DNA from: an uncultured Gammaproteobacteria bacterium
GTDB lineage: Bacteria > Patescibacteriota > Patescibacteriia > UBA10025 > JAHIVO01
Assembly (NCBI GenBank): GCA_964415025.1
Contig: CAYPXF010000005.1
Location: 1,484-65,483 of the forward strand
DNA: 64,000 nt
Direction: 5' to 3'
Notes under the pieces: generated by a model
The model's input: the letters and a program-made list of their open reading frames with translations, nothing else
The model's database searches: none
What the model was told of the DNA's origin: nothing
Part shown: in pieces, positions 1 to 64,000 of the stretch
Position numbering within the stretch: the first letter of the stretch is position 1
How the letters are laid out: each line of letters opens with the position of its first letter
Program-made: the position numbers and the translations under genes

Positions 1-119
1 AAGACCTGGTTGACTTGTCCTTTTGTCCAGCCAGCCTGCTCTAATCTTTTTTGGATTTCCGAACTAGACAGCCCCGCATGCCGAGCCTGTTCTAACCATT
101 GGTAAATGTCTTGTGCCAT
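1..119 (-). CDS. partial CDS: N-terminal ~39 codons of a hypothetical protein whose gene runs off the window start
   Basis: reverse-complement ATG at 117-119 opens a frame (MAQDIYQWLEQARHAGLSSSEIQKRLEQAGWTKGQVNQV...) that stays open to position 1; missing from the ORF track only because it is truncated. Confidence 0.3.
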   Translation of the reverse strand, partial: MAQDIYQWLEQARHAGLSSSEIQKRLEQAGWTKGQVNQV

Positions 120-215
120 AGAGTAGTTTTTATTTTTATTTATATTAATATTGTAGCACAAAAAAATACTTTTGTCAATTAATTATACTAACATAAAGCA
201 AATTTATTCTTTAGA

Positions 216-350
216 TTACACCTTTGTCAGGACGAGTACAATACTTCCTGCGACCACCAGTGCGCTGACAATCATGACTACAATGGCAGTTTTCGTAGAA
301 CTAGCTACCTTAGTCCTGGTTTGTGTTTCAAGTTGTGGTTGATGTGTCAT
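216..350 (-). CDS. possible 44-aa small protein with a C-terminal hydrophobic helix (MTHQPQLETQTRTKVASSTKTAIVVMIVSALVVAGSIVLVLTKV)
   Basis: ATG (revcomp) at 348-350 lies 3 nt downstream of the htpX stop; 44 codons then TAA; tail-anchored-like hydrophobic C-terminus; below the ORF-track length cutoff. Confidence 0.2.
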   Translation of the reverse strand: MTHQPQLETQTRTKVASSTKTAIVVMIVSALVVAGSIVLVLTKV

Positions 351-354
351 ATAT

Positions 355-1263
355 TTACTGTGCCATGGTTCGCAAAGCCGCAATACGTTCATCTATGGGC
401 GGGTGTGTCATAAATAATTTTGATAACCCCTTTTTCGCCTTACCGCCGAACGGGTTAGCTATATAGAGATGAGCCGACGCATTGTTTGCCTTGCGCATGG
501 GGGCAGTATTAGAAGTTTTTATTTTTTCCAGTGCGTTAGCCAATCCGTCTGGATACCGCGTCAGCAATACGCCCGAAGCATCAGCCAAGAATTCCCGTTT
601 ACGTGATACTGCCAGCTTAATCAGCTGGGCGATGATTGGCGCCAGAATAAGCAGTGCGAGGCCGACGATCATGAGTATCGCCTGCGCCTGACCGCCTTCG
701 CGAGAGCTGCGCCGGCTGCCGCCGAAAATTGATATCCGGAAAAACCAGTTAGAAAGCAGCGCCACAATCCCGACACAGATAATCACCAGTGTCATCAGAC
801 GGATATCATAGTTTTTGATATGTGATAACTCATGAGCAAGCACCCCTTCCAGCTCCTCATTTTCGAGTTTTTCAATGGCGCCGGTCGTTACGGCGATAGA
901 GGCGTGTTCTGGATCACGTCCGGTGGCAAAGGCGTTTATTGCTGGATCATTGATGATATGCACTTTTGGCATAGGTAATCCTGCGGTAATACCCAGATTT
1001 TCCACCATGCGGTATACGTAGGGATTGTCTTGTTTGGTGATTGGTTTGGCTCCGGCTGTCCACAGCGCAACTTTATCTCCAGAAAAATAGCCAAACAAAG
1101 ACATGCCAATGGCGATAATCAGCGCAATGACCAGTCCACCGTACCCGAATTCGGTTAATTGCCCGAATACCCAGCCCAAGAAGCCGATCAACACTATAAA
1201 CACCGCAATCAGGAAATATGATTTGCGTTTGTTGCTGCTGATTTGTGTGTACAGTGTGGCCAT
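355..1263 (-). CDS. htpX: M48-family zinc metalloprotease HtpX
   Basis: 302 aa; HEXXH zinc motif (HELSHI), multiple TM helices, C-terminal FLADASG block typical of HtpX. Confidence 0.9.
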   Translation of the reverse strand: MATLYTQISSNKRKSYFLIAVFIVLIGFLGWVFGQLTEFGYGGLVIALIIAIGMSLFGYFSGDKVALWTAGAKPITKQDNPYVYRMVENLGITAGLPMPKVHIINDPAINAFATGRDPEHASIAVTTGAIEKLENEELEGVLAHELSHIKNYDIRLMTLVIICVGIVALLSNWFFRISIFGGSRRSSREGGQAQAILMIVGLALLILAPIIAQLIKLAVSRKREFLADASGVLLTRYPDGLANALEKIKTSNTAPMRKANNASAHLYIANPFGGKAKKGLSKLFMTHPPIDERIAALRTMAQ

Positions 1264-1328
1264 ATTAAGCGATGTTAAAGGGCCGGCTTTGTTAAGCGGC
1301 CTAGTAGGATGCGTGTTTATGTCGGAGT

Positions 1329-1886
1329 CTAGAATTCAACTTTGACCGGTTCGCGTTCTGTTGCTTCTTCGATTTCGAAAAAGTCGTATTGCTTAAATCC
1401 GAGCATACCGGCAATCATGTTATTGGGGAAGACCTGGATCTTAGTATTGAAATCGCGTACATTACCGTTGTAAAATCGGCGGGCCGCCTGAATCTTATTC
1501 TCCGTATCAGTCAGCTCATCCTGGAGTTTGGCAAAATTTTCATTAGCTTTCAGATCAGGATAATTCTCGGCTACGGCAAACAAACTTTTCAAAGTATTGG
1601 ACAGGGCGTTTTCGGCCTGTTCTTGCTCTTTGACAGTTTGGGCGTTCATGGCGGCAGAACGTGCCTGGGTCACTTTTTCGAAAAGCTCGCGTTCGTGTTT
1701 AGCGTATCCCTTGACAGTGTTCACGAGATTTGGGATTAAATCATAGCGCCGTTTGAGCTGCACATCGATATCTGACCATGCTTCGTCAGTACGATTACGC
1801 AGCTTGATCAGGCTGTTATATACGCTGATGAACCATAACACTGCCATGACGATGAGGGCGATTACGATCCAAACGATTGTGGGCAT
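1329..1886 (-). CDS. lemA: LemA family membrane protein
   Basis: 185 aa; N-terminal TM helix then LemA signature ([33 protein letters not shown]...[10 protein letters not shown]). Confidence 0.85.
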
Positions 1887-1906
1887 ACTTGTTTTAGGTT
1901 AGTTAT

Positions 1907-2440
1907 TTATGGTGTTATTAGCACAGTGAGGGCTGATGCAGAGACTTCAAACGAGTCGCTCATATCCTCGTCAGATCTAACAATTACCCGATTGCCTGTT
2001 TTGATTTGTTCCGGCAAAATCTGTTCCTGTTCTGTGCTGTTTTGGCCCGGCGATGAAGGATTTGTCAAATCCCAGCGGGTCAGGATTGTAGCTGGCTTCA
2101 GTATAGCAGTAATAGTATCAGTATTCAAAGCAGCTGCGGTATGGTCATCGACACTGATTTGTACGTCGTTATCATTTATATTTGTAACTGTGCCATACCA
2201 ATTTTGGGTATTGGCGCCGAGAATATGTTGCGTTTGACTGACATCGATAACCGGGGCACTCCTCGGCTGGTTATCAGATTTGTTTTTTCCTATTGAAAAG
2301 GAAGCAATTGTTAATGTAATAATGATCAGTACCCCTAATGATATAAAAAAAACAATTTCAGCAGCGGGAATATGTATGTTAGCAGGGGATGGCTTTGGTT
2401 GTTCGGAGTCTATTTTTTGTTTTGTTTTGTTGTTTGACAT
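1907..2440 (-). CDS. hypothetical membrane-anchored protein
   Basis: 177 aa ORF on the same strand as and adjacent to lemA/htpX; single TM helix after a Lys/Pro-rich N-terminus; no recognisable domain. Confidence 0.55.
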   Translation of the reverse strand: MSNNKTKQKIDSEQPKPSPANIHIPAAEIVFFISLGVLIIITLTIASFSIGKNKSDNQPRSAPVIDVSQTQHILGANTQNWYGTVTNINDNDVQISVDDHTAAALNTDTITAILKPATILTRWDLTNPSSPGQNSTEQEQILPEQIKTGNRVIVRSDEDMSDSFEVSASALTVLITP

Positions 2441-2586
2441 AAAGGGGTAAAATGTGTTAAAATTAATGCACGTAAAAATTCTGTATTCAGTTTAATTATT
2501 GTAAGTTATCGGTTTTTTGTCAAATATTGTTTTTATCACTTTGGCATTAGGCAGGATTCAAAAAAATAAAATATTGGGGGAATTCC

Positions 2587-5421
2587 GTGTTCACAAACCG
2601 AAAACAATTTATAGGTATGTATAAATGGGCTTTTTTTAGCCTATTTTTTTGTCTGGTAATTATTGCTTTAGGCGTGCACCAAATCCATGCAAAAGTTATC
2701 GATCCAGAGGCGGCGCCACCAGAGAAAAATATGCCTGATTATATAAATATTGGCGGTGAGCATCAGGCTAAGCAGGGTGCCTTGCGATTGGGCAGTGATG
2801 CTGTGGGCGATCCGTATGAATACCAGCTCGAAGTAGTCGGTGAGGGCGGATTAATATCTAATACTAGCATAGAAAAAGACTTACGAGTTGAGTCAAATAC
2901 GGCCAGTGATCCGGCTCTGTATGTGGACGCAATCAATAATAAGGTATGTATAGGGGCATGTCTGGACCAATCAAATACCAGATTAGAAGTAAGCGGCAAT
3001 ACTCGGATAGACGCAGATCAATCTGAATATGGGATCAGGTCATATAGTGCTGGCCAAGCACTCTATGGCTGGGGCAGTACGTACGGTATCCAGGGGGTTA
3101 GCTCATCAGCTGACGGATATGGTATTTGGGCATCAAGTCCGCTAAGCACCGCGCTCGAAGGAGTAAATATTAATAATGCTTACAGCGGGGTGGCCGGATT
3201 TAGTACAGATGGCATCGGTATTTACGGCGCCAACACGAATTATCAGGGATTATGGGCCGGATATTTTGACGGACGAACTGAATCAACCAGGCAGGTCATT
3301 GGCCGTAAGTTTGTGCCTACCTCATATCCGCCGGCGATGGTGCAAAACACGTCAGGCCAGGTCGCTGGCTCGTATACGGTCAGCGGACGGCGGCTGGTCC
3401 ATGCCGATAGTTCTTTTGTCTGGACTAGTACGACCGCCGGATCGCTGTACAAAAGCAGAATCAGTGATATGCAGGATCAGTGGGAAGCAAGTCTCGGCGC
3501 TGAAACAACTGACGGGCTATATGACAGTAATAATTTTTGGGCAGTCATTCCTGCGAGCCAGGAGGTAAAAAAGATTAACGCTGATACCGGTATCGAGAGC
3601 TGTTCGTACACTGCCAGCAGTACTCCAACCGCCGTCACGTTTGACGGTAGCAGCTACTGGGTAGCTACTGATGAAGGACGGAGCGTAATCCAATTAGACA
3701 GCGATTGTAACGAAGTGCAGACAATTTTTATCGGCTATAATCTGACCGATATTATTTTTGATGGCACCTACTTATGGGCGGTATCAGATATCAGTGAGTA
3801 TATTATCAGCATAAATCCGTCTAATCCGTCCGGCAGCGAAGCCACTGCGTATGCGGGTATTAGTGGTAATAATCCTGGCAGGCTTTTGTTTGATAATTAT
3901 TATTTCTGGGTAATTAATCAGGATGATGATACTGTTACTGCGTTTTACCTGCGTGACGGCATGGCCAGGAAGTTTAATACCTATCAGACCGGCACCGGAC
4001 CAGCTGATCTGGTTTTTGATGGTATGCATGTATGGATTATGAACACGGATGGCCAGAGCGTATCCCGTTTACTCGCTGCTGATCCAACGCAAAAAAAAGA
4101 TATTCAACTGAATTTTGCACCGACCGGCATCGGATTTGACGGGACATATATCTGGATTTCAGGCGATAGCAGTATGGTGAAGCTGTATTCTGGAGTCGGG
4201 CATGGCACGATTGATGTTAGCAATGCTCTAGCCCTGCAAACAGCCACGGCCTCGATAATCCAGCGAGGTTACGCGGCTCTGACCGGATCTGCACGCGTCG
4301 GTGGGAATGCCTCATTTGCCGGTGATATAACTACCGCCGCTAACAGCTGGGGAACGGCGCAATCAGGAGATGTAATCATGAGTGATTATGGTGATACCTG
4401 GGCGCAGATGGGCAATCCCGGCATCAGTGAACGCTGGGTATTGTCATTTCTAGAGACTGATGACGGTACGATTTATGCCGGTACGTTTGATCAGGGAAAT
4501 GTGTATACCTATGATGCTGATACAGATACTTGGACTAATACCGGCGATTTAACCGGCGCAACCTATGTGTATGATCTTATCCAGACAGCAGACGGCACAA
4601 TATACGCCAGCACCGGCCAGAATGGTGATGTGTTTACCTATAATCCAGGCACAGATACGTGGACCAATACCGGAGAAATAACTGGCGCAGTCGATGCTAC
4701 CAGTTTATTACTGGGCCGCGACGGCGTACTCTATGTCGGAGTCGAACGTGCGGCAGGCACGGCACTGTTTTCATATAATCCCGGTACAGACATATGGACA
4801 GAGCGTGTGGCAATACCCGGGACAATACATTTATCCGATATGATCCAAGCTCGTGACAATATATTGTATATTGCCGCTCGTCCGTCAGATACGCCTGACC
4901 AAGGCGATGTTTACAAATACGACCCAGTCGCTGACACGCTGGTTAATTCCGGAAATTTGGCTGGAGCAACACGTGTCTATGATTTACTAGAAACAGCTGA
5001 CGGTACTATCTATGCGGCCACTCATCCAAATGCACAGGTCTTTGAGTACGACCGCTTTACCGACTCCTGGACAGGTTTAGCAGTGCTGCCGTGCGGAAAC
5101 GGGGTATGGTCGCTGCTGGAAACAAATGACGGTGCGCTGTATGCTGGCACAAACTGCAACGGGGACGTGTATGCCTATGACTTTATTAATGACCAATGGG
5201 ATATCGTGGGTTCAATGGGCAGTGCGACGCTGACAACGGCACTGTACGAGACAAGTGATCACCGGATCATGGCCGGTACTGCGTATGATACCGGCGTATT
5301 TCAGCTGACCATCACGCCGCTTTCGGCAGGCACGTACAGCTGTCCGGACGGTCATTTTGTTACTAGCATCACTACTAATAGCATAGACCAGGTTATCCGC
5401 GTTGATTGCCGGCCATTATAG
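2587..5421 (+). CDS. giant surface protein paralog A (944 aa): signal anchor, conserved N-terminal Gly-rich module, FDGTYLW-type beta-propeller, Kelch-like beta-propeller, C-terminal two-Cys module ending CRPL
   Basis: GTG start 7 nt after a GGGGGA RBS; N-terminal TM; six ~45-aa blades with [FY]DG.Y.W[VI]; six repeats DGTIYAGT...V[YF]TY[ND]..TDTWT; shares N- and C-terminal modules with the next two genes. Confidence 0.8.
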   Translation: MFTNRKQFIGMYKWAFFSLFFCLVIIALGVHQIHAKVIDPEAAPPEKNMPDYINIGGEHQAKQGALRLGSDAVGDPYEYQLEVVGEGGLISNTSIEKDLRVESNTASDPALYVDAINNKVCIGACLDQSNTRLEVSGNTRIDADQSEYGIRSYSAGQALYGWGSTYGIQGVSSSADGYGIWASSPLSTALEGVNINNAYSGVAGFSTDGIGIYGANTNYQGLWAGYFDGRTESTRQVIGRKFVPTSYPPAMVQNTSGQVAGSYTVSGRRLVHADSSFVWTSTTAGSLYKSRISDMQDQWEASLGAETTDGLYDSNNFWAVIPASQEVKKINADTGIESCSYTASSTPTAVTFDGSSYWVATDEGRSVIQLDSDCNEVQTIFIGYNLTDIIFDGTYLWAVSDISEYIISINPSNPSGSEATAYAGISGNNPGRLLFDNYYFWVINQDDDTVTAFYLRDGMARKFNTYQTGTGPADLVFDGMHVWIMNTDGQSVSRLLAADPTQKKDIQLNFAPTGIGFDGTYIWISGDSSMVKLYSGVGHGTIDVSNALALQTATASIIQRGYAALTGSARVGGNASFAGDITTAANSWGTAQSGDVIMSDYGDTWAQMGNPGISERWVLSFLETDDGTIYAGTFDQGNVYTYDADTDTWTNTGDLTGATYVYDLIQTADGTIYASTGQNGDVFTYNPGTDTWTNTGEITGAVDATSLLLGRDGVLYVGVERAAGTALFSYNPGTDIWTERVAIPGTIHLSDMIQARDNILYIAARPSDTPDQGDVYKYDPVADTLVNSGNLAGATRVYDLLETADGTIYAATHPNAQVFEYDRFTDSWTGLAVLPCGNGVWSLLETNDGALYAGTNCNGDVYAYDFINDQWDIVGSMGSATLTTALYETSDHRIMAGTAYDTGVFQLTITPLSAGTYSCPDGHFVTSITTNSIDQVIRVDCRPL

Positions 5422-5432
5422 ACTAAAGAATA

Positions 5433-8400
5433 ATGAAACATTTTGTCACATCGTATAATCGCAGAATATTATTACCAATAGGTTTGCTGGTTATTGTTTT
5501 AGCTCTGGTCGGAACCGTGAAGATAACTTATGCTGCCTGGGAAGAACCGCAGGCAGAACCGCCTGACGATAACATGTTTGCCCCGCTGGATGTGAGTGAT
5601 AATAACCAGGCTAAGCGCGGCCGCCTCCTGCTCGACCCGCTGTACAATCCGCTGGGCGCAATACCTGAAATTGATTATCCGCTCGAAGTCAGAGGTCCAC
5701 GCGACGTGTATATCAATAAACTCGAGATAGTAGCCGAAGGCGACCTTAGTGTCGATACAGATACGCTCGTGGTAGACGGTACTGGCCATATGGTCGGTAT
5801 GGGCACTGGCAGCCCGGACGAGCTGCTGGATATCCGCGGTTATGGCGCGACACTAGGCAGCGACAGCCAACTAATCAGCGGCAATGCGCTGGTAGTGACT
5901 GATGTGGGCAAATACGGAGCGTATGGCCTGTCACAGGGAGACAGCATTGCTTCAGTGCTTGGTGAGAGTGATAGCGGTTCAGGCATCTACGGTCTGCACA
6001 CTGCTGGTGGTACAGGCATCATGGCGCAGAGCGAATCCGCGTCTGCGGTCCGGGGAACAGTGTCAGCAGCGGCAGGCAGTCCGGTCGCTGCTGGTATATA
6101 TGCCCAGGCGCAGGGGCTGGGCTCGTGGGCCGGGTATTTTGCCCAGCGTGTGTATGGCACGCAAGAAGTAGTCGGATCAACATTTTTACCGACTGCATTA
6201 CCCTATTCGAGTATTCCGTATTCAGTTGGCTGGAAAACGCAGGACATCGCCCAAAGCTATGTACCGGCTTTTAGTAGTATCGCTTTTGACGGACGGTATC
6301 TCTGGATAAATAATTATACAGCCTATTGGAGTCAGGCTCCATATATTCACAAAATCGATGCCTATACTGGCGAACAGGTAGAAGCATTTAAGGTTTCTGG
6401 TGCGGAACACGCCTATAATAGCCCGGGCATGGGGACTATGGACTATGCTGGCGGCTATATTTGGATGGCAAATCCGTATAAAGACAACGAAGGGATATAC
6501 CGTATTGACCCGCATAGCCAGGATTATGACACTACGCTGTACTCTGTCGGAACCCATGATGCTGATGGCGATGGTAATACTGATGACGGCGAAAGTGACG
6601 GTCCGTTTGATTTTATATATGATGATATTACCTATCCTGATAATACGTTTGTCTGGGTAGTCAGTGATTACGAGGACAATGCCGCTGCTTCTCGCTATTA
6701 TATTACCAGACTTCAGCCAGCGGCCGATGAATACGGTTTTTGCTCTGACCCATCACAGCTGACGCAGGCGGGCTGTACTGGAACATGGTATGATGACTTG
6801 AGCGAGCTTGATTTCAGTGGCGCGACTTGTCCGGTATGCGTTAATTGTACCGGCACGACTACTACCGAACCATGCAGTGTGCCTGGATATTATACTGAAG
6901 CAGAATGCACCAACCCTTCGGTCGGAGGCGCCTGGGATCCAGATGCAAATTTTGGTTATGCCGAGCTGCGCTATCCCAGCGGCATCACTTTTGACGGTAC
7001 AAAAATCTGGGTCAGCTTTGCTGGCGGCGGCGCGTATGCCAGCGGGCTGGTTTCATTTGACGCGGCCGATCCTGTTAATACCGCGACAACGCATTGTGCC
7101 GGACCAAATCGCAACTTGCAAACAATTGACTGGGGCAGCGGCATGCTATGGGCAGGGGATAAACAACGGGAAAACGAAGTTGTCAGATTATTTGCTATTG
7201 ATCCAGCCGCTGATCCGCTGTATCTGGGCATTGATGATTATGGCTCGTTTGGAAGTGAGTTGGGAAGCGGTACAATATCTATCCTGGCATATGATGAGAA
7301 GTCAGCAGGCGGGCCATATCTCTGGGTTATTAATCCTTTTCATTTCGCAAAATTTTCTATAAATCCGGTGACAAAGACTTTGGCCCCGGCACATGTGTAT
7401 AGCCTCTATAATAGCGGGTATAATTTTGCCTTTGCTGAAAATGAAGCCGGCGAACGGACTGTATGGACTACTCATGGGAACGTTGGCGGTATTATCGAAC
7501 ACTTAGTTGATACGAGCGTGGCGCTCCCCGGTAACAGCCCGTATGCTCCGTATTACCAACGTGCGTTTTTGCCCGTGGGGGCTAGTGTTGGAGGAATGGT
7601 TTTTGACAGTACCTATATTTGGACAGCAGATCGTAATACTAACAAATTAAGTAAATTTAACATTGCTGACGGAAGCAAAATGGGTGATTATGACGCCGGA
7701 TGGTATCCGCTCGGCATAGTGTATGACGGCCGCTATATTTGGACAGTAAATAGTGATGAATATGGCTATAAACCAAACACAAACGATCTGACCAAATTTG
7801 ATCCAGTGAATGGTGAAATCGTAGACGAGTATAAAATCACAAATTATAACGGAGAAATGGACATAGCGCGCGGTGGATATATTGATATGCGTTTTGACGG
7901 ACAATATATATGGATTACCTTTCCGGACAGTGATGAAATTGCCGTATTTGATCCTGATACCATCGATACCTCCGGTGTAACTTTTTATGATGATACAGAC
8001 CATGGTATTGATAATCCGTACCGTCTCGTGTATGACGGGGAGTCTATGTGGGTATCGCATATTGATAATAAGATTTCGCGCGTTCAATCGGACGGAACTA
8101 ATGCGTTTACCAGGACATTTGATATAATTGACGGCGGTGTAGCTTATAATATTAGCGCGCTGGAATTTGACGGCACTTATCTTTGGATCGGCACTAAATT
8201 TATGGACACGCAAGGACGGAGTGTGTATAAATATGACCCAGCAGGAGATGTAATTGTTGATGAATTTACTGTATATAATGATTCGGGCATATGTTTAGCT
8301 GGTGAGCGGCAGTATCAGTATTGCCGCAGTGATGCTGACTGTCCTAGCAGTACATGCGACGCAAAAGGCTCTCGGGTAACCGATATATTATTTGATGGTA

Positions 8401-9305
8401 CGCATGTGTGGATTAAGCATGGGGGTAGGAATGATGATGCCGGTAGTATTGAGTGTAATGATGGCATAGACAATGACGGGGTAGGACATTGCGATATCTC
8501 GCCGTACGCGGTATGTACGAGCGACGCGGAATGTACTCCTGGTACCTGTGACTTCACTGATCAGGATGATGACCGTGGCGGCTGGTGTGAAAACACTTTT
8601 GATTTACATGAAGGATCGCGGTGCAATGATGATCAGGATAATGACCAGGATGGTACATGCGATCATGATGGGTGCAATGGATTGCCGGCAGATCTTGATT
8701 GTACTGATGAATTTTCTGATGCCGAGGGCAATCCTGAATGCAGCGACGGCTGGGATAATAACGGCGACGGACTGTGCGACTATGACGGCGCTGTCGGCGC
8801 TCCCGGGTGCAGCGGTAAGCCAGATCCGGGCTGTTCGAGCGCGAGTGATGCTAGCGAGGCAATACCTTCGACGCATTCAGCGCATTTAACGCGCATAATA
8901 CCGGCGACTGGAGCAGTGGTTGAGAGTCTGTATTATGATCGCTATACCCAAGTTTCAAATCATTTAGTATATGATGGCAGCAAAATCTGGATCGGAGATG
9001 GTAGTACCACGAGCCGTGAAACAGTGCATAGTTATTATGCCGGCACTGGACTGCGGACTGATTTGTCAGATACTGTCGTGCGGCAGGGCAGTTTTCCGGG
9101 CACGGCACAGATCGGACTGGCCAGCTACCATGGCTCACTGACTGTGGATACTGCCCTGGAGGTAATCGGCGATCTGGTCGTGACTACCAATATTTGGGGC
9201 GGTACTGCTGACGATGTGAAGGCGTTTGGCACGGCCTGTGATGACGGCCAGTTTATAAAAGGGATTGACACCACCAGCGGCCAATCCCAATGCCGACCAT
9301 TATAA
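5433..9305 (+). CDS. giant surface protein paralog B (1290 aa): same N-terminal module, FDG.Y.W beta-propeller repeats, Ca-binding Cys/Asp (TSP3-like) repeat region, C-terminal two-Cys module ending QCRPL
   Basis: starts 12 nt after paralog A stop; N-terminal TM; motifs NMFAPLDV..QAKRGRLLLDP, GIYG/GIYA repeats, SWAGYF; CNDGIDNDGVGHCD...CSDGWDNNGDGLCDYDG repeats; C-terminal NIWGGTADDV...C..GQFIKGI...QCRPL. Confidence 0.8.
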   Translation: MKHFVTSYNRRILLPIGLLVIVLALVGTVKITYAAWEEPQAEPPDDNMFAPLDVSDNNQAKRGRLLLDPLYNPLGAIPEIDYPLEVRGPRDVYINKLEIVAEGDLSVDTDTLVVDGTGHMVGMGTGSPDELLDIRGYGATLGSDSQLISGNALVVTDVGKYGAYGLSQGDSIASVLGESDSGSGIYGLHTAGGTGIMAQSESASAVRGTVSAAAGSPVAAGIYAQAQGLGSWAGYFAQRVYGTQEVVGSTFLPTALPYSSIPYSVGWKTQDIAQSYVPAFSSIAFDGRYLWINNYTAYWSQAPYIHKIDAYTGEQVEAFKVSGAEHAYNSPGMGTMDYAGGYIWMANPYKDNEGIYRIDPHSQDYDTTLYSVGTHDADGDGNTDDGESDGPFDFIYDDITYPDNTFVWVVSDYEDNAAASRYYITRLQPAADEYGFCSDPSQLTQAGCTGTWYDDLSELDFSGATCPVCVNCTGTTTTEPCSVPGYYTEAECTNPSVGGAWDPDANFGYAELRYPSGITFDGTKIWVSFAGGGAYASGLVSFDAADPVNTATTHCAGPNRNLQTIDWGSGMLWAGDKQRENEVVRLFAIDPAADPLYLGIDDYGSFGSELGSGTISILAYDEKSAGGPYLWVINPFHFAKFSINPVTKTLAPAHVYSLYNSGYNFAFAENEAGERTVWTTHGNVGGIIEHLVDTSVALPGNSPYAPYYQRAFLPVGASVGGMVFDSTYIWTADRNTNKLSKFNIADGSKMGDYDAGWYPLGIVYDGRYIWTVNSDEYGYKPNTNDLTKFDPVNGEIVDEYKITNYNGEMDIARGGYIDMRFDGQYIWITFPDSDEIAVFDPDTIDTSGVTFYDDTDHGIDNPYRLVYDGESMWVSHIDNKISRVQSDGTNAFTRTFDIIDGGVAYNISALEFDGTYLWIGTKFMDTQGRSVYKYDPAGDVIVDEFTVYNDSGICLAGERQYQYCRSDADCPSSTCDAKGSRVTDILFDGTHVWIKHGGRNDDAGSIECNDGIDNDGVGHCDISPYAVCTSDAECTPGTCDFTDQDDDRGGWCENTFDLHEGSRCNDDQDNDQDGTCDHDGCNGLPADLDCTDEFSDAEGNPECSDGWDNNGDGLCDYDGAVGAPGCSGKPDPGCSSASDASEAIPSTHSAHLTRIIPATGAVVESLYYDRYTQVSNHLVYDGSKIWIGDGSTTSRETVHSYYAGTGLRTDLSDTVVRQGSFPGTAQIGLASYHGSLTVDTALEVIGDLVVTTNIWGGTADDVKAFGTACDDGQFIKGIDTTSGQSQCRPL

Positions 9306-9311
9306 TCTCTT

Positions 9312-11795
9312 ATGTTTCACCATACTAAACAATCACACTATATCATCGCCGGCATCACGGTAATTATCGGCGTGGCGTGTGTTATTATTCCGCAGGCGGT
9401 ACAGGCAGTGTGGCTTGAGCCTGACAGCACGCCGACTAATGAGCAGTTTGACGCGCCGATCACGGCCGGATCGGAGAACCAGACCAAGAAAGGATATATA
9501 GAGCTGGATCCTGATTATTCACCGACCGATGAAACATCGTTTAGTTTTGGACCGGAGCGGCCACTCCATGTGCATGGAGAGGGCGCGCGGTTTGATGTGC
9601 CGACCACATATAGTGATATCCTGACCGTGGATACGGACACACTATATGCCAACGCAATTTACGACTGGGTCAGTATTGGCACCACGGCTATGCGGGATGA
9701 TTATTTGTTTGCCGTCGAGGGCGGCACTGTCCAGATCGGTACTAACGACGAGTCAGTGGCCGGACGCGGGCTAAGCGCCTACAGCAGTGATAGTGTGGGT
9801 ATTTATGCTGATGCCGGCGGCACAGGGACAGCAGGCGTGTATGGCTTGCGTTTACTCGGCAATGGCTTGGGCGTGCGGGGTACGAGCCAGACCGGTGTGG
9901 GCGTGCGCGGCGAAAGCCCGGACGGGTACGGCATCTATGCCGAGACCGCTTCGGCTACTAATGCGGCAGTGTACGGCGAGAACGCTCTGGGCGGCTGGGC
10001 TGGATATTTTGACGGACGATTAGGCAGTGATGCGGACATAGCCGGCGCGCAGTTTTTGAGCACCAAACTTGGCAGTTCGCTCATACCGCAGACATCGGGC
10101 TACAAGGTCGGTACGTACCAAATATCTGACGGGCCGGTATCAGGCGGTATTGCAGATTTAGTGTTTGACGGTACGTATTTATGGGCTACGAATAAATATG
10201 GCACAATCGATGATGAACATGACCGGAATCTTTTCAAAATGCGAGCGTCTGATGGAGAGTTGGTGCAATCATATTATATCGACGAATGGCCTCACCGCAT
10301 GGCGTATGACGGACGCTATTTATGGCTAGGTTATTATCACGGCAACGCGCTCTTCAAGGTCGACCCCCAAACCGGGGAAAAAATGGCAGATTGTTCAACA
10401 GTGCCTTCGCCACGGGATCCGCTGATGTATTGGGGCACGTCTGAATCGCCCGGATTGGCGACTAGTGTTGAGGATGGGGACGTGTATATTTGGACGGCGA
10501 ATGACCGCGGCGGCGATGTGACGAAATTTGATCAAGGCTGTAATCTAGTGGGAGTATATCCGGCCGGTACTACTGGGGAGGGTAATTATGAAAATCGTCT
10601 CAATAGCGATGGCGAACGGTTAAGCGTAAGCAATGCCATCTATGCTGATGAGTATATATGGGTACTCACACCAAATATCTGCCGGGAGGCAGGCGCGACT
10701 CCATCTACAAATCCCTTTATATCAGCATCGGCCATACGGTATTGCAGCGATGACACGCACTGTCCAGCAGGAGATGGCTATGACGGCTGCATAGATCAGC
10801 CTACCCAGCTGGTTAAAATGGATGCCACAACCGGAGTTGTCCTGGACAGCTACGATATCGGCATGACTCATCCAGCACAGATAGTGTTTGACGGCGTATA
10901 TTTATGGATAGCAAATGCCACAGCCCCGGCCAGCCAAACATATATTGCTAAAGTGCGCGCTTCTGACGGTCAGTGGATGGGGTATATTGATGTGCCGAGC
11001 CCGGTGACTGATTTAGTCTTCGACGGCACGTATATCTGGGCATCTGGTAATGGTAATCCCACAGGATCGATGTATCGAATTCCGGCATCTGAAACCGATT
11101 TTAGTAGTCCTGATATCTCCACCTATACTAATACACTCTTGACCGGTTGGTGGGATGGCGATTTAGTGTTTGATGGTACCTATATCTGGCATTTATCACA
11201 GTGTGCAGAAGATCCAAGTGGTCCAGGTTGTTATTCAAATTGTGACGAGTATCCTCCAGGCAGCGGGAATACTAATTGCCCGTTGTCAGTTACTAAGCAT
11301 TTTAGCGGTGCCGGGCCGGGCACTGTAGATACTGGTAGCAGTGTCGTACTGCGCCAGCGCACAGGGGTATGTATGGATCTGTCTCAACCAACGATAGAAA
11401 GTATTTATACAGAGATAGAGTGTGTTTATGATTCGCACTGCCCCAACTCATGGCCCTGCAGCACTCAATATTCTAGTCAGTCCGGCAATATGAATATCAC
11501 TGGCGGCCTGGTTGCCCAGATCGACCATTGCGAGAGCGATGGCACACACTACTACAGCCGTGCTTGTGACGAGGACGCTGACTGCGATGGCCTGACCAAC
11601 GGGCAATGCGTCGGCGGCGGCGGCCGCGTGGGCACTGACGTAAAGGCAGACAATAATGTCTGGGGCGGCACTGATGACGTACAGGCACTGAACGCCGCCG
11701 GCGACACGGCCGTGTGCGCCGCCGGGCAATTTGCCAAGGGACTTACTATTGACAGTAATGGCAAAATTACCCAAATGATTTGCCGGGAATTATAA
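9312..11795 (+). CDS. giant surface protein paralog C (827 aa): same N-terminal module, FDG[TV]Y[LI]W beta-propeller, Cys-rich C-terminal region ending ICREL
   Basis: starts 6 nt after paralog B stop; signal peptide ...AVQA/VW; motifs FDAPITAGSENQTKKGYIELDPD, GIYA/GVYG/GVRG repeats, GWAGYFDGR; C-terminal NVWGGTDDV...C.AGQFAKG...ICREL. Confidence 0.8.
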   Translation: MFHHTKQSHYIIAGITVIIGVACVIIPQAVQAVWLEPDSTPTNEQFDAPITAGSENQTKKGYIELDPDYSPTDETSFSFGPERPLHVHGEGARFDVPTTYSDILTVDTDTLYANAIYDWVSIGTTAMRDDYLFAVEGGTVQIGTNDESVAGRGLSAYSSDSVGIYADAGGTGTAGVYGLRLLGNGLGVRGTSQTGVGVRGESPDGYGIYAETASATNAAVYGENALGGWAGYFDGRLGSDADIAGAQFLSTKLGSSLIPQTSGYKVGTYQISDGPVSGGIADLVFDGTYLWATNKYGTIDDEHDRNLFKMRASDGELVQSYYIDEWPHRMAYDGRYLWLGYYHGNALFKVDPQTGEKMADCSTVPSPRDPLMYWGTSESPGLATSVEDGDVYIWTANDRGGDVTKFDQGCNLVGVYPAGTTGEGNYENRLNSDGERLSVSNAIYADEYIWVLTPNICREAGATPSTNPFISASAIRYCSDDTHCPAGDGYDGCIDQPTQLVKMDATTGVVLDSYDIGMTHPAQIVFDGVYLWIANATAPASQTYIAKVRASDGQWMGYIDVPSPVTDLVFDGTYIWASGNGNPTGSMYRIPASETDFSSPDISTYTNTLLTGWWDGDLVFDGTYIWHLSQCAEDPSGPGCYSNCDEYPPGSGNTNCPLSVTKHFSGAGPGTVDTGSSVVLRQRTGVCMDLSQPTIESIYTEIECVYDSHCPNSWPCSTQYSSQSGNMNITGGLVAQIDHCESDGTHYYSRACDEDADCDGLTNGQCVGGGGRVGTDVKADNNVWGGTDDVQALNAAGDTAVCAAGQFAKGLTIDSNGKITQMICREL

Positions 11796-11800
11796 TTTCC

Positions 11801-14800
11801 ATGGACCAATCAATACGACACAATAATACTTTTTCTAAAATTGTTTTCGCATTATTAAGCATTGCCAGCCTAATAGTGGTTATCGGCCTGCTCTATATTG
11901 TCATGGCCGGTCAGACGCAGGACGCGACTGAAACAGATCCGGAAACAGTACTGGATCCTGCCCTGGCCCAGGAGGTGCGCAATTATGAAATCGTGGACAA
12001 TGGCGACGGTACGCATTCAGCATTGTACGGTGTGGGGCCGATCCAGTATTTGACAAACAATCCGGGCGAGTACGCGGCTATTGATTCGACTATTGTCGAG
12101 TCAGCGCGCGAGGGCGTGGCCTATGAAAATACTACTAATGTTATCAACACCTTTTTCGGCAGTGATGTCACTGATCCGAACTTTATTTCCTACCAAATAC
12201 CGGGTGAGCGCGGCGTCGGTTTTACGTTTCCTGATGCCCAGCAGTCTGCCTGGGCCGTAGCAGAAAATGTAGCCACCTATCCGGAGCTGTATCCGGGCAT
12301 GGACGCGCGGTATACTATCCAAAACGATGTCATGCTGGAGGAATTGATAGTAGACAATAAGGAAGACGCCAGTAATTTTCACCGGCTTGACCAACAGGTC
12401 ACTCTGCATGACGTGTATTTCCGCGAGCAGGATGACGGCTCAATCACGTTCCATGATGCTGATACCAGGCACGCCGTGTTCGTCATACCCCGGCCGGTGC
12501 TGTATGAAGACGGCGATACATTGCGCCAGAACGCGAACTACGGACTGCATTTTGAGATATCGCGAACAGACACTGACACGTATTTAATTTCGAAAGTTAT
12601 TGACGACGGAGGGAAAGAGTGGCTCGAAAAAGCTGACTACCCTATAATTATAGATAATACGTATATTGGTGGATTTAATGCGGCTGTTGGCTCGACTAAG
12701 CGGTATAAGAGAATCGGCGGCGCGAGCTGGTCCTGGAGTATCATGATGGATTCTGGTATATATGGGTACCCTTTTATTACTACAGGAAAATACACAAACG
12801 GCTGTTCATTAGGAAACAGTAGTTGTATACAACATGAATATCATGGACATTATACTTTTCATACGTATGACGTAGGTGCGCCCTATACCCAGGATCAGGT
12901 CGTGGGGGCTCGGTTCCAGGTGTCTATGGTAAGGAGTGATGACGATGGCGAGTATCTCGCTCCGGTGAATGTATATTCTGGGGCAAACGCATGGGATCCA
13001 AATAAATCATTTAGTGAATCTTTTACTGCGGCGGAAATTGAAGACCGCTGGAATGCACTCACCAGCATGCATCAGGAAGTAGATATAGATACTGCCGGAC
13101 TGCCAACCTATACTAATCGCGGGATGTGCTATCCTGGCAGTTCTCCGGAGCAGTGTCGGCGGGTAGTGGACATAGACCTAAATTCTATTGGTATGACCAG
13201 CAGTCAGGATCATACTCAGATAATGTTGGATGCACCATCAGCCTCGTACCTTAATTGTGGGGGGTCAAGCTGTAATGATTTTCATGGAGTTATTAGCTGG
13301 CGGCCAGTATCATCTACTGATATGCCGTATCCTAAGCTGGAGGTGATTTACTATCCTGATCCGACGATCCGTGTGGACCCCATGGCTATTCCTGAGGGTG
13401 AGAAGAAAATGGAAATTCAGATAGATGATGATTTTACGGATGATAGTAGCTACAAATTGGAGCGCTCATTTGACGGGTCAGGCGGACCGTGGACCGAGGT
13501 GTGCAGTAATATTGCTACCGGCGCGAGCGGGACGTGCCAGTCAGGCATCACCTATGACTGTACCGGCATTACCGAGGCAGGCACGTCCGGATACTGTACC
13601 GTGACGGACGATATCAGCGTGTCAGGCGGCGGACCGCGGTATTCTGACAAGCATACCTGGTACCGAGCACGAGTGGTGGGAACATCAGGCTATGTATCTG
13701 ACTATAGCCCGGTGGCGCATGATTATACGTTTGCTTATCCCTATCCAGAGGCTCCGCCAAATTCTGACAGCAGCGAAAGCTGGGATAAAATTAAAATTTG
13801 GGCACCTGGGAGCGGTAATGAATACTCAAACCAGGGTTCATTCTTAACTATTGACCCAGAGCCGACAAAGTATTGCATGGCGACATATACTCCCTCTATG
13901 CTTGGGTGGTACAATCCTCCAACAAACGATTGGCGGTATCATCATCATTCATCAGCAGCGTATTCTGATGTTTGGAACGAATATTCAGAAGGCACATATG
14001 ATGGACGTGATTATATTAATAACAATGACGGCGATAATCTTGCCTGCAAAACAATGGCTCAGTGGATATACTTTGGCGGGTATCCTTATTATAGCATTGG
14101 CGAAGTAGAGGATAGTTATCGTTTACGGCCAAATACATATTATGCTTTTTCCTTTTTATCGCAAAATACCCGTGATGGCACTGTAAATTCCCCTATTGTT
14201 ATGCCGGAGTATGCGCAAACCAGGGCGCGGGTACCGTCTAAACCAATCCAGAATAATGGCATAACAACGCAAAACGCACTGGGATTGGCGCTCGACAGCA
14301 CGCCACAGTATGCCCCGACAGAGTACGTGAATGACCCTAATGGCAATACGACATATGCTATGTATGTCGAGGAACTTAACAGGTATTTTAACTCTGATAC
14401 TGGTACACTGTCATCGTCTGCCGTATGGCGGCGTGAATCTGACTGGGGCGGAGCAGGCGGTATTGCGTACGGTGGTTTTGCTCCGGGGACTTGCTACAGT
14501 ATCAAAGCAAAATCACGCAATGGTGCAAGTATAGAGGGGGAAACACCAGCCCGGATTTGGTCAGATACTGGCCAATACTGTACCAAAATGGCCGTACCTT
14601 CGTTATCCGTGGCTTGCCAATACACTGACGCGGATGACGACTATAATTGCGATATCACCCTGGATGCCAACGGTAATCCAGCCGGCACAGAATACAAGTT
14701 CGAATACTGTTTGCCGGAGAGCGGGAGTAATTGTTCTGCCGGATCTGGTGACTGGCAGGAAATACTCATAGGAGGCAAGGAGTGGAATTCGTATAACCAC

Positions 14801-17800
14801 GGCGATAGTATTAATGTATCTGAAAATACACCTGGATATTCATTTCTGAATTGTGAAGATGCCAACATGAAACAAATGTTCCGTGGCTATGCCAGACGGA
14901 ATAGTTCGTCACCAAGCACTGACCCATCTCCTGCTGCGGAAGACACATTGCCGCCATGCCAGCCGTGGAGTTTAGGCCATGCTAATAATCCTCAATATAG
15001 CAAAATCCAATGGCAATGGTGGGCACCGATTGCCGCTGATTATACTGGTAATCCTGTACATCACTATAATGTGTATGAACCTACATATCTAGCACGCCAT
15101 TGTGACGCGGGTAATGCGAGCGATCTGTACTGTGATAATCCGTTTGATGTGCAAATAGATGATTCGTGCTCCGGGCCGTTTTGCTTATTCTCGTATACCC
15201 AGGAGCAATACCAGCGTATACCAAAGTTTGACAATAACACCCAGTACAGTACGAAGGTGCGCGCGGCAGACAGCCGGGGGCGCTCAGGCAGGCCTTCGGC
15301 AGAAGCATGGGCCTACACTGCTATTGAAACACCGACCGGTATTACCTTTGATGACGTACAGACTGATACGATCGCGCTTAATGGCGACGGGACGTTCAGT
15401 AATTTTTCGATCGGATCGACTGGACTGCAGTTTCAGGAAACCACGTCTCATAACGGCGGCGGTGCTGACAGCGGCGAACTTGGTTTTACGCCGTCCGGGT
15501 GGCTGTCTAACGGCCAAAGCACAACTGACAAAGGACTGGACCAAAATACGAAATACTGCTACCAGGTGCGGGCCCGCAATGCCGAGGGGCACCTGTCGGG
15601 GCCGGGAGATATTACCGGTTTTGTGCCGGCTAGTGCGGAATGCCGGTATACGCTGGCAGGGACGCCGAACATGCCTATCCTGGAGCGTATTGACGGCGAA
15701 ACAATTAATATTACGGTACGTGATACTGATGATAATCCGCACGGCTCGCCAACTGATAATGGCGGAGAGACTCAATATGCCCTGTGTATCACAAAATTCG
15801 ATGATGATAATGTGGTAGAATTCGAAAAATACGTCCGGCCGGACGGGACGATAGATTACGCCGGCGTTGACTGCGCATCTGGAAACGGTACTGGCTATTG
15901 GCAGTCATACGACGGCTGGGGCAATACGGCCGGAGTGACTATCGGTAGTCTAGAAGCGTCCGCCCGGTATGATTTTAAATTCAAGGCGCGCAACGGCGAC
16001 CATATAGAAAACGGCGCTGACAGTTCTGGCTGTACTGCTAATGAGACCTGCATTGAAACAACGTTTGGCCCGGAAGCGACACTGTTCCTGGTGAAGAATA
16101 ACGTAGTCGGCTGGGCCTGGTCGTCTAATAGCGGCTGGATATCGCTGAACTGCCTGAACCAATTTTACGCGGGCGACCAGTACAGCTGTGACAGCGCTGA
16201 TGACTGGGGGCTGAATACTGATTTTGTCGAGGGACGGGACGTGAATCCGATCGAGGGCTATGCCTGGTCTGCGTCCGGACGCGCCATAGACAAAGTATGG
16301 ACAGGCAGCAATATATTAGTAGACTATGCCCTACCGAGCCGCGTACAGCACAGTGCGCGTGCCGGCTCTTTTATCTGGGCTACGGCCGGTGATGCCTTGT
16401 TGCGCATTGACGCGGCCAGTGGCGTGGAATACACGTGCGTCGGCAGTGCCGAGCTGTCTAATGACTGGGAACGCTGTACTTTTGGTGATGATTTGCGCGA
16501 TATAGTCTATGATGGCACCTACCTGTGGGTCAGCTCGTATAATGACAGCATTATCTACCAGGTCAATCCGGTCGACGGCACTGTTGCCGCGGTCGACAGC
16601 GGTTCGATACAGCTCCAGGGGCTGACTACTACACCGCAGGGCATAACATATGACGGTACCTACCTGTGGGTGACTGATCCGACCAATGACCGCGTGCTAC
16701 AGGTCGATCCAGCGGCCGGCAGTGAGGTAGATCAAATTGATGTCGGGGACCAGCCTCAGTATCCGTATTATGACGGTAAATACATATGGGTGGCCAACGC
16801 CGGTGAGACACACAGCGGCCAGGTTTCGCGGATTAGTGTTGCGGATAACACGGTGACATCGATCGATCTTAGCAATGATAACGCGTATGATATTAGTTCA
16901 GATAACGAACATATTTGGATCAGTCATGCGAATACGGAGGTGATAACTATTATTTCTCCGGATGGTTCTGATCAAGCTACTATTAATACCGATGGAGCCG
17001 ATTCCCGTGGTATAGCCTATGCTGATGGCTATATATGGGCGGCTGATCAGGACGCAGATACGATATACCAGATCGATATAGTAAGCAGGGATGTGGTCGC
17101 CGAGCATGAGGTCGGCGGGAATTATGATCCACTGCATATGAGTATTGATGACGCATATATCTGGGCCAGTACGGACGACGGTGAGGTCGGCGGACAGTAT
17201 ATAGCGCTGCAGCGGCTCGAAACCGGTGTATCACCGGATAAGGTCGGCCTGGGCTGGCTGACATACTCGCGCGGCGTCTGCTCTGATAACGCGCAAAAAC
17301 CATGCGACCCTGACCGTAATACCTGCGGCGGTACAGCTACCTGTGAGCCAGCAGCCGGACTGCCGCCAGACAGTACGGCCTATGGCTACTGCTATACAGA
17401 CGGCACGCCAGATGAACGGTACGGATTATGCTCTGTCAATACGGGTGCTGTCTGTACCGACAGCATTGCCTGCCCTGATCCAGAGGAGACGTGTATTTAT
17501 CACACATGCCAGACCGGTGATACCTGTCCGGATTATGGTAGCGGAACAGAGGTATGTGTGGCTATGGCAACCACGAATTTTGACGGGTTAACACGCGAAG
17601 TACGGGGCTATGGCCGCTCGCTGACCATGGCGCAGCGCGGCGCGGCGCTCGGCTTCGATGACTGGGGCTGGATCAGTATGGACGGCACGTATACAGACGA
17701 AGCCGATGCAGTGGCGCGCTACGGCGTTACCGCCACTGACGTGGATTCACAGCTGTTTCTGGGCGATCCTGACGTCAATCCAGACGACGTCATCCTGTAC

Positions 17801-20800
17801 AGCCTATTTGGCTGGGGCTGGAATGCGGAGGTGTCTGATTTTGGGCCGGTATCAACCTGGTTAAATCCGCTTAATGTCAGCAATACGAAAAAAGTAAACC
17901 ATAGTGCCGGTTGGCCGGTTACTGAATCCAGTATTGCCATCGACAGTACTGGTAATCCTCATATTGCCTGGTCACAGTTCAATGAAAATTCTGGATTTAA
18001 TGATATATACCATGTGCGACTGATCGGCGGGCAATGGCAAATGATGGATGGCTCCGTATACCAGCCTGGCGTTAGTGAACCGATTGTGAGTACAGTCACT
18101 AATTCTGGGATGCCGTCTTTAGCGGTCGACAGCAGTAATATTCCGCATCTGGTATGGCAAGAGCAGGAAGGGACCGAGGCTGATATCAGCGGTGGAGAAT
18201 TACAATACTCTACGTGGAACAGCGAAACAAACACCTGGACTGCTATGCAGCAGATAGAAACATCCGGACCCAGCTGTGGCGGCGCTTCACTTGTCATAGA
18301 TGAAGCAAACCGTCCGCATGTAGCATACCGTGTCCATTCGTATGATGATTCTGAAATTTATTATCGTTATTTTAATGGCAGTGACTGGGTAACAGCGAGC
18401 GGTGATACTGGCACAACAGACATAAATGTTAGTAACACGGGATCGCCACATTCGTACCAGCCGCGCTTGGTTTTAAGTGATGAAACAACACAGCGGCCAC
18501 ATATAGTATGGAGAGAACAGGTCGGCGCCGAATATCACATTTATTACCGGCATTGGGACGGCAATGACTGGGTAACAGCGAGCGGTAATACTGGTGATAC
18601 TGACGTATCGGTTAATGGAGACCTTGGCACGGTGTTAGGCATATCGATTGAGGGCGCAAATCCAGACATAGTCCTGTATGCTGATAACCGTCCTGGTATT
18701 ATATGGCGGGATCCGGGCATGGTGCTGTACCGCCAGTGGAATGGCAGTGCCTGGGTAGACGCTAATCCTGACGACGGGGATACTGATGATGATATATGGA
18801 TAAATATTCATGAGGGCAGTGATGTGGAGCACTTGGCGCATTCAGGTAAAACACCGCGGGTTGCTATAGATAGTGATGATCAGCCGCATGTGGTATGGGG
18901 CGATTATCCGTCAGGCGGCGACAGTAGCGGTGATATCAGATACCGCTGGTGGAATGCAAGCGCCGAGGCGGGCAATGGCGCTTGGGTTACCTCGTCCGGA
19001 GATTATACTGTCAGCGGGTCTCATTTTGATGATGATTCGCTGACTATCCATGAATCGCCAAATATAGGCTCGACACTGCCGGATTTTACCATGGATGCTT
19101 TAGGCAACCCTCATGTAATATGGCAAGATGTCCGGTATAAGCTGAATGATGACGCAGCAGAATGTGCGGCAAATGGTGATATTAATTGTATCTGTTCGAG
19201 CCATGCTGATTGCGGCGATCCTGATTATCCGTTTTGCATGACACGAAGTCCGGATAAATACTGCGGTGCTGCTGATGTTAAATACGCTGGCTGGCTGCCC
19301 GGTCGAGTACGCTCGGGTATTGGCTGGGTAGAGTTTATGCCGGTCGGCGCGCTAATCGGCGTGCCCTGGGTACAGACCCTGTACAGCGATATCTATGCCC
19401 AGGAAAATATCGGCCTGGCACCGCCGCCGCGCGGCACGGGTACGTACACGGCCACGTATTTGATCCTGGCCAACGGTGATATCCAGGGTATTCCCAGCTA
19501 TTATACCAGCTCGCAGACTGGCGAGCCGACCAGCGGGTATTATGAACCGGGTCTGGAATCCTTGATCGAGGACGCAGGGTATCCGGTCGGCCGCGACGCG
19601 CTGTCCCAGATCGATGTTGATAATTTGATTGCCGCAAACGATGAGAATAATGCGTACGGCAATCTGGTGCATAATTATGATAATTCCGGCTCGAGCAGTG
19701 TTAATATCAGCCCAGACTTGACTAGCGGACCGCTAAACGGGGAGGTATTCTATTTCCATGATGCAGACAATGGCCTGTATCAAGTCAACGATATTATCCG
19801 CTTTAACAAAGGCGAAAGCCAGATTAACCAGACAGCCGGACACGGTTTAGTAATAATAGACGGCGATCTGGAGATTAATAGCCCAATATATTATGAAAAG
19901 CGGTGTAACGGACTTGCCGGCGAGACAATATGCACGACTAATAACGAGTGTGACAGCGGCGAAGTATGCCGTGCTGTCGAGCTGGATGATGTCAGTGAAA
20001 TGCCGTCAGTAGCCTTTATCGTCCGCGGTAATATTTATGTAAATTCCCAGGTCAATGAACTGGCCGGCGTGTATGTGGCTCTGGATCCTGATACGACTGA
20101 TGAGGTGGATAAAGGTATTATCTACACGAGTCGCAAAGCGCCAATAACACAAACAATCATTGCGAGCGAAGACGATACATCAGTAGACAGTGCGTATACG
20201 AATAGCTCAAGTGCGGACACAGTTTCGTTTGGTCAAAACAGTAGCATTGCCCAGCGCGGGTTCCTGCGCTGGCAGCTCAATGTTCCTGCTGGCGCAGAGA
20301 TACGCAACGCCTACCTGCGCCTGTACGGCGACGGTAATGGTAATGCTACGGATTTCCGGGCCCGTATCTATTTATTAGATACTGCCAACGCTGAACAAGT
20401 ATCGAATGACTTTACCGCTAATCCTAACCAAAGTTTGTTTGACGCTGATACATCGAACAGCGTCAGCTATGATATCAATGAAGATACCTGGGATACTGGC
20501 GGCTGGAATACCAGTCCGGATATTTCCGCGCTGGTGCAGAAATTCGTGAATGAGCCGACGTATGAATCAGGTAATTATATCGGTATAGAATTACGTGAAG
20601 AGGCCGGCGTCGACGGCTGGCGCGGTTTTGAGGCGTATGATGCGGTTGCTGCAAACTATGCTGAATTAGTGGTCGAATATTCGCCGCGGCGGACAGTGTA
20701 CTCTTTAGCAGATATAGACGGTGATGACGCACCGGATGAGCAGAGCGATTACGCGGCCTGGGGCACTGGTTCGGGCACATGTGATCAAAATGATGATGAT

Positions 20801-21490
20801 ACTACCCGGGGGCCTTGTGTATATAACCCATTAATAAATAGGTTTGGATTTGGCTCATACAGTTTGACAACTGATGCGAGCCGGATATTTTTCCACTTTG
20901 GTCCGTATGATTCGGACTATAGCACCATACCTGAACAGGCAGAAATTCTGGAATCTCATGTTGTCGTGAGCCCGTATTCAGGTGGAGATGCCGGATTCCA
21001 GGCGCGGCAGGGTTTGCTAGACTCGGCCATAGCCGATTTTGCGGGCTTTACTGATAATCCGTATGAATTGACGATGTCACCGGAAGTATCTGAAATCGCT
21101 GAAGAAATAACAGATTCATGGGACAGTTTGAGCATCTTTTCATTTGCTGACACCAGCCGGCTGATCCAGGCCTGGGTAGATTTAGAAGACTATACCGCCG
21201 GTGATGATATTGGCATCAGACTGCGCAAAGGCAGAAATGAGCAGATCTATGAAAATGAAGCCAGCAGGACTATACAGACCGGGCAGTCACGGCTCGAAGT
21301 CGACTATCTGACCCCGTTGCGTGTGTCAGGATTGTTCGTGGCGCGCGGCTATAGCTTTGACCGGAAGTATACTAAGGACCTTGCTGCCAGTGAGCAGATC
21401 TTGTATGATGGGAGAGTAGTGGCCAATACGCCGCCCGGCTTGTCAGACTTTACACGGGCGCTTCCGGTATACGCGCGAGTAACACCGTAA
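11801..21490 (+). CDS. giant membrane-anchored mosaic surface protein (~3229 aa): FN3-like domains, FDG/YDGTYLW beta-propeller, seven tandem ~45-aa PH[IV].W repeats, C-terminal triplicated DNRLRE-like/carbohydrate-binding-like domains
   Basis: single 9.7-kb ORF; ATG at 11801 is 6 nt after paralog C stop (the ORF track opens it at an overlapping TTG at 11780); N-terminal TM (IVFALLSIASLIVVIGLLYIVMAG); many Cys-rich and Asp-rich segments. Confidence 0.8.
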   Translation: MDQSIRHNNTFSKIVFALLSIASLIVVIGLLYIVMAGQTQDATETDPETVLDPALAQEVRNYEIVDNGDGTHSALYGVGPIQYLTNNPGEYAAIDSTIVESAREGVAYENTTNVINTFFGSDVTDPNFISYQIPGERGVGFTFPDAQQSAWAVAENVATYPELYPGMDARYTIQNDVMLEELIVDNKEDASNFHRLDQQVTLHDVYFREQDDGSITFHDADTRHAVFVIPRPVLYEDGDTLRQNANYGLHFEISRTDTDTYLISKVIDDGGKEWLEKADYPIIIDNTYIGGFNAAVGSTKRYKRIGGASWSWSIMMDSGIYGYPFITTGKYTNGCSLGNSSCIQHEYHGHYTFHTYDVGAPYTQDQVVGARFQVSMVRSDDDGEYLAPVNVYSGANAWDPNKSFSESFTAAEIEDRWNALTSMHQEVDIDTAGLPTYTNRGMCYPGSSPEQCRRVVDIDLNSIGMTSSQDHTQIMLDAPSASYLNCGGSSCNDFHGVISWRPVSSTDMPYPKLEVIYYPDPTIRVDPMAIPEGEKKMEIQIDDDFTDDSSYKLERSFDGSGGPWTEVCSNIATGASGTCQSGITYDCTGITEAGTSGYCTVTDDISVSGGGPRYSDKHTWYRARVVGTSGYVSDYSPVAHDYTFAYPYPEAPPNSDSSESWDKIKIWAPGSGNEYSNQGSFLTIDPEPTKYCMATYTPSMLGWYNPPTNDWRYHHHSSAAYSDVWNEYSEGTYDGRDYINNNDGDNLACKTMAQWIYFGGYPYYSIGEVEDSYRLRPNTYYAFSFLSQNTRDGTVNSPIVMPEYAQTRARVPSKPIQNNGITTQNALGLALDSTPQYAPTEYVNDPNGNTTYAMYVEELNRYFNSDTGTLSSSAVWRRESDWGGAGGIAYGGFAPGTCYSIKAKSRNGASIEGETPARIWSDTGQYCTKMAVPSLSVACQYTDADDDYNCDITLDANGNPAGTEYKFEYCLPESGSNCSAGSGDWQEILIGGKEWNSYNHGDSINVSENTPGYSFLNCEDANMKQMFRGYARRNSSSPSTDPSPAAEDTLPPCQPWSLGHANNPQYSKIQWQWWAPIAADYTGNPVHHYNVYEPTYLARHCDAGNASDLYCDNPFDVQIDDSCSGPFCLFSYTQEQYQRIPKFDNNTQYSTKVRAADSRGRSGRPSAEAWAYTAIETPTGITFDDVQTDTIALNGDGTFSNFSIGSTGLQFQETTSHNGGGADSGELGFTPSGWLSNGQSTTDKGLDQNTKYCYQVRARNAEGHLSGPGDITGFVPASAECRYTLAGTPNMPILERIDGETINITVRDTDDNPHGSPTDNGGETQYALCITKFDDDNVVEFEKYVRPDGTIDYAGVDCASGNGTGYWQSYDGWGNTAGVTIGSLEASARYDFKFKARNGDHIENGADSSGCTANETCIETTFGPEATLFLVKNNVVGWAWSSNSGWISLNCLNQFYAGDQYSCDSADDWGLNTDFVEGRDVNPIEGYAWSASGRAIDKVWTGSNILVDYALPSRVQHSARAGSFIWATAGDALLRIDAASGVEYTCVGSAELSNDWERCTFGDDLRDIVYDGTYLWVSSYNDSIIYQVNPVDGTVAAVDSGSIQLQGLTTTPQGITYDGTYLWVTDPTNDRVLQVDPAAGSEVDQIDVGDQPQYPYYDGKYIWVANAGETHSGQVSRISVADNTVTSIDLSNDNAYDISSDNEHIWISHANTEVITIISPDGSDQATINTDGADSRGIAYADGYIWAADQDADTIYQIDIVSRDVVAEHEVGGNYDPLHMSIDDAYIWASTDDGEVGGQYIALQRLETGVSPDKVGLGWLTYSRGVCSDNAQKPCDPDRNTCGGTATCEPAAGLPPDSTAYGYCYTDGTPDERYGLCSVNTGAVCTDSIACPDPEETCIYHTCQTGDTCPDYGSGTEVCVAMATTNFDGLTREVRGYGRSLTMAQRGAALGFDDWGWISMDGTYTDEADAVARYGVTATDVDSQLFLGDPDVNPDDVILYSLFGWGWNAEVSDFGPVSTWLNPLNVSNTKKVNHSAGWPVTESSIAIDSTGNPHIAWSQFNENSGFNDIYHVRLIGGQWQMMDGSVYQPGVSEPIVSTVTNSGMPSLAVDSSNIPHLVWQEQEGTEADISGGELQYSTWNSETNTWTAMQQIETSGPSCGGASLVIDEANRPHVAYRVHSYDDSEIYYRYFNGSDWVTASGDTGTTDINVSNTGSPHSYQPRLVLSDETTQRPHIVWREQVGAEYHIYYRHWDGNDWVTASGNTGDTDVSVNGDLGTVLGISIEGANPDIVLYADNRPGIIWRDPGMVLYRQWNGSAWVDANPDDGDTDDDIWINIHEGSDVEHLAHSGKTPRVAIDSDDQPHVVWGDYPSGGDSSGDIRYRWWNASAEAGNGAWVTSSGDYTVSGSHFDDDSLTIHESPNIGSTLPDFTMDALGNPHVIWQDVRYKLNDDAAECAANGDINCICSSHADCGDPDYPFCMTRSPDKYCGAADVKYAGWLPGRVRSGIGWVEFMPVGALIGVPWVQTLYSDIYAQENIGLAPPPRGTGTYTATYLILANGDIQGIPSYYTSSQTGEPTSGYYEPGLESLIEDAGYPVGRDALSQIDVDNLIAANDENNAYGNLVHNYDNSGSSSVNISPDLTSGPLNGEVFYFHDADNGLYQVNDIIRFNKGESQINQTAGHGLVIIDGDLEINSPIYYEKRCNGLAGETICTTNNECDSGEVCRAVELDDVSEMPSVAFIVRGNIYVNSQVNELAGVYVALDPDTTDEVDKGIIYTSRKAPITQTIIASEDDTSVDSAYTNSSSADTVSFGQNSSIAQRGFLRWQLNVPAGAEIRNAYLRLYGDGNGNATDFRARIYLLDTANAEQVSNDFTANPNQSLFDADTSNSVSYDINEDTWDTGGWNTSPDISALVQKFVNEPTYESGNYIGIELREEAGVDGWRGFEAYDAVAANYAELVVEYSPRRTVYSLADIDGDDAPDEQSDYAAWGTGSGTCDQNDDDTTRGPCVYNPLINRFGFGSYSLTTDASRIFFHFGPYDSDYSTIPEQAEILESHVVVSPYSGGDAGFQARQGLLDSAIADFAGFTDNPYELTMSPEVSEIAEEITDSWDSLSIFSFADTSRLIQAWVDLEDYTAGDDIGIRLRKGRNEQIYENEASRTIQTGQSRLEVDYLTPLRVSGLFVARGYSFDRKYTKDLAASEQILYDGRVVANTPPGLSDFTRALPVYARVTP

Positions 21491-21656
21491 GACGGAAATC
21501 CTAAACTCTAAATCCGAAACAAGCACAAATTTATAAATTACGAATCAAAAACTGTTTTAAGTATTAGGATTTAGCAATTTCCACCAAAGGAGGATCAGCC
21601 TGTGGCTGAAGAATTTGTTTCGTGCTCCGAGATTAGAATTTCGATATTAAAACGTT

Positions 21657-22811
21657 ATGGCAAAACCAACAAGTTATCTGGGTGTTGATCTAGGAGGATC
21701 CAGCCTAAAAATCGTCGAGCTCAAAAGCGTCAATAACAGACCGCAGCTGGTTACCTATGGTCTGATAGACGAGACATATAATATTATCAAGGATGACAGC
21801 GCGTCAGCCCGCGCCGAAGTAGCCCGGCATTTGAAAGAGCTGACGAAGAGTTCGCGTGTTTCGACTGATAAAGTGGTTTCAGCATTACCGAGCTATAGCG
21901 TCTTCAGCTCTATCATCAGCCTGCCGGCCATGAGCAAAAAAGAGTTGATATCAGCAGTGCGCTGGGAAGCCAAGAAATTCGTGCCTATTCCACTCGAAGA
22001 AATGATCCTGGATTGGGAAGTGCTGGAACAGGGAGAATCAGCGGAAGACACGCGCGGAGAACAAGCCGCCGAAGACGCGCACGATGACGAAGCAGAGGAA
22101 AAAGCCGCAGAAGAAGATTCAGACAAAGATCAAAAAAAGAAAAAACCATCAATGTCATCCGGTGACAAGAAATCGATAAAAGTGTTACTAACTGCCGCAC
22201 CAAAAAATTTAGTAAACCGCTATGTTGAGGTGTTTAAGCAAGTAGACCTCCAGCTGGTCGGATTAGAGACTGAATCGTTTGCCCTGGAGCGATGCCTAAT
22301 AGGCAATGATTCTTCTCCTATCATGATTATTGATATCGGCAACAACGCTACAAGTATTATAATATTCAGCGGCGGTGTTCCAATTCTGAATCGCAGTATT
22401 GATGTTGGAGGTGCCAGTATTTCTAATAAGCTCGTAGAAGTAATGGGGCTAAACCAGGAGCAGGCAGAGCAATATAAACGTGATATGGGCACTAGCATGG
22501 CCGGTCAAAAAATCAGCGATTTACCACAGCCTGTTGCCCATGTTGTTAATTCAGTGATTAATGAAATCCGCTATATATTGAATATTTATCAAAACCAAAA
22601 CCGCCAGCATATTAAAAAAATTATTTTAACCGGCGGGTCGGCATTTTTAGCTAACCTTACAGAAAATATAGAAGATGTGTTTAATATAAAGTCATTTGTC
22701 GGTGATCCATGGGCCAGGGTAGTGCATCCAGTGGAAATTGACGGATTGCTAAAGGGCCTAGGACCGAGAATGTCTGTCAGTATTGGCCTAGCCATGAGAG
22801 AAATCAGCTAA
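21657..22811 (+). CDS. pilM: type IV pilus assembly ATPase-fold protein PilM
   Basis: 384 aa; N-terminus MAKPTSYLGVDLGGSSLKIVEL (actin-like PilM/FtsA fold) with an acidic low-complexity insertion. Confidence 0.8.
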   Translation: MAKPTSYLGVDLGGSSLKIVELKSVNNRPQLVTYGLIDETYNIIKDDSASARAEVARHLKELTKSSRVSTDKVVSALPSYSVFSSIISLPAMSKKELISAVRWEAKKFVPIPLEEMILDWEVLEQGESAEDTRGEQAAEDAHDDEAEEKAAEEDSDKDQKKKKPSMSSGDKKSIKVLLTAAPKNLVNRYVEVFKQVDLQLVGLETESFALERCLIGNDSSPIMIIDIGNNATSIIIFSGGVPILNRSIDVGGASISNKLVEVMGLNQEQAEQYKRDMGTSMAGQKISDLPQPVAHVVNSVINEIRYILNIYQNQNRQHIKKIILTGGSAFLANLTENIEDVFNIKSFVGDPWARVVHPVEIDGLLKGLGPRMSVSIGLAMREIS

Positions 22812-22846
22812 ATATTGACAAAATAGTAAATATATACCATAAAAAG

Positions 22847-22870
22847 AGTTTGCATGCGCAAACTTTTTTT
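22847..22870 (+). terminator. rho-independent terminator after pilM
   Basis: AGTTTGC-atgc-GCAAACT hairpin followed by TTTTTTT. Confidence 0.6.
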
Positions 22871-22915
22871 AGTTTACGAATACAATTAAAGTAAGGATAA
22901 AAAACTTAAAAAACC

Positions 22916-22944
22916 TTGACTTTGGCTAAAAAATATGCTAAAAT
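22916..22944 (+). promoter_or_regulatory. sigma70-like promoter for the pilN operon (TTGACT-17 nt-TAAAAT)
   Basis: near-consensus -35/-10 hexamers with 17-nt spacer, 160 nt upstream of the pilN ATG. Confidence 0.55.
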
Positions 22945-23046
22945 ATAGATATATTGCTCAAATATTGGCATAATGCTTGGCATATGTATGACCAAGGATT
23001 GTACTATATATAAAACAAAAATTATCCCGAATTAGCTAAAAATCAC

Positions 23047-23062
23047 CACAAATATATTTGTG
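23047..23062. promoter_or_regulatory. perfect 16-bp palindrome CACAAATATATTTGTG in the pilN 5' UTR (candidate operator)
   Basis: exact dyad symmetry 42 nt upstream of the pilN start. Confidence 0.35.
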
Positions 23063-23103
23063 ATTAATCAAATATAATTCGTGGAAAAAACAAAAATTAG
23101 GTT

Positions 23104-24975
23104 ATGTCAATTAACCTGCTTCCTGAACAGGAAAAATCAAAAATAAAACCTACCAATAAGGCGTCAGTTACCCAAATAGAGATGACCGGACCGCGCCAAG
23201 GAGGAAACAAAAAACCGGCTGCTAAAGAGTCAGGTGTTTTGACATTTTTTAAACAGGCGTTTACTAAGCCAGGTGCACCGCAAACGGATGAAAAAAAGTT
23301 TCCGGAAAAAAAGGTCAGGATTATGGAACGTCCTGCCAAAAAAGCGGCCCATAAGCCAGAAACACAAAAGCAACCAGAACAAAATAAAAAGGTAGTCTAT
23401 ATTAAGCCGAGCGACGAAGGCATGCAGGCAGATAAAAGCAAAGGCATACTGGAAAAAGTATTAGACTTTTTCCGGAGTTTGTTTTCCGCAGGGACACCCC
23501 GCAATCAGCCTGCTGAGAAATCAGCCGCAGTCCCGGAGCCAAAAGAGGAATTCCCAACATATAAACCAATCACAACCAAACAAGTATCTGACAGCAATCA
23601 TGTCGATACTTCACAAGATAAGATAATCGAAGTAACAACTTCATATCAATCTGACGATGAGCAGGCAGCCAAGCCGGCGGCAGTTCCAGCTGACGTGCGC
23701 GAGGAAATGCCAGGCGCGCAACCGATAGTACGGCCGACGCGCACAAGCACACCAGCGCAGCCGATCCAGCAGCCGGAGGATAAGCATGAAAAAGAAACAA
23801 TAGAATTAGAGCGTACCGACCAGCCAGTTCCACGGGACAGACAATACACCGATCAGCAATCCAAAACCGTAGCAGAAAAAAAACCTGACACAGACAGACA
23901 AAACGCACTGATACGCTGGCTGCAGGGCGTGCTGCAGACTATTAAGAATCTATTTACCCGGGAGAAAAAGCCGGTGTCCTCCCCACCGCCGACAGAGCGA
24001 GGACGGGAAGCTGATAGCGACCAGCTGCCGAAGATCAGCCTAGAAAAAAGCACTGAAAATATTCACATTCCCGAAGCAGCCGATCGGAAAACAGCCTTAG
24101 ATGATTTACCGCCCCCTCCATCGCCTCCTGCAGAGGATACATCAGAGGCGGCAGCCGCAACACCTGCCGCGGAACTACAAAAAAAATCAGTACCCGACGA
24201 CATCGATCCGTCACCGGCTCCTGTTTTAGAAAGCGAAATAGATGCCGCGCCCCAGCCGACTGAGCTATCACGGCCTGCGGCGAGTATAAAACCCGGGAAG
24301 CACCCGCCGAAAAAAGAAAAAAAAGACAATGAGATAGCAATGACCAGTCCCCAGGAGCAGGAAGTGAAGCCAGCACTGCAGTGGGAGGTTAATCTCATCC
24401 CCGAGGATGCGGTCGAGGTGCGCATACCGGTGAGCCGTTATTTATATCTGGCGCTGGTCGGTATTGTCTGCGCCGGGCTGGTATTCGGCGGGTGGATAGC
24501 CGCCAACTGGTATTACAACAACATCACCACTGATATCAGTGAAGTTAATACACAGATTTCATCAGTAGAAATTCAGATAAATCAAAAAAAGAACGTTGTT
24601 GAACAGGTCCAGTACATAAACCAGCAGGCAGAACATGTCGCCAGCCTGATAGACGAACACGTGTACTGGTCGCCGTTGTTTACAAAAATCGAAAGCTATG
24701 TTGCGCCAGAGGTGTATTTCACCAGCATGAACGCCGATGTTAATGGCGTGGTTACCCTGACTGCTGTCGGTGAAAATTATGAGGCCGCTGTCAAACAGCT
24801 CTATGTGCTGGAACGCGCTGCTGACTTTGTCCAGCAGGCCAGTGTCGAGAATATATCCTTTGTCAGCGAGGGCGCTGCTATGGATACAGAAACGCAAGCA
24901 TCGGTTATTGTCGACCGTCCCGTCAATTTTTCGATCAAGCTAACAGTCGATCCGTTACTTTTTTCCCATCAATAA
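23104..24975 (+). CDS. pilN: PilN-like pilus assembly protein with ~430-aa Pro/Lys/Glu-rich disordered insertion
   Basis: 623 aa; N-terminal MSINLLPEQEK (the conserved PilN INLLP PilM-binding motif); long low-complexity region; single TM (YLYLALVGIVCAGLVFGGWIAANWYY); ~170-aa C-terminal periplasmic domain. Confidence 0.7.
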   Translation: MSINLLPEQEKSKIKPTNKASVTQIEMTGPRQGGNKKPAAKESGVLTFFKQAFTKPGAPQTDEKKFPEKKVRIMERPAKKAAHKPETQKQPEQNKKVVYIKPSDEGMQADKSKGILEKVLDFFRSLFSAGTPRNQPAEKSAAVPEPKEEFPTYKPITTKQVSDSNHVDTSQDKIIEVTTSYQSDDEQAAKPAAVPADVREEMPGAQPIVRPTRTSTPAQPIQQPEDKHEKETIELERTDQPVPRDRQYTDQQSKTVAEKKPDTDRQNALIRWLQGVLQTIKNLFTREKKPVSSPPPTERGREADSDQLPKISLEKSTENIHIPEAADRKTALDDLPPPPSPPAEDTSEAAAATPAAELQKKSVPDDIDPSPAPVLESEIDAAPQPTELSRPAASIKPGKHPPKKEKKDNEIAMTSPQEQEVKPALQWEVNLIPEDAVEVRIPVSRYLYLALVGIVCAGLVFGGWIAANWYYNNITTDISEVNTQISSVEIQINQKKNVVEQVQYINQQAEHVASLIDEHVYWSPLFTKIESYVAPEVYFTSMNADVNGVVTLTAVGENYEAAVKQLYVLERAADFVQQASVENISFVSEGAAMDTETQASVIVDRPVNFSIKLTVDPLLFSHQ

Positions 24976-24976
24976 T

Positions 24977-25561
24977 ATGAAATTCGCTTCCGTAAAAACA
25001 AGCATTTCACTGTTCTTCAATAAATACTTTATTGCGGTATTGATTGGCGTCGGGATATTAGTCCTGGCCGCTGGGTATTTTATCTTTATCAGTGGGATCA
25101 TGGCAGATATCCAGCAGGCCGGCTCAAGCGATTTGGAGGGGCGGCATCAGGTCTTGAACGCCAAACAGCGGACACTGCGCAAGCTCGAATCTCTGGAACA
25201 GCGGCATAAGCAGGTGACCGCGGCAGAAGTGGAACGCCTGGAAAAATTTCTCCCCATGGAAGACGATATTCCGCTGGTGATGATAGAGATAAAGGAATTT
25301 ATCGAACAAAATGATCTAACAGTCGCCTCGCTCGAAAGCGGTCCGCTGATCACCGGCAGCGACAGCGTAGCGGCCGAGGCGGATCAGGGCATCCAGGCGC
25401 TGAATATTACGGTTGCTATCAGCGGCATTGACAGCTATGTCAAGCTAAAAGATTTTCTGGATCAGATGAGCACGACGCTGCCGATCCTGGAGCTGAAGTC
25501 ATTAGCATATGTTCCGGGTACTGATACCTACAGCCTCAACCTGACAACCTATTACCAATAA
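24977..25561 (+). CDS. pilO: PilO-like pilus assembly protein
   Basis: 194 aa; N-terminal TM, coiled-coil, then alpha/beta domain; positioned after pilN. Confidence 0.6.
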   Translation: MKFASVKTSISLFFNKYFIAVLIGVGILVLAAGYFIFISGIMADIQQAGSSDLEGRHQVLNAKQRTLRKLESLEQRHKQVTAAEVERLEKFLPMEDDIPLVMIEIKEFIEQNDLTVASLESGPLITGSDSVAAEADQGIQALNITVAISGIDSYVKLKDFLDQMSTTLPILELKSLAYVPGTDTYSLNLTTYYQ

Positions 25562-25568
25562 GCGCAGT

Positions 25569-26735
25569 ATGGCCACAATAGATAAAAACAAAAAATTCTC
25601 CAAACGAACCATTATACTATTGGCAGTGTTCAGCGTTCTCCTGGTCGGCGGCGGATATTATGCGTATACGGTACTGTTTGCCGCTGGTGATACGGAGGAT
25701 TTATTATTGTCAGACGGAGCAATAGTAGCGGAACAACGCGTGGTCGTGCCAGAGTTTGAAGGGGACTTACTGACCAATAAGCAGTTTTTACAGTTTCAGA
25801 AAAAAACACCGTCCCAGTTCAGCGAACAGCTGGATGTCACTGTCAGGCCAGCAGACGCTGTAACCGCGCCAGGCGTTATCACGGTGCATAATTCTGGATA
25901 TGGCGATGCGCTCTTTGTTTCATGGACTGCTCCGGCAACAGCGGCTGACGCATATATCGTCTACCGTTCCCAAAACGCTAACGGCGGCTATGCTCCGCGT
26001 GCCATGGTCACCGGAGAGGAAACGGGATATGTAGACACGGCAGTCCAGCCAGGCAATACGTATTACTATACAGTCCGGTCAGTGCGCTCTGAAGAAATGA
26101 ATCGAGTCAGCGGCGTCACCAGCGCATCATCACCGCAAACAGGCATTCAGGTATCTGCCAATCAGGATGAGGCCGCGCGAATCAGCGTTGATGATTCGCC
26201 AGAGATTGATGCCCGGGTAGTACTGCGGCTGCGCGATGGACAAGAAAAACTGGTGGCAGTGATGACAGAAGGTCAGCGGACTGCCTATGACACTGGCGGG
26301 CAAACGTCAGACTCGTATACGGTTATTTTCTATTCTATGTTTTCCATGTCACAGGCGGCTGCCAGTGCCAGCCAGACGGTTACGGATACTGTCTTGCCAG
26401 ATCCGCCGACTGATATCCGGGTGGCAGTGGATGAGGCGGGCGAAAGCGTGCTCATAACATGGCGCAATCCAGACAGCCCGGACTTTAGTTATATTCGTAT
26501 CTACCGCTCTACGGCAAAAGGGTCGCTCGGTACGCTGATCAATCCGGAATCGTATAATTTCATCGGATTGTACGACCGGGAAAACGATTACTATTATTAC
26601 CAGGATACAAATGTTGAGCAGAACGTGGTTTACTATTATACTGTAACCAGTGTTGATAAGGCGGGTAACCAATCCAGCACCGATCTGCTGACAGTGCCGT
26701 ACCGCGCTAATCCGTTTGAACCAATTGTTTTTTAG
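25569..26735 (+). CDS. membrane-anchored protein with two fibronectin type III-like domains (T4P-associated, PilP/PilQ position)
   Basis: 388 aa; N-terminal TM; two FN3-like segments (…WTAPATAADAYIVYRS…YYYTVRSV and …ITWRNPDSPDFSYIRIYRS…YYYTVTSVDKAGNQS). Confidence 0.6.
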   Translation: MATIDKNKKFSKRTIILLAVFSVLLVGGGYYAYTVLFAAGDTEDLLLSDGAIVAEQRVVVPEFEGDLLTNKQFLQFQKKTPSQFSEQLDVTVRPADAVTAPGVITVHNSGYGDALFVSWTAPATAADAYIVYRSQNANGGYAPRAMVTGEETGYVDTAVQPGNTYYYTVRSVRSEEMNRVSGVTSASSPQTGIQVSANQDEAARISVDDSPEIDARVVLRLRDGQEKLVAVMTEGQRTAYDTGGQTSDSYTVIFYSMFSMSQAAASASQTVTDTVLPDPPTDIRVAVDEAGESVLITWRNPDSPDFSYIRIYRSTAKGSLGTLINPESYNFIGLYDRENDYYYYQDTNVEQNVVYYYTVTSVDKAGNQSSTDLLTVPYRANPFEPIVF

Positions 26736-26741
26736 GGTACT

Positions 26742-28493
26742 ATGGAGCAAACACAACAACAAAAAAAACAATCAGCCATCCAGGTACTAATCGAGGAGGG
26801 GTTAGTGCCGACTGACCGCCTCGCCGAGATGAAAAAGCAGGCCAAGGACGAAGGAGAGCTGCTCGATCTTTTGAGTCGAAAAGGGATTGTTTCAGAGGAA
26901 GATATTACCAAGGCAAAAAGCAAAGTTCTGGGAGTTCCCTATATTGATTTATTTGGCAAATCTATTTCCCAGTCAGTGCTGCATATTATTCCCCGTGAGC
27001 TGGCGGATAATTATCATATTGTCGCTTTTGACAAGCAGGGCGATGAGGTGTCGGTAGCGATGGTTGATCCGGCTGATTTTAAGGCTATCGAAGCCTTGGA
27101 ATTCCTGGCCCGCGAAAATAATCTGAAAATAAAATACTATATTGTATCCATGAACGGCTTCCGTGAAGCGCATAAACAATACGCTACGCTGGGAGCAGAA
27201 GTAGAGGAAGCTCTTGCCAGTACTGAAAAGGAAGGCAAATCAGAGCTAGAGGAAATGTTATCCTCTGATAAGTCAGGCGAGGAAACGGTCAAGAGCGCTC
27301 CAGTATCAAAGATGGTTTCAGTCATCCTTAAACATGCTGTCGAGGGAGGCGCGTCGGATATTCATATCGAACCGGTGGAGAATGAAACCAGGGTGCGGTA
27401 TCGTGTCGACGGTGTACTGCACACCTCGCTGGTGTTGCCGCGCTATGTCCACTCATCAATTGTCGCCCGTATTAAGGTTATTTCAGATCTCAAGCTGGAT
27501 GAGACGCGTGTGCCGCAGGACGGGCGTTTCCGTACCGAGTGGGAAGGGCGTATTATCGATTACCGTGTTTCCACCCTGCCGCTGTTTAATAATGAAAAAG
27601 TGGTGATGCGTATTCTCGATCGCGCCGCGGTTGTTCTGGATCTAGAAAAACTTGGATTTGAGGGCGAGCATCTGGATGTCATGCGCGCATCGGTGAAGAA
27701 AACGGTCGGCATGATCCTGCTCACCGGTCCGACCGGATCTGGCAAATCCACCACCTTGTCCGCATTACTGACTATATTAAATAATGAAGAAACAAACATT
27801 ATCACTCTGGAAGATCCGGTCGAGTATTATATAGACGGCGTGAATCAGTCACAGATAAATACTGATGTCGGCCTCACCTTTGCTGCTGGTCTGCGCTCCA
27901 TCCTGCGTCAGGATCCTGATATTATCATGGTCGGTGAGATCCGTGATAATGAAACTGCCGAGCTGGCGGTACATGCCGCGCTGACCGGGCATTTGGTCTT
28001 GTCCACGCTCCATACTAACGACTCGTTTGGCGCTATACCCCGTATGATTGATATGAATATCGAACCGTTCCTGATTACCGCGGCGCTGAACACGGTGGTA
28101 GCCCAGCGGCTGGTCAGGCGACTCTGTCCGTACTGCCAAAAAGAAGCAAAGCTGCCAGAAGACCTCCAGCAATTCCTCGATAAGCAAATAAATCAAATCC
28201 CGCCAGAAATTATGGTCAAACGTTTTGGCAAGGAAAATCCAGAGCTGAAATTTTATGAAGCCGAGGGCTGTACTAAGTGTGAGAATACGGGCTACAAAGG
28301 ACGGGTGCTGATTGATGAAATATTAGAAGTAGACGAAGAGCTGAAAAACGTAGTGGTCACCAATCCGACTATTGATGCCATCCGCGAGACCGCTAAACGC
28401 CAGAATATGATTGCCATGGCCCAGGACGGCATTCTCAAGGCGCTGGACCGTAAAACGTCATTATCAGAAGTTCTCCGCGTGACCCAAGAATAA
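26742..28493 (+). CDS. pilB: type IV pilus extension ATPase PilB (GspE family)
   Basis: 583 aa; T2SSE_N-like N-terminus, Walker A LTGPTGSGKSTT, tetracysteine motif CPYC...CTKC. Confidence 0.9.
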   Translation: MEQTQQQKKQSAIQVLIEEGLVPTDRLAEMKKQAKDEGELLDLLSRKGIVSEEDITKAKSKVLGVPYIDLFGKSISQSVLHIIPRELADNYHIVAFDKQGDEVSVAMVDPADFKAIEALEFLARENNLKIKYYIVSMNGFREAHKQYATLGAEVEEALASTEKEGKSELEEMLSSDKSGEETVKSAPVSKMVSVILKHAVEGGASDIHIEPVENETRVRYRVDGVLHTSLVLPRYVHSSIVARIKVISDLKLDETRVPQDGRFRTEWEGRIIDYRVSTLPLFNNEKVVMRILDRAAVVLDLEKLGFEGEHLDVMRASVKKTVGMILLTGPTGSGKSTTLSALLTILNNEETNIITLEDPVEYYIDGVNQSQINTDVGLTFAAGLRSILRQDPDIIMVGEIRDNETAELAVHAALTGHLVLSTLHTNDSFGAIPRMIDMNIEPFLITAALNTVVAQRLVRRLCPYCQKEAKLPEDLQQFLDKQINQIPPEIMVKRFGKENPELKFYEAEGCTKCENTGYKGRVLIDEILEVDEELKNVVVTNPTIDAIRETAKRQNMIAMAQDGILKALDRKTSLSEVLRVTQE

Positions 28494-28511
28494 TTAATAT
28501 AATGGCACTCT

Positions 28512-28901
28512 ATGAATAAACAGAAGCAAACAACGAAAATACTGGTCGTCGAGGATGATAAATTTCTCGCCGGTATGTATAACACAAAGCTGGATCTCGA
28601 AGGGTTTTCCGTCATCGTGGCTAATGACGGCGAAGAAGGATTACGACTGGCTGAATCTGAAAATCCGACGATTATCCTGCTCGACATCATTTTACCGAAA
28701 ATGAGCGGGTTTGATGTGCTCAAATCGCTCAAAAAAAACGAGCAAACAAAAAAGATTCCCGTGATTTTACTGACAAACCTAGGCCAGCGCGATGACGTGA
28801 ATAAAGGGCTTGAGCTGGGCGCTGAAGATTACCTGATCAAAGCGCATTTCATGCCGTCTGAAGTTGTCGAAAAAATAAAAAAACTGGCGGGCAAAAAATA
28901 G
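28512..28901 (+). CDS. stand-alone response-regulator receiver (CheY-like REC) protein embedded between pilB and pilC
   Basis: 129 aa; KILVVEDDKFLAGMY...LLDIILPKMSGFDVL...LLTNLGQRDDV...GAEDYLIKA; no output domain. Confidence 0.8.
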   Translation: MNKQKQTTKILVVEDDKFLAGMYNTKLDLEGFSVIVANDGEEGLRLAESENPTIILLDIILPKMSGFDVLKSLKKNEQTKKIPVILLTNLGQRDDVNKGLELGAEDYLIKAHFMPSEVVEKIKKLAGKK

Positions 28902-28939
28902 TCTGCTAAAAACAAAGCAAATAAAAATTATACATAACC

Positions 28940-30145
28940 ATGGCCGAGTTTTTATACAAAGCACGAAACCAAGCTGGCAATGAAGTCAGCGGTGTTGTCA
29001 TGGCGCCGTCCGAAAATGTCGCCTATGGCATGCTGCGCGATAAAAACTTGTTTATTGTTTCGCTGAAGGAGAAAAAAACACTTGATATTCTGAAGGGGCT
29101 GAAGCTTTCCGGCGGCGTGAAGGCAAAAGACGTGGTAATATTTTCCCGGCAGCTGTCAGTGATGATGTCGTCTGACGTGCCGATTGTCCGGGCCCTGCGG
29201 GTGCTGATGCACCAGACTGATAATAAATACCTTAGCGAAGCGCTCGGCGACATAGCGGATGAAGTGGACGGCGGCGCCAAACTGTCCCAGGCCATGAAAA
29301 AATACCCAAAAATATTCAGTAATTTTTTCGTGCAAATGGTCCGGTCAGCGGAAACCACCGGACGTTTGGACGAAATTCTGGAGTATTTGGCAGACCAGGC
29401 GGAAAAAGACTATGACACGAGCAGCAAAGCGCGCGGTGCCATGATTTACCCGGCCTTTATCATCAGTGCCCTGGCGCTGGTCGGCGCGCTGATGATGATG
29501 TTTGTACTACCGCAGATTACCACGATTTTGACTGACAGCAACGTGGAATTGCCGATTACCACTCGGATTTTCATCGGCATCAGTGATATGCTGCGGGGGT
29601 ATTGGTGGGCCATACTGCTGGTTATCGGCGGACTATTATTTGGTTATCGCGCGGTAGTTAAAACTGCTGGCGGCCGCCGGTTTGTTGATATTGTGAAAAT
29701 CAGGATGCCGATATTCGGCCCGATATTTAATAAAACGTATTTGACGCGGTTCTCGCGTTCTTTATCCACCCTGCTTGCATCCGGTGTGACCCTGACGCGG
29801 TCGCTGGATATTGTGGCGGATGTTGTCGGCAATACGTTATATAGAGAAATTACCCAGCAAACCATAAAAGAGGTAGAGGCTGGCCGGTCGATCACCACTG
29901 TCTTTGTCCGGCAAAAGGAAGTACCACTCATGCTGGCGCAAATGATGAGCGTGGGGGAGCAGTCTGGTCAGCTGGATAAAATACTGGAAAAAATAGCTGA
30001 TTTTTACACGCGCGAGCTGGATAATTCTCTGCGTAATCTAACCACTCTGATCGAGCCGATCATCATGGTGGTGATGGGCGTGGCTGTCGGCTTCCTCGTG
30101 TCGGCAATTATTTTACCGATGTATAATTTATCTAATGCTATATAA
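28940..30145 (+). CDS. pilC: type IV pilus platform protein PilC (GspF family)
   Basis: 401 aa; two GspF repeats, three TM segments. Confidence 0.85.
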   Translation: MAEFLYKARNQAGNEVSGVVMAPSENVAYGMLRDKNLFIVSLKEKKTLDILKGLKLSGGVKAKDVVIFSRQLSVMMSSDVPIVRALRVLMHQTDNKYLSEALGDIADEVDGGAKLSQAMKKYPKIFSNFFVQMVRSAETTGRLDEILEYLADQAEKDYDTSSKARGAMIYPAFIISALALVGALMMMFVLPQITTILTDSNVELPITTRIFIGISDMLRGYWWAILLVIGGLLFGYRAVVKTAGGRRFVDIVKIRMPIFGPIFNKTYLTRFSRSLSTLLASGVTLTRSLDIVADVVGNTLYREITQQTIKEVEAGRSITTVFVRQKEVPLMLAQMMSVGEQSGQLDKILEKIADFYTRELDNSLRNLTTLIEPIIMVVMGVAVGFLVSAIILPMYNLSNAI

Positions 30146-30173
30146 AAACCGAGGCACGAGCGCGTATTTTACT

Positions 30174-30202
30174 TTGACATTTTGCTAAAAATATGATATT
30201 AT
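30174..30202 (+). promoter_or_regulatory. sigma70-like promoter for pilA (TTGACA-17 nt-TATTAT)
   Basis: consensus -35 and good -10 with 17-nt spacer, ~180 nt upstream of pilA. Confidence 0.55.
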
Positions 30203-30290
30203 ATACATACATCATTGCTCTTTTACGCTCATTTATCCTAATTATTAATCCAGCGCCAGCGTACTGTCCAGTACGGAAATAATAAATAGG

Positions 30291-30314
30291 CACGGATCAG
30301 TTACCGGATCCGTG
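30291..30314 (+). promoter_or_regulatory. 8-bp-stem hairpin (CACGGATC...GATCCGTG) in the pilA 5' UTR, preceded by a 14-bp palindrome GTACTGtcCAGTAC at 30261-30274
   Basis: perfect inverted repeats seen directly; ~70 nt upstream of the pilA ATG. Confidence 0.35.
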
Positions 30315-30384
30315 ATCTGTGAATATATTATTATTTCTTTTCACGGCAACGTTTTCGTTGGAATATTTGGAAGGGGGTGAATTC

Positions 30385-30837
30385 ATGAAACGAAAAGGTT
30401 TTACACTCATTGAATTATTGGTTGTTATTGCCATTATCGGTATTTTGGCCACGATTGGTCTGGTCGCCCTGAACGGTGCCCGGGAAAAAGCTCGTGATGC
30501 CACCAGAAAATCTGACCTCGGTCAGATTCGTACTGGTTTAGTATTGTATTCTGATGATTATGGCAGCACCTATCCAAATACCAGCGGCGTAGCTTCTACT
30601 GCATTAAGCGCATTGGCGCCTACATATATCACTCGTGTTCCGGACGATCCACAAAGCCCAACTCGTGATTATTATTACGCATCATGTGGTAGCGGCATAG
30701 CATCACCATTTTATGTGTTGTATGCTCAATTAGAATCACCAGAGGCTAGCGGCCATTATTATTGGATAATGGGTGATGGTACTTCAGACGATGATTACAC
30801 AACTGGTGTACCAAGTTGTACTTCAACACCAGATTAG
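30385..30837 (+). CDS. pilA: major type IV pilin (class III signal peptide, C-terminal disulfide loop)
   Basis: ATG at 30385 after AGGGGG RBS; MKRKG/FTLIELLVVIAIIGILATIGL prepilin leader and N-methylation site with Glu5; C-terminal Cys pair; the ORF track start at 30319 is probably too early. Confidence 0.85.
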   Translation: MKRKGFTLIELLVVIAIIGILATIGLVALNGAREKARDATRKSDLGQIRTGLVLYSDDYGSTYPNTSGVASTALSALAPTYITRVPDDPQSPTRDYYYASCGSGIASPFYVLYAQLESPEASGHYYWIMGDGTSDDDYTTGVPSCTSTPD

Positions 30838-30855
30838 TAGATAATACTAATATAC

Positions 30856-30890
30856 AAAAGCGCTTCTTGTTGTAGGGGCGCTTTTTGTTT
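30856..30890 (+). terminator. rho-independent terminator after pilA
   Basis: AAAAGCGC...GCGCTTTTT hairpin plus T-run. Confidence 0.55.
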
Positions 30891-30938
30891 TATATATAGT
30901 TCGCAGTAAAGGATAATGGGTGGTATTTTGTAGTATGA

Positions 30939-31053
30939 CTTACGCGGTTAAACTTTCAATTGTACCGAACGAGGGGAGCCCAGGCGAAAGCCTGCATAGG
31001 CTATCTTGTTATCAGTACACGCTTTCGCGTGGTCTCCAAGCGGACCGCGTAAG
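30939..31053. ncRNA. candidate structured RNA / cis-regulatory leader (~115 nt) between pilA and the glycosyltransferase gene
   Basis: perfect 10-bp long-range helix CTTACGCGGT (30939-30948) / ACCGCGTAAG (31044-31053) enclosing hairpins AGCC-CAGGC-GAAA-GCCTG-GGCT (GNRA loop) and CACGC-TTTC-GCGTG; family not identified. Confidence 0.4.
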
Positions 31054-31182
31054 CCGTGTGTTGTCTTGAGTATTTCTATTTTAGAAACAAACAACTGTGT
31101 AGGAGAACGGTTTTGATTATCAAAAAAAACAATAACCTCCTTCTCATTGCTCGAAGGCGACTTCTTTTGTTATAATAAAAAT

Positions 31183-32169
31183 ATGATTGACACATCCATC
31201 ATCATCCTTAACTGGAATGGTCGCGAGCATTTGGAGACGTGCTTACAATCCGTGTTATCGCAGTCGTATAAACAATTCCGCGTGATTGTAGTAGATAATG
31301 GTTCTGATGATGGGTCTGTTGATTTTGTGAAAAAAAACTATCCTGATATTGAAATTATAATAAATAATAAAAACCTGGGATTTGCCGAGGGGAATAATAT
31401 TGGCATCAGAAGGGTGCTGAAGGATAAAAATATTCGATTTATTGCCACACTGAATAATGATACAGAAGTTAAAGTTGATTGGTTAGAAGCGTTAATTACG
31501 TTAATCAAGACTGACGATAACATTGGGGCAGTATCAAGTAAAATGCTATGGTTTGATAAGCGCGATGTGATAGATTCTACCGGTGATTATTTCTTACCGA
31601 GAACGCTGAAAGTGGTCACCCGCGGGTATAAGGAAAAAGACACCGGCCAATATGACAGGGAAGAGGAATGTTTGGCGGCCCGGGCCGGAGCGGCGCTGTA
31701 CCGGCGGGACATGCTGGAGGATATCCGGCTGGGGACTGATTTTTTTGACAAGAAGTTTTTCGCGTATATCGAGGATATAGACCTGTCCATCCGAGCCCGA
31801 TTGCGCGGCTGGAAAATCATGTACGCGCCGCACGCCGTGGTCTACCATAAGGTAGCGGCCACGACCAAACGGATTTCCTACGTGTTCCGCCGTTACCAGT
31901 CAGGCCGCAACCGGATATTTGCCGCAATTAAGAATTATCCAATTCACTGGTGGCCATTTGTATGGCGCGGACGGGAGTCGGTGGACAGCGATTACCGATT
32001 AGGTACTGGAGAAAATCTGAAATTATATTTAAAAATAGTAGGTTCTCTCATAGTAAACATGCCGCGCTTGCTGATCCAGCGGAATATTATCCAGGAGCGG
32101 AAAACTATTACCTATCAGGAGATGAAAAAATGGCGGGAGCAGTTAGTTGTCCACCGTAAACAGGACTGA
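31183..32169 (+). CDS. family 2 glycosyltransferase
   Basis: IILNWNGREHLETCLQSVLSQSY...FRVIVVDNGSDDGS GT-A fold signature; start at 31183 preferred over the ORF-track 31147. Confidence 0.75.
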   Translation: MIDTSIIILNWNGREHLETCLQSVLSQSYKQFRVIVVDNGSDDGSVDFVKKNYPDIEIIINNKNLGFAEGNNIGIRRVLKDKNIRFIATLNNDTEVKVDWLEALITLIKTDDNIGAVSSKMLWFDKRDVIDSTGDYFLPRTLKVVTRGYKEKDTGQYDREEECLAARAGAALYRRDMLEDIRLGTDFFDKKFFAYIEDIDLSIRARLRGWKIMYAPHAVVYHKVAATTKRISYVFRRYQSGRNRIFAAIKNYPIHWWPFVWRGRESVDSDYRLGTGENLKLYLKIVGSLIVNMPRLLIQRNIIQERKTITYQEMKKWREQLVVHRKQD

Positions 32170-32240
32170 ATAGTCTTTTTTTGCTTTTGGTTGGTGTCTG
32201 TACAGTGGAGAAGACTATTTTTTTTTGCTATACTATTTGT

Positions 32241-34229
32241 ATGATTCTCGACCGGATTTCCGAACAAATAAATTCGTTTCGCCGCAATGTAATCGTGGGA
32301 ATTTTTTTATTTTTAGTCGTGTTTAGCTCACTTTTTTCCGGTGAATGGAATAACTGGGTCGTGAGCGTCCTGCTCATCCTGTCGTTCCCGCTGGTGTTTT
32401 TCATGATCATGGTCATCCGGGACGCGGCGCATAAACCGATACTTCGGTTTTCAGCCAGGTCACCGCTACTATATCTCATACTTTTCCTGCTGGTGGCTGT
32501 CATCAGCGGATTGTTTTTTTCTAGTGCTCCGCTGGCCAGTTTGCACCAGGCCAGCCAGTTGATGGGCTATGCTATTATTTTTCTGGTGGCCGGATTAATA
32601 CTGCGTGATTTTGGCCGGATCAAATTCATGAGCTGGATTATATTCAGTACCGGTGTACTGGCTGCGGTTATTAATATCATTCTGTTTGCCACAGATCCTA
32701 CAGTCCGGGCCGGCGGATTACTGCTCAATGCCAATGCCCTGGGCAGTTATGTATTGTTTAGCCTAGGACTCGGCATTACCCTGCTTCTCAAACCAACGCA
32801 AAAAAAAACAAAAGTACTTGTACTTGGAGGGACCGGCCTTATCGGATTAAGTTTTTTGCTCACGTTTTCCTATACTGGCTGGGTTAGTTTTATCCTGCCG
32901 CTCTTGATATATGCTTTTGCTTTTAAAACACAGCTTTTTCAGAGAAAAAAGGTTATCAGTTTTATTCTGGTGGTTATCACCGTTGTTGCCGCGGCGATTG
33001 GATTCCGCTATATGAGTACTGGTAATTTCAGCCAGGCCGTGCAGCTGCATAAAACAATCACTGCTGAAGCAGCGCAAACAAGTTTTTCCCAGCGATGGAA
33101 TTTTGTTATTTCATCTGGCGAAATATTTCTGGATAATCCGGTTATTGGGACGGGGCTGAATACATTCCAAAATATTTATCCGCAATACGCGCATACGCTG
33201 ATAGAACAGCCGCGGTACGCGCATAACTACTATTTGCAAACCGCGGCCGAGCTCGGGATATTCGGTTTCGCGGCTTTTACCGGGTTTGTGGTCCTGCTGC
33301 TACGGACCAGCTACCGGGTTATGAAAAGGGCTTTCCCAGATCCAGAAAAGCGGTATTATCTTACCGGGCTCGGATTAGGGCTGCTGGCTTCATGTATTCA
33401 CGCGGCGGTGGATTTTGGCTGGCGGTTTCCCGGTGTTTTTATCCTATTTTGGTTAATTGGCGGCATGTTCTGGGGACAGTCACTGCCGGTAGTATCGAGT
33501 GACCAGGCCAAGCCAAAGCGCAGTACGGTTAAAAATATCGCGACCGGCCTATTGCTGTTGATTGGTTTGGCGCTGTTAGTACGAGGCGTCACGTTATTTA
33601 TGAGTCAGGCGTATTTTGATAAAGGTCAGCGTGCAGCAGATCGTGATGAGCGGATAACAGCTCTGGCCGCTTATGAACAGGCGATACTGTTCAATCCATT
33701 GTCTGATACTGTCCGGGCCTATGCTGACATGGTTATTAACCAGCCGCCGCTTGATACTGCTGAACGACAAAATGCGTACACACAGGCAGAGACGTATTTA
33801 TTAGAATTCCGCAGCCGTAATACGATTGATTATTTTATTCCGTCGTCACTCGGCAGACTTCATATCGTGCTGGATGAGTATGATGATGCCGCGGCCTATT
33901 ACCAGGAGGCGATTTCCCTGGATCCGGTATTTCATCCCCGTTTTTACTATGACCTGGCGTTTATTTATTTTCAGCAAGGGGAGTATGAGAAAGTTTTCAG
34001 TACTACCTCTGGGATTATAGATACGTACGAAGGTATTGCCCGGACTTCAAATCCAAATCTGCCCCGGGATCTGGCTTTTCTCCACGCCCTCCGGGCTGAA
34101 GCTCATCTGGAACAGGGCGATACACAGGCCGCCATCGCGGAGTATATGAACGCGCTGGAACGCGAACCAGAATTTAGTATAGCTATCGAGGCATTAGCCG
34201 AACTGACTGGTGAATCAGGCAGTGAGTAG
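32241..34229 (+). CDS. O-antigen ligase (Wzy_C) domain membrane protein with C-terminal TPR repeats; candidate pilin O-oligosaccharyltransferase (PglL/TfpO-like)
   Basis: ~12 TM helices; Wzy_C motif YAHNYYLQTAAELGIFGF; C-terminal TPR-like repeats; sits directly downstream of pilA and the GT2 gene; ATG at 32241 preferred. Confidence 0.65.
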   Translation: MILDRISEQINSFRRNVIVGIFLFLVVFSSLFSGEWNNWVVSVLLILSFPLVFFMIMVIRDAAHKPILRFSARSPLLYLILFLLVAVISGLFFSSAPLASLHQASQLMGYAIIFLVAGLILRDFGRIKFMSWIIFSTGVLAAVINIILFATDPTVRAGGLLLNANALGSYVLFSLGLGITLLLKPTQKKTKVLVLGGTGLIGLSFLLTFSYTGWVSFILPLLIYAFAFKTQLFQRKKVISFILVVITVVAAAIGFRYMSTGNFSQAVQLHKTITAEAAQTSFSQRWNFVISSGEIFLDNPVIGTGLNTFQNIYPQYAHTLIEQPRYAHNYYLQTAAELGIFGFAAFTGFVVLLLRTSYRVMKRAFPDPEKRYYLTGLGLGLLASCIHAAVDFGWRFPGVFILFWLIGGMFWGQSLPVVSSDQAKPKRSTVKNIATGLLLLIGLALLVRGVTLFMSQAYFDKGQRAADRDERITALAAYEQAILFNPLSDTVRAYADMVINQPPLDTAERQNAYTQAETYLLEFRSRNTIDYFIPSSLGRLHIVLDEYDDAAAYYQEAISLDPVFHPRFYYDLAFIYFQQGEYEKVFSTTSGIIDTYEGIARTSNPNLPRDLAFLHALRAEAHLEQGDTQAAIAEYMNALEREPEFSIAIEALAELTGESGSE

Positions 34230-34278
34230 CCTACTATGTCAGCCTGTGATACAATAGTATTGAGTATATATTGAGGAT

Positions 34279-34761
34279 ATGAAACGAGGTTTTACATTAG
34301 TTGAACTGCTTATCACTATTTCCATCATTGGCATTTTGGCCGTACTGGGATTAGTGAGCCTGCAGGGTGCCCGTGCTTCGGCCAGGGATTCGCGCCGCAT
34401 TTCTGATCTGGCGCAGCTACGGCTCGGCTTAATGCTGTACTATGATGACCACCAACAATTTCCCATGCCGGTAGCCAACGGCCATGACGGACCAGACACC
34501 AGCGTCAGTACCACGACCGGAACAATTTTTTCGGATACTGACAATCCCCTGTATCCCAGGTATTTGAGCGCTCCGTTTGTAGATCCAAATAATAATGGCG
34601 CAACCGGCCACTATTATTACTATGATACTAACCAAAATACCGGGCATAATAATTATGTCTTGTGTTTTCATAAAGAAGGAGATGATCAACGATGGTTTTA
34701 TTTTTATTCTACCGGGATTTACGGCGAAGGGGATGCGTGCCCCACATTACCCGGCAGCTAA
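34279..34761 (+). CDS. type IV pilin paralog
   Basis: MKRG/FTLVELLITISIIGILAVLGL class III leader with Glu5; 160 aa. Confidence 0.8.
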   Translation: MKRGFTLVELLITISIIGILAVLGLVSLQGARASARDSRRISDLAQLRLGLMLYYDDHQQFPMPVANGHDGPDTSVSTTTGTIFSDTDNPLYPRYLSAPFVDPNNNGATGHYYYYDTNQNTGHNNYVLCFHKEGDDQRWFYFYSTGIYGEGDACPTLPGS

Positions 34762-34775
34762 TATAGCGCACACCT

Positions 34776-35195
34776 ATGTTTAAATCAGAACACGGCTTAT
34801 CGCTAATCCAAATCCTCATCCTGGTGGCTGTGTTTGGTTTACTGATCGGCGGCGGGTTTTTATTGCTTAATAATGAAAAAGCCAAGACCAGGGATGCTAA
34901 GCGGCTATCTGATATTACCAGAATTCAGGCCGCGTTTGAATTTCTGTACAATCAAACAGCCAGTTATACCGCGGCCGCGCAGGACGGGTGCGATCAAGCC
35001 GGTATGCTGGCAAGCCAATGTAATTTAAGCGCATATATCCCGGCCATCAGGCAGTTCCGTGATCCGGGCAAGTATCAGTATGTAGTCACTACGGTGCCGG
35101 GCGATGATGCCTATGCCGTCACCTTTCAGCTGGAAAAGGAATACTATAATCTGACGGCAGGCCAGCACGTGCTGACCCAGGACGGGATACAGTAA
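34776..35195 (+). CDS. pilin-like protein with non-canonical leader (Gln at +5)
   Basis: MFKSEHG/LSLIQILILVAVFGLLIGGG; prepilin-like hydrophobic N-terminus lacking Glu5; C-terminal Cys pair. Confidence 0.55.
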   Translation: MFKSEHGLSLIQILILVAVFGLLIGGGFLLLNNEKAKTRDAKRLSDITRIQAAFEFLYNQTASYTAAAQDGCDQAGMLASQCNLSAYIPAIRQFRDPGKYQYVVTTVPGDDAYAVTFQLEKEYYNLTAGQHVLTQDGIQ

Positions 35196-35331
35196 GAGGG
35201 CTTTAGTTGTTGGTTTTTTGGTGTTAGTTATCTTATTCGTTTTTGGTTGTTAGCATTGGACTGGAATGATCAGGATATGAGCCTCTCAACATGTTCCCAA
35301 ACAGGGTGTTTTTTGGTATACTAGAGGGACT

Positions 35332-36084
35332 ATGATAGGTTTTTTGGTGTTTGTTTTTGGACTGGTCATCGGCAGTTTTCTAAACGCGGTGATTTATCGT
35401 ATTCATGCCCGGGTCAGTTTTCTCCGCGGGCACTCGTTTTGTCCGGGCTGCCGTCATGACCTGCATGCGGCAGATTTGATACCGGTGTTCAGCTTCCTCT
35501 GGCAGCGCGGTAAGTGCCGATACTGCCACCAGCCTATTTCCTGGCAATACCCGCTCGTAGAAACAGCGACCGCGCTGATATTTTTTATGCTTTACGTGCA
35601 GTTTGGTTTGAGCGCGCAGTTTTTCGTGTATCTGGTTTATGCGGGATTTTTGATAGTTTTGTTTGTGTATGACCTGCGGTATTATCTCATTCCTGATCGG
35701 GTTTCCCTGCCGGGTATTATCGTCGCCTTTATCCTGTCATATTTTATCCTGGATATCGGCATTTTTAGCCTGATGGCCGGTACGCTGATCGGCGGCGGGT
35801 TTTTCCTGCTGCAATACGCGGTTTCCCGGGGCAGATGGATCGGCGGCGGCGACATCAGGCTGGGCGCGCTTATGGGCATGATGCTGGGCTGGCCGCAGGT
35901 AGTCGCTGCCCTGTTTATCGCGTATGTGACCGGTTCGATCGTGGGTATTTTTCTGATTGTATTGCGACAGAAAAAATGGCAGAGCCAGGTGCCGTTTGGC
36001 ACTTTTTTAACCGGGGCTACTGTGGTTACGTTTTTTTTCGGACCGCAGATAATTGATTTTTACCGGGATTTATTTTTGTTATGA
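35332..36084 (+). CDS. pilD: prepilin peptidase PilD (A24 family)
   Basis: N-terminal tetracysteine motif CPGC...CRYC; multiple TM helices; conserved Asp-containing loops. Confidence 0.85.
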   Translation: MIGFLVFVFGLVIGSFLNAVIYRIHARVSFLRGHSFCPGCRHDLHAADLIPVFSFLWQRGKCRYCHQPISWQYPLVETATALIFFMLYVQFGLSAQFFVYLVYAGFLIVLFVYDLRYYLIPDRVSLPGIIVAFILSYFILDIGIFSLMAGTLIGGGFFLLQYAVSRGRWIGGGDIRLGALMGMMLGWPQVVAALFIAYVTGSIVGIFLIVLRQKKWQSQVPFGTFLTGATVVTFFFGPQIIDFYRDLFLL

Positions 36085-36767
36085 AATACCGAACCGGATT
36101 TACCCTAACCGAACTGCTCATCTCTATCAGCATATTATCCCTGCTGACGATCATTATCATGGCAAACTTCCAGCACGGCCGGCGGGTGCAGGAATTGCGC
36201 CGGGCCGGCACCGAGCTGTCTCAGAATTTCCGGCTGGCCCAGAGCTATACTATCGGCGGCAATAGCGTTAATTTTTGCGATGTAAACAGCGATGATGATG
36301 CGTACCATCCGTGTATCAATGATGCAGCATGTGATGCAGGCAATGGCGAGTGTATTAATTCAGTGCCGCCAGGCGGGTATGGCATCCATCTCGGCTCTCC
36401 GTCAAGTTATAAATTATTCGGCGATACAGTCGACGATAATATATATGACACTGATCAGACTGATTACCTTGTCTTGGATAAATATTATACTGACCAGGGA
36501 ATTTCCTTTGTCCAATACAAATTAGGCGATGAAGCCGCGGTCGTGCCATCAGCCAGTGAATACCTAGATATAGTTTTTGAGCCGCCGGTAGGCACGATTA
36601 CCTTTTATCACAATGGCATCGAAGCAACCGACACTAGCACTGGACAGCTTATCAATGTAGCGCGCATATTAGTCGCCAGCAGTTTTGTGGATGAGCAATG
36701 CCGGACAATTACTATTAACAGGGTCTCTGGCCAGGTCAGCGAAGATCAGAGCGCCTGCAGTCTATAA
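36081..36767 (+). CDS. minor pilin (FimT/PilE-like)
   Basis: ATGA start/stop overlap with pilD; MKYRTG/FTLTELLISISILSLL leader. Confidence 0.75.
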   Translation: MKYRTGFTLTELLISISILSLLTIIIMANFQHGRRVQELRRAGTELSQNFRLAQSYTIGGNSVNFCDVNSDDDAYHPCINDAACDAGNGECINSVPPGGYGIHLGSPSSYKLFGDTVDDNIYDTDQTDYLVLDKYYTDQGISFVQYKLGDEAAVVPSASEYLDIVFEPPVGTITFYHNGIEATDTSTGQLINVARILVASSFVDEQCRTITINRVSGQVSEDQSACSL

Positions 36768-36770
36768 CGT

Positions 36771-37385
36771 ATGCGTATATATAAAGATAACCGAGGACAA
36801 AGTTTAGTGGAGCTGTTAGTCGCCCTGTTTATTTTAATTGTTGCCATCACCGCTACCATTGTTTTGATCGTGACCAGTATCAATGCCGGCCGGGACAGCC
36901 GCGACAAACTGGTCGGTACTAATCTGGCCCGCGAAGCGCTGGAAATAGTGCGCAATATCCGTGACAGCAATTGGACTGATCCGACTGCTGCTGACTGGCA
37001 CGAAGGGCTGACCGGCGGTAACACGGCCGTGCCGATTATCGATGGTGCGAGTGCATTCAGTCTTGATTTTACGGTAAGTGATTTTACCGATACCACGTGG
37101 ACCAGACTGCGGGAAACAGGCGGAGCGTTTGTACAGGATAGTGCTGATACCGGGAATTCCAGGTATTACCGCATGCTGTATATTAATCCAATCTGCCGGG
37201 ACGCGGCTGGTGATGACAATATTGCCACTGATTTGGATAATACTGATGCCTGCGGTAATGGGGTTCATACTGGCTATCCCCAGGAAGTTGGTCTGCGCGT
37301 CATAGCTGAAGTGCGGTATCCCAGCGCTGATTCTGATAAAAAAGTGCAGCTCGAGGAGCGGCTGTATGATTGGCAAGTTTTATAA
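36771..37385 (+). CDS. minor pilin (PilV-like)
   Basis: MRIYKDNRGQ/SLVELLVALFILIVAIT prepilin leader. Confidence 0.7.
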   Translation: MRIYKDNRGQSLVELLVALFILIVAITATIVLIVTSINAGRDSRDKLVGTNLAREALEIVRNIRDSNWTDPTAADWHEGLTGGNTAVPIIDGASAFSLDFTVSDFTDTTWTRLRETGGAFVQDSADTGNSRYYRMLYINPICRDAAGDDNIATDLDNTDACGNGVHTGYPQEVGLRVIAEVRYPSADSDKKVQLEERLYDWQVL

Positions 37386-37450
37386 ACAATTACCAATTTT
37401 CAATCAACAATTTCCAAGTAAGCCCCAATTTCTAATGTTCTAATACTCAA

Positions 37451-38182
37451 ATGAATTTTTCTAGGAATAATAAAGGATTTACCTTGATCGAGATGCTGAT
37501 CGCGCTGTCGATTTTTATTCTGGTCATGCTGGCCGGAGTCAATGTCTACTTCGTCATCAGCACGGCCCAGCACCGGACCGTGGCCCTGCAAAAAGTGCAG
37601 GATGACGTGCGGTATTTGTACGAGGCCATGGCCCAGGAAATCAGGCTCGGCACTATCAATTATACTTTTTACGATACAGAGAACATCAGCCTGCATCCGA
37701 ACATAAGCGGCGATGGAATAACTTCAATACTAGCACTCCAGGACCAGTTACATGTGCCGGTGTATTACCGTTTGCAGGGGACAGCGGTGCAATACTGCCG
37801 GGTAGACGATAGCGCTAGTATTGACTGTGATCTGACTGATCATGACCAGTGGCAAAATGTGACGCCCTCCGGGGTCGAGGTTACGAGCCTGGGATTTTTC
37901 ATCACCCCAAGTGCTGATCCGTTTGTTAATGCCGGAGAAGCGGTTGATTGTTCGAGCGGAGGACAAGCTGATTGCGATGTCTCATACCGCTGCGATGCCG
38001 GCGCAACCAACACTTGCTTATACTACAGTGACGGAAATAATTTTCAACCAAAAGTACAGATGCAGCTGACGGCCCGGGCGCTTGATAGCCGCATACCAGA
38101 GGAATCGCGCACGCTTCATTTCCAGACAATGGTTTCATCCAGAATTTTTCAGGGCCAAATCCAAAACAATAATTATGAGTAA
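37451..38182 (+). CDS. minor pilin (PilW-like)
   Basis: MNFSRNNKG/FTLIEMLIALSIFILVML prepilin leader. Confidence 0.75.
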   Translation: MNFSRNNKGFTLIEMLIALSIFILVMLAGVNVYFVISTAQHRTVALQKVQDDVRYLYEAMAQEIRLGTINYTFYDTENISLHPNISGDGITSILALQDQLHVPVYYRLQGTAVQYCRVDDSASIDCDLTDHDQWQNVTPSGVEVTSLGFFITPSADPFVNAGEAVDCSSGGQADCDVSYRCDAGATNTCLYYSDGNNFQPKVQMQLTARALDSRIPEESRTLHFQTMVSSRIFQGQIQNNNYE

Positions 38183-39533
38183 ACATTATTCACAACGCGG
38201 TTCTGTCTTATTGTATTCACTGCTGGTGATTACACTGCTGACGGCTATTGCCATCACCGTATCTATTATCGTGGTTAATGAGATCAAGCTAAGCGCGGCC
38301 TCGGCTAATGCAACCATGGCGTATTATGCGGCCGAGTCAGGCATAGAGCGCGGATTATATGAAGTAAAAATAAACCGTGACAGTGCCGCTCTTACATCGA
38401 CACTGAATACGATTCAGGGCTTCACCGCTGACCATGATTTTGTTAATAATGCTGATTATGCCAACGATCAGTCTGATCAAGAAAGCTCCTCCATCACTAA
38501 CGAGTTTATCGTCCATAATAACTATACCCAGGCTGATTATTATGATGTCGATGATCCGTTGGATACGACGCTGCCAGATAATACGATAGTCAAATCAATC
38601 GAAATAAAAAATGGCGATACTACAAACCCTGATTCCAGCTCGTGGGCAGAAGTATCCTGGACTGCCTGGGATGATTCGGGCACATTACTGGCGTCAGACA
38701 GAGCCAGAAAAATTATCGGACCAAGCGATCTGGAAGATCCGGGCTGGACAATAAATGATTTGGATGTTTTCGACGGTGATCCGGTTGGTTACCGCATCCG
38801 TATCCGGGCCCTATTTGGCGACCTTTCATCACTTACCGTAGTGCCGTATGACACGTTTGGTTCGCAGATAACTGACCAGCTGCCATCTCACATCCGCATC
38901 AAGTCAGTGGGTGAGCGTAATAACTTTAAGCAGTCGTTGACCGCCACGGTGCCGTGGAAAGTGCCGCTGTTTGGTTTGTATGACTATGTGCTGTTCAGCG
39001 AAGGGGAAATTATGAAGACAATTATCTTGAGCCAGCCGGTGTATAGTTCTGGAACCATCGGGGTAGAGGAGGATAATACAACGGCTGGTTTATGTACAAA
39101 CTGTGCCGGCGGTAGCTCATGTGCAGATGAAGGATGGCTGGCCACATCATGCAGTCTTACTGCCTCATGCACGATCCAGGCGGCGCCTAACCCATCGTAT
39201 TGTTCGCTACCGAGCGCTGTAGATTCATTCACATTGCCGATTCCTGATGAAGTATCGGCCGGACCAGAGTTTTATATCAGTCTGCGGGAAAAGGCTACTT
39301 CTGGTACAAGTCTGGAACTAAATATCAGTGATCCGATAGAGGGTGATCTGGGTTTGGTGCACGATATTCCGGCGGACAGTGATTGGCAGACGTGCACGAT
39401 TGCCGAGTCATTCCCCTTGAGCGGGGAAACAGGACGGAGTATCATGTTCAGCAACAGGAGCGCAAATAATATAGACATTGACTGGTACCAGATCAGCTCG
39501 TATAAGATATTTGATGACTGTGAGGGAAGTTAG
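38175..39533 (+). CDS. PilX-like minor pilin / pilus tip protein
   Basis: ATG at 38175 overlaps the previous stop (ATGA); MSKHYSQRGSVLLYSLLVITLLTAIAIT...AYYAAESGIE matches the PilX N-terminal domain; the ORF-track start at 38082 would overlap the upstream gene. Confidence 0.7.
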   Translation: MSKHYSQRGSVLLYSLLVITLLTAIAITVSIIVVNEIKLSAASANATMAYYAAESGIERGLYEVKINRDSAALTSTLNTIQGFTADHDFVNNADYANDQSDQESSSITNEFIVHNNYTQADYYDVDDPLDTTLPDNTIVKSIEIKNGDTTNPDSSSWAEVSWTAWDDSGTLLASDRARKIIGPSDLEDPGWTINDLDVFDGDPVGYRIRIRALFGDLSSLTVVPYDTFGSQITDQLPSHIRIKSVGERNNFKQSLTATVPWKVPLFGLYDYVLFSEGEIMKTIILSQPVYSSGTIGVEEDNTTAGLCTNCAGGSSCADEGWLATSCSLTASCTIQAAPNPSYCSLPSAVDSFTLPIPDEVSAGPEFYISLREKATSGTSLELNISDPIEGDLGLVHDIPADSDWQTCTIAESFPLSGETGRSIMFSNRSANNIDIDWYQISSYKIFDDCEGS

Positions 39534-39703
39534 TTTGGTTGTTGGTTGTTTGATGCTGGTTTTAGAATAAAGAAGAGTGTTTTGGATGTGAGGGGTGAGT
39601 CGGGATGCGTGTTGTAAGAGGTGTGATTACTCGTCACTAACCTCCAAACTCACTGCTCACTTCGGAAGCTTACACCACACTTCCCGCGTATGAAATATTA
39701 GCT

Positions 39704-41719
39704 ATGAACAAACAGGCAGCAAAATTACGGATAAAAAAACTGCGTGAGGAAATCAACCATCACCGCTATCTTTACCATGTCCTGGATCAGCAGGAAATTT
39801 CAGACGCGGCGCTGGATTCGCTCAAACACGAGCTGGATGAATTGGAAAAAAAATATCCTGATTTGATTACGGATGATTCACCGACCCAGCGTGTGGGCGG
39901 GGTAGCCCTGGATAAGTTTACTAAAGTAGAACATAGCACTCCGATGCTGTCGCTGAATGATGTGTTTTCATTTGATGGGCTAAAAGAATGGGAAGAGCGT
40001 AACCAAAAGCTTATACCGGAGAATATACAGCTGGATTATTACGCGGAAATAAAAATGGACGGACTGGCTGTAGCGCTGCTATACCGCGATGGCATGCTGG
40101 TGCAGGGCGCGACCAGGGGGGACGGGAAAATCGGAGAGGACATAACCCAAAATTTGCGTACGGTGGAAGCAATTCCGTTAGGCCTACGGCTAGAAAAACT
40201 GCCATCCGCTATTCAGAAAAAGGCTGCCGGTGAGATAGAAGTGCGCGGTGAAGTATACATGACTAAGAAGGTATTTGACCGGGTGAATAAAGAGCAGGAA
40301 AAGCAAGGCCTGCAGACATTTGCTAATCCGCGCAACGCGGCCGCCGGTTCAGTGCGCCAGCTGGACCCAAAGATTACTGCGGCACGTACCCTAAGTTTCG
40401 TCGCGTATGACCTGATGACAGATCTCGGACAGCAGACCCATGAGCAGGCGCACGAGATTGTCCAGCAGCTCGGCTTCCGGTCAAACAAACATAACCAGCA
40501 TTGCCAGGACATTACCGCGGTTGAAGCGTATCATAAGAAAGTAGGCAAAATCAGGGAACGATTTGCCTATTGGACCGACGGCATCGTGGTCAATGTCAAT
40601 AATCTGGAGACATTTAAACGGCTGGGCGTGGTAGGCAAAGCGCCGCGCGGTTCACTTGCCTATAAATACCCGGCCGAGCAGGCTACGACCGTAGTCGAGG
40701 ATATCCAGGTGCAGGTCGGCCGGACCGGCGCGCTGACGCCGGTAGCCCATCTCAAGCCGGTCCAGGTCGCCGGTACCACCGTGTCGCGGGCGACGCTGCA
40801 TAATATGGACGAAATAGGGCGGCTGGACGTGCGCATCCGCGATACGGTCATTATCCAAAAAGCCGGCGATATTATTCCAGACATCGTGGAAGTATTGTCC
40901 AATATGCGCACCGGACGTGAGAAAAAATTCCGCATGCCGAAGCAATGCCCGATATGCAATTCGCCGGTTGAACAGCGACCTGGTGAAGTAGCGCATTACT
41001 GCATAAACAAGCAGTGTTACGCCATACAAATTGAGCTGCTGGAGCATTTTATTTCCCGGAAAGGGTTTGACATCGACGGCCTGGGCCCGAAAATTCTGGA
41101 ACAACTATGGCAGGCTGATTTAGTTAAGTCTCCGGCTGACCTGTTTGTACTGCGCGAGGCGGATGTTGAGCCGCTAGAGCGGTTTGCAGAGAAATCATCG
41201 GAAAACCTGATTGCCTCAATACAGTCTTCAAAAAAAATAACACTGCCCCGTTTTATTTACGCGTTGGGCATCAGGCATGTGGGCGAGGAAACGGCTATTG
41301 TGCTGGCGCGTCATTTTGGTGTCCTGAAAAAATTGATGACAGCAGATTTGGAGGAGCTCACCGCACTGCACGACATCGGCGAGGTGGTGGCCCACAGTAT
41401 TTATGAGTATTTCCAGGATACGGGCAATCAAAAACTTATTAAAAAACTCCTGGAACAAGGAATCGATATCCAGCTGATGCAGCAGAAAGCGACTACTAAA
41501 TTATCAGGCAAATCGATCGTGATTACCGGTACGCTGGAAACGCTGTCGCGTGAAGAAGCAAAACAAAAAATCAGACAAGCCGGGGGTAAATGGGCGTCAT
41601 CTGTTTCAAAAAACACTGATTACGTCGTGGTGGGAAACAATCCCGGCACAAAAGCCGACAAAACAAAAAAAATTGGCGTTACCATGCTTACCGAGGCAGA
41701 TTTTTTGAAGCTTTTATAA
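39704..41719 (+). CDS. ligA: NAD-dependent DNA ligase
   Basis: 671 aa; adenylation motif KMDGLAV, OB fold, Zn-finger CPICNSPV...C, HhH and BRCT domains. Confidence 0.95.
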   Translation: MNKQAAKLRIKKLREEINHHRYLYHVLDQQEISDAALDSLKHELDELEKKYPDLITDDSPTQRVGGVALDKFTKVEHSTPMLSLNDVFSFDGLKEWEERNQKLIPENIQLDYYAEIKMDGLAVALLYRDGMLVQGATRGDGKIGEDITQNLRTVEAIPLGLRLEKLPSAIQKKAAGEIEVRGEVYMTKKVFDRVNKEQEKQGLQTFANPRNAAAGSVRQLDPKITAARTLSFVAYDLMTDLGQQTHEQAHEIVQQLGFRSNKHNQHCQDITAVEAYHKKVGKIRERFAYWTDGIVVNVNNLETFKRLGVVGKAPRGSLAYKYPAEQATTVVEDIQVQVGRTGALTPVAHLKPVQVAGTTVSRATLHNMDEIGRLDVRIRDTVIIQKAGDIIPDIVEVLSNMRTGREKKFRMPKQCPICNSPVEQRPGEVAHYCINKQCYAIQIELLEHFISRKGFDIDGLGPKILEQLWQADLVKSPADLFVLREADVEPLERFAEKSSENLIASIQSSKKITLPRFIYALGIRHVGEETAIVLARHFGVLKKLMTADLEELTALHDIGEVVAHSIYEYFQDTGNQKLIKKLLEQGIDIQLMQQKATTKLSGKSIVITGTLETLSREEAKQKIRQAGGKWASSVSKNTDYVVVGNNPGTKADKTKKIGVTMLTEADFLKLL

Positions 41720-41738
41720 TTATTGGTATACTGATTGT

Positions 41739-42041
41739 ATGGCTATTACCAAAACCGAAGTCGAAAAGCTCGCGCGGCTAGCGCGCATTAATCTAACACC
41801 AGAAGAAAAAGAGAAATTTAGCGAACAAATTTCTTCCATTTTAGAATATGTCAAACAGATCCAGGAGGTAGATACATCTGCTGTTCAGAATACGGTTAAC
41901 CAGCAGGCGTCTAAAAATGTATGGCGAGAGGATACGGTCGAGCCCTGCCAAAATGTGCGGGACAACATTGACCAGTTCCCGGAAAAGGTCGGCAGCCTGA
42001 ATAAGGTACCGTCGGTTTTTGAGAGAAATAAAAAGACCTAA
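41739..42041 (+). CDS. gatC: Asp/Glu-tRNA amidotransferase subunit C
   Basis: 100 aa; N-terminus MAITKTEVEKLARLARINLTPEEKEKF. Confidence 0.85.
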   Translation: MAITKTEVEKLARLARINLTPEEKEKFSEQISSILEYVKQIQEVDTSAVQNTVNQQASKNVWREDTVEPCQNVRDNIDQFPEKVGSLNKVPSVFERNKKT

Positions 42042-42052
42042 ATATTTTAAAA

Positions 42053-43513
42053 ATGGATATTACCACGCTGACAATTGAACAAGCGCGTCAGGGATTGGCT
42101 GATAAGCAGTTTTCCTCGGCTGAATTAACCGAAGCGTATTTGGCCGCCATAGAAAAAGTAAACCCCCAGGTGGAAGCATTTTTATCTATTCATACAGACC
42201 AGGCCCGTGATCAGGCCAGGGCAGCCGATAAACAGATCCAGGCCGGCCAGGCCGGACCGCTGACCGGTATTCCGCTGGCGATAAAAGACAATATTACAAT
42301 ACAGGGTACCACTGCCACGGCCGGTGCCAGCACCCTTTCGAACTATACCGCTACCTATGATGCCACAGTAATACAAAACCTACGCGAGTGCGGGGCAGTA
42401 TTCCTGGGAAAAACAAACCTGGATGAATTTGCCATGGGATCATCCACAGAAAATTCGACCCTGGCTACCACGAAAAACCCGTGGGATTTAGGTCGCGTAC
42501 CGGGCGGATCATCCGGCGGATCTGCAGCAGCAGTGGCTGCCCGGTTATGTGCCGGCGCACTCGGGTCTGACACAGGCGGCTCTATCCGCCAGCCGGCGTC
42601 ATTTTGCGGAACCGTCGGCCTGAAGCCGACCTATGGACGTGTGTCTCGACACGGACTCATCGCCATGTCATCTTCATTGGATCAAATCGGTCCGCTGACT
42701 GCTACGGTTCAGGATGCCGCATATATACTAGAAGCAATTGCTGGGCAGGATAGCAATGACAGTACCACCGTACCACACATGCCGCCCGGCATTAATGCGG
42801 ACCAGGATATCAAAGGGATGACAATAGGTGTACCGCGGGAATATTTTATAGAGGGTATGGATCATGAAGTGCGCCAGCTGGTAGAGCAAGCCATCAACAA
42901 ACTCAAAGAGCTCGGAGCAGAAATTCAGGAAGTATCATTACCGCTTACTAAGTATGCCCTGGCCGTATACCAGGTCATGATGACGGCAGAGGTATCGTCA
43001 AATTTGGCCCGGTATGATGGCATACGATACGGCCAACGCGAGCCGGCAGACACGTTATATGAGGTATATGCGCGGTCGCGAGCAGCTGGTTTTGGCGCTG
43101 AAACCAAACGGCGTATCATGCTGGGTACGTACGCGCTTTCGTCCGGCCACTATGACCAGTATTACCAACAAACACAGAAGTTACGCGTGCTTATCCGGAG
43201 CGAATTTGCTGATATATTTAAAAAAGTGGATTGCCTGGTCACGCCGACTGCGCCAACGGTAGCTTTTGCCCTCGGAGAAAAGTACGAAGACCCACTGACC
43301 ATGTATCTCTCGGATATTTATACGGTACCGGCAAATATAGGCGATATTTGCGCGCTCTCACTGCCGTGCGGCTTTGATGAAAGGATGCCGGTCGGCCTCC
43401 AGCTCATGGCCCAGCCGTTTGATGAGGCCACGCTTTTCCGTGTTGGTAATGCGTATGAGCGCGTCACTGACTGGCATCGGCGCGTGCCGCCAATCATTGA
43501 CATTGGCAGCTAG
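42053..43513 (+). CDS. gatA: Asp/Glu-tRNA amidotransferase subunit A (amidase)
   Basis: 486 aa; amidase signature GGSSGGSAAAVAA...GSDTGGSIRQPA. Confidence 0.95.
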   Translation: MDITTLTIEQARQGLADKQFSSAELTEAYLAAIEKVNPQVEAFLSIHTDQARDQARAADKQIQAGQAGPLTGIPLAIKDNITIQGTTATAGASTLSNYTATYDATVIQNLRECGAVFLGKTNLDEFAMGSSTENSTLATTKNPWDLGRVPGGSSGGSAAAVAARLCAGALGSDTGGSIRQPASFCGTVGLKPTYGRVSRHGLIAMSSSLDQIGPLTATVQDAAYILEAIAGQDSNDSTTVPHMPPGINADQDIKGMTIGVPREYFIEGMDHEVRQLVEQAINKLKELGAEIQEVSLPLTKYALAVYQVMMTAEVSSNLARYDGIRYGQREPADTLYEVYARSRAAGFGAETKRRIMLGTYALSSGHYDQYYQQTQKLRVLIRSEFADIFKKVDCLVTPTAPTVAFALGEKYEDPLTMYLSDIYTVPANIGDICALSLPCGFDERMPVGLQLMAQPFDEATLFRVGNAYERVTDWHRRVPPIIDIGS

Positions 43514-43547
43514 TCTCGGTATACTATACATACACTAACAATTTACA

Positions 43548-43982
43548 GTGCAGTTTATGGCAGAGGAAAAAGAGCAAAAGAACAAAAAATACGATACTAA
43601 GATATTGCTGATTGAGGACGATAAAATGCTGGCTGATATGTATATTACCAAGTTTTCAAAAGAAGGCATGGAGGTTATCCGAGCCGAAGACGGTGCCCAG
43701 GGTCTGGAAATAGCTAAAAAAGAAAAACCTGACTTAATTCTGCTTGATATTATCATGCCCAAGCTTGATGGTTTTGCCGTACTGCGTGAACTGCGCAAAG
43801 ATTCGGATATAGGCAAAACACACGTACTCCTGCTGACAAACCTCGGCCAATCAGAGGATGTAGAAAAGGGCCAGGAGCTGGGAGCAGACGATTACTTTAT
43901 CAAGGCTAACCATACGCCGGCCGAAATCGTGGAAAAGGTAAAATACCTCCTCTCGAAAAAAGAAAAAGAAGAAAATTCATAA
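43548..43982 (+). CDS. stand-alone REC-domain response regulator (paralog of the one at 28512)
   Basis: 144 aa; KILLIEDDKMLADMY...LLDIIMPKLDGFAVL...LLTNLGQSEDV. Confidence 0.8.
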   Translation: MQFMAEEKEQKNKKYDTKILLIEDDKMLADMYITKFSKEGMEVIRAEDGAQGLEIAKKEKPDLILLDIIMPKLDGFAVLRELRKDSDIGKTHVLLLTNLGQSEDVEKGQELGADDYFIKANHTPAEIVEKVKYLLSKKEKEENS

Positions 43983-43987
43983 AACAT

Positions 43988-44587
43988 ATGTCACATCAAG
44001 ATCCACGGCTGGAAAAAACAGTCGTTTTATTAAAACCCGACACCGTTAAAAGGGGACTTATCGGAGAAATCATCGGCCGATTCGAAAAAGCTGGCTTCAA
44101 GATGGCAGCTCTCAAAATGGTCTGGGTGCAGGCGGACATTGTCGCCAAGCATTATCCGGATAATAAAGAGTATTTGACTACAGTTGGCGAGAAGACACTT
44201 AAAACATACGAAGAGTACGGCCGTGATGCTAATGAGGAATTAGGCACGAGAGATCCTTATGAGATAGGCAAGAAAGTACGTGAGTGGAATATGACATTTT
44301 TGAGCTCGGGTCCGGTGGTGGCAATATTGCTCCAGGGCACACACGCAGTAGATGCAGTGCGTATGATGGTGGGCAATACGTTGCCGCGGTTTGCCGAGGC
44401 AGGTACAATCCGCGGTGACTTTTCGCTGGACTCCCCGATTTTAGCTAATCAGCAAAAACGGACGGTTAAAAACATGATACATGCCTCCGGAACGATCGAG
44501 GAAGCTGAATTTGAAGAACAACTGTGGTTCCGCACAAATGAAATCCATGACTATAAACGGGCAGATGAAGACGTGATGTTTGAATAG
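43988..44587 (+). CDS. ndk: nucleoside diphosphate kinase
   Basis: 199 aa; LEKTVVLLKPDTVKRGLIGEIIGRFEKAGFKMAALKM; the NDK fold carries an insertion. Confidence 0.85.
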   Translation: MSHQDPRLEKTVVLLKPDTVKRGLIGEIIGRFEKAGFKMAALKMVWVQADIVAKHYPDNKEYLTTVGEKTLKTYEEYGRDANEELGTRDPYEIGKKVREWNMTFLSSGPVVAILLQGTHAVDAVRMMVGNTLPRFAEAGTIRGDFSLDSPILANQQKRTVKNMIHASGTIEEAEFEEQLWFRTNEIHDYKRADEDVMFE

Positions 44588-44635
44588 ATTTTGAAAACTT
44601 CTTTTTGAAAAAGTAGTTTTTGAATTTTAATTAAT

Positions 44636-44663
44636 TTGACAAACTTTTAGCAACTGGTATACT
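44636..44663 (+). promoter_or_regulatory. sigma70-like promoter (TTGACA-16 nt-TATACT)
   Basis: consensus -35 and good -10 directly upstream of a small ORF. Confidence 0.5.
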
Positions 44664-44675
44664 ACTGAATAATAC

Positions 44676-44801
44676 ATGTGGAAAAAATATTACATGCAAA
44701 TACATAAACCTACAATAGATAATACAAATTACACGCTCATCGGCGCGGCGCTTATTATTGGCATTATTATTCTCGCTAGCGGCTTGATGGTCAGCCTGTA
44801 A
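44676..44801 (+). CDS. possible 41-aa small membrane peptide (MWKKYYMQIHKPTIDNTNYTLIGAALIIGIIILASGLMVSL)
   Basis: own promoter and terminator; one C-terminal TM helix; alternative ATG at 44694; below the ORF-track cutoff. Confidence 0.3.
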   Translation: MWKKYYMQIHKPTIDNTNYTLIGAALIIGIIILASGLMVSL

Positions 44802-44828
44802 TTATTTATACATACGCACTGTTACAGA

Positions 44829-44853
44829 CTAGCCATCAAGCGGCTAGTTTTTT
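44829..44853 (+). terminator. rho-independent terminator
   Basis: CTAGCC-atcaagc-GGCTAG hairpin followed by TTTTTT. Confidence 0.6.
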
Positions 44854-44920
44854 CGATATAGATTTATACAGAAACAAACCACCAAAATATTTCGCACCTT
44901 ACAACAAAGGAAGGGACTAT

Positions 44921-45145
44921 ATGGGCACGCATCCTACTGGGATTCGTCAGCTTATCGAAGCCATGGCGCAAAAGCCATCCCTGTGCCATCAGGCACCGCG
45001 TGAGATGATCATTACTGATGAATGTATCGGCGTCCGTTGCTCGCAATGCCGGGACGACTATTTACTGGTCAGAGATCCCGTATCGAAAAAGTACGGGCTT
45101 CAAGTGAAAAATGCTAATAAAAAAGAATCACCAAAAAGTTTTTAG
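44921..45145 (+). CDS. small Cys-containing protein (possible zinc ribbon), 74 aa
   Basis: AAGGAAGGG RBS; C..C..CSQC pattern. Confidence 0.45.
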   Translation: MGTHPTGIRQLIEAMAQKPSLCHQAPREMIITDECIGVRCSQCRDDYLLVRDPVSKKYGLQVKNANKKESPKSF

Positions 45146-45158
45146 GGAGGAAGTCACT

Positions 45159-45335
45159 ATGCAGGTACGGCCAGAAGATCAAAGATCCAAAAAAGATACG
45201 ATCAGGGACCAGAGTAACAACTGTCCCAAGTGCGGACGTTTGCTGGATATCCGACCGGCGCATGACGCCATGCTGCCAAACGGACTGGAACAGTACTGCG
45301 CTTCACGTATATGTGGTTATTACCGTAGAATATAG
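45159..45335 (+). CDS. small zinc-ribbon-like protein, 58 aa
   Basis: AGGGAGG RBS 8 nt upstream of ATG 45159; CPKC...C.SRIC. Confidence 0.45.
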   Translation: MQVRPEDQRSKKDTIRDQSNNCPKCGRLLDIRPAHDAMLPNGLEQYCASRICGYYRRI

Positions 45336-45370
45336 TGGTATTCAGGGATGAATCAGAGCAAGGATGCTCA

Positions 45371-45406
45371 ATCCCCCCTGCTTAAAACAGCAGGGGGATT
45401 TTTTTC
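45371..45406 (+). terminator. rho-independent terminator
   Basis: ATCCCCCCTGC...GCAGGGGGAT hairpin plus TTTTTTT. Confidence 0.65.
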
Positions 45407-45505
45407 GAATATATGCTGGATATCTCAAAACAGGCAAGCGTTCGATAATCTTCCGCACGTAGCCCGCTCGTTCCGAGCGAACCGCTTCGTACTGTATGAC
45501 ATCAA

Positions 45506-45579
45506 TCGGGGTGGCGGGACTTGAACCCGCGACCTCACGCACCCCATGCGTACGCGCTAGCCAACTGCGCTACACCCCG
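45506..45579 (-). tRNA. tRNA-Pro (anticodon GGG), 74 nt, no encoded CCA
   Basis: revcomp folds as acceptor CGGGGTG/CACCCCG, D arm GCGC-AGTTGGCTA-GCGC, anticodon stem TACGC/GCGTG with loop AUGGGGU (GGG at 34-36, G37), T arm GCGGG-TTCAAGT-CCCGC. Confidence 0.85.
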
Positions 45580-45676
45580 GTTGGTTCCACAAGTCAATAA
45601 GCGCCTATCCCTCCGTATAACTATATGATAGTATCCTGTATTATACGTCGCTTTTGTATAAATGCAAATATTCAGC

Positions 45677-45713
45677 TAAAAAAATCCCCACTGTTAAATA
45701 TAACAGTGGGGAG
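45677..45713 (-). terminator. rho-independent terminator for the minus-strand gene at 45729-46328
   Basis: perfect 11-bp stem CCCCACTGTTA/TAACAGTGGGG with the T-run on the minus strand. Confidence 0.65.
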
Positions 45714-45728
45714 TGATGCATAATATTA

Positions 45729-46328
45729 TTATCTGAATGTGGGCACTGCCTGGGGCAGTGTTTTTATTATCTGCCGGGCAAACGGCTGCAGGTTTACCGG
45801 CAATTGACGGGAAAATCGGCTCGTGTCGGAAATTCTTGCATTGGTAATAAGAGCTGTTTTGCTTGTGCGAACAGCCATCAAGTACTGTACATCAGTGGTC
45901 GGTGATGTGCGCGGCGGCAGAATCTGGAATTCTTTGATTTTCATGAAGTTTGTTCCCTGCACTGAAACCAACAGGTGGCTGGGGGGATTGATCGGTGTTC
46001 CGTTTTCTATAGCCGGTATGGGTGTGGATTGGAATCGCAGGCAAAAATTCTGACCAGACAGATCAATCGGCATGATTGGCTCGAGCGCATTGCCATCCTG
46101 CCGTAGCAGTAATAGTTTGCGGCCGTGCACTGACCGTGCGTCGATAGCAAAAGCTATTTGTCGCGGCGGGCCAGCGCCGTTAATCGGAGCTGAGAACGTG
46201 AAGATAATCTCGTCGCCTTTTTTTTTCAATTCCTGCGGTGAAATAATTACCTGTCGGGATCCAGGCTCGTCCGTTTCGCCTGGTTGTTCATCAGAAAATA
46301 ATATAGCTCGAGAGGTAAGCTGCATCAA
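45729..46328 (-). CDS. hypothetical protein (199 aa)
   Basis: long ORF with its own downstream terminator; no recognisable motif. Confidence 0.5.
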   Translation of the reverse strand: MMQLTSRAILFSDEQPGETDEPGSRQVIISPQELKKKGDEIIFTFSAPINGAGPPRQIAFAIDARSVHGRKLLLLRQDGNALEPIMPIDLSGQNFCLRFQSTPIPAIENGTPINPPSHLLVSVQGTNFMKIKEFQILPPRTSPTTDVQYLMAVRTSKTALITNARISDTSRFSRQLPVNLQPFARQIIKTLPQAVPTFR

Positions 46329-46517
46329 AATGACCCTCCTTGGCGATCCTTCGCCAGTTGTGTGTTTGTATAAAGATCTCGAGGCGTGCTTGTCTTTATT
46401 GTACAGACATAGTAGCGATTATGTCAAAGTTCTGAAAAACTATACTGTATAACATGGTTATTTCATGAAGTCAAGGTAGTGTATTGCTAAAACCGTATTT
46501 TCACGCTATAAAGAGTA

Positions 46518-46590
46518 CATGGCTGATGATATTATTTTGGTTAATGCACAAGATAAACAAATTGGCACGGGTGAAAAAATGCCGGTGCTT
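46518..46590 (+). pseudogene. degenerate duplicate of the 5' end of idi (about 90% nt identity to 57992-58064; 1-nt insertion causes a frameshift)
   Basis: ATGGCTGATGATATTATTTTGGTTAATGCACAAGATAAACAAAATTGGCACGGGTGAAAAAATGCCGGTGC aligns with the intact idi start; identity stops exactly where a TTAGG array begins. Confidence 0.7.
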
Positions 46591-46596
46591 AAGTGA

Positions 46597-46630
46597 TTAG
46601 GTTTTAGGTGTTAAGAGGTTAGGTTTTCAG
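46597..46630 (+). repeat. TTAGGnn(n) degenerate heptamer/octamer tandem array, copy a
   Basis: gaTTAGGttTTAGGtgTTAAGaggTTAGGtt. Confidence 0.7.
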
Positions 46631-46664
46631 ACTAATAAAACCATTGAAATAGCGTCTAAATCTA

Positions 46665-46694
46665 CTGGAAAAATGGGGTGGTTTGGGGTATAAT
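46665..46694 (+). promoter_or_regulatory. repeated promoter module copy 1 (CTGGAA-18 nt-TATAAT within GGAAAAATGGGGTGGTTTGGGGTATAATA)
   Basis: near-identical 30-bp block also at 49469-49498; each lies ~30 nt upstream of a gene start. Confidence 0.5.
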
Positions 46695-46721
46695 AAGAAC
46701 ATAGATTAATAAAATAACACC

Positions 46722-47912
46722 ATGCAACAATTATTAAGAAGCATCCAGGAAATTGAAAAACTGGGCAACTATCCTTGTATCGATACCATTGAAGGTTCGC
46801 TGGGACCGAAGGTAAAAATTGACGGTGAAGATTATTATTTATTTTCTTCAAATGGGTATTTGGGGTTTTCAACTCATCCACAATGTAAAACCGCCGCAAT
46901 TAACGCGATAGAAAAGTATGGCACGGGTTCTGGTGCTTCGCGTGTTGTTTCGGGAACATATGATATACACACTAAACTTGAAGATGAGATAGCCAATTTC
47001 AAAGAAAAAGAGTCGGCCATGGTTTTGACCAGCGGATATTCGGCCAACGTAAGTCTGATACCAGTATTGGCAAACAGTTTTTCAATATTTAGCAAGAAGC
47101 CAGATTTTAAAACGATGATCTTTAGCGATGAATACAATCATGCGAGTATTATTGATGGTGTTAAATTGTCTGGATCGGCTGTTACAATATATCCGCATAA
47201 AGACATGAAGTTCTTAGAAGAAATGTTACAAAAGTATGATAGCTACCGGAAGCTCATTATTACGGATAGTATTTTTAGTATGGATGGGGACATAGCGCCT
47301 TTAGACAGAATAGTTGAACTGAAAAAAAAATATAATGCGATGCTATTAATAGATGAAGCGCACGCTACTGGCGTCATTGGTAAATACGGAAAGGGAGTTG
47401 CAAACTTTCTTAACGTGACTAAAGACGTGGATATCATAATGGGAACTTTCAGTAAGGCTTTTGGCTCTATTGGAGCATATATTGCCAGTAGTTGTGAAAT
47501 TATTAAATTACTAAAAGTTGCGGTAAGAGGGTATGTTTTTTCAACTGCACTCCCCCCCCCTGATCTGGCCGTTAGCCGAGAGTCTATAAAAATTTTGAAA
47601 GATAGTCCAGGTCTGGGCGATGAGCTTCAGAAAAAATCTACTTACCTTAGAGATTCTCTAAACAAAATAGGATTTTCGACACTTGGTAGCCAAACGCAAA
47701 TAATTCCTATTTTAATCGGAGACATTATGATAGCTTTGAAATTTCAAACTGAATTGAGGAAACGAAAAATTATCGCACCCTGCATCCAATGGCCAGCCGT
47801 ACCAAGGGATAAAAGTCGTATTAGATTCTCTGTCATGCTGACTCACTCAAAAGAGGATATAGAATACCTAATAAATTCATGCCAGAAGATTAAAAAAGAC
47901 CTACAAATATAA
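46722..47912 (+). CDS. PLP-dependent alpha-oxoamine synthase (BioF/Kbl/serine palmitoyltransferase family)
   Basis: 396 aa class II aminotransferase; PLP-lysine motif GTFSKAFGSIGAYIAS; family motifs DEAHATGVIG, SGYSANV. Confidence 0.8.
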   Translation: MQQLLRSIQEIEKLGNYPCIDTIEGSLGPKVKIDGEDYYLFSSNGYLGFSTHPQCKTAAINAIEKYGTGSGASRVVSGTYDIHTKLEDEIANFKEKESAMVLTSGYSANVSLIPVLANSFSIFSKKPDFKTMIFSDEYNHASIIDGVKLSGSAVTIYPHKDMKFLEEMLQKYDSYRKLIITDSIFSMDGDIAPLDRIVELKKKYNAMLLIDEAHATGVIGKYGKGVANFLNVTKDVDIIMGTFSKAFGSIGAYIASSCEIIKLLKVAVRGYVFSTALPPPDLAVSRESIKILKDSPGLGDELQKKSTYLRDSLNKIGFSTLGSQTQIIPILIGDIMIALKFQTELRKRKIIAPCIQWPAVPRDKSRIRFSVMLTHSKEDIEYLINSCQKIKKDLQI

Positions 47913-47927
47913 GAACCATTCAATATT

Positions 47928-49394
47928 ATGCTTGGCATCGCATTGTTATTAATCGGTATTGCTGAAATACTACTCAGCATTTTTGTATTAAAAAAGGGTT
48001 ATCAAAAAATTACTAATCTGTTATTCTTTTTCTTTGCTTTCATTACGGGTGTCTGGGTGATATCTAATTATTTAATTGGTGTTACCGAAAATATTTTCTG
48101 GCTAAAAATGGCTTACGCTCTTGGCGCGTTAATATATTCAGCCAGTTTTATTTGGTTATTAAATTTTTTATACCCAAAAATAAAAAAAACGTGGCTCTGG
48201 CTTATATTCATTATAGCTATTATCTTTTCAATTTTATCATTAACTGATGAGTTAATAATTAAAAAGGCAACAAAATTTTATTTTGGTGGTTTCGAGGGTG
48301 AATTCGGTATTTTATTTACACCCTATCTGATTTTTGCGGCATTAATGACGGTTTTAAATATTTGGTTTGTAGTCCGCGGGACTAAAATAAATATTGGCCA
48401 GAAAAAGCTACAGTTGAAATATATTACTATAGGTTTTGTAACCTTTGGGCTGGGCGCATCCTTGGCTTCATTTATTATCCCCAGCCTTGGCTATAAAGAA
48501 TTTATTCCTCTTGATTCAATATTTTCATTACCATTACTACTAGCAATTAGCTATGCCATTATTAAATATAGGTTTTTAGACATCCGCTTCATCCTCCGCA
48601 AATCCTTCATCTATGTTGGTCTTGCCGTATTCGTCTTCTTCGCCTACTACTTCGCCCTATGGCTGGATAATACTTTGTTTGGCGGGTCATACAGCATTGG
48701 CGGGTATCTTTCGGCCATTGCCATCGCCCCCCTTTTTCTCCTGGGGTTTGGCTATGTGAGCCGTTGGCTCAAGCATATCGCCAACAAATACTTTTTCACC
48801 GGTCTGTATGATTATCAGGAAGTATTAGAAACCTTCGCCAAGAGAATATCCCAGACCATTGAGCTGGATGAGGCGGTGAATGTAGTAGTAGAAACCATCC
48901 AGGGTGCCATGCGGGTAGATAACATAGCCATTGCCTTGTCAGATCCATCACATAAGATGCCCTTCCTTCTTCACAGAGTCATCGGTTTTAATAAGGAGGA
49001 ATTGGAAAATATCTGTGACCGCCAGACATTCTGCTCCTACCTCCAATCAGCCAAAAAACCAATTGTCATAGACGAACTTTTATCTGCCTCAGAAACAAAA
49101 GATAATCCCCACCTTATAAAAGACGCTAAATATCTCAAAGACCTGGGCGTGGCATTAATCCTACCCTTGGTGGTCCAAGATAATGTTAACAGCGTCTGTA
49201 TTGTAGGCAGGAAAATAACCAAAGAAGCCTATACCAAAGAAGACATTGATCTATTAACCACTCTTTCCAACCAAGCCTCGGTGGCCATTGAAAACGCCCG
49301 TCTGTATCAAGAAGTGCAGGATTTCAACCAGAACCTCCAGCAAAAAGTGGAAGACCAGACTAGGGACATCAAAGAGGCTTGTTTAGTATATTAG
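47928..49394 (+). CDS. truncated sensor histidine-kinase paralog: 6-TM sensor + GAF domain, no HisKA/HATPase
   Basis: 488 aa; the last ~265 aa are identical to residues ~225-490 of the full kinase at 51019; the ORF stops with the TAG of the first TTAGG repeat. Confidence 0.7.
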   Translation: MLGIALLLIGIAEILLSIFVLKKGYQKITNLLFFFFAFITGVWVISNYLIGVTENIFWLKMAYALGALIYSASFIWLLNFLYPKIKKTWLWLIFIIAIIFSILSLTDELIIKKATKFYFGGFEGEFGILFTPYLIFAALMTVLNIWFVVRGTKINIGQKKLQLKYITIGFVTFGLGASLASFIIPSLGYKEFIPLDSIFSLPLLLAISYAIIKYRFLDIRFILRKSFIYVGLAVFVFFAYYFALWLDNTLFGGSYSIGGYLSAIAIAPLFLLGFGYVSRWLKHIANKYFFTGLYDYQEVLETFAKRISQTIELDEAVNVVVETIQGAMRVDNIAIALSDPSHKMPFLLHRVIGFNKEELENICDRQTFCSYLQSAKKPIVIDELLSASETKDNPHLIKDAKYLKDLGVALILPLVVQDNVNSVCIVGRKITKEAYTKEDIDLLTTLSNQASVAIENARLYQEVQDFNQNLQQKVEDQTRDIKEACLVY

Positions 49395-49445
49395 GATATT
49401 AGGTTTTTGTGGTTAGTGTGCTTGGAAGTTAGTTGGTAGGTAAAC
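49391..49445 (+). repeat. TTAGGnn(n) tandem array, copy b
   Basis: aTTAGGataTTAGGtttttgtggTTAGtgtgcTTGGaagTTAGttggTAGGtaaa. Confidence 0.7.
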
Positions 49446-49468
49446 TAGTGAAATATAGCCTAATTATA

Positions 49469-49498
49469 TTGGAAAAATGGGGTTGCTTGGGGTATAAT
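49469..49498 (+). promoter_or_regulatory. repeated promoter module copy 2 (TTGGAA-18 nt-TATAAT)
   Basis: GGAAAAATGGGGTTGCTTGGGGTATAATA. Confidence 0.5.
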
Positions 49499-49525
49499 AG
49501 GGGTACTATAGAATAAATCAACGTT

Positions 49526-50353
49526 ATGTTTAAAGATTACTATATTAAACAATTAAGAATAAGAGGAAATGGAAAGTATAAATTGTTTGTACTGGAAAGC
49601 TTTAATGAATCAAAGAAACTATACAATATCCGAAATTTTATTTTACAAAATATTGATCAAATAATTAATGAGGGTTGGGGGAAATTTAGTAAAGATTTTA
49701 TTAGAAAACATATTATTTTTGCCAAGCGATTACTGGTATTAAGAAATGGGGAAAAAATTATAGCTATTGCCGCAGCTAGTGAAAAAAAAATCATTAATAA
49801 GGCTATGCTTTATTTAGAATTTACTGTAGTTCACCCCAACTTTAGGGGATTTAATCTTCTTTCTAAATTAAACTATATTTTGATTAGAGATGCTTTTCTA
49901 GGTAATTTATTTGTTAAGGGGGGGGGATTAAGTCTAGAAGTAATAACAATTACGCCCAATATGAGAGTGCTGGCGACTTTAGCAAAGGTCGCTAGTTTTA
50001 TTTACCCGAACCCTTTTGAGGCAGATGATAACGGTCGAATCTCGCAGGCAGATGATACAACATATAAAATTGCACAGGAAATTATTACGACGAGTGATGA
50101 TCCGAGTAGGCAAATTGAACGAGAGGGCCTAGTTCTTAAAGGTTCGTACAGAAATACCCCATGGCTTATACACGATCAGCCCCTACGACATTATAACGAA
50201 AATATAAATTTATTTTGTAAAAAATATATTGAATATGATAAAAGGAGCGATAAAGAATTCATTATTAGAGCAATAATTACTCCTAAAAGTTTTTTAAAAT
50301 TATTTTATAAGGTTTTCAAAAGACGCTTGTCTAATGGTAATGGGGAAAAATAA
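49526..50353 (+). CDS. hypothetical protein, possibly a GNAT-fold acyltransferase
   Basis: 275 aa; weak GNAT motif-A-like block VVHPNFRGFNLLSKL. Confidence 0.4.
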   Translation: MFKDYYIKQLRIRGNGKYKLFVLESFNESKKLYNIRNFILQNIDQIINEGWGKFSKDFIRKHIIFAKRLLVLRNGEKIIAIAAASEKKIINKAMLYLEFTVVHPNFRGFNLLSKLNYILIRDAFLGNLFVKGGGLSLEVITITPNMRVLATLAKVASFIYPNPFEADDNGRISQADDTTYKIAQEIITTSDDPSRQIEREGLVLKGSYRNTPWLIHDQPLRHYNENINLFCKKYIEYDKRSDKEFIIRAIITPKSFLKLFYKVFKRRLSNGNGEK

Positions 50354-50367
50354 TACTACGCTAAACT

Positions 50368-51009
50368 ATGAATAAAAAAAATTCTATAGAAAAAATAAGT
50401 GAGCAACAATTTGACAAGTGGGCGGTTAAATATGAAAAAGGTGTTTGGAATAAATATTTTACAAAAAGCATAAAACATGCAGTGCAATTAGCGAACATTC
50501 AAAAAACATCCAAGGTACTTGATTTGGGCTGTGGCACAGGCAAATTGAGTATTTTGTTAACAGAAAATCCATTTATAGAGCAGATAATTGGAATGGATAT
50601 TTCACAAAATATGATAAGGCAGGCAAAGTACAAACAGAAATATTTTAGACTTGGTGATAAAGTAAATTTTATGGTTGGAAATTCAAATAATCTTAATTTT
50701 GATAATGGCTACTTTGATTATGTATTCTGTCTTAATTCATTTCATCATTATCCCAGTCAAAGCAAAGTACTGGAAGAGGTTTTTAGAGTAATGAAAAGTG
50801 GAGGTCGGTTTATACTCCTGGATCCTTTTAGGGATAATATTTTACGAAAAACGTGGGCCGTGGCTTTAAAGAAAATTTTCAATGAAGATTACGCAGATTA
50901 CCAGACAAAGTCTGCTATTCAAGAAATGTTATTAAATTGTGGATTTCATAATTTACACCAAGAAACTTATTTATACTTTACATTGTTTACTATATCTGAA
51001 AAAAATTAA
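50368..51009 (+). CDS. class I SAM-dependent methyltransferase
   Basis: motif I VLDLGCGTGKLS; motif post-I GMDIS; Rossmann-fold spacing. Confidence 0.8.
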   Translation: MNKKNSIEKISEQQFDKWAVKYEKGVWNKYFTKSIKHAVQLANIQKTSKVLDLGCGTGKLSILLTENPFIEQIIGMDISQNMIRQAKYKQKYFRLGDKVNFMVGNSNNLNFDNGYFDYVFCLNSFHHYPSQSKVLEEVFRVMKSGGRFILLDPFRDNILRKTWAVALKKIFNEDYADYQTKSAIQEMLLNCGFHNLHQETYLYFTLFTISEKN

Positions 51010-51018
51010 AATAAGCTT

Positions 51019-53262
51019 ATGGATATCTCTATTTTAATATTAGTCAGCGTCACTAATTTGACACTTGGTTATTTAACGATTCATCAAGGCATTAAAAAGA
51101 AAATAAATCTTATTTTTTTTCTCCTTACATTATTTATTATCCAGTGGTCGGTTTTTAATTATTTTGGCGATTATTTTGCCGAGGTCAGTATAAATGAAAA
51201 AGTTTCAACAATTTATACCAGACTAACATATTTAGCCAGCTCGATTATTGCTGGTCTTTTCTTTGTTTTTGTTATTTTTTTTCCACGACAGCGGAAAAAA
51301 CTTTCAAAGATGCTTACATCAGGATTAATAATTGCTAGCATTGTTGTTATTACATTATCATTCACCACCCACATGGTAGAAAAAGTTAACGTTGTTGACA
51401 GTCAAGTAAATGTTAGTACGGGGTCTTTATTTTTTATATTTATTATCTATTTCGCCGTATTAATGGTTTCTTCTTTTGTTATTCTTATCAGAAAATATAT
51501 TTTATCCGAGGGAATAGAAAAAATACAAATCCGCTATTTTTTCTTAGGAACGTTTTTAGCAACATTGTTTGCGTCAATAACTAATATTTTTATCCCTCTC
51601 TTGACAGGCAGTTTTCAGGCATCGCGATTTGGACCGTATTTCACATTATTTTTCGTTGCCTTCACCGCCTACGCCATCATCAAACACCGCTTTCTCGACA
51701 TCCGCTTCATCCTTCGCAAATCCTTCATCTACGTAGGATTGGCAGTTTTCGTCTCCTTCGCCTACTACTTCGCCCTATGGCTGGATAATACTTTGTTTGG
51801 CGGGTCATACAGCATTGGCGGGTATCTTTCGGCCATTGCCATCGCCCCCCTTTTTCTCCTGGGGTTTGGCTATGTGAGCCGTTGGCTCAAGCATATCGCC
51901 AACAAATACTTTTTCACCGGTCTGTATGATTATCAGGAAGTATTAGAAACCTTCGCCAAGAGAATATCCCAGACCATTGAGCTGGATGAGGCGGTGAATG
52001 TAGTAGTAGAAACCATCCAGGGTGCCATGCGGGTAGATAACATAGCCATTGCCTTGTCAGATCCATCACATAAGATGCCCTTCCTTCTTCACAGAGTCAT
52101 CGGTTTTAATAAGGAGGAATTGGAAAATATCTGTGACCGCCAGACATTCTGCTCCTACCTCCAATCAGCCAAAAAACCAATTGTCATAGACGAACTTTTA
52201 TCTGCCTCAGAAACAAAAGATAATCCCCACCTTATAAAAGACGCTAAATATCTCAAAGACCTGGGCGTGGCATTAATCCTACCCTTGGTGGTCCAAGATA
52301 ATGTTAACAGCGTCTGTATTGTAGGCAGGAAAATAACCAAAGAAGCCTATACCAAAGAAGACATTGATCTATTAACCACTCTTTCCAACCAAGCCTCGGT
52401 GGCCATTGAAAACGCCCGTCTGTATCAAGAAGTGCAGGATTTCAACCAGAACCTCCAGCAAAAAGTGGAAGACCAAACCAGGGACATCAAAGAGGCCAAC
52501 AAACGACTGGAAAAACTCCTGCAGATCCGTTCGGAATTTCTGGATATTGCCAGCCATCAATTAAGAACTCCTGTCTCCATGATCCGCGGGGTATTGTCCA
52601 TGATTAGGGAAGGGGATCTGGAAAAATTACCTAAAGCCAAACAGAAAAAATTTATTGAAAATGCTTGGGAAAAAGGGGCCAAGCTGGATACCATTATCAA
52701 CGACATCCTGGCCGCTTCGGAATTGGACACCCAGAAATTTCAGGTAGAGAAAGACACCCCGGCTATTCAGTTGGAAGACGTGGTTGATCAAGTGGTCAAA
52801 GAATCCCAGATGGAAGCGGAGCAGAGGAAGATAGAATTAAAATGGTACAAACCTAAAACCATTCTTCCCAAAATTCAAGGACATACCAAATTTTTAAATG
52901 AGGCCATTTCCAATCTGGTTAGTAATGCCTTGAAATATACCCCTTCAACTGAGATGGTAAAAGAGGCCAGAACTCAGCGTAAACAAAAAGGCGTGGTAGA
53001 AGTAGAGGTTGAGCAAAAGGATAATAATGTTGTGGTCAAAGTTAAAGATAACGGCATCGGCATTCCCAAAGATGAAATAAAAAATCTGTTCGACAAGTTC
53101 GCTCGTGCCTCCAATGCCACGGCCATGTATACGGACGGCTCGGGTCTCGGACTATTCATCGTTAAAGAGATCGTTGAAGGGCACAAAGGAAAAGTCTGGG
53201 TGGAGAGTGAGGAGGGTAAGGGGTCAACATTTTATGTTAGTTTGCCGGTGGCGAATGATTAG
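51019..53262 (+). CDS. sensor histidine kinase (7-TM sensor, GAF, HisKA, HATPase_c)
   Basis: 747 aa; H-box SHQLRTPVS, N-box NLVSNALKYT, G-boxes DNGIGIP and GSGLGL; the stop TAG is part of a TTAGG repeat. Confidence 0.9.
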   Translation: MDISILILVSVTNLTLGYLTIHQGIKKKINLIFFLLTLFIIQWSVFNYFGDYFAEVSINEKVSTIYTRLTYLASSIIAGLFFVFVIFFPRQRKKLSKMLTSGLIIASIVVITLSFTTHMVEKVNVVDSQVNVSTGSLFFIFIIYFAVLMVSSFVILIRKYILSEGIEKIQIRYFFLGTFLATLFASITNIFIPLLTGSFQASRFGPYFTLFFVAFTAYAIIKHRFLDIRFILRKSFIYVGLAVFVSFAYYFALWLDNTLFGGSYSIGGYLSAIAIAPLFLLGFGYVSRWLKHIANKYFFTGLYDYQEVLETFAKRISQTIELDEAVNVVVETIQGAMRVDNIAIALSDPSHKMPFLLHRVIGFNKEELENICDRQTFCSYLQSAKKPIVIDELLSASETKDNPHLIKDAKYLKDLGVALILPLVVQDNVNSVCIVGRKITKEAYTKEDIDLLTTLSNQASVAIENARLYQEVQDFNQNLQQKVEDQTRDIKEANKRLEKLLQIRSEFLDIASHQLRTPVSMIRGVLSMIREGDLEKLPKAKQKKFIENAWEKGAKLDTIINDILAASELDTQKFQVEKDTPAIQLEDVVDQVVKESQMEAEQRKIELKWYKPKTILPKIQGHTKFLNEAISNLVSNALKYTPSTEMVKEARTQRKQKGVVEVEVEQKDNNVVVKVKDNGIGIPKDEIKNLFDKFARASNATAMYTDGSGLGLFIVKEIVEGHKGKVWVESEEGKGSTFYVSLPVAND

Positions 53263-53315
53263 GCAGTTAGGTCTTAGTAATTTGGTAATAGGTTCAGAAA
53301 TTTGAAATTAGGTAT
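53259..53315 (+). repeat. TTAGGnn(n) tandem array, copy c
   Basis: gaTTAGGcagTTAGGtcTTAGtaatttggtaaTAGGttcagaaatttgaaaTTAGGta. Confidence 0.7.
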
Positions 53316-53360
53316 TACTAAAATAAAAAATAAATAAAAATACTAAATTATTATGAATTT

Positions 53361-53507
53361 ATGGCTTTAATTAAAAAAGATTCAAAAACACTGGTTGATT
53401 ATATCAAAACTGAGATTGAACAGGCAGTAAGTAATGAAATCAAGCCTCTGTGTCAAGATATTAATGCGCATCAGAGCTCGGTGGATAAATATATTAAACA
53501 AACATAG
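53361..53507 (+). CDS. possible 48-aa small protein
   Basis: ATG-to-TAG ORF in an otherwise gene-free 260-nt gap; no RBS; below the ORF-track cutoff. Confidence 0.2.
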   Translation: MALIKKDSKTLVDYIKTEIEQAVSNEIKPLCQDINAHQSSVDKYIKQT

Positions 53508-53580
53508 GATTGGCATCAAGAGTTTATTGTTAGTAAAGGCATAGCCACTGAAAAAAAACTCTAACCATAAAATTTCAACA

Positions 53581-53985
53581 ATGAAATTGAATAAAAAATC
53601 ATCTGATAAATTATGGGGTGAAACAGGCCCCTATTCACAAGTCAATCTTATCATGCAAGAAAGAATTCTTGATGATAAGGTAAGTCGCGTTTTCGCTATA
53701 GTTGAGGTGGAAATAAATCCATTGACTTTTGAAATTATCAAACAAAACAGGAAGGCGGACATTTTTAAAAATGACATAAAGATTCAACAATTGCTTGACA
53801 CCGCGGAATATAGAGGCATTGCCTTTGGTTATGTATCGTCAGCTTATGAAAAACAGTTAACTGGCCCAGAGATTATGAAAGAAGCGGAAAAGAGCCTTGA
53901 TTATACACGGAAAACCGTTATTAAGATGCATAAATTTGTGATGGATTTGTTGGATGTAGACAACAAAAAGCAAAAAGATAGATAG
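53581..53985 (+). CDS. hypothetical protein (134 aa)
   Basis: ORF only. Confidence 0.5.
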   Translation: MKLNKKSSDKLWGETGPYSQVNLIMQERILDDKVSRVFAIVEVEINPLTFEIIKQNRKADIFKNDIKIQQLLDTAEYRGIAFGYVSSAYEKQLTGPEIMKEAEKSLDYTRKTVIKMHKFVMDLLDVDNKKQKDR

Positions 53986-54002
53986 AATTAACTAACGATC
54001 AT

Positions 54003-54060
54003 AACCTATTAACCTAAAACCTACCCCCTATAACCTAATCGCCTAATCCCTAAAACCTAA
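54003..54060 (-). repeat. TTAGGnn(n) tandem array, copy d (inverted, reads CCTAA on plus), abutting the start codon of the REC gene
   Basis: aaCCTAttaaCCTAAaaCCTAcccCCTAtaaCCTAAtcgCCTAAtcCCTAAaaCCTAATG. Confidence 0.7.
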
Positions 54061-54437
54061 TGACTACAAAACCTAAAATACTTTTAATCGAAGACGATTC
54101 GGATCAAATATTTCTCTACCAAAGCAAATTTGAAATTGAGGGATTTGATTTTATTTCCAGTCGGGATGGTGATGCAGGCATTACCAAGGCCAAATCAGAA
54201 AAACCCGATTGCATCCTGTTGGACTTGGTGTTGATTAATGAAAGCGGAATTGAAGTGTTAGAAAAAATAAAAAAAGACCAAAATATTAAACATATACCGG
54301 TTATTATTCTCACCAATTTGGTGCAAAAAGATAACGAGCAAAAAGCTATAGAGTTAGGAGCCGCTGATTTTCTTATCAAAACAAATATGATGCCGTCGGA
54401 TGTGGTGAAGAGAGTTAGGAAGTTGTTAAAAATATAG
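54060..54437 (+). CDS. stand-alone REC-domain response regulator
   Basis: 125 aa; KILLIEDDSDQIFLY...LLDLVLINESGIEVL...ILTNLVQKDN. Confidence 0.8.
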   Translation: MTTKPKILLIEDDSDQIFLYQSKFEIEGFDFISSRDGDAGITKAKSEKPDCILLDLVLINESGIEVLEKIKKDQNIKHIPVIILTNLVQKDNEQKAIELGAADFLIKTNMMPSDVVKRVRKLLKI

Positions 54438-54566
54438 TTAAGGTAGCTTGTTATTAAGCTATGATTTTTTGTATGATTAAATTTATATTTGAAGTGTTTG
54501 ACATTATTATATTAATAATGTATAATGGAAGTAAGATAAAGTATTACTTCCATCAAATATATCTTT

Positions 54567-55139
54567 ATGGATAGTTTAATAACTATATTATATAGGTCTA
54601 GTAAGACTATTTTGACTAATAAGGATATTGCTTTGATGTGGGGAGAAACCCATCAAGGTAATCTTAAATCTAAAATTGCCTATTATGTTAAACGTGGATT
54701 TTTAATCCGTCTAACGAGAGGTGTATTTGCCAAGGATAAAAATTATAATCCAAAAGAATTAGCCACCAGCATATATACCCCTTCATATATTAGTTTTGAA
54801 ACCGTACTTCGGGAATCGGGAAATATTTTTCAACATTATGATACAATTTTTGTGGCTGGTCCGTGGCCACTGTCAAAAAAAATTAATAAATATGCTTTCA
54901 CATTCAGACGATTAAAAGACAGTGTATTATATAACGCCGCCGGGATTAAAAATGAAAATAATTACAGCATGGCAACCCCAGAGCGAGCTTTTTTGGATAT
55001 GATTTATTTATTCCCAAGATATTATTTTGATAATCTGGCGATGATTGATTGGCAAAAGTGCTTTGAACTGGTAAATATTTATGGTAACCAGCAGTTGACC
55101 AAACGGCTGGTAAAATATCAGCAACAATATGTTAAATAA
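54567..55139 (+). CDS. AbiEi-family antitoxin/transcriptional regulator (type IV TA / abortive infection)
   Basis: 190 aa; wHTH-like N-terminus; YISFETVLRESGNI and ERAFLDMIYL blocks typical of AbiEi; 11-nt overlap with the downstream gene. Confidence 0.7.
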   Translation: MDSLITILYRSSKTILTNKDIALMWGETHQGNLKSKIAYYVKRGFLIRLTRGVFAKDKNYNPKELATSIYTPSYISFETVLRESGNIFQHYDTIFVAGPWPLSKKINKYAFTFRRLKDSVLYNAAGIKNENNYSMATPERAFLDMIYLFPRYYFDNLAMIDWQKCFELVNIYGNQQLTKRLVKYQQQYVK

Positions 55140-55857
55140 AAATAAACACCAGTTAATTATGGGGCAGATTTTAAGGGACATTTATGCCGATGTTTCAATT
55201 TCTTCATTGTTAGGTTTAAAAGGTGATACCGGTGCATATTTTTTCTACAGCCTTTCTAGATTTTCGGTTGATTTAGATTTTGATTTGTTTTTTACTAACG
55301 AATCAACACAAAAGTTAATGTTTGAAAAAATCAAAAACATAACAAAGAAGTATGGTAAAATTAAAAATAGCTACATCAAAAGAAATACTATCTTTTCACT
55401 TCTTTCATACGGTGATACCGATCATAATATAAAAATAGAAATAAATACCAGAATGTTAATGCCAGACATCAGGCAATACTACGAGATGAAGGAATATTTG
55501 GGAATTTCTATGTTAGTCGGCAAAAAGGATTATATGTTTGCCAGCAAATTAGTCGCCTTAACAAATTGCCGTACCACAGCGATGCGTGATATTTACGATA
55601 TTTGGTATTTCGCCAAAAATAATTGGGATATCAGCGAGGAGGTAATTTTGACGAGAATCAAGAAGACCATTCCCGAGCATTTGGGCGACTGTATTTCGGT
55701 AATCGAAAAAATAAAAGACAATGAAATTTTACAAGGTCTGGGTGAACTTTTGAATGATAAAGAAAAGATATGGGTAAAAAAGAATTTGAGAAAAGATGTA
55801 ATATTTCATCTTAAAAATTATCAAACTGTATTAGCCCACCGCTCTGGCAATGAATGA
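55129..55857 (+). CDS. AbiEii/AbiGii-family nucleotidyltransferase toxin
   Basis: 242 aa; NTase-fold motif LKGDTGAYFFYSLSRFSVDLDFD (GS..D.D); TA-style overlap with the upstream gene. Confidence 0.7.
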   Translation: MLNKNKHQLIMGQILRDIYADVSISSLLGLKGDTGAYFFYSLSRFSVDLDFDLFFTNESTQKLMFEKIKNITKKYGKIKNSYIKRNTIFSLLSYGDTDHNIKIEINTRMLMPDIRQYYEMKEYLGISMLVGKKDYMFASKLVALTNCRTTAMRDIYDIWYFAKNNWDISEEVILTRIKKTIPEHLGDCISVIEKIKDNEILQGLGELLNDKEKIWVKKNLRKDVIFHLKNYQTVLAHRSGNE

Positions 55858-55964
55858 AAAAATGCATTATAATAAAATAGCTATGAAAAAAATACTACTT
55901 TCCTTTCGGCAAGCTTAGGGTCAGTATACGGGGCAAGAGGTGGCGTTAAAAAACTATTAAGATT

Positions 55965-56348
55965 ATGAATAACAAAGCGAACAAAAAAACCATTCTGTTG
56001 ATTGAAGACGACCAAGATCAAATACTACTCTACCAGGCTAAATTTGAGCTGGAAGGATATGCATTTATCTCTGCGGAAAATGGTCAAAAAGGACTTGAAC
56101 TGGCCACCAAGGAAAAACCCAACCTCATATTGATTGACTTATTGATGGCCGGCATGGGTGGTATTGAAGTATTGGAGAAACTGAAAGACAATCCGGAAAC
56201 AAAGAACATCCCCGCGGTCATCGTCACCAACTTAGACAAGCAGGATTTAGCCAAAAAAGCTATGGCTTTGGGCGCCCAGGATTTCATCGTCAAATCCAGC
56301 GTACCACTGAGGGAAATGATGTCTCGGATAAAAGAGTTTCTGAAATAG
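55965..56348 (+). CDS. stand-alone REC-domain response regulator
   Basis: 127 aa; TILLIEDDQDQILLY...LIDLLMAGMGGIEVL...IVTNLDKQD. Confidence 0.8.
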   Translation: MNNKANKKTILLIEDDQDQILLYQAKFELEGYAFISAENGQKGLELATKEKPNLILIDLLMAGMGGIEVLEKLKDNPETKNIPAVIVTNLDKQDLAKKAMALGAQDFIVKSSVPLREMMSRIKEFLK

Positions 56349-56364
56349 CTTTAATTAATATATA

Positions 56365-56392
56365 AAAAAGCTCGCCATCCGGCGAGTTTTTT
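56365..56392. terminator. bidirectional rho-independent terminator between convergent genes
   Basis: AAAAAG-CTCGCC-atcc-GGCGAG-TTTTTT. Confidence 0.7.
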
Positions 56393-56414
56393 GATTCCTG
56401 TAATTCTTATTTGT

Positions 56415-56825
56415 TTATTTCTTCGTTTTGTACTTTTTTATTAATCCCTCCATAATTTCCACCAGCTTTTCCGGTGTAGTCGTATATTTAACGATAAACG
56501 TATCAGCATGTAGCTGCTCGGCTTTGGTTTTGTATTCAGCGCTATCCCAGTTGGTGAGGATCATGACCGGCACCGGTTTGTAGTCTTTTTTCTTGCGGAA
56601 ATACTCCAGGATCATCCAGCATTCTGAATCGGGCAGTACTACGTCCAGGATTAACGCTTTAGGGTGCTCGTTCCGCAAGGCCAGCACGGCGGAAATTGCT
56701 GTCCGGGCCATGATCGGGGTGTATCCTTCAATAACGAATTTCTGCCGGAACATTTCTGACAGAAATTTATCATCTTCCACGAAGAGGATTTTGCCCTTGT
56801 TCGGTTTTTTACCTTTTTTTGGCAT
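56415..56825 (-). CDS. stand-alone REC-domain response regulator
   Basis: 136 aa; KILFVEDDKFLSEMF...ILDVVLPDSECWMIL...ILTNWDSAEY. Confidence 0.8.
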   Translation of the reverse strand: MPKKGKKPNKGKILFVEDDKFLSEMFRQKFVIEGYTPIMARTAISAVLALRNEHPKALILDVVLPDSECWMILEYFRKKKDYKPVPVMILTNWDSAEYKTKAEQLHADTFIVKYTTTPEKLVEIMEGLIKKYKTKK

Positions 56826-56830
56826 GTGGT

Positions 56831-57166
56831 TTATTTACTGAGTATTTTCTGCAGGTACCTGTATATAATTTTACCATGCGGACTGCGTTTATTCAATCGC
56901 TTGAGAAACAGCTTGGCTTCTTTTTTCTTGGCAATATCTGGAATGGTACCCAGTTTCAGAAGTCCGTCGAAAACAAAGATTTTGTAAATTTCTTCCTCGG
57001 ATAATCCGAGTATCCTGAACGCTTTAATGGCTGTTTTTTCCGATGGCTGACGCTGTTCTTTTTCGATACGAAACAGCGAGATGCGGTTAATGCCGAGCTT
57101 TTTGGAAAGCTCCATAACGCCCATCCCTTGTTCGGTGCGTAGTATTTTTATCAGTTCGCCAAGCAT
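56831..57166 (-). CDS. XRE-family helix-turn-helix transcriptional regulator
   Basis: 111 aa; ILRTEQGMGVMELSKKLGINRISLFRIE HTH_3 pattern; 5 nt upstream of the REC gene on the same strand. Confidence 0.75.
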   Translation of the reverse strand: MLGELIKILRTEQGMGVMELSKKLGINRISLFRIEKEQRQPSEKTAIKAFRILGLSEEEIYKIFVFDGLLKLGTIPDIAKKKEAKLFLKRLNKRSPHGKIIYRYLQKILSK

Positions 57167-57231
57167 AGTTGTATAGACAGTATATCATTTGGCGTGTCCT
57201 CTGGCGAGAGGGTGGGGTGTGGATAAGTTGC

Positions 57232-57262
57232 CTTGACAGGCAACATGGGGTGATATAAAGTA
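57232..57262 (+). promoter_or_regulatory. promoter with extended -10 (TTGACA ... TGaTATAAA) inside a GTTGCC/GGCAAC inverted repeat
   Basis: seen directly in the divergent intergenic region upstream of 57295. Confidence 0.4.
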
Positions 57263-57294
57263 GTTGGTTATATATGTTACCTAAATAGGCAACT

Positions 57295-57894
57295 ATGGAT
57301 ATAGGTCAATACAATCTTCAGCAAAAAAGGGTTTCCCCAGAAGGACTGTTTGCACGCATATCTCGGGAAATGCAGGTGAAAATAAATTGCTGTAAACTAT
57401 GCTTTTTAATGCAGGATGCAAATTCGACTAATTTTATTACTGTCTATACAAAAACCCACGATCGCCTCATCATAACTAAAAAAGAAATTGAGGCCTTAGA
57501 ACAGGAGTCAAGGGAAACAGTTATTATGTATCCCTTGCAGTTATTGCGCAAGAATAAGTCTGGTAAATGGTATTTTATGAATAAAACATACTGGAGCATT
57601 AAACTTAAAAAAATATTCGCCATACTGCCAATTTACGATGACAATACAATAATTTGCCTAGTTGTTTTTTTAGATCAAAATATTAAGAGTAAATTAATTA
57701 GTAACTATTCTTATATCACGCTATTGCGAAGAGAAATAACATACTGCATAAAAGCAATTATGCTTTATAACCGTTCCATTGCAAGAATCGTAGAAACAAG
57801 AGCTGGCATTAAACAAAATCCGTCATATCGAACAAACTATTTTATTAAAAAACAAGATTTAGTCCTGATTGTAGATAAAATAAGATTTTGGTAA
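57295..57894 (+). CDS. hypothetical protein (199 aa)
   Basis: ORF only; divergent from the XRE-REC operon. Confidence 0.5.
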   Translation: MDIGQYNLQQKRVSPEGLFARISREMQVKINCCKLCFLMQDANSTNFITVYTKTHDRLIITKKEIEALEQESRETVIMYPLQLLRKNKSGKWYFMNKTYWSIKLKKIFAILPIYDDNTIICLVVFLDQNIKSKLISNYSYITLLRREITYCIKAIMLYNRSIARIVETRAGIKQNPSYRTNYFIKKQDLVLIVDKIRFW

Positions 57895-57991
57895 TATTAT
57901 ATTTAAGTAGACCCATCTTGCTTCGAATGTTAGATTGACTACTGTCTATATATTATAGGAATATAAATTATTTTAACATTACTTATTAATT

Positions 57992-58501
57992 ATGCCCGAT
58001 GATATTATTTTGGTTAATGCACAAGATGAACAAATCGGTACGGGTGAAAAAATGCCGGTGCATGAGCAAGGGTTGCTGCACCGCGCCTTTTCAGTGCTTA
58101 TTTTTAATAGCAATGGAGAGCTGCTGCTCCAGCAGCGGGCTAAAAGCAAGTACCATTGCGGTGGACTGTGGACCAATACAGTCTGCAGCCATCCCCGGTC
58201 GGGGGAGAGCATACTAGAGGCTGCCCACCGCCGGCTGCAGGAGGAAATGGGTTTTAACTGTGTCCTGCGGGAAACAGACAAGTTTACGTACCGCGCCGAG
58301 TTTGACAACGGCCTGATCGAGCATGAGATAGATCATGTGGTTACCGGCCTTTTTGACGGGAATCCGGAGATTAATCCAGACGAGGCTGATGCCTATCGGT
58401 GGATATCATTGCCAGACCTGCGGCATGACATGAAAACCAGTCCGGAAAAGTATACCCCGTGGTTTATAAAAATTATCGGCGAACGTTTATTCATTCGTTA
58501 G
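57992..58501 (+). CDS. idi: isopentenyl-diphosphate delta-isomerase type 1 (NUDIX fold)
   Basis: 169 aa; LHRAFSVLIFNSNGELLLQQRA...WTNTVCSHP...E.E type-1 IDI signature. Confidence 0.85.
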   Translation: MPDDIILVNAQDEQIGTGEKMPVHEQGLLHRAFSVLIFNSNGELLLQQRAKSKYHCGGLWTNTVCSHPRSGESILEAAHRRLQEEMGFNCVLRETDKFTYRAEFDNGLIEHEIDHVVTGLFDGNPEINPDEADAYRWISLPDLRHDMKTSPEKYTPWFIKIIGERLFIR

Positions 58502-58553
58502 GAGCCAATTTTGTTATTAGGACTTAATGCCCGTTTTTACAGTAAGACCTGTT

Positions 58554-58582
58554 TTGACCTATACTTTTATACAGAGTATACT
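58554..58582 (+). promoter_or_regulatory. sigma70-like promoter (TTGACC-17 nt-TATACT), probably giving a leaderless transcript for the copper cluster
   Basis: -10 ends 11 nt before ATG 58594. Confidence 0.5.
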
Positions 58583-58593
58583 AGAATTTGCCT

Positions 58594-58902
58594 ATGCGTT
58601 TAACCACATTAGTAACTATTGCAAGCTTTTTAGCCATTACCGGACTGGCAGTGTTGATATTTCACTATGCCATGCCGTCGGGTATGTCCATGAGCGAGGA
58701 ACAGTGCCTGATGCATTGCTTGTCTGCAGGTGATATACAAATACTGGCCACTTCAGTGATAACTGCTTTTGCCCTGCTGCTGGGCGTGATGCTGGCATAT
58801 GATAGTGGCTATGTTTTTCGTTTCCTGTCCCCTGTAGCAGTCAAACAGAAAATATTTCATCCGCCGCCCAGTATCATCGGCAGTACGGTGCTGCTAGAAT
58901 AA
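58594..58902 (+). CDS. small membrane protein (102 aa) heading the copper cluster
   Basis: two TM helices; Met/His/Cys residues; ATG at 58594 preferred over the TTG at 58588 used by the ORF track. Confidence 0.5.
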   Translation: MRLTTLVTIASFLAITGLAVLIFHYAMPSGMSMSEEQCLMHCLSAGDIQILATSVITAFALLLGVMLAYDSGYVFRFLSPVAVKQKIFHPPPSIIGSTVLLE

Positions 58903-58951
58903 AATAATTTCTTTAGTACGATAGTTAATCATTAAGTATCGCTTTTTTGCT

Positions 58952-59434
58952 ATGAATAGATCTAAGAAAATTACGTCGTATGTGATAAGCGCAGTCATAC
59001 TGAGTGGAGTCTTGTTTTGGGGCGTTACGGCATTATCTGGCAGTGAACTGGAAAGCATCACGACAGAAACGAAAAAAGTAACACTGTATAAATCGCCGAC
59101 TTGCGGCTGCTGTGTCAGTCACGCGGCGTATTTGCGACGAAATGGATTTGAGGTAGAGATAGTCAAGACAGAAGATATGGACGCGATCAAAGAGCAGTAC
59201 AATATTCCATCGCGATCCCAAAGCTGTCATACCACAGTTACGGGAGACTATGTAGTGGAGGGGCATGTTCCAATTGAAGCAATTGACAAGCTGCTGACCG
59301 AACAGCCGGACATTGACGGCATTGCTCTGCCAGATATGCCTTCGGGTTCGCCTGGTATGCCGGGACCGCAGACAGAGCCGTTTGTCGTGCAGGCACTGTC
59401 AGACGGTCAGATTTCAACATTTACAGAACTCTAA
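58952..59434 (+). CDS. DUF411 (CopG-like) periplasmic metal-binding protein
   Basis: signal anchor; YKSPTCGCCVSHAAYLRRNGFEV...SCHTTVTGDYVVEGHVP...GIALPDMPSGSPGMPGP matches the DUF411 signature. Confidence 0.8.
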   Translation: MNRSKKITSYVISAVILSGVLFWGVTALSGSELESITTETKKVTLYKSPTCGCCVSHAAYLRRNGFEVEIVKTEDMDAIKEQYNIPSRSQSCHTTVTGDYVVEGHVPIEAIDKLLTEQPDIDGIALPDMPSGSPGMPGPQTEPFVVQALSDGQISTFTEL

Positions 59435-59438
59435 ACCT

Positions 59439-59939
59439 ATGAAAAATCACACACCGCTTAAATATTTTCTCGTCGGATTTGCCGCCTTGCTCGGCGGAGC
59501 AGTACTGGCTGTAAGTTTCGCCGCACCAGCTACGTTTGTGCATTTAAATCCGTCACATGACCATATGGACCATATGGCTATGCACCGTGAGGATTTTCTG
59601 GACCAGCGCAATGCCATGCACATGGCTATGATTGATGCGGGTGAGTATGCTTGTTGTCTGGAAAAGCCCTGCACCTACTGCATAGAAAAAACCCCGGGGC
59701 ACGGTGAAGGAGCTACCTGTGATTGTTTGGCTGATGTGGTCCAGGGCAGGCATCCGTGCGGTGAATGTATAGGTGAAATCCTGGAGGGACACGGTAATCC
59801 GTATTTGTCACAGTATTTTGCCGCTTCAATTGCCGAGGAAGTGGGCGAGGAACATATTGATACGATACAGCAGATTATTGATGCAAAGTATCCCGCAGAC
59901 GGCTGTGAAACAGAGGAATTCTGTGAACTCGATATCTAA
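59439..59939 (+). CDS. secreted His/Met/Cys-rich putative metal-binding protein
   Basis: ATG at 59439 (4 nt after the upstream stop); signal peptide; HDHMDHMAMH...MHMAM motifs plus a CCLEKPCTYC...CDC...CGEC Cys cluster. Confidence 0.6.
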   Translation: MKNHTPLKYFLVGFAALLGGAVLAVSFAAPATFVHLNPSHDHMDHMAMHREDFLDQRNAMHMAMIDAGEYACCLEKPCTYCIEKTPGHGEGATCDCLADVVQGRHPCGECIGEILEGHGNPYLSQYFAASIAEEVGEEHIDTIQQIIDAKYPADGCETEEFCELDI

Positions 59940-59996
59940 TACATATGATCTGGCGTACGCCAGAAAGAAAAGTAATACAAAGTAACACATAACTTT

Positions 59997-60791
59997 ATGG
60001 AAGAGCAAAAAAATAAACAACCAACGTTATTCGAGACACTAGGTCCGCAAAAAACATTCTGGCTCGGTGTTATCGCCACTGTTTTAGTGGCCGGGACTAT
60101 TGGATTTATCGTGATGCTAGTTGGGGGCGAGAGTACCGCATCTACAGCCAACACGAATAAAACATTTGCCGGTGCCGGTAATACGAATACGGCTGTTAAT
60201 AAAGCTCCGGCCCCGACGGCCCAGCCGTCTCAAGACATAGAGGTAAATCCGGTAACCGGAGAAGACCATATCAAAGGTGATTTGGATACAGCTGAAGTAG
60301 TTGTGGTTGAATTCTCTGATACGGAATGTCCGTTTTGCAAGCGCTTCCACTCTACCATGCAGCAAGTGGTGGACGAATACGGTGACCAGGTTGCCTGGGT
60401 CTACCGCCACTTTCCACTTGATCAGCTGCACAGCAAGGCGCGCAATGAAGCAATAGCCACAGAATGTGCTGCCGAGCTAGGAAGTAATAAAGGATTTTGG
60501 GCATTCCTGGACAGGCTGATGGAAATTACGCCGTCCAACGACGGGCTCCAGGCCAGCCAATTGCCGGAAATTGCGGAGTATGCCGGACTGGACGTAACTG
60601 CATTTGAGACCTGTCTGGAGAGTGAGCGCTACGCTGACAAGGTTCAGGATGATGAACAGGACGCAGCCACTGCCGGCGGACGCGGCACGCCGTATTCAGT
60701 AGCTATTTCTAAGGACGGCCAGACAGTGCCGATTAATGGCGCGCAGCCGTTTGCCTCGGTTAAGGCGACGATTGACAGCTTACTGCAATAA
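59997..60791 (+). CDS. DsbA-like thioredoxin-fold thiol:disulfide oxidoreductase (membrane-anchored)
   Basis: N-terminal TM; CPFC active site in VVVEFSDTECPFCKRFH. Confidence 0.8.
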   Translation: MEEQKNKQPTLFETLGPQKTFWLGVIATVLVAGTIGFIVMLVGGESTASTANTNKTFAGAGNTNTAVNKAPAPTAQPSQDIEVNPVTGEDHIKGDLDTAEVVVVEFSDTECPFCKRFHSTMQQVVDEYGDQVAWVYRHFPLDQLHSKARNEAIATECAAELGSNKGFWAFLDRLMEITPSNDGLQASQLPEIAEYAGLDVTAFETCLESERYADKVQDDEQDAATAGGRGTPYSVAISKDGQTVPINGAQPFASVKATIDSLLQ

Positions 60792-60802
60792 TCAGTAGCT
60801 GA

Positions 60803-60836
60803 CCTGCGGCGGCAGTTGGGGCCGCCGCAGGTTTAT
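60803..60836 (+). terminator. strong GC hairpin (11-bp stem) plus TTTAT between the dsbA-like gene and the ATPase gene; terminator or attenuator
   Basis: CCTGCGGCGGC-agttggg-GCCGCCGCAGG-TTTAT. Confidence 0.5.
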
Positions 60837-60852
60837 GATAGGATAATAGGGC

Positions 60853-62826
60853 ATGGACAATCACAACCACAGCCATAACCATAGCGATCATCATGCCCAC
60901 ATGATCCGGGATTTTCGCCGGCGTTTTTGGGTTTCCCTGGTTTTAACCGTGTCCATACTGGTATTAGCACCGCTGATCCAGGAGTGGTTAGGTATTCAGG
61001 AAACACTGGCATTCACGGGCGACAGCTATGTACTGTTTGTGCTATCCTCGGTTGTTTTTTTCTACGGCGGCTGGCCATTCCTTAATGGGTTGTATGATGA
61101 GCTGAAGAAAAAACAGCCCGGCATGATGACGCTGATCGGCGTAGCCATAACAGTCGCCTATGTATATAGCACGGCGGTAGTCTTTGGCCTGTCGGGCAAG
61201 ACGTTTTTTTGGGAGCTGGCCACCTTAATCGTAGTTATGCTGCTCGGCCACTGGATAGAAATGCGATCAGTCATGGGTGCCTCAAAAGCGCTTGAAGAAT
61301 TAGCCAAACTATTGCCCAATACCGCCCATAAACTACAGGGCGACGGTTCAACCAAAGACGTACCAATTGAGGAGCTTAACAAGGACGATAAGGTTATCAT
61401 CAAACCAGGCGAAAAAATACCAGCTGACGGTATTATTACCGAAGGCAGTACGTCAGTCAATGAAGCTATGATCACAGGTGAATCCAAACCTGTTGCCAAA
61501 GAAAAAGAAAATGAGGTTATCGGCGGTTCTGTGAACCAGGACGGCTCTATCACTGTCCAAGTAAAGAAAACAGGCAAAGATTCATATTTATCCCAAGTAG
61601 TAGAAATGGTTAAGTCAGCCCAGGCCGGTAAATCCCAGACCCAGAACCTGGCCAACCGAGCCGCTTTTTGGCTGACTATTGTTGCCCTAGGCAGCGGTAT
61701 TATTACCTGGTTGGTGTGGTACCTGGTCGTCGGCCGCGAATTTGTGTTTGCCCTGGAGCGGACGGTTACGGTCATGGTCATTGCCTGTCCGCACGCGCTG
61801 GGTCTGGCAATACCGCTCGTCGTGGCCGTATCCACTTCTTTATCCGCTAAAAATGGACTGCTGATACGTAACCGCAGCCAGTTTGAGCAGGCGCGGGATA
61901 TCCAGGCTGTGATGTTTGATAAGACCGGCACTCTGACCAAAGGTACGTTTGAGGTAACGGATATTATTACTTTTACCGACATAGATAGGGACGACCTATT
62001 ATCCCTGGCCAGCGCGGTCGAATCACGGTCCGAGCATACCATAGCCCGGGCTATTGCTCAGGCAGGCGATTTGGACAAGCAGGTATCAGATTTTCAGGCT
62101 ATTCCAGGGAAAGGAGTGCAAGGTACGGTTGGTGATAAAGAGATTAAAATTGTCAGCCCAGGTTATTTGGAGGAAAATGATATTTCGATTGACAGTAATG
62201 ATGCTGATGATGCATTACAACAAGGAAAAACAGTGGTCTATGTTTTAATTGATGACAAACCGCAGGGCGCAATTGCCCTGGCAGACGCGGTACGTGAAGA
62301 ATCCAAACAAGCAGTGAAAAAACTCAACGACCTCGGCCTGAAAGTAATGATGATCACGGGCGATAATAAGCAGGTAGCAGAAAACGTAGCCGGGGAGCTG
62401 GGAATTGACGAGTATTTTGCTGAAGTCCTGCCGGATAAAAAGGCAGATAAGGTAAAAGAAGTCCAGTCGCGGGGTATAACCGTGGCTATGGTCGGAGACG
62501 GCGTTAATGACGCACCAGCATTAGCCCAGGCTGACGTAGGCATTGCTATTGGCGCCGGCACAGATGTGGCCGCCGAAACTGCGGACGTGGTACTTGTCAA
62601 AAACAACCCGCTGGACGTACTCAAGCTGGTCCGCTATGCCAAGGCTACGTATCGGAAAATGATCCAGAACCTGATCTGGGCCACGGGATACAATGTCATC
62701 GCCATTCCGCTGGCCGCCGGTGTCCTGGCCGGTATTGGCATCATATTAAATCCGGCCATTGGCGCTCTGCTTATGTCAGCGAGTACTGTAGTCGTGGCAG
62801 TCAACGCACGGCTGCTAAAAGTGTAG
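60853..62826 (+). CDS. copB: copper-translocating P1B-type ATPase (CopB-like, CPH motif, N-terminal His-rich tail)
   Basis: 657 aa; MDNHNHSHNHSDHHAHM His-rich tail; TM CPH motif; DKTGTLT phosphorylation site; GDGVNDAP. Confidence 0.85.
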   Translation: MDNHNHSHNHSDHHAHMIRDFRRRFWVSLVLTVSILVLAPLIQEWLGIQETLAFTGDSYVLFVLSSVVFFYGGWPFLNGLYDELKKKQPGMMTLIGVAITVAYVYSTAVVFGLSGKTFFWELATLIVVMLLGHWIEMRSVMGASKALEELAKLLPNTAHKLQGDGSTKDVPIEELNKDDKVIIKPGEKIPADGIITEGSTSVNEAMITGESKPVAKEKENEVIGGSVNQDGSITVQVKKTGKDSYLSQVVEMVKSAQAGKSQTQNLANRAAFWLTIVALGSGIITWLVWYLVVGREFVFALERTVTVMVIACPHALGLAIPLVVAVSTSLSAKNGLLIRNRSQFEQARDIQAVMFDKTGTLTKGTFEVTDIITFTDIDRDDLLSLASAVESRSEHTIARAIAQAGDLDKQVSDFQAIPGKGVQGTVGDKEIKIVSPGYLEENDISIDSNDADDALQQGKTVVYVLIDDKPQGAIALADAVREESKQAVKKLNDLGLKVMMITGDNKQVAENVAGELGIDEYFAEVLPDKKADKVKEVQSRGITVAMVGDGVNDAPALAQADVGIAIGAGTDVAAETADVVLVKNNPLDVLKLVRYAKATYRKMIQNLIWATGYNVIAIPLAAGVLAGIGIILNPAIGALLMSASTVVVAVNARLLKV

Positions 62827-62905
62827 TGAGCAAGTGGAGTTTAGCATATGGCATATAGCTTGATGCGCATGGCCAATAGTTCATTGTATATGATATTATT
62901 ATGGT

Positions 62906-63604
62906 ATGGCCCTGACAGACCTTAAAAAAGATTTGAAAAAAGCCGGCAATAAAAAGCAAGCCGCGGTTTTGTCGCGTTTTTTTAAGACTGGCAAAGGGGA
63001 GTACGGTGAAGGTGATGTTTTTCTCGGTATTAAGGTCCCAGTACAGAGAAGTATTGCTAAACAGTATCCTGATCTGCCGTTACGAGATATTGCCAAGCTG
63101 CTGAAAAGCAAAGTGCATGAAGAACGCCTGACAGCACTTTTTATTCTGGTACATCAGTTCAAACGGGCAGACGAGAAAAAGCGGAAACAAATATATAATC
63201 TCTATTTACAAAACGCCAAACAGGTCAATAATTGGGATCTGGTCGATTTATCCGCGCCAAATATTGTCGGGGAATATTTATTAGACAAGCCGCGGAAAAT
63301 TTTATATAAACTGGCCCGTTCGAAAAATCTGTGGGAGCGGCGGATCGCCATGCTGGCTACTTTTACGTTTATCCGCAATAATGATTACGCTGACACATTA
63401 AAACTTGCAGAACTGTTGCTGTATGACGAGCATGATTTGATGCATAAGTCGGTCGGCTGGATGCTGCGTGAAGTAGGCAAGCGTAACCAGCGGTTGCTCG
63501 AGGAATTTTTAGGCAGACACTATCAAATTATGCCGCGGACTATGCTGCGGTACGCCATCGAAAAATTTCCGGAGCATAAGCGTCAGCAGTATTTAAAAAA
63601 ATAA
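62906..63604 (+). CDS. DNA alkylation repair enzyme (AlkD/AlkC-like HEAT-repeat glycosylase family)
   Basis: 232 aa; resembles the DNA_alkylation family. Confidence 0.7.
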   Translation: MALTDLKKDLKKAGNKKQAAVLSRFFKTGKGEYGEGDVFLGIKVPVQRSIAKQYPDLPLRDIAKLLKSKVHEERLTALFILVHQFKRADEKKRKQIYNLYLQNAKQVNNWDLVDLSAPNIVGEYLLDKPRKILYKLARSKNLWERRIAMLATFTFIRNNDYADTLKLAELLLYDEHDLMHKSVGWMLREVGKRNQRLLEEFLGRHYQIMPRTMLRYAIEKFPEHKRQQYLKK

Positions 63605-63630
63605 ACCGCACAGTGTCTGTGCGGTTTTTT
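63603..63630. terminator. bidirectional rho-independent terminator
   Basis: ACCGCACAG-tgt-CTGTGCGGT flanked by A-run and T-run. Confidence 0.7.
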
Positions 63631-63633
63631 ACT

Positions 63634-63969
63634 TCAGGAAAGAGTATATTTCCCAAATTCAGTGGTGGGCATTGTTTTGATGAATTTTGCCAAATTTTCC
63701 TGACTGATAGCCGTCTGGCATTTATTTTTTATCATGGTCAGTTCGTAACTAGTGCTGACAACGGCTGTCAGTAGCCGGGATAACAACGTCGGCTCGGCGC
63801 GTTTTCTGGTACTGCGTACGAGGTAACACCGGATGCGTTGTTGCAGATCCGCGCATAATTGCTCAAGGCTAGCATTCTGCACGTCAGGAACGCTGATTGT
63901 TTTGCCCTGGCGGTTTGCCTCGGTATGGCACACGACCGCCAGCCACAGCACGTCTTTTTCCATTTTCAA
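63634..63969 (-). CDS. hypothetical protein (111 aa)
   Basis: ORF only. Confidence 0.4.
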   Translation of the reverse strand: MKMEKDVLWLAVVCHTEANRQGKTISVPDVQNASLEQLCADLQQRIRCYLVRSTRKRAEPTLLSRLLTAVVSTSYELTMIKNKCQTAISQENLAKFIKTMPTTEFGKYTLS

Positions 63970-64000
63970 GTGCTTTATCTTTTCACACGCGTCGTCGATA

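What the first reader, a model, noticed from the sequence alone, without database searches (positions are those of the whole stretch)
2587..21490. Operon of four giant surface proteins (19 kb) directly upstream of the type IV pilus locus
Four consecutive plus-strand ORFs of 944, 1290, 827 and ~3229 aa are separated by only 6-12 nt. Each opens with an N-terminal signal anchor. Together they fill 30% of the window. They are built from beta-propeller repeats ([FY]DG.Y.W[VI]), Kelch-like repeats, Ca-binding Cys/Asp repeats and FN3-like units. That composition fits an extracellular adhesin or host-attachment apparatus. The co-orientation and immediate adjacency to the complete T4P locus (the next gene is pilM) suggest one pilus-plus-adhesin attachment module. 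This architecture is what one would expect for an epibiotic, host-dependent lifestyle, and as an ensemble it is uncharacterised.
Basis: partly seen in the sequence, partly recalled or inferred. Interest (0 to 1): 0.85.

Follow-up and report, generated by a model that had tools for sequence, protein, structure and literature searches.

The report
Enlarged adhesin genes fronting a pilus locus
Four large exported-protein genes sit directly in front of the type IV pilus genes of an ultra-small, host-dependent (Patescibacteria) bacterium. They are a greatly enlarged version of a small, undescribed gene module found in the same position in many related genomes, which makes them strong candidates for the still-unknown proteins that let these bacteria recognise and hold their hosts.

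Summary
Four + strand genes (944, 1290, 827 and 3229 aa) lie 5-11 nt apart, followed by pilM. An independent assembly reproduces the block at 100% identity. The organism is a Kerfeldbacteria-related Patescibacterium.

The block is conserved with the pilus locus. In 17 loci from related genomes, found through the four genes themselves, the giant gene directly precedes pilM-N-O-x-pilB-RR-pilC-pilin.

The reverse test is the main new result. In 58 of 60 metagenome loci found through PilM alone (43-66% identity), the gene ending just before pilM carries P4's conserved C-terminal core. Its size ranges from about 540 aa to over 3300 aa. One to three smaller genes with the P1-P3 N-terminal module often precede it. 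The "giant operon" is therefore an enlarged form of a widespread two-family module that Pfam, NCBIfam and the searched literature do not describe.

P1-P3 have a cleavable signal peptide, a conserved mature N-terminus, one phage-tail-fibre-like repeat and beta-propellers. P4 has an N-terminal anchor, GW repeats, an ice-binding-protein-like beta-solenoid (fold similar to ComZ and tapirin) and a conserved tail. Two propellers and two CBM96/DNRLRE-like modules are inserted into it.

The best reading is pilus-coupled host-glycan adhesins. Physical attachment to the pilus is inferred, not shown.

The parts
2434..2463 (+). Best sigma-70-like promoter match (TTGACA-18-TAAAAT with TG) in the divergent intergenic region upstream of P1. 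Candidate operon promoter.
   Evidence: 11 of 12 positions match, the top-scoring site in 2000-21900. This is a consensus match only.
2587..5421 (+). P1, 944 aa. Signal peptide aa 1-35. N-module aa 35-256. FDGxYxW propeller about aa 262-560. Kelch/Reg_prop-like second propeller about aa 610-910. C-terminal C-x2-G-x-F...C-R-P-L motif aa 919-944.
   Evidence: Kelch_3 39 bits, Reg_prop 38 bits; A3 profile E 5e-61.
5433..9305 (+). P2, 1290 aa. Signal peptide (TYA|AW). N-module aa 34-264, including a tail-fibre-like unit at aa 96-141. Nine FDGxYxW blades between aa 285 and 1187. Cys/Asp-rich acidic repeats aa 1008-1134. C-terminal Cys motif.
   Evidence: phrog_5906 E 1e-6; A3 E 1e-77.
9312..11795 (+). 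P3, 827 aa. Signal peptide (VQA|VW). N-module aa 32-262. 7/8-bladed beta-propeller aa 262-640 with a Cys-rich insertion. Cys-rich region and C-terminal Cys motif aa 687-827.
   Evidence: pLDDT 70-93 in the propeller; YncE 3vgz, Tako8, WD40 and YVTN 1l0q, E about 1e-12; A3 E 1e-91.
11801..21490 (+). P4, 3229 aa. A giant member of the 'pre-pilM' protein family.
   Evidence: A5 profile E 2e-57.
11837..12670 (+). P4 N-terminal hydrophobic anchor (aa 13-35) and clade-conserved N-terminal domain (aa 46-290).
   Evidence: about 40% identity to orthologues; P4_Nt hits only in giant-clade loci.
15329..15592 (+). FN3-like unit (P4 aa 1177-1264).
   Evidence: fn3 E 2.4e-5, 24.9 bits against a cut-off of 25. 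Borderline.
16328..17200 (+). P4 propeller 1 (aa about 1510-1800; FDGxYxW blades; DUF6923). It is inserted between GW motifs GYAWSAS (aa 1486) and GLGWLTY (aa 1816).
   Evidence: (DUF6923, 32 bits against a cut-off of 27).
17918..19150 (+). P4 propeller 2 (aa about 2040-2450). Seven P-H-[IV]-[AV]-W units with a period of about 60 aa. Together with Cys-rich linkers it is inserted between GWGWN (aa 2004) and GIGWVEF (aa 2506).
   Evidence: The propeller fold is inferred from the repeat pattern and was not modelled.
19304..20134 (+). First part of the conserved pre-pilM core (P4 aa 2502-2778). GIGWVEF..PWVQT..APPPRG..YTATYLILANG segment, then a beta-solenoid.
20144..21274 (+). Two CBM96/DNRLRE-like beta-sandwich modules (P4 aa about 2782-2969 and 3013-3158). 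They are inserted where short family members have about 33 aa.
21275..21487 (+). Conserved C-terminal tail of the pre-pilM family (P4 aa 3159-3229): L.VSGLFVA.GY.FDRKY...E.I.YDGRV.ANTPPGL.DF...LP.Y.
   Evidence: A5 positions 246-319, i-E 4e-19. The last 45 aa have pLDDT below 50 in the monomer model.
21657..30837 (+). Core of the T4P locus. pilM 21657-22811. Long pilN-like 23104-24975. pilO 24977-25561. FN3-like membrane protein 25569-26735. pilB 26742-28493. Receiver-only response regulator 28512-28901. pilC 28940-30145. Major pilin 30385-30837.
   Evidence: The same order is found in all related loci.
31147..39533 (+). Distal part of the T4P locus. GT2 31147-32169. Wzy_C/TPR 32181-34229. Pilins 34279-34761 and 34776-35195. 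Prepilin peptidase PilD 35332-36084. Minor pilins 36081-36767, 36771-37385 and 37451-38182. PilX/GspK-like protein 38175-39533.
355..2440 (-). Divergent, syntenic neighbours. M48 peptidase 355-1263. LemA 1329-1886. 177-aa membrane protein 1907-2440.
   Evidence: The M48-LemA pair is conserved next to the module in many loci. No functional link has been shown.

Best explanation
The four genes encode Sec-exported, extracellular, modular binding proteins that work together with the adjacent type IV pilus (T4P). They are the enlarged form of a two-family module that precedes pilM in many Patescibacteria.

Family 1 (P1-P3):
- A cleavable signal peptide.
- A strictly conserved mature N-terminus: W-x-[ED]-P-x3-P-[PG]...Q-x-K-x-G-x-L.
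- One phage-tail-fibre-like repeat unit and a Gly-rich stalk.
- Variable heads, which here are beta-propellers.

Family 2 (P4):
- An N-terminal membrane anchor or signal.
- GW hairpin repeats.
- An ice-binding-protein-like beta-solenoid.
- A conserved tail of about 45 aa.
- In this clade, about 2,700 aa of extra modules have been added at the N-terminus or inserted into loops of this scaffold. They include an FN3-like unit, two propellers, Cys-rich linkers and two CBM96/DNRLRE-like glycan-binding modules.

Proposed mechanism:
1. The conserved ends hold the proteins on the cell surface or on the pilus, most attractively on the minor-pilin tip complex.
2. The variable modules bind host-surface glycans.
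3. Pilus extension and retraction bring the host surface and these adhesins together.

What is shown: the gene structure, the export signals, the fold assignments and the conserved linkage to pilM. What is inferred: adhesion, the ligands, oligomeric state, and any physical contact with the pilus.
For: The genes are real and reproducibly assembled.

Export: each protein has one N-terminal hydrophobic segment and no other. P1-P3 orthologues have AxA|(E/A)W sites.

Linkage to the pilus locus:
- P4-type gene followed by pilMNO-x-pilB-RR-pilC-pilin in L008-L010 and in 13 of 13 GTDB species loci.
- In 58 of 60 PilM-anchored metagenome loci an A5-type ORF ends within 800 nt upstream of pilM. Across all 70 loci with a usable pilM start (both scans), the median gap is 82 nt and 62 gaps are 150 nt or less.
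- N-module or same-motif ORFs lie directly upstream of the A5 gene in 23 of 31 loci with enough flank.

Folds:
- P3 propeller.

Conserved ends with variable middles and lengths of 3229-5075 aa among orthologues are typical of adhesins. The N-module unit matches the phage family phrog_5906. Other proteins built of this unit match that family too, along with tail and tail-fibre families.

Precedents:
- TM7x PilX2 propeller protein, proposed as a pilus adhesin (PMC12206443).
- TcpF, which docks on the tip minor pilin through its free N-terminus (PMC9565799).
- Kerfeldbacteria, reported as unusually firmly host-attached (PMC7906910).
Against: There is no experimental or expression data. There is no sequence similarity to PilY1, ComZ, tapirin or any solved structure.

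The solenoid similarity rests on a medium-confidence model (pLDDT about 55-80), and beta-solenoids match each other generically. The most conserved stretches, which would be the proposed docking elements, are exactly the parts the monomer models leave undefined.

The genes sit next to pilM, not next to the minor pilins (36-39.5 kb), which is where PilY1-type genes usually lie. The 166-nt gap before pilM in this window carries a weak terminator-like hairpin, so co-transcription with pilM is not certain.

The loci were found through P4 or through one PilM subfamily, so the breadth across all Patescibacteria is not established.
Confidence: 0.6

Rival explanations
1. Structural parts of the envelope or of the pilus machine. 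The pre-pilM protein (P4 family) would be a fixed extracellular component of the monoderm Patescibacteria T4P apparatus. It could be, for example, a wall- or S-layer-spanning collar or anchor built from GW repeats and the solenoid. P1-P3 would be S-layer-like surface-lattice proteins. The inserted modules would merely decorate the cell surface.
For: The position directly before pilM is almost invariant in 58 of 60 loci, which looks like a core machine gene. GW-type repeats recall cell-wall-binding repeats (own knowledge; Pfam CW_binding not hit). YVTN propellers occur in archaeal S-layer proteins (1l0q among the hits). Periodic surface layers are seen on ultrasmall groundwater cells (PMC7906910).
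Against: Machine parts are usually length-conserved, whereas this family ranges from about 540 aa to over 5000 aa with shuffled binding modules. No SLH or S-layer family was hit. CBM-like modules point to ligand binding. The number of N-module genes varies from 0 to 3 per locus.
Confidence: 0.2
2. Cargo of the pilus machine acting as a secretion system. The four proteins would be released (type II secretion or TcpF-like) to attack or digest the host envelope, rather than staying attached as adhesins.
For: They are Sec-exported, with conserved terminal peptides that could serve as secretion signals. T4bP systems secrete operon-encoded TcpF and CofJ (PMC9565799). Omnitrophota giant proteins next to T2SS-like loci were proposed to digest prey walls (bioRxiv 10.1101/2023.11.21.568195).
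Against: No hydrolase, lyase or protease domain was found in any of the four, only binding-type folds. Without an outer membrane, Sec export alone should release a protein through the membrane (own knowledge). P4 has an apparently uncleaved N-terminal anchor.
Confidence: 0.1
3. Artefact or foreign DNA: an assembly chimera, or a prophage tail-fibre cluster that happens to lie next to the pil genes.
For: The N-module contains a unit related to phage tail-fibre repeats. Giant repetitive genes are prone to misassembly.
Against: An independent assembly is identical. There are no long DNA repeats. The gene order is conserved at 30-49% protein identity in more than 15 species-level genomes. No phage genes flank the block. 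tblastn of the N-module against 50,697 phage genomes found nothing. GC content and GC skew are continuous with the flanks.
Confidence: 0.02

Closest known systems
PilY1 / PilC (non-pilin, tip-associated adhesin of type IVa pili)
   Same: It has a Sec-type rather than a prepilin signal and is encoded within pilus gene clusters. It contains a beta-propeller. It has a conserved C-terminal part and a variable N-terminal binding part. It carries acidic motifs of the kind that bind calcium in PilY1.
   Different: There is no match to the PilY1/PilC Pfam domain or to any PilY1 structure. The conserved core here is a beta-solenoid plus tail, not the propeller. The genes lie before pilM rather than among the minor pilins. 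There are four proteins from two families. The organism is a monoderm Patescibacterium.
ComZ of Thermus thermophilus (tip pilin with an ice-binding-protein-like beta-solenoid; 6qvi)
   Different: ComZ is a true pilin with a GspK-like pilin domain and a prepilin leader. P4 has neither. There is no sequence similarity. ComZ binds DNA.
Tapirins of Caldicellulosiruptor (T4P-locus-encoded cellulose-binding beta-helix proteins; 6n2b)
   Different: The NCBIfam tapirin model does not hit P4 or the short family members. The size and domain make-up differ. The position relative to the pil genes differs.
TcpF / CofJ (operon-encoded proteins that dock on the tip minor pilin of type IVb pili through a free N-terminal peptide)
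   Same: Both have a Sec signal followed by a conserved mature N-terminus and are encoded in the pilus operon. TcpF binds as a trimer (PMC9565799), and P1-P3 carry a tail-fibre-type unit that suggests trimers.
   Different: There is no homology. TcpF and CofJ are small soluble proteins of diderm pathogens. Docking of P1-P3 is only a hypothesis.
PilX2 of Nanosynbacter lyticus TM7x (Saccharibacteria)
   Same: It belongs to a Patescibacterium, has a seven-bladed beta-propeller and no PilD-type signal, and is proposed to be the PilY1-like adhesin of T4P-2 (PMC12206443).
   Different: PilX2 is described as a pilin-like 'lollipop' and is encoded with minor pilins. Its sequence relationship to P1-P4 could not be tested here.
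Giant genes of Omnitrophota next to type II secretion / pilus-like loci
   Same: These are very large, modular, extracellular proteins in conserved proximity to a type IV filament system in putatively host- or prey-dependent small bacteria.
   Different: They belong to a different phylum and are much larger (25 kb or more). The secretion locus there has a secretin. No shared conserved core has been reported.

Membership tests
Type IV pilin / minor pilin | Prepilin leader ending in G, followed by [FM]-x-x-x-E and a hydrophobic helix (Pfam N_methyl PF07963) | tested here: not met
   N_methyl does not hit P1-P4, and their N-termini lack the G|FTLxE motif. Five genuine pilin genes in the same window do hit it.
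PilY1 / PilC | C-terminal PilY1/Neisseria_PilC propeller domain (Pfam) | tested here: not met
   No such Pfam hit at E <= 0.1 in any of the four proteins. No PDB sequence hit.
PilY1 / PilC | Encoded with the core minor pilins | tested here: not met
   The minor pilins lie at 36081-39533, about 15 kb downstream. The block lies before pilM.
PilY1 / PilC | Required for pilus priming and located at the tip | not testable with these tools
   This needs genetics or imaging.
CBM96 / DNRLRE domain | Beta-sandwich fold of the DNRLRE/CBM96 modules | tested here: met
CBM96 / DNRLRE domain | Match to the sequence models (NCBIfam DNRLRE, Pfam) | tested here: not met
   No such hit for P4 at E <= 0.1.
CBM96 / DNRLRE domain | Binding of an acidic polysaccharide | not testable with these tools
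   This needs glycan arrays or pull-downs.
Ice-binding-protein-like beta-solenoid (as in ComZ and tapirin) | Triangular right-handed beta-solenoid fold | tested here: inconclusive
YVTN / YncE-type beta-propeller | 7-8-bladed propeller built of about 40-aa blades | tested here: met
   The P3 model aa 262-640 matches YncE 3vgz (TMt 0.71-0.74), the designed Tako8 propeller and YVTN 1l0q. DUF6923 is above its cut-off in P4.
Kelch / Reg_prop propeller (C-terminal half of P1) | Pfam repeat models above the gathering score | tested here: met
   Kelch_3 39.0 bits (cut-off 22) and Reg_prop 38.2 bits (cut-off 20.4).
Fibronectin type III | Pfam fn3 above the gathering score | tested here: inconclusive
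   24.9 bits against a cut-off of 25 for P4 aa 1177-1264.
'Pre-pilM' family (defined here, profile A5) | Conserved C-terminal core (GLGW..F, solenoid, YDGR..N[TP]PPG tail), with the gene ending just upstream of pilM | tested here: met
   P4 matches A5 at E 2e-57 in two pieces separated by a 380-aa insertion. P4 is not in the A5 alignment. pilM starts 166 nt downstream.
'N-module' family (defined here, profile A3) | Signal peptide, then W-x-[ED]-P...Q-x-K-x-G, then one VDTDTLYVD..VGIGT unit, then a Gly-rich stretch ending in WAGYF | tested here: met
   P1-P3 match at E 5e-61 to 1e-91, but they are part of the profile. About 80 independent representative clusters show the same full-length N-terminal match.
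Sortase- or S-layer-anchored surface protein | C-terminal LPXTG plus a TM segment, or SLH domains | tested here: not met
   The C-termini are ...CRPL...CREL and ...ARVTP, with no C-terminal hydrophobic segment. No SLH hit.
Target of a diversity-generating retroelement | A template/variable repeat pair and a reverse transcriptase nearby | tested here: not met
   No direct repeat of 40 nt or more pairs with the block, other than diverged blade motifs.

The most novel reading that the evidence does not exclude
Patescibacteria may carry a previously unrecognised class of pilus-docked, exchangeable host-recognition proteins. In this reading the pre-pilM protein and the N-module proteins are loaded onto the type IV pilus, at the tip or along the shaft, through lineage-specific docking peptides. 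These would be the conserved 45-aa C-terminal tail and the conserved mature N-terminus. The loop-inserted or head modules (propellers, CBM-like domains) would then set host range. The extreme enlargement in Kerfeldbacteria would underlie their unusually firm host attachment.
Probability: 0.3. Interest if true: 0.85.

Novelty: new variant of a known kind. Interest (0 to 1): 0.7.

Why it matters
How ultra-small, host-dependent Patescibacteria recognise and hold their hosts is an open question. Pili are known to be required, but the binding proteins are not known (PMC12206443, PMC11880426).

This work makes that question testable in four ways:
- It defines two unannotated protein families that are genetically tied to pilM across many genomes.
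- It shows where their variable, ligand-binding parts are inserted.
- It identifies conserved terminal peptides as candidate docking elements.
- It gives concrete constructs for binding assays (the CBM-like modules and propellers) and concrete genes to delete in tractable relatives.

It also offers a genomic marker, the size and module content of the pre-pilM gene, that could be compared with attachment strength or host range.

Tried and rejected
- Sequence searches of P1, P2, P4 and of profiles A3 and A5 against all PDB chains found nothing useful.
- Pfam, NCBIfam and PHROGs gave only generic propeller or repeat hits for the four proteins. For short pre-pilM members they gave nothing, apart from a weak DUF7305 hit. 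No paper mentions DUF7305.
- The word-indexed homologue search found few P4 relatives, so loci were gathered by pattern scans instead.
- The AlphaFold-database fold library was not available.
- tblastn of the P2 N-module against 50,697 phage genomes found no match, so a prophage origin was rejected.
- Prepilin-type processing of P1-P4 was rejected from their N-termini and the absence of N_methyl.
- Sortase or S-layer anchoring was rejected.
- Diversity-generating retroelement targeting and tandem DNA repeats were not found.
- Rfam found nothing in the block.
- The P4-pilM spacer does not fold better than shuffled sequences (z -1.16).
- An assembly chimera was rejected.
Full report
**1. Observation**

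The window holds four consecutive + strand ORFs:

| Gene | Coordinates | Length | Note |
|---|---|---|---|
| P1 | 2587-5421 | 944 aa | GTG start with a GGGGGA ribosome-binding-like site |
| P2 | 5433-9305 | 1290 aa | |
| P3 | 9312-11795 | 827 aa | |
| P4 | 11801-21490 | 3229 aa | ATG start. The stop-to-stop ORF begins at TTG 11780. |

- The spacers are 11, 6 and 5 nt. The block is 18.9 kb, or 29.5% of the window.
- The best promoter-like site of the whole region (TTGACA-18-TAAAAT with an extended -10 TG) lies at 2434-2463, in the divergent intergenic region.
- Each protein has a single hydrophobic segment, at its N-terminus.
- pilM follows after 166 nt.
- A separate Logan assembly of run SRR7048225 reproduces all four genes at 100% identity.
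- The block has no long DNA repeats or tandem arrays. GC content and GC skew are continuous with the flanks.
- The block is therefore neither a chance ORF run nor an assembly chimera.

**2. Organism and pilus locus**

- Homologues of P3 and P4 come only from Patescibacteria MAGs, including Candidatus Kerfeldbacteria.
- Downstream genes are pilM, a long pilN-like gene, pilO, an FN3-like membrane protein, pilB, a receiver-only response regulator, pilC and the major pilin.
- These are followed by GT2 and Wzy_C/TPR genes, two more pilins, the prepilin peptidase, three minor pilins and a PilX/GspK-like protein, ending at 39533.
- No pilT is present in the window.

**3. Anatomy of P1-P3**

The three are paralogues. 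They share four features:
- A signal peptide ending in an AxA-type site.
- A module of about 230 aa whose first residues are strongly conserved (W-x-E-P-x3-P-P-x2-N...P-[LI]...Q-x-K-x-G-x-L). The module then has one unit L-x-VDTDTLYVD-x5-VGIGT-x2-P and a Gly-rich stretch ending in WAGYF-x-GR.
- FDGxYxW propeller blades.
- A small C-terminal C-x2-G-x-F...C-R-x-L motif.

Structure and family evidence:
- AlphaFold2 with 15 orthologues gave a confident 7/8-bladed propeller for P3 aa 262-640. It resembles YncE, designed Tako8, WD40 and YVTN propellers, so it is a generic fold.
- The N-module stayed below pLDDT 50.
- P1 has a second propeller, Kelch/Reg_prop-like.
- P2 has Cys/Asp-rich acidic repeats at aa 1008-1134.
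- A profile of the N-module (A3) was searched against 1.84 billion representative proteins. About 80 proteins of 600-2100 aa had a single full-length match at the N-terminus. Thousands of proteins are built from many copies of the VDTDTLYVD..VGIGT unit.
- Two such multi-copy proteins match PHROG families that include tail and tail-fibre proteins. P2 aa 96-141 itself matches phrog_5906 (E 1e-6).
- No Pfam family and no solved structure covers the module.

**4. Anatomy of P4**

Among orthologues of 3974-5073 aa, the N-terminal 290 aa and the C-terminal 770 aa or so are conserved at about 40-46% identity. The middle is rearranged.

The protein contains, in order:
- An N-terminal anchor.
- A borderline FN3 unit.
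- A DUF6923-type propeller (aa about 1510-1800).
- A Cys-rich linker.
- A second seven-unit repeat (P-H-[IV]-[AV]-W, aa about 2040-2450), which is probably a propeller.
- The conserved C-terminal region.

An AlphaFold2 model of aa 2460-3229 (pLDDT 58 overall) shows a beta-solenoid and two beta-sandwiches.
- The ComZ paper reports an ice-binding protein as the nearest relative of the ComZ solenoid (PMC6561018), so these hits belong to one fold class.
- This is fold-level evidence from a medium-confidence model. No sequence similarity exists.

**5. Synteny starting from the four genes**

- The order M48-LemA-small membrane protein (minus strand), then P1-like, P2-like, P3-like and a giant gene (plus strand), recurs in four other genomes at 30-41% identity.
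- In L008, L009 and L010 the giant gene (3974-5073 aa) is followed by pilM and the whole pilus set.
- A scan of one genome per GTDB species with the P4 C-terminal alignment gave 13 loci. In all 13 the giant gene is directly followed by pilM, and, wherever the stored flank reached far enough, by pilN-pilO-x-pilB-RR-pilC-pilin as well.

**6. Synteny starting from pilM (the reverse test)**

A PilM alignment scan of metagenome contigs returned 80 loci with PilM 43-66% identical to the window's.
- Of the 60 loci with at least 600 nt upstream, 58 have a + strand ORF ending within 800 nt of pilM that matches profile A5. A5 was built from the last 340 aa of 25 short members and does not include P4.
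- The two exceptions are L074, where other genes occupy the site, and L069, where the gene lies 5.5 kb upstream.
- Across all 70 loci of both scans with a usable pilM start, the median distance to pilM is 82 nt.
- Complete genes of this family range from about 540-860 aa, through 1100-1750 aa, to about 3000-5000 aa in the Kerfeldbacteria-like clade. These are stop-to-stop sizes and so are upper bounds.
- Short members consist of a signal or anchor, several GWAWS..GWISLN repeats, and the conserved core.
- P4 matches A5 in two pieces, aa 2502-2778 (i-E 2e-37) and aa 3159-3227 (4e-19). They are separated by 380 aa holding the two CBM-like modules, where the short member L099 has 33 aa.
- The two propellers likewise sit between halves of GW motifs.
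- P4 is therefore a scaffold protein enlarged by nested domain insertions.

**7. N-module genes are also widespread**

- In 14 of 31 loci with enough upstream sequence, one to three ORFs of 377-816 aa matching A3 lie directly before the A5 gene.
- Counting ORFs that share the signal peptide and the W/F-x-[ED]-P...P-[PG] N-terminus raises this to 23 of 31.
- The M48-LemA pair is often the divergent neighbour.
- The window's four genes are therefore the enlarged form of a recurrent [N-module x 1-3] + [pre-pilM] module.

**8. What it most likely does**

Shown:
- Exported proteins with no enzymatic domain.
- Binding-type folds.
- Conserved ends with variable middles.
- Tight and widespread linkage to pilM.

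Inferred:
- They are adhesins whose variable modules bind host-surface glycans and which act together with the pilus.
- The most conserved elements are the mature N-terminus of P1-P3, the GIGWVEF...YTATYLILANG segment, and the last 45 aa of P4. These are exactly the parts that monomer models leave undefined. That fits segments which fold on a partner.
- Precedents exist. TcpF hooks its free N-terminus onto the trimeric tip minor pilin (PMC9565799). PilY1-type proteins and ComZ sit at pilus tips. TM7x PilX2, a propeller protein without a PilD signal, was proposed as the adhesin of T4P-2 (PMC12206443).
- I put about 0.6 on "pilus-coupled surface adhesin module". Within that, about 0.3-0.4 goes to direct docking on the pilus.

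**9. Rivals**

- A fixed structural part of the pilus machine or envelope (0.2). The near-invariant position favours it. The tenfold length variation and the ligand-binding inserts argue against it.
- Released cargo or effectors (0.1). No enzyme domains were found and there is no outer membrane to cross.
- Artefact or prophage (0.02). This is contradicted by independent assembly, deep synteny and the absence of phage genes or phage matches.

**10. Comparison with what is known**

- The block works like the PilY1, tapirin, ComZ and TcpF class of pilus-associated binding proteins. However, it fails the membership tests for pilins and for PilY1 and has no sequence relationship to tapirin or ComZ.
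- Giant genes beside type IV filament loci are known in Omnitrophota. Those belong to another phylum and size class, and no shared core has been reported.
- Neither Pfam, NCBIfam nor the searchable literature describes the two families or their position before pilM.
- I therefore rate it a new variant of a known kind.
- One ecological link exists. Ca. Kerfeldbacteria was one of two lineages enriched in the >2.5 um size fraction, which was interpreted as especially strong host attachment (PMC7906910). This is a correlation only.

**11. Limits**

- The loci were reached through P4 or through one PilM subfamily (patterns WEAKKFV and EEMILDW), so the breadth across all Patescibacteria is unknown.
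- ORF sizes are stop-to-stop.
- Both structure models have mean pLDDT of about 57, and only their confident parts were used.

Noticed in passing
window 45506-58500: GC content drops to 0.32-0.39, against 0.45-0.53 elsewhere, starting right after tRNA-Pro(GGG) at 45506-45579 (-). The region holds duplicated pieces: 300 nt at 48551/51669 (94% identity; GAF domains of a 488-aa protein and a 7TM-GAF histidine kinase), 75 nt at 46519/57992 (91%), and a 58-nt promoter-like element at 46638/49442 ending in TTGGGGTATAATA. This may be an acquired island with paralogous sensor genes.
   Followed up: no
window 31147-34229: A GT2 glycosyltransferase and an O-antigen-ligase-like (Wzy_C) protein with TPR repeats sit between the major pilin and a second pilin gene. 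The GT2 gene follows the pilin in the related loci whose flank reaches that far, and a Wzy_C gene is seen in L010. This suggests pilin O-glycosylation.
   Followed up: partly
window 28512-28901: A receiver-only response regulator lies between pilB and pilC. It is present in the same place in every related locus examined.
   Followed up: partly
window 23104-24975: The PilN-like protein is 623 aa, with a low-complexity Lys/Glu/Pro-rich N-terminal extension of about 430 aa before its transmembrane segment. Related loci have 330-730-aa versions.
   Followed up: no
L017, L020, L023 (records CAZVMV010000001.1, CAZJUO010000006.1, CAZQBL010000016.1): Three public MAG records titled 'uncultured Gammaproteobacteria bacterium' carry this Patescibacteria-type giant-gene and pilus locus. 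The taxonomic labels look wrong.
   Followed up: no
L004/L005 12409-12822; L002 12373-13833: In one relative, a 137-aa gene of the 23S_rRNA_IVP family (PF05635) sits between the P3-like and giant genes. In another, the giant gene is preceded by a separate 486-aa ORF that matches the P4 N-terminus, which could be a split gene or a frameshift.
   Followed up: no
window 59997-60791: A DsbA-like thioredoxin with an N-terminal extension is present. This fits the large number of cysteines (9-59 per protein) in the exported P1-P4.
   Followed up: no
window 355-2440 (-) and many related loci: The M48 peptidase-LemA pair, plus a small membrane protein in close relatives, is the conserved divergent neighbour of the module, even in distant loci where the module is small. 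Whether this reflects function or only conserved gene order is unknown.
   Followed up: partly
window 38175-39533: The PilX/GspK-like protein (453 aa) ends in a Cys-rich C-terminal domain. Its N-terminal helix gives weak hits to the NCBIfam tapirin and ComGG models (E 0.007 and 0.05), below any cut-off.
   Followed up: no

Follow-up and report, generated by a model that had tools for sequence, protein, structure and literature searches.

Type IV pili are implicated in host attachment in the few cultivated lineages of CPR/Patescibacteria. The stretch of DNA analysed here (64,000 nucleotides, referred to as the window) comes from an uncultured, ultrasmall bacterium of this group and carries three neighbouring open reading frames, A, B and C, which encode large predicted secreted proteins, and the question it raises is what these proteins have in common and what the common part may do. 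A sequence-only reading had described a Gly-rich N-terminal module behind a signal anchor, followed by unrelated centres, and had suggested a common stalk or anchoring domain with variable heads, as in a polymorphic adhesin family. The reading frames, the predicted signal peptides (a slash marks the predicted cleavage site) and the modules are placed as follows:

2587-5421, + strand, open reading frame A
2587-2691, + strand, signal peptide of A, residues 1-35 (...HQIHA/KVIDPEA)
2692-3336, + strand, module of A, residues 36-250, from mature residue 1 to the F-x-P-T cap; WAGYF at 3253-3267
5433-9305, + strand, open reading frame B
5433-5534, + strand, signal peptide of B, residues 1-34 (...KITYA/AWEEPQ)
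5535-6209, + strand, module of B, residues 35-259; WAGYF at 6126-6140
9312-11795, + strand, open reading frame C
9312-9407, + strand, signal peptide of C, residues 1-32 (...QAVQA/VWLEPD)
9408-10079, + strand, module of C, residues 33-256; WAGYF at 9996-10010

An uncatalogued N-terminal domain

The module is a genuine protein domain of about 220 residues, absent from Pfam and NCBIfam. It is collinear in A, B and C, every pair being joined in BLASTP by a single end-to-end HSP at 27-30% identity, with composition-adjusted E values of 4e-19 (A/B), 5e-13 (A/C) and 4e-21 (B/C). Smith-Waterman scores lie 17-25 standard deviations over those of 300 composition-preserving shuffles, and significance is also reached when the module is split into its first 100 residues and the Gly-rich rest (z = 9-19 for these parts). 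Thus, although 13-15% of the module residues are Gly, it is exceedingly improbable that the likeness is only that of Gly/Ser/Ala-rich low-complexity sequence: the first 100 residues, which are not Gly-rich, reach z = 10-19 alone, the BLASTP E values already allow for composition, and the module family is kept across genomes. The motifs that the earlier reading had listed are all found, in the order claimed, and the alignment of the N-terminal regions bears out its view that the three proteins share homologous modules. The restriction to the first three giant proteins stands as well, since a module HMM run against the six-frame translation of the window finds three copies only; the fourth giant reading frame, D, has no module.

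What had been called a signal anchor is instead predicted to be a canonical cleavable Sec signal (AxA), with Ala at position -1 in 62 of 65 family sequences and A, V or T at position -3 in 63 of 65. Given the predicted signal-peptidase-I site, the module most probably begins at residue +1, so that each of the three mature proteins would start with it (translation of A may instead begin at the ATG at 2617). After the predicted cleavage the three proteins have no recognisable covalent or membrane anchor. They are not prepilins or minor pilins, as they lack a class III signal and have AxA sites at their N-termini; the N-terminal methylation motif (PF07963), present in the true pilins of the window, was found in none of A to D. 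Nor are they lipoproteins: the 'LFFC' seen in signal peptides of type A does not constitute a lipobox, and the AxA site comes after it.

Four parts make up the module: a conserved N-cap (x-W-x-E-P-x3-P-P-x2-N...Q-A-K-x-G-x-L), a single shaft unit of the phage tail-fibre or Bdellovibrio-fibre kind (PLEVxG...L-x-VDTDTLYVD...VGIGTxxPxxxLxVxG), six or seven Gly-rich beta beats (G[VI]YGxSxx, 10-13 residues each) and a WAGYFxGR...GxxFxP cap. Pfam and NCBIfam return no match to the module even at E <= 10, including no SLH or other catalogued wall-binding domain, and its profile finds nothing meaningful among the PDB sequences. Residues ~50-105, however, find a match in the phage tail-fibre shaft repeat. 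In B, this unit is:

5679-5837, + strand, tail-fibre-shaft-like unit in the module of B (PLEVRG...LSVDTDTLVVDGTGHMVGMGTGSPDELLDIR)

It is 43% identical to an S74 tail-fibre-like protein, P0002 (BLASTP, E = 1e-8). Moreover, phrog_5906 matches the module at E = 4e-8 (2e-7 on the module of B), and phrog_5342, a 'tail fiber protein', matches the family consensus at E = 5e-5. The module is, as these matches show, partly homologous to tail-fibre shaft repeats, and the N-cap, the Gly-rich beats and the WAGYF cap have no counterpart in the libraries searched. The sole PDB match of the P0002 shaft repeat is the Bdellovibrio MAT fibre Bd3182 (8ojn), at E = 0.068, and the link from the module to Bd3182 is transitive, through P0002 only. 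One unit resembling the capping loops (VG..xxPxxxL) of the MAT beta-helix shaft is present in the module.

As to whether the fold is a beta-helix or a beta-roll, the isolated module of B is modelled by AF2 as all-beta with moderate confidence (pLDDT 75, pTM 0.53); in a full-length protein model the module drops below pLDDT 50. The RTX beta-roll can be set aside, as GGxGxD repeats are absent and the G[VI]YGxSxx beats, with a period of 10-13, show no Asp ladder. Pfam gave no match to YadA-head/Hep_Hag repeats in the module. Bdellovibrio fibres and viral tail-fibre/S74 proteins take the top ranks in Foldseek, none of them significant (PDB, E = 1.8-10, best 1.8; viral library, best E = 1.9e-3, TM <= 0.26).

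Three types of protein with one architecture

A search of 1.84 billion representatives returned 1624 proteins at E <= 1e-3, of which 66 pass E <= 1e-30. Among the best 150 representatives, about 70 have the full module, always at residues ~35-265, and about 80 are multi-repeat proteins that match profile positions ~60-110. The family is recovered only by this exhaustive search and not by word-indexed protein searches, in which a three-sequence profile retrieved just a fragment and an S74 protein, a 42-sequence profile two matches, and a 56-residue profile of the N-cap none. One cluster, P0013, bears the name 'Patescibacteria group bacterium'. By type, the full-module representatives divide into A (22), B (25) and C (23). 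For most members, modules of one type are 34-56% identical (40-56% in close orthologues), and those of different types ~30%; sequence comparison places A, B and C in three ancient orthologous types. The module is the best-conserved segment among orthologues (identity 0.37-0.57, against 0.2-0.4 in the propellers), and the domains downstream of it are variable (lengths, 692-1504 aa for A and 681-2159 aa for B). Those of the three proteins in the window are:

3379-4176, + strand, blade region of A, directly after the module ([FY]DGxYxW units, beta-propeller-type)
4186-4215, + strand, post-propeller linker of A, YSGVGHGTID
4384-5301, + strand, second propeller of A, Kelch/Reg_prop-like (Pfam Kelch_3, Reg_prop, Kelch_6)
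5341-5418, + strand, C-terminal two-Cys hairpin of A, CPDGHFVTSITTNSIDQVIRVDCRPL-COOH
6255-9002, + strand, blade-repeat region of B (9 FDGxYxW units, Cys/Asp-rich insertions)
9033-9062, + strand, post-propeller linker of B, YYAGTGLRTD
9237-9302, + strand, C-terminal two-Cys hairpin of B, CDDGQFIKGIDTTSGQSQCRPL-COOH
10089-11261, + strand, beta-propeller of C, 7-8 blades (AF2 and Foldseek)
11301-11330, + strand, post-propeller linker of C, FSGAGPGTVD
11715-11792, + strand, C-terminal two-Cys hairpin of C, CAAGQFAKGLTIDSNGKITQMICREL-COOH

The centres of the three proteins, thought at first to be unrelated, are homologous. Beyond the module, the proteins can be aligned over their [FY]DGxY[ILV]W blade repeats (E = 1e-9 to 1e-11), and a linker ([YF][SY]GxGxGTxD) and a C-terminal C..G.F...C-R-x-L end are likewise common to all three. 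The order is signal peptide, module, 7-8-bladed FDGTYLW propeller, YSGxGxGT linker, variable insertions and C-R-x-L hairpin, and from their sequences A, B and C are full-length paralogues with one overall architecture. The propeller of C (residues 260-650) is modelled by AF2 at pLDDT 70-93 and gives generic Foldseek matches in the PDB (Tako8, WD40, YncE and YVTN; E ~1e-12 to 1e-10 for Tako8, YncE and YVTN). The second propeller of A has been inserted, and only about half of the A orthologues possess it (occupancy 0.15-0.5).

The full C-terminal motif is found in 58 of 70 family members and a C-x-x-L/I end in 67 of 70; all 27 trio proteins end in C-x-x-[LI]. The hairpin is predicted to be of the disulphide type. 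We take it that the C-x-x-L end is not a CaaX-type prenylation signal, the proteins being Sec-exported and the middle residues not aliphatic. A possible likeness of the C.xG.F..G...C unit to one VMO-I-type beta-prism repeat finds no support in Pfam and was set aside. The C-terminus is not the target of a diversity-generating retroelement: it is conserved and not variable, and the window holds no bAvd-like gene.

The gene cassette and the proposed role of the module

Together with D, the three genes make up a four-gene cassette of fixed order, which opens a type IV pilus gene cluster at its 5' end:

2434-2463, + strand, promoter candidate, sigma-70-like (TTGACA-18-TAAAAT with a TG extension; consensus match only)
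11780-21490, + strand, giant protein D, 3236 aa, the fourth cassette gene, directly upstream of pilM
21657-39533, + strand, type IV pilus gene cluster, immediately downstream of D

The promoter candidate, ~120 bp upstream of A, is the best sigma-70-like match of the region, and no comparable signal was found between A, B, C and D. The A-B gap is 11 nt and the B-C gap 6 nt, C and D overlap by 16 nt, and the four genes are probably transcribed from one promoter. D has an N-terminal TM segment and YDGTYLW blades as in A-C. The pilus cluster opens with PilM, three unnamed proteins, PilB, PilC and pilins, and continues with GT2, a Wzy_C/TPR protein, PilD and four minor pilins (36081-39533, with genes at 36081-36767, 36771-37385, 37451-38182 and ~38175-39533), including a GspK-like protein of 483 aa; the major pilin is encoded at 30319-30837; A-C lie at its 5' end, on the same strand and ~15 kb from the minor pilins. 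Nine related genomes were compared (L001-L007, L029 and L030), all of them Patescibacteria and among them a Ca. Kerfeldbacteria chromosome; every one keeps the gene order M48-LemA-x / A-B-C-D, with a single copy each of A, B and C. D lies directly upstream of pilM in the window, in L029 and in 15 further metagenome loci (PilM-...-PilB-PilC-pilin), these 15 being the relatives with enough upstream DNA and including PilM proteins only 49-57% identical. Upstream of D, L009 and L017 encode proteins ending in CRGL/CRPL, and the more distant L019-L021 have one recognisable module protein in the ~10 kb upstream of pilM. The clade that carries the cassette belongs to the Patescibacteria and is related to Ca. 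Kerfeldbacteria. A bAvd-like gene is seen near the cassette in two relatives. Pilus-gene synteny is no proof that A, B and C are physically associated with the pilus; fixed as it is at the head of the pilus cluster, however, the trio is a good candidate for a host-attachment apparatus, and the uncatalogued domain family, together with the four-gene cassette, supplies concrete candidates for such an apparatus across a whole clade.

In cultivated Patescibacteria, host attachment is mediated by type IV pili, and the adhesin candidate of TM7x, a propeller protein, carries a signal peptide that is not of the pilin type (PMC12206443, PMC11880426). In tail fibres and in the MAT fibres of Bdellovibrio, the conserved N-terminal domain is the proximal attachment end; in MAT fibres this domain is beta-rich, comes straight after the signal peptide and is presumed to attach to the surface of the predator itself (PMC10769870). 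By analogy with these conserved N-terminal ends, the most likely role of the module, to which we give an even chance, is that of a constant base or stalk by which the three propeller heads would be docked to a partner that they share. It would fix A, B and C each, possibly oligomerised, to this one partner on the cell's own surface; the envelope, D, the pilus and the pilus tip complex are all conceivable, while the propellers and inserted domains would point outward, toward the host cell.

A common stalk with unrelated, exchangeable heads, arisen by recent duplication and shuffling, would fit the variable content and length of the downstream domains, but it is very improbable: the centres are homologous, the paralogous modules are ~30% identical whereas orthologues stand at 34-56%, and copy number and order are fixed. 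A trio kept in nine genomes, with three ancient types and one full-length architecture, is not a polymorphic adhesin set. A, B and C could also be ordinary surface-layer-associated proteins whose module binds an S-layer or a cell-wall polymer, pilus proximity then reflecting co-regulation or chance and not a shared machine. A Sec signal peptide, a conserved N-terminal domain and variable distal domains are the layout of many S-layer-anchored proteins; A, B and C follow it and have no pilin-type signal. We consider this reading doubtful, however, as neither SLH nor another known wall-binding domain was found, and the adjacency of D and pilM in 15 relatives, at PilM identities down to ~50%, makes chance unlikely.

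Since the extreme C-terminus is conserved too, docking might go through that end and not through the module, as it does in PilC/PilY1: A, B and C would be pilus-tip adhesins whose C-R-x-L hairpin acts as a 'plug' by beta-strand augmentation on the minor-pilin tip complex, with the module as the distal, fibre-like business end. The signal-peptidase-I-type signal, the large size, the propeller, the invariant C-x-x-[LI] end of the trio proteins, the frequency of the full C-terminal motif and the location in a pilus cluster with four minor pilins, one of them GspK-like, agree with this, and TM7x PilX2 offers a precedent in the Patescibacteria (PMC12206443). It is nevertheless unlikely, if credible, as Pfam finds no PilY1 propeller and the best structural matches are generic, the N-terminus is variable in PilY1 but the most conserved part here, the two-Cys element at the C-terminus resembles a folded hairpin and not a disordered tail, and the minor pilin genes are at the opposite end of the cluster. 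The three modules might, on the other hand, assemble 1:1:1 into a heterotrimeric stalk of the tail-fibre kind, so that a single fibre bears three unlike propeller heads; this would account for the retention of just one copy of each gene, side by side. Their strict co-occurrence and order, the near-equal numbers of the three types, the short A-B and B-C junctions, which suggest coupled expression, a shaft unit whose counterparts in S74 tail fibres and MAT fibres intertwine as trimers (PMC10769870), and the poor modelling of the monomeric module in the full-length context all point this way. Such a trimer seems rather improbable all the same: from module start to WAGYF, paralogues of one genome differ by 10-30 residues, and once by >150, which makes an in-register triple helix awkward; there is one shaft unit only; and L019-L021 show a single module protein. 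Still bolder, and improbable, is a heterotrimeric host-recognition fibre of A, B and C, derived from tail fibres and loaded on the type IV pilus (its tip complex) or on D of these Kerfeldbacteria-like Patescibacteria. If true, a retractable pilus would here be joined to a targeting device of the phage-fibre kind, each fibre with three different propeller heads, and this would be a new way to functionalise type IV pili in monoderm episymbionts.

Comparison with known attachment systems

Several traits link A, B and C to the PilC/PilY1 tip adhesins of diderm type IVa pili and to PilX2 of the Saccharibacteria member TM7x: all are large proteins other than pilins, combine a Sec-type signal with a beta-propeller, are encoded with pilus genes, occur as paralogues with a conserved terminus and are adhesin candidates for host contact. 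However, the PilY1-type propeller (PF05567 / IPR008707) was not found in them at E <= 0.1 in Pfam, and conservation runs the other way, being highest at the N-terminus in A-C. PilC/PilY1 end in a disordered plug of 12 residues, A-C in the two-Cys hairpin, and the minor pilin genes, in the same cluster and on the same strand, are not adjacent to A-C. A further parallel is offered by the type IVb cargo CofJ/TcpF, also Sec-exported and non-pilin, which, as summarised in bioRxiv 10.64898/2026.09.18.752573, docks by an N-terminal peptide into a minor-pilin trimer. The conserved mature N-terminus of A-C might be a docking peptide of this sort, by analogy only, as A-C are far larger and have no sequence relationship to the cargo described there, and no trimeric tip pilin is apparent here.

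With S74 phage tail fibres the module shares the shaft repeat L.VDT.TL.VD..N.VGIGT..P...L.V.G, present once (~50-105), and, by analogy, the logic of a conserved N-terminal attachment end. Unlike these fibres, A-C are cellular, Sec-exported, encoded in a pilus cluster and limited to a single shaft repeat, and a Pfam scan found no C-terminal Peptidase_S74 chaperone (PF13884; SDxxxK) in them. The MAT fibres of Bdellovibrio come with differences of their own: their N-domain has ~130 aa against ~220 aa for the module, the likeness being one of layout only and the MAT PDB entries being C-terminal parts; they have long trimeric beta-helices and variable tips or an S74 chaperone, where A-C have one shaft unit, a propeller body and a conserved C-terminus; and they form a set of 21 diverse members, in contrast to the fixed trio. 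In both, however, the signal peptide leads straight into a conserved, beta-rich N-terminal domain that has no PDB homologue (PMC10769870), both carry the shaft motif (R)VG[VI]GTxxPxxxLxVxG, and both occur as several paralogues per genome in a bacterium obliged to attach to other bacteria. A possible interplay of MAT fibres with type IV pili has been raised (Caulton et al. 2024, PMC10769870). The recurring design of a conserved N-terminal base after the signal peptide, followed by a tail-fibre-like shaft, would extend from phages and Bdellovibrio to CPR bacteria.

A common N-terminal module in three full-length paralogues

Four consecutive large ORFs, A to D, occupy one strand:

2587-5421, + strand: A, 944 aa
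5433-9305, + strand: B, 1290 aa
9312-11795, + strand: C, 827 aa
11780-21490, + strand: D, 3236 aa

Behind an N-terminal hydrophobic segment, about 220 residues of A, B and C can be aligned from end to end, each pair giving a single collinear HSP at 27-30% identity (BLASTP, composition-adjusted; E = 4e-19 for A/B, 5e-13 for A/C and 4e-21 for B/C). Local alignment scores for this module lie 17-25 sd above composition-keeping shuffles (n = 300), and significance holds separately for the first 100 residues, which are poor in Gly (z = 10-19), and for the Gly-rich rest (z = 9-13). The collinear HSPs and the shuffle scores thus rule out a similarity of composition only, and bear out the homology of the N-terminal regions that a sequence-only reading had proposed from a list of motifs, all of which are found in A, B and C in the order described. 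A module HMM finds three copies only in the six-frame translation of the window, those of A, B and C; D lacks the module.

The same reading held the centres of the three proteins to be unrelated. However, the parts following the module align (E = 1e-9 to 1e-11) through repeated [FY]DGxY[ILV]W units. In an AlphaFold2 model of full-length C, made with 20 orthologues, residues 260-650 form a beta-propeller (pLDDT 70-93) that matches 7-8-bladed propellers in the PDB (E ~1e-12 to 1e-10). A [YF][SY]GxGxGTxD motif 3' of the propeller is common to A, B and C, as is a two-Cys element, C..G.F.(K)G...C-R-x-L, whose end is the end of the protein. Because the blade units, the post-propeller motif and the C-terminal element are common to all, the three proteins are paralogous over their full length and carry lineage-specific insertions: in A, a second, Kelch/Reg_prop-like propeller, present in only about half of the A orthologues, and in B, Cys/Asp-rich segments. 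B residues ~1005-1140 (window 8445-8852) hold repeats that read C-x-D-x2-D-N-D-x-D-G-x-C-D, which resemble calcium-binding repeats and have low occupancy among B orthologues. A gene for a DsbA-like thioredoxin (window 59997-60791) is compatible with extracytoplasmic disulphides in the many Cys-containing segments of A-D. D, which may start at an ATG at 11801 instead of the TTG at 11780, combines an N-terminal TM segment with an FN3-like domain and with DUF6923/YDGTYLW propeller blades resembling those of A-C; its C-terminal end, ...Y-A-R-V-T-P, is conserved.

The hydrophobic segment, earlier taken for a signal anchor, bears instead the hallmarks of a cleavable Sec signal peptide. Among the 65 family members compared, 62 have Ala at position -1 and 63 have A/V/T at position -3, with [AE]-W at +1/+2. 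Since the family fits the -3/-1 rule, the module most probably starts at residue 1 of the mature protein.

Anatomy and family of the module

Parts of the module, as defined from the family consensus
Part 1, N-cap: x-W-x-E-P-x3-P-P-x2-N-x3-P...Q-A-K-x-G-x-L-x-L
Part 2, one unit: PLEVxG...L-x-VDTDTLYVD-x4-VGIGTxxPxxxLxVxG
Part 3, six or seven Gly-rich beats of 10-13 residues each: G[VI]YGxSxx
Part 4, cap: WAGYFxGR...GxxF[LV]P

The VGIGTxxP loop of unit 2 is swapped in some or most A-type members for a V-C-[IVL]-G-x-C-L type (V-C-x-G-x-C), which may be a disulphide-stapled variant. A itself has the Cys variant (window 2980-3010, residues ~118-126); at least one A-type member, P0035, keeps VGIGTSTP. 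Unit 2 (PLEVxG...VxG) matches phrog_5906 (E = 4e-8), phrog_5342, a "tail fiber protein" (E = 5e-5), and the tail-fibre-like database protein P0002 (BLASTP, E = 1e-8, 43% identity), which ends in a Peptidase_S74 intramolecular chaperone. Because of these three matches unit 2 is homologous to phage tail-fibre shafts, a homology that covers the module in part. Among PDB sequences the P0002 repeat matches only one, that of the Bdellovibrio Bd3182 fibre's trimeric beta-helix (RVGVGTTAPTSALHV), and this match is marginal (E = 0.068).

The fold prediction that the sequence-only reading had called for gave an all-beta model of the B module of moderate confidence (AlphaFold2, 42-sequence alignment; pLDDT 75, pTM 0.53) but no significant PDB match (Foldseek, best E = 1.8). 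The top weak PDB matches are all Bdellovibrio MAT fibre domains, and those in a viral library, also weak (E at least 2e-3, TM at most 0.26), are mostly tail-fibre and S74 proteins. The model and these weak matches are consistent with a fibre-like, possibly oligomeric fold.

The module is a conserved, uncatalogued N-terminal domain: it has no Pfam or NCBIfam model, even at E <= 10, and its profile finds nothing among PDB sequences. An exhaustive HMMER search over 1.84 billion cluster representatives returned 1624 proteins at E <= 1e-3, of which 66 reach E <= 1e-30. In about 70 of the best 150 representatives, proteins of 490-2100 aa, the match covers the whole profile and always falls at residues ~35-265; the other ~80 match profile positions ~60-110 only, several times per protein. 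The C-terminal two-Cys motif is complete in 58 of the 70 full-module proteins, and 67 of them end in C-x-x-L/I, mostly C-R-x-L. They fall into three types, with 22 proteins of type A, 25 of type B and 23 of type C. In most of them the module is 34-56% identical to that of the window protein of the same type (40-56% in close orthologues), as against about 30% between types; among the most divergent proteins, a few stand almost equally far from each type.

A fixed four-gene cassette heading a pilus cluster

A genome scan, with one genome per species, found seven loci. All belong to Patescibacteria, one of them on the complete Ca. Kerfeldbacteria MAG chromosome, and some lie in TPA assemblies that bear the label "Gammaproteobacteria". 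Three TPA MAGs (loci L001, L006 and L007) are titled 'uncultured Gammaproteobacteria bacterium', a label that is probably wrong, because in gene content and gene order they agree with the Patescibacteria loci. The window has, on one strand, peptidase M48, LemA and a protein of ~170 aa and then, on the other, A, B, C and D, an order repeated in all six loci that extend upstream of A (L001, L003-L007); in L002, cut at its 5' end, only A-B-C-D is visible. Two more divergent family members, found by exact sequence (loci L029 and L030), lie in the same order of genes, with pilM next in one. Alignments between orthologues span the greater part of the proteins or their whole length, and the best BLAST ones show roughly 27-49% identity (27-35% for A, 29-40% for B and 29-49% for C). 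In all three the module is the best-conserved segment, at 0.37-0.57 identity versus 0.2-0.4 in the propellers (50-residue bins).

A full type IV pilus cluster starts 166 nt 3' of D and encodes PilM, three unnamed proteins, PilB, PilC, a pilin, GT2, Wzy_C/TPR, a pilin, PilD and four minor pilins, one of them GspK-like. Among 21 metagenome loci found with PilM as query, a D-like giant lies directly 5' of pilM in all 15 with enough upstream DNA. These giants end in Y-x-[RQ]-V-x-P or similar, and the protein upstream of D, where visible, ends in CRGL or CRPL. In more distant relatives the DNA upstream of pilM holds a single diverged module protein, without WAGYF or C-R-x-L. The genes abut closely (A-B 11 nt, B-C 6 nt, C-D a 16-nt overlap), and the best promoter-like site of the 20-kb region, by consensus match only, lies ~120 bp 5' of A. 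Given the conserved order and the pilus linkage, A-B-C-D is therefore a cassette of fixed composition that heads the pilus cluster, with three ancient types kept as a trio and firmly linked to D, and not the variable repertoire of a polymorphic adhesin family that had been supposed.

Several neighbouring features were also recorded. In L029, a Y1-transposase-like gene (11966-12556) lies between C and D, so that this junction can be interrupted. Between M48 and LemA, L029 (3081-3311) and L030 (185-541) have a small 23S_rRNA_IVP/bAvd-like four-helix-bundle gene, of a type that accompanies diversity-generating retroelements; the window has none, its M48-LemA gap being only 65 nt. Within the pilus cluster, window 31147-34229 encodes a GT2 glycosyltransferase and a Wzy_C (O-antigen-ligase-like) protein with TPR repeats, and their position among pilin genes suggests glycosylation of pilin or surface proteins. 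The four minor pilin genes are consecutive (window 36081-39533); the last, ~483 aa, looks GspK/PilX-like and probably starts at an internal MSKHYSQRGSVLL... Together they would make a complete tip-complex set; a recent preprint says that such a set is missing from typical monoderm type IVa pili. Window 46000-58000, at a GC of 0.32-0.39 versus 0.45-0.53 elsewhere, encodes an aminotransferase, GAF proteins, a methyltransferase and a 7TM-GAF histidine kinase, and may be an acquired island.

Orientation at the cell surface and known systems

We infer that the module would be a constant base or stalk, fixing each of A, B and C to a common partner on the cell's own surface, with the propellers and variable insertions facing the host. 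This reading draws on the conservation of the module, the highest both within and between paralogues, on its place at the mature N-terminus, and on the conserved N-terminal domains of tail fibres and MAT fibres, which are attachment ends. All 21 Bdellovibrio MATs have a conserved beta-rich domain directly after the signal peptide, presumed to bind a predator surface element, with possible interplay with type IV pili (Caulton et al., PMC10769870). In cultivated Patescibacteria, host attachment requires type IV pili, and TM7x has its adhesin candidate in PilX2, which combines a propeller with a signal peptide of non-pilin type (PMC12206443, PMC11880426).

The main rival reverses this polarity. 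The final 12 residues in PilC/PilY1, common to paralogues, make up a plug that docks onto the tip minor pilin through beta-strand augmentation (bioRxiv 10.64898/2026.09.18.752573), and the C-terminus of A, B and C could dock in the same manner, as their C-x-x-[LI] end, invariant in 27 of 27 trio proteins, would suggest; however, they have no PilY1-family propeller signature, and their conservation gradient is opposite to that of PilY1. A heterotrimeric A:B:C stalk would explain the fixed trio, but is weakened by module lengths that differ by 10-30 residues within one genome.

Each known system compared fails in at least one defining feature. A, B and C differ from both MAT fibres and S74 tail fibres in having no S74 domain, variable tip or long beta-helix, from PilC/PilY1 in lacking that family's propeller, and from pilins in lacking a class III signal; signatures of an SLH anchor, an RTX roll or an autotransporter head were not found in the module. 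The literature searched holds no description of the module domain, the propeller body, the C-terminal hairpin, the obligate trio or the fusion to a pilus cluster. The module would work by a known design, that of a surface adhesin whose conserved N-terminal base has a shaft element of the tail-fibre type, and the module and trio are of moderate interest to CPR biology and type IV pilus research.

What the first reader, a model, noticed from the sequence alone, without database searches (positions are those of the whole stretch)
5300..11795. Conserved C-terminal two-cysteine tail (...C..GQF.KG......QCRPL) ending the three paralogs
Paralog B ends NIWGGTADDVKAFGTACDDGQFIKGIDTTSGQSQCRPL. Paralog C ends NVWGGTDDVQALNAAGDTAVCAAGQFAKGLTIDSNGKITQMICREL. 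Paralog A ends SCPDGHFVTSITTNSIDQVIRVDCRPL. An extreme C-terminal tail with a spaced Cys pair and a C-R-[PE]-L end looks like a sorting, anchoring or secretion signal rather than a catalytic element. It does not resemble LPXTG, Por or PEP-CTERM signals. The fourth giant protein lacks it.
Basis: seen in the sequence. Interest (0 to 1): 0.6.

Follow-up and report, generated by a model that had tools for sequence, protein, structure and literature searches.

The report
Disulfide-clasped C-terminal cap on fibre adhesins
The shared two-cysteine ending is real: it is a small, previously unannotated folded end-piece on fibre-like surface proteins that ultrasmall Patescibacteria encode next to their type IV pilus genes, not a sorting signal.

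Summary
Proteins A (2587-5421), B (5433-9305) and C (9312-11795) end exactly as quoted, and D lacks the tail. A tail profile finds 121 representative proteins (E<=1e-3) among 1.84 billion. In the 141 proteins collected, 93 carry the whole tail, and all of them stop at C-x-x-[L/I/M] (Cys -4 in 93/93, Arg -3 in 78/93, Leu -1 in 88/93).

It is not a linear signal. It has no hydrophobic or basic segment and no CTERM-model hit. AlphaFold2 gives a confident three-stranded sheet (pLDDT 87-95). Six relatives carry 370-910 residues inserted at the hairpin turn yet still end ..L-x-C-R-x-L. The core also recurs as tandem repeats elsewhere.

A/B/C are Sec-type secreted proteins built as a conserved N-terminal module, beta-propeller(s), a stalk and the tail. 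They sit in a conserved block of fibre genes, D, then pilM and the type IV pilus operon. Positional equivalents in other Patescibacteria end instead in a Peptidase_S74 chaperone or carry YadA-head repeats.

Best reading (0.5): a disulfide-clasped cap and assembly nucleus at the distal end of MAT-like, probably trimeric, adhesin fibres. Trimerisation, the disulfide and pilus attachment are inferred. It is a new domain variant of a known kind.

The parts
2587..5421 (+). Paralogue A (944 aa): signal peptide, conserved N-module, YncE-like propeller repeats, Kelch/Reg_prop-type propeller, tail
4321..4368 (+). A: probable displaced N-x-W-G strand of the tail (..GDITTAANSWGTAQ..). It is separated from the hairpin by the roughly 300-aa Kelch-type propeller. 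The match is weak.
   Evidence: profile positions 2-17, 2.2 bits; the L003 orthologue gives 7.4 bits at the same place
5341..5418 (+). A tail hairpin, C919-L944 (CPDGHFVTSITTNSIDQVIRVDCRPL)
5433..9305 (+). Paralogue B (1290 aa): signal peptide, N-module, propeller repeats, Cys/Asp-rich repeats, stalk, tail
9189..9302 (+). B tail, N1253-L1290 (NIWGG...C..GQFIKG...QCRPL). AF2 places three strands in it, with pLDDT 87-95 over the last ~35 aa.
9312..11795 (+). Paralogue C (827 aa): signal peptide about aa 1-32, N-module about aa 33-260, confident beta-propeller about aa 260-640, Cys-rich stalk, tail
11655..11792 (+). C tail, N782-L827 (NVWGG...C802..G805QF..KG...C824REL)
11780..21490 (+). Giant protein D (3236 aa from the TTG; the first ATG is at 11801). 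It has an N-terminal TM segment, fn3, BNR-like and propeller repeats, and no tail. Its C-terminal region is conserved immediately upstream of pilM in 59 of 80 Patescibacteria loci.
21657..39533 (+). Type IV pilus cluster on the same strand: pilM 21657-22811, pilB 26742-28493, response regulator 28512-28901, pilC 28940-30145, pilins 30319-30837 and 34279-34761, prepilin peptidase 35332-36084, minor pilins 36081-39533
355..2440 (-). Divergent M48 peptidase, LemA and 177-aa genes. They are syntenic with the fibre block in every relative examined.
59997..60791 (+). DsbA-like thioredoxin-fold protein, which would allow extracytoplasmic disulfide formation
   Evidence: DSBA E 3.4e-16

Best explanation
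The tail is an autonomous C-terminal mini-domain of about 35-45 residues. Its consensus is D-x-x-V-x-x-N-x-W-G-G-[ST]...C-x-x-G-x-[FY]-[VI]-K-G-[IV]...[IL]-x-C-R-x-L-COOH. It forms a three-stranded antiparallel sheet, and the two invariant cysteines probably clasp the last strand to the 'C-x-x-G' turn that precedes the hairpin.

It terminates a family of Sec-exported, fibre-like adhesin proteins of Patescibacteria. These have a conserved N-terminal module for retention on the cell, beta-propeller(s) and a stalk in the middle, and a variable C-terminal end. They resemble the Bdellovibrio 'mosaic adhesive trimer' (MAT) fibres and phage tail fibres.

Proposed mechanism: after export and oxidation (a DsbA-like protein is encoded nearby), the clasped hairpin caps the end of the stalk and acts as a foldon-like C-terminal folding and registration nucleus for the probably trimeric fibre. 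It also forms the distal tip, and extra domains can be displayed from the hairpin turn.

Shown here:
- the strictly C-terminal conservation of the tail;
- its domain-like behaviour;
- the mosaic exchange of C-terminal ends, including S74;
- the conserved linkage fibre genes-D-pilM.

Inferred, not shown:
- the disulfide;
- trimerisation;
- the distal orientation of the tail;
- any functional tie to the pilus.
For: Position and conservation:
- 93 proteins carry the complete tail and all end C-x-x-[LIM]. Both Cys are invariant.
- High-information residues lie on both faces of the last two strands: C(-4) and I(-6) against R(-3) and L(-1); F, K, I against V.

Domain behaviour:
- AF2 on the last 85 aa of B with 24 tails gives pLDDT 87-95 and strands 56-59, 68-74 and 79-84.
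- Six B-type relatives keep ..N.WGG..C..G.FAKG.., then insert 370-910 aa at the turn, and still end L-x-C-[RH]-x-L. L004's B-type shows the same split.
- A-type proteins have a propeller between the N.WG strand and the hairpin.
- 100-aa proteins consisting only of a TM/signal segment, a short stalk and the tail exist (P0126, P0132).
- The core recurs as tandem repeats in fibre-like proteins with ..ATALAADP..C.AGQYA.GI.A.G.L.C.

Fibre class and mosaicism:
- A, B and C share a conserved module straight after the signal peptide.
- Positional equivalents with the same N-module (BLASTP 1.5e-6; HMM hits) end in Peptidase_S74, the chaperone of endosialidase (E 1.5e-16 and 6e-15). Another equivalent carries YadA_head repeats (E 4e-22). 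Both are hallmarks of obligate trimers.
- In L005 the three paralogues have other ends.
- The MAT family has the same logic: an invariant N-domain after the signal peptide, S74 or independently folding non-S74 caps, and 'tip swapping' (PMC10769870).
- The AF2 monomer of full-length C is confident only for the propeller. The N-module and stalk score below 50, as is common for obligate oligomeric fibres.

Genomic support:
- Exactly three tail-bearing genes (A-, B- and C-type) occur per locus in the window, L001, L003 and L004.
- A DsbA-like gene lies in the window.
Against: - No oligomer was modelled or measured, so trimerisation rests on analogy and on S74/YadA relatives in other lineages.
- Homology of the N-module to the Bdellovibrio MAT N-domain was not tested, because no MAT sequences were available.
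- Model coordinates could not be inspected, so the disulfide geometry is unverified. In a simple hairpin register the second Cys pairs opposite K71/F69, not the first Cys.
- Low AF2 confidence in the N-module and stalk may only reflect the shallow 16-sequence alignment.
- The near-invariant R(-3) and L-COOH could equally point to recognition by a partner.
- No significant structural analogue was found in the PDB or BFVD (best E about 1).
Confidence: 0.5

Rival explanations
1. Docking strand for the type IV pilus. Like the last ~10 residues of PilC/PilY1, the extreme C-terminal strand (..I-x-C-R-x-L-COOH) would insert by beta-strand complementation into a PilK-like minor pilin (window 38082-39533) or into D, mounting the propeller proteins on the pilus tip.
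For: - A/B/C are large Sec-type propeller proteins with an invariant extreme C-terminus.
- They lie in one same-strand block with D and pilM...pilB-pilC-pilins-pilD-minor pilins.
- The fibre genes-D-pilM linkage recurs in a divergent genome (L005). D-like C-termini sit next to pilM in 59 of 80 loci.
- There is experimental precedent for C-terminal strand complementation in PilC/PilY1, MshQ and CpaL (bioRxiv 10.64898/2026.02.14.705861).
- A Saccharibacteria propeller-bearing PilX2 has been proposed as the pilus adhesin (PMC12206443).
Against: - The last strand is already paired in cis in the AF2 model and is probably disulfide-locked.
- Positional equivalents in other lineages lack the tail. 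Some end in S74, which is autocleaved, so the element common to all of them is the N-module, not the C-terminus.
- There is no PF05567 (PilC/PilY1) hit and the propeller is generic YncE/WD40-like.
- The genes lie upstream of pilM, not after the minor pilins.
- Three paralogues per genome would compete for one tip.
Confidence: 0.15
2. Ligand-binding tip. The tail itself would be a small lectin-like or receptor-binding knob at the distal end of the fibre, contacting host-cell glycans.
For: - The N-[QV]-W-G-G-[ST] motif is the only thing that pulls anything out of the PDB: all four repeats of the OAA-family lectins BOA (4gk9) and MBHA (4fbr).
- The C-terminal position matches the adhesive tips of MAT fibres.
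- Extra domains are displayed from the hairpin turn.
Against: - The lectin matches are not significant (E 0.4-2.6) and are limited to a 6-residue motif.
- The tail has 3 strands, not the 10-stranded OAA barrel.
- It is highly conserved across very divergent proteins and in all three paralogues. This is unlike host-specific receptor-binding tips, which diversify.
Confidence: 0.15
3. Heterotrimer clasp. The three single tails of A, B and C would assemble with one another into a prism-like heterotrimer, tying the three paralogues into one complex.
For: - Exactly one A-, one B- and one C-type tail occurs per locus in four genomes, each with type-specific signatures and hairpin lengths (Cys spacing 17 against 21-22).
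- The core motif occurs in exactly three copies in many unrelated small proteins. One of them weakly matches the three-repeat beta-prism VOMI (PF03762, E 1.2e-4, below cut-off).
Against: - In L005 the three paralogues do not share one end type.
- Many lineages have one or two fibre genes.
- The S74 and YadA relatives are homotrimer systems.
- No modelling of complexes was possible.
Confidence: 0.1
4. Sorting or processing signal recognised by an unknown enzyme. This includes recognition of the free C-R-x-L carboxy-terminus, for example by a PDZ-type protease.
For: - The distance to the C-terminus is absolutely fixed, with near-invariant R(-3) and L(-1).
- A conserved M48 peptidase/LemA pair lies divergently upstream in all relatives.
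Against: - There is no TM or basic segment and no hit to any CTERM sorting model.
- The element is a folded domain that tolerates large insertions.
- It is replaceable by unrelated ends in positional equivalents that keep the M48/LemA neighbours.
- No sortase, exosortase or rhombosortase was found among the ORFs scanned.
- The resemblance of C-x-x-L to a CaaX box is superficial: the middle positions are R and P/G/E, and the protein is secreted.
Confidence: 0.05

Closest known systems
Bdellovibrio bacteriovorus MAT (mosaic adhesive trimer) fibre superfamily, non-S74 'capping/tip' domains (Caulton et al. 2024, PMC10769870)
   Same: Both have a signal peptide followed directly by a conserved N-terminal module, a long fibre or stalk, and a family split into members ending in Peptidase_S74 and members ending in small, independently folding, sometimes disulfide-containing C-terminal caps. 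Both show 'tip swapping' between lineages and belong to a bacterium that must recognise other bacteria. A link to type IV pili has been suggested for MAT fibres too.
   Different: Homology of the N-module to the MAT N-domain was not tested. A/B/C carry whole beta-propellers in mid-chain. The tail (about 40 aa, 3 strands) is much smaller than the beta-sandwich, TNF-like or C-type-lectin tips described for MAT fibres. The organism is a monoderm-like Patescibacterium, and the genes are fixed next to the T4P operon.
T4 fibritin foldon and the C-terminal intramolecular chaperone (Peptidase_S74) of phage tail spikes and fibres
   Same: Both are short C-terminal elements at the very end of a fibre, beta-hairpin based, and proposed to nucleate and register folding. 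S74 occupies the same position in positional equivalents (L035, L047).
   Different: There is no sequence or significant fold match. The tail is disulfide-clasped and retained (no SDxxxK protease motif), and trimerisation has not been shown.
[quoted passage not shown] 2026, bioRxiv 10.64898/2026.02.14.705861)
   Same: Both involve large Sec-exported propeller proteins encoded with T4P genes, whose last ~10 residues are conserved and functionally critical.
   Different: There is no PilY1-domain match. The strand here is predicted to pair in cis within a mini-domain. The genes lie upstream of pilM rather than after the minor pilins, and the C-terminus is not conserved across positional equivalents.
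OAA-family lectins (BOA 4gk9, MBHA 4fbr) and VOMI beta-prism repeats
   Same: The tail shares the motif N-Q-W-G-G-S with OAA repeats. Its C-P-x-G-x-[FY]-[VI]-x-G core resembles three-fold repeats in proteins that weakly match VOMI.
   Different: The matches are below significance (E 0.4-2.6; VOMI at 22.7 bits against a cut-off of 25). There is a single copy per chain, and the strand count differs.

Membership tests
C-terminal sorting signals (LPXTG/sortase, PEP-CTERM/exosortase, GlyGly-CTERM/rhombosortase, T9SS Por CTD) | Signature motif followed by a hydrophobic helix and a basic cluster (or an ~80-aa beta-sandwich CTD for T9SS) | tested here: not met
   The chain ends 3 residues after the second Cys and has no hydrophobic stretch.
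C-terminal sorting signals (LPXTG/sortase, PEP-CTERM/exosortase, GlyGly-CTERM/rhombosortase, T9SS Por CTD) | Match to curated CTERM/sorting-domain HMMs | tested here: not met
   NCBIfam scan of A-D at E<=0.1 gives no such family. Pfam scan of the tails at E<=10 gives nothing relevant.
C-terminal sorting signals (LPXTG/sortase, PEP-CTERM/exosortase, GlyGly-CTERM/rhombosortase, T9SS Por CTD) | Cognate sorting enzyme encoded in the genome or neighbourhood | tested here: inconclusive
   None was found among the 30 window ORFs scanned. The whole genome was not available.
PilC/PilY1 pilus-tip adhesins | PilY1-type C-terminal propeller domain (Pfam PF05567) | tested here: not met
   No hit in the Pfam scan. 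Foldseek finds the propeller of C closest to YncE, designed and WD40 propellers.
PilC/PilY1 pilus-tip adhesins | Gene follows the pilV/W/X (I/J/K) minor-pilin genes | tested here: not met
   A-C lie upstream of D and pilM. The minor pilins are at 36081-39533 and are followed by ligA.
PilC/PilY1 pilus-tip adhesins | Extreme C-terminal strand complements the PilK-family pilin | not testable with these tools
   Needs multimer modelling or biochemistry. Only monomer AF2 was available.
MAT-like mosaic trimeric fibre adhesins | Signal peptide followed immediately by a conserved N-terminal module shared by all members | tested here: met
   A, B and C and their homologues share W-x-E-P...P-P..N...Q-x-K-G-x-L and ..W-A-G-Y-F-x-G-R. 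An N-module HMM finds 14 ORFs in 11 other pilM loci. Homology to the Bdellovibrio N-domain itself was not tested.
MAT-like mosaic trimeric fibre adhesins | Family contains both S74-terminated members and members with other C-terminal caps | tested here: met
   L035 and L047 equivalents have Peptidase_S74 (E 1.5e-16 and 6.1e-15). The window, L001, L003, L004, L007 and L018 have the Cys tail. L005, L019, L020, L022 and L023 have other ends.
MAT-like mosaic trimeric fibre adhesins | Intertwined trimeric beta-helix/prism fibre | not testable with these tools
   The AF2 monomer gives pLDDT below 50 for the N-module and stalk. No oligomer prediction was available.
Fibritin-foldon-type C-terminal trimerisation hairpin | Beta-hairpin element of about 30 aa at the extreme C-terminus | tested here: met
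   AF2 places strands at 68-74 and 79-84 of the 85-mer plus a third strand at 56-59, with pLDDT 87-95.
Fibritin-foldon-type C-terminal trimerisation hairpin | Forms a trimer on its own | not testable with these tools
   No multimer modelling and no experiment.
OAA-family lectins | Significant profile match and a 10-stranded barrel built from ~67-aa repeats | tested here: not met
   E is 0.38-2.6, and only the N-Q-W-G-G-S motif aligns. The tail has three strands.

The most novel reading that the evidence does not exclude
A, B and C would be three arms of one host-recognition device specific to episymbiotic Patescibacteria. Their three single tails would lock together into a disulfide-stabilised heterotrimeric knob. 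The conserved N-modules would be held by giant protein D, whose C-terminal domain is fixed next to pilM. The fibres would then be deployed by, or on, the type IV pilus machine. That would make this a previously undescribed pilus-coupled adhesin complex.
Probability: 0.1. Interest if true: 0.8.

Novelty: new variant of a known kind. Interest (0 to 1): 0.5.

Why it matters
Patescibacteria (CPR) live attached to other microbes, and how they recognise hosts is largely unknown. This analysis has three consequences:
- It defines an unannotated C-terminal mini-domain: 121 representative families at 50% identity, with no Pfam, NCBIfam or PDB match.
- It places that domain on MAT/tail-fibre-like mosaic proteins.
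- It shows that these fibre genes, together with an unannotated giant protein D, sit in a conserved block directly upstream of the type IV pilus operon across many Patescibacteria.

This yields concrete candidates for host-recognition fibres, and a compact, strictly C-terminal, insertion-tolerant module that could be tested as a folding, trimerisation or display tag. If the tail is only a structural cap, the finding is a useful domain definition rather than a new mechanism.

Tried and rejected
- Pfam and NCBIfam scans of the full proteins and of isolated tails found nothing over the tail.
- PHROGs gave only one unknown-function hit in B's N-module.
- A word-indexed homologue search with the short tail alignment found nothing, so that search was wasted.
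- Searching with D's C-terminal 1200 aa mostly returned BNR-repeat proteins. One useful orthologue, P0142, led to L005.
- The first genome-contig scan with D's C-terminus found nothing.
- PDB sequence searches with B, the C family, and the tails found no relatives. The OAA-lectin motif hits are not significant.
- Cluster look-up gave no names or organisms.
- CaaX prenylation box was rejected. C-x-x-L fits formally, but the middle residues are R and P/G/E, the proteins are Sec-exported, and the first Cys is co-invariant.
- Pilin D-region was rejected. It also has a C-terminal disulfide loop, but there is no class III signal or N-methylation motif in A-C, and the proteins are 800-1300 aa.
- Beta-propeller 'velcro' closure by the last strand was rejected. 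The AF2 propeller (aa 260-640) closes without the tail, which lies about 180 aa downstream.
Full report
**Observation.** The window holds four co-directional, tightly packed genes: A 2587-5421 (944 aa), B 5433-9305 (1290 aa), C 9312-11795 (827 aa) and D 11780-21490 (3236 aa). Translation reproduces the three quoted endings exactly, and D ends differently. In a six-frame scan the core C..G.[FYW]..[GS] occurs only three times in ORFs of 80 aa or more, each 22-26 residues before the stop of A, B or C. A, B and C are paralogues at 26-30% identity. They share an N-terminal hydrophobic segment with an A-x-A-type cleavage site (my reading). They also share a conserved module straight after it (W-x-E-P...P-P..N...Q-x-K-G-x-L ... 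W-A-G-Y-F-x-G-R), repeated 'FDGTYIW' propeller blades and the tail.

**Is it more than chance?** Homologues of C come from Patescibacteria (Kerfeldbacteria and unclassified MAGs) at 25-50% identity, and about 27 of 34 end in the same tail. A 52-position profile of 27 tails (A2) was run against 1.84 billion representatives. It finds 121 proteins at E<=1e-3 and 24 at E<=1e-10. Re-scoring all 141 proteins collected gives these figures:
- 93 carry the complete tail and every one stops at C-x-x-[L/I/M].
- Cys is at -4 in 93/93, Arg at -3 in 78/93 and Leu at -1 in 88/93.
- Only two have a short extension.
- N-x-W lies within 45 aa upstream of the first Cys in 80 of 95.

In the window and in three syntenic loci (L001, L003, L004), exactly three ORFs per locus carry the tail: one A-type, one B-type and one C-type. 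D never carries it.

**What the tail is.** No Pfam or NCBIfam model covers it, including the CTERM sorting-domain models. No PDB sequence is related. The only hits (E 0.4-2.6) are the N-Q-W-G-G-S motif of the OAA-family lectins BOA and MBHA, which is a lead and not evidence.

AlphaFold2 on full-length C, with 16 sequences, is confident only for a generic YncE/WD40-like propeller at aa 260-640. The N-module and everything after aa 645 score below 50. AlphaFold2 on the last 85 aa of B with 24 tails gives pLDDT 87-95 for the last ~35 residues. It places three strands there: DVKA, QFIKGID and QSQCRP. Foldseek finds no significant analogue in the PDB or BFVD; the best matches, at E about 1, are defensin-sized disulfide sheets. 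I could not inspect coordinates, so the disulfide is inferred from two invariant cysteines and a DsbA-like gene at 59997-60791.

**Domain-like behaviour.** Four observations argue for a folded module rather than a linear signal.
- Six B-type relatives keep ..GDLVV..N.WGG..FG.SC..G.FAKG.., then carry 370-910 residues inserted exactly at the hairpin turn, and still end ..L-x-C-[RH]-x-L. The last strand therefore returns from far away to close the structure.
- In A-type proteins a Kelch/Reg_prop-type propeller of about 300 aa appears to sit between a weak N-x-W-G match and the hairpin. This is seen in window A at 4321-4368 and in the L003 orthologue.
- 100-aa proteins exist that consist of a membrane/signal segment, a short stalk and the tail.
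- The core C-x-x-G-x-[FY]-x-x-G...C recurs as tandem repeats in unrelated proteins. These include fibre-like ones with ..ATALAADP..C.AGQYA.GI.A.G.L.C, and proteins with exactly three copies, one of which weakly matches VOMI.

**Context.** Downstream of D, on the same strand, lies a complete type IV pilus cluster. It comprises pilM, three unknown genes, pilB, a response regulator, pilC, pilins, GT2, a Wzy_C/TPR protein, the prepilin peptidase and four minor pilins. Upstream and divergent are an M48 peptidase, LemA and a 177-aa gene. The block M48-LemA-x | A-B-C-D recurs in L001, L003 and L004.

In a more distant genome (L005) the order is LemA | three N-module paralogues - D - pilM ... pilB - RR - pilC - pilin. 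Those three paralogues lack the tail and have other endings.

A scan with a PilM alignment returned 80 Patescibacteria loci. In 59 of them the ORF immediately upstream of pilM has a C-terminus homologous to D's (..IYDGR-x-x-ANTPPGL-x-DF..LP..), with D ranging from about 500 to over 3300 aa. Upstream of D there are one to three genes with a signal peptide plus the W-x-[EG]-P..P-P module and highly variable C-termini. The Cys tail appears in L007 and L018. Two positional equivalents (L035, L047) end in Peptidase_S74, the 'chaperone of endosialidase' (E 1.5e-16 and 6.1e-15). Another (L082) carries YadA-head repeats (E 4.4e-22). Both are signatures of obligate trimeric fibres.

**Interpretation.** The architecture matches the logic described for the Bdellovibrio MAT superfamily: an invariant N-domain straight after the signal peptide that retains the fibre on the cell, either S74 or independently folding non-S74 caps and tips at the C-terminus, and tip swapping. 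A possible interplay with type IV pili was also noted there (PMC10769870).

By that analogy the tail is a non-S74 C-terminal cap. It would be a disulfide-clasped three-stranded sheet that terminates the stalk and probably nucleates or registers assembly, as a foldon or S74 does at the same position. It would form the distal tip, from whose hairpin turn further domains can be displayed. High-information residues on both faces of the last two strands fit a buried or oligomeric environment but do not prove one. I put this at 0.5.

**Rivals.**
- *Pilus docking by C-terminal strand complementation (0.15).* The precedent is strong (bioRxiv 10.64898/2026.02.14.705861) and the genomic link to T4P is real. 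Against it, the strand is predicted to pair in cis. Positional equivalents lack the tail or have a cleaved S74, so the common element is N-terminal. There is no PilY1 domain or fold, and the genes are not next to the minor pilins.
- *Lectin-like tip (0.15).* This rests only on the N-Q-W-G-G-S motif.
- *A:B:C heterotrimer clasp (0.1).* It is suggested by the conserved triad and the three-copy relatives, but it is not general.
- *Sorting or processing signal (0.05).* It has no supporting feature beyond the fixed C-terminus.

**Novelty and limits.** The tail is an undescribed domain family, but it belongs to a known kind of thing: C-terminal caps on mosaic fibre adhesins. The conserved block of fibre genes, D and pilM in Patescibacteria is the more useful lead for host recognition.

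Not shown here: oligomeric state, the disulfide, orientation on the cell, any physical link to pili, and homology of the N-module to Bdellovibrio MAT proteins. The signal peptides were read by eye. The full-length AF2 run used a shallow alignment.

Noticed in passing
window 11780-21490 (D); L006-L085: D's C-terminal ~60 aa (..IYDGR(V/L)(V/L)ANTPPGL.DF..ALP..) is conserved in the ORF immediately upstream of pilM in 59 of 80 Patescibacteria loci, although D ranges from about 500 to over 3300 aa. This is an unannotated, apparently obligatory companion of the T4P operon. No Pfam hit was found for a short member.
   Followed up: partly
window 11780-11801: D's listed TTG start overlaps the end of C by 16 nt. 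The first ATG (residue 8, nt 11801) lies just after C's stop at 11795 and is the more likely start.
   Followed up: no
L035 6616-8358; L047 6364-8403; L082 5799-8096: Positional equivalents of A/B/C in other Patescibacteria carry Peptidase_S74 (the phage tail-spike intramolecular chaperone) or YadA-head repeats, that is, phage- or TAA-type trimeric fibre parts encoded beside T4P genes.
   Followed up: partly
window 31147-34229: A GT2 glycosyltransferase and a Wzy_C (O-antigen-ligase-like) protein with TPR repeats sit between pilin genes inside the T4P cluster, which may indicate pilin glycosylation.
   Followed up: no
window 28512-28901; L005 22545-22952: A stand-alone response-regulator receiver gene lies between pilB and pilC in both the window and the divergent L005 locus.
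   Followed up: no
window ~46000-57000: A low-GC block (0.32-0.39, against about 0.48 elsewhere) carries two GAF proteins (one a 7TM histidine kinase), a methyltransferase and an AbiEii toxin (55129-55857). It may be an acquired island.
   Followed up: no
window 59997-60791: A DsbA-like thioredoxin-fold protein is encoded here, relevant to disulfide formation in the many Cys-rich exported proteins of this locus.
   Followed up: no
window ~8390-8760 (B aa ~985-1110): B has Cys/Asp-rich repeats of the type C-x-D-G-x-D-N-D-G-D-G-x-C-D, which look like calcium- or metal-binding motifs. No Pfam model matched them.
   Followed up: no
window 355-2440 (-); L001, L003, L004, L005: The M48 peptidase, LemA and ~175-aa gene trio is divergently transcribed from the fibre block in every relative examined. 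Several more distant loci show ClpB and M48 in the same place.
   Followed up: partly
P0089, P0117, P0058, P0103 and similar (not in the window): Another unannotated family has three C-terminal repeats W-C-P-x-G-S-F-[LI]-T-x-x-D-L-D...D-S-P-V-[VI]-G-Q-x-x-C. It weakly resembles VOMI beta-prism repeats and shares the core motif with the tail.
   Followed up: partly
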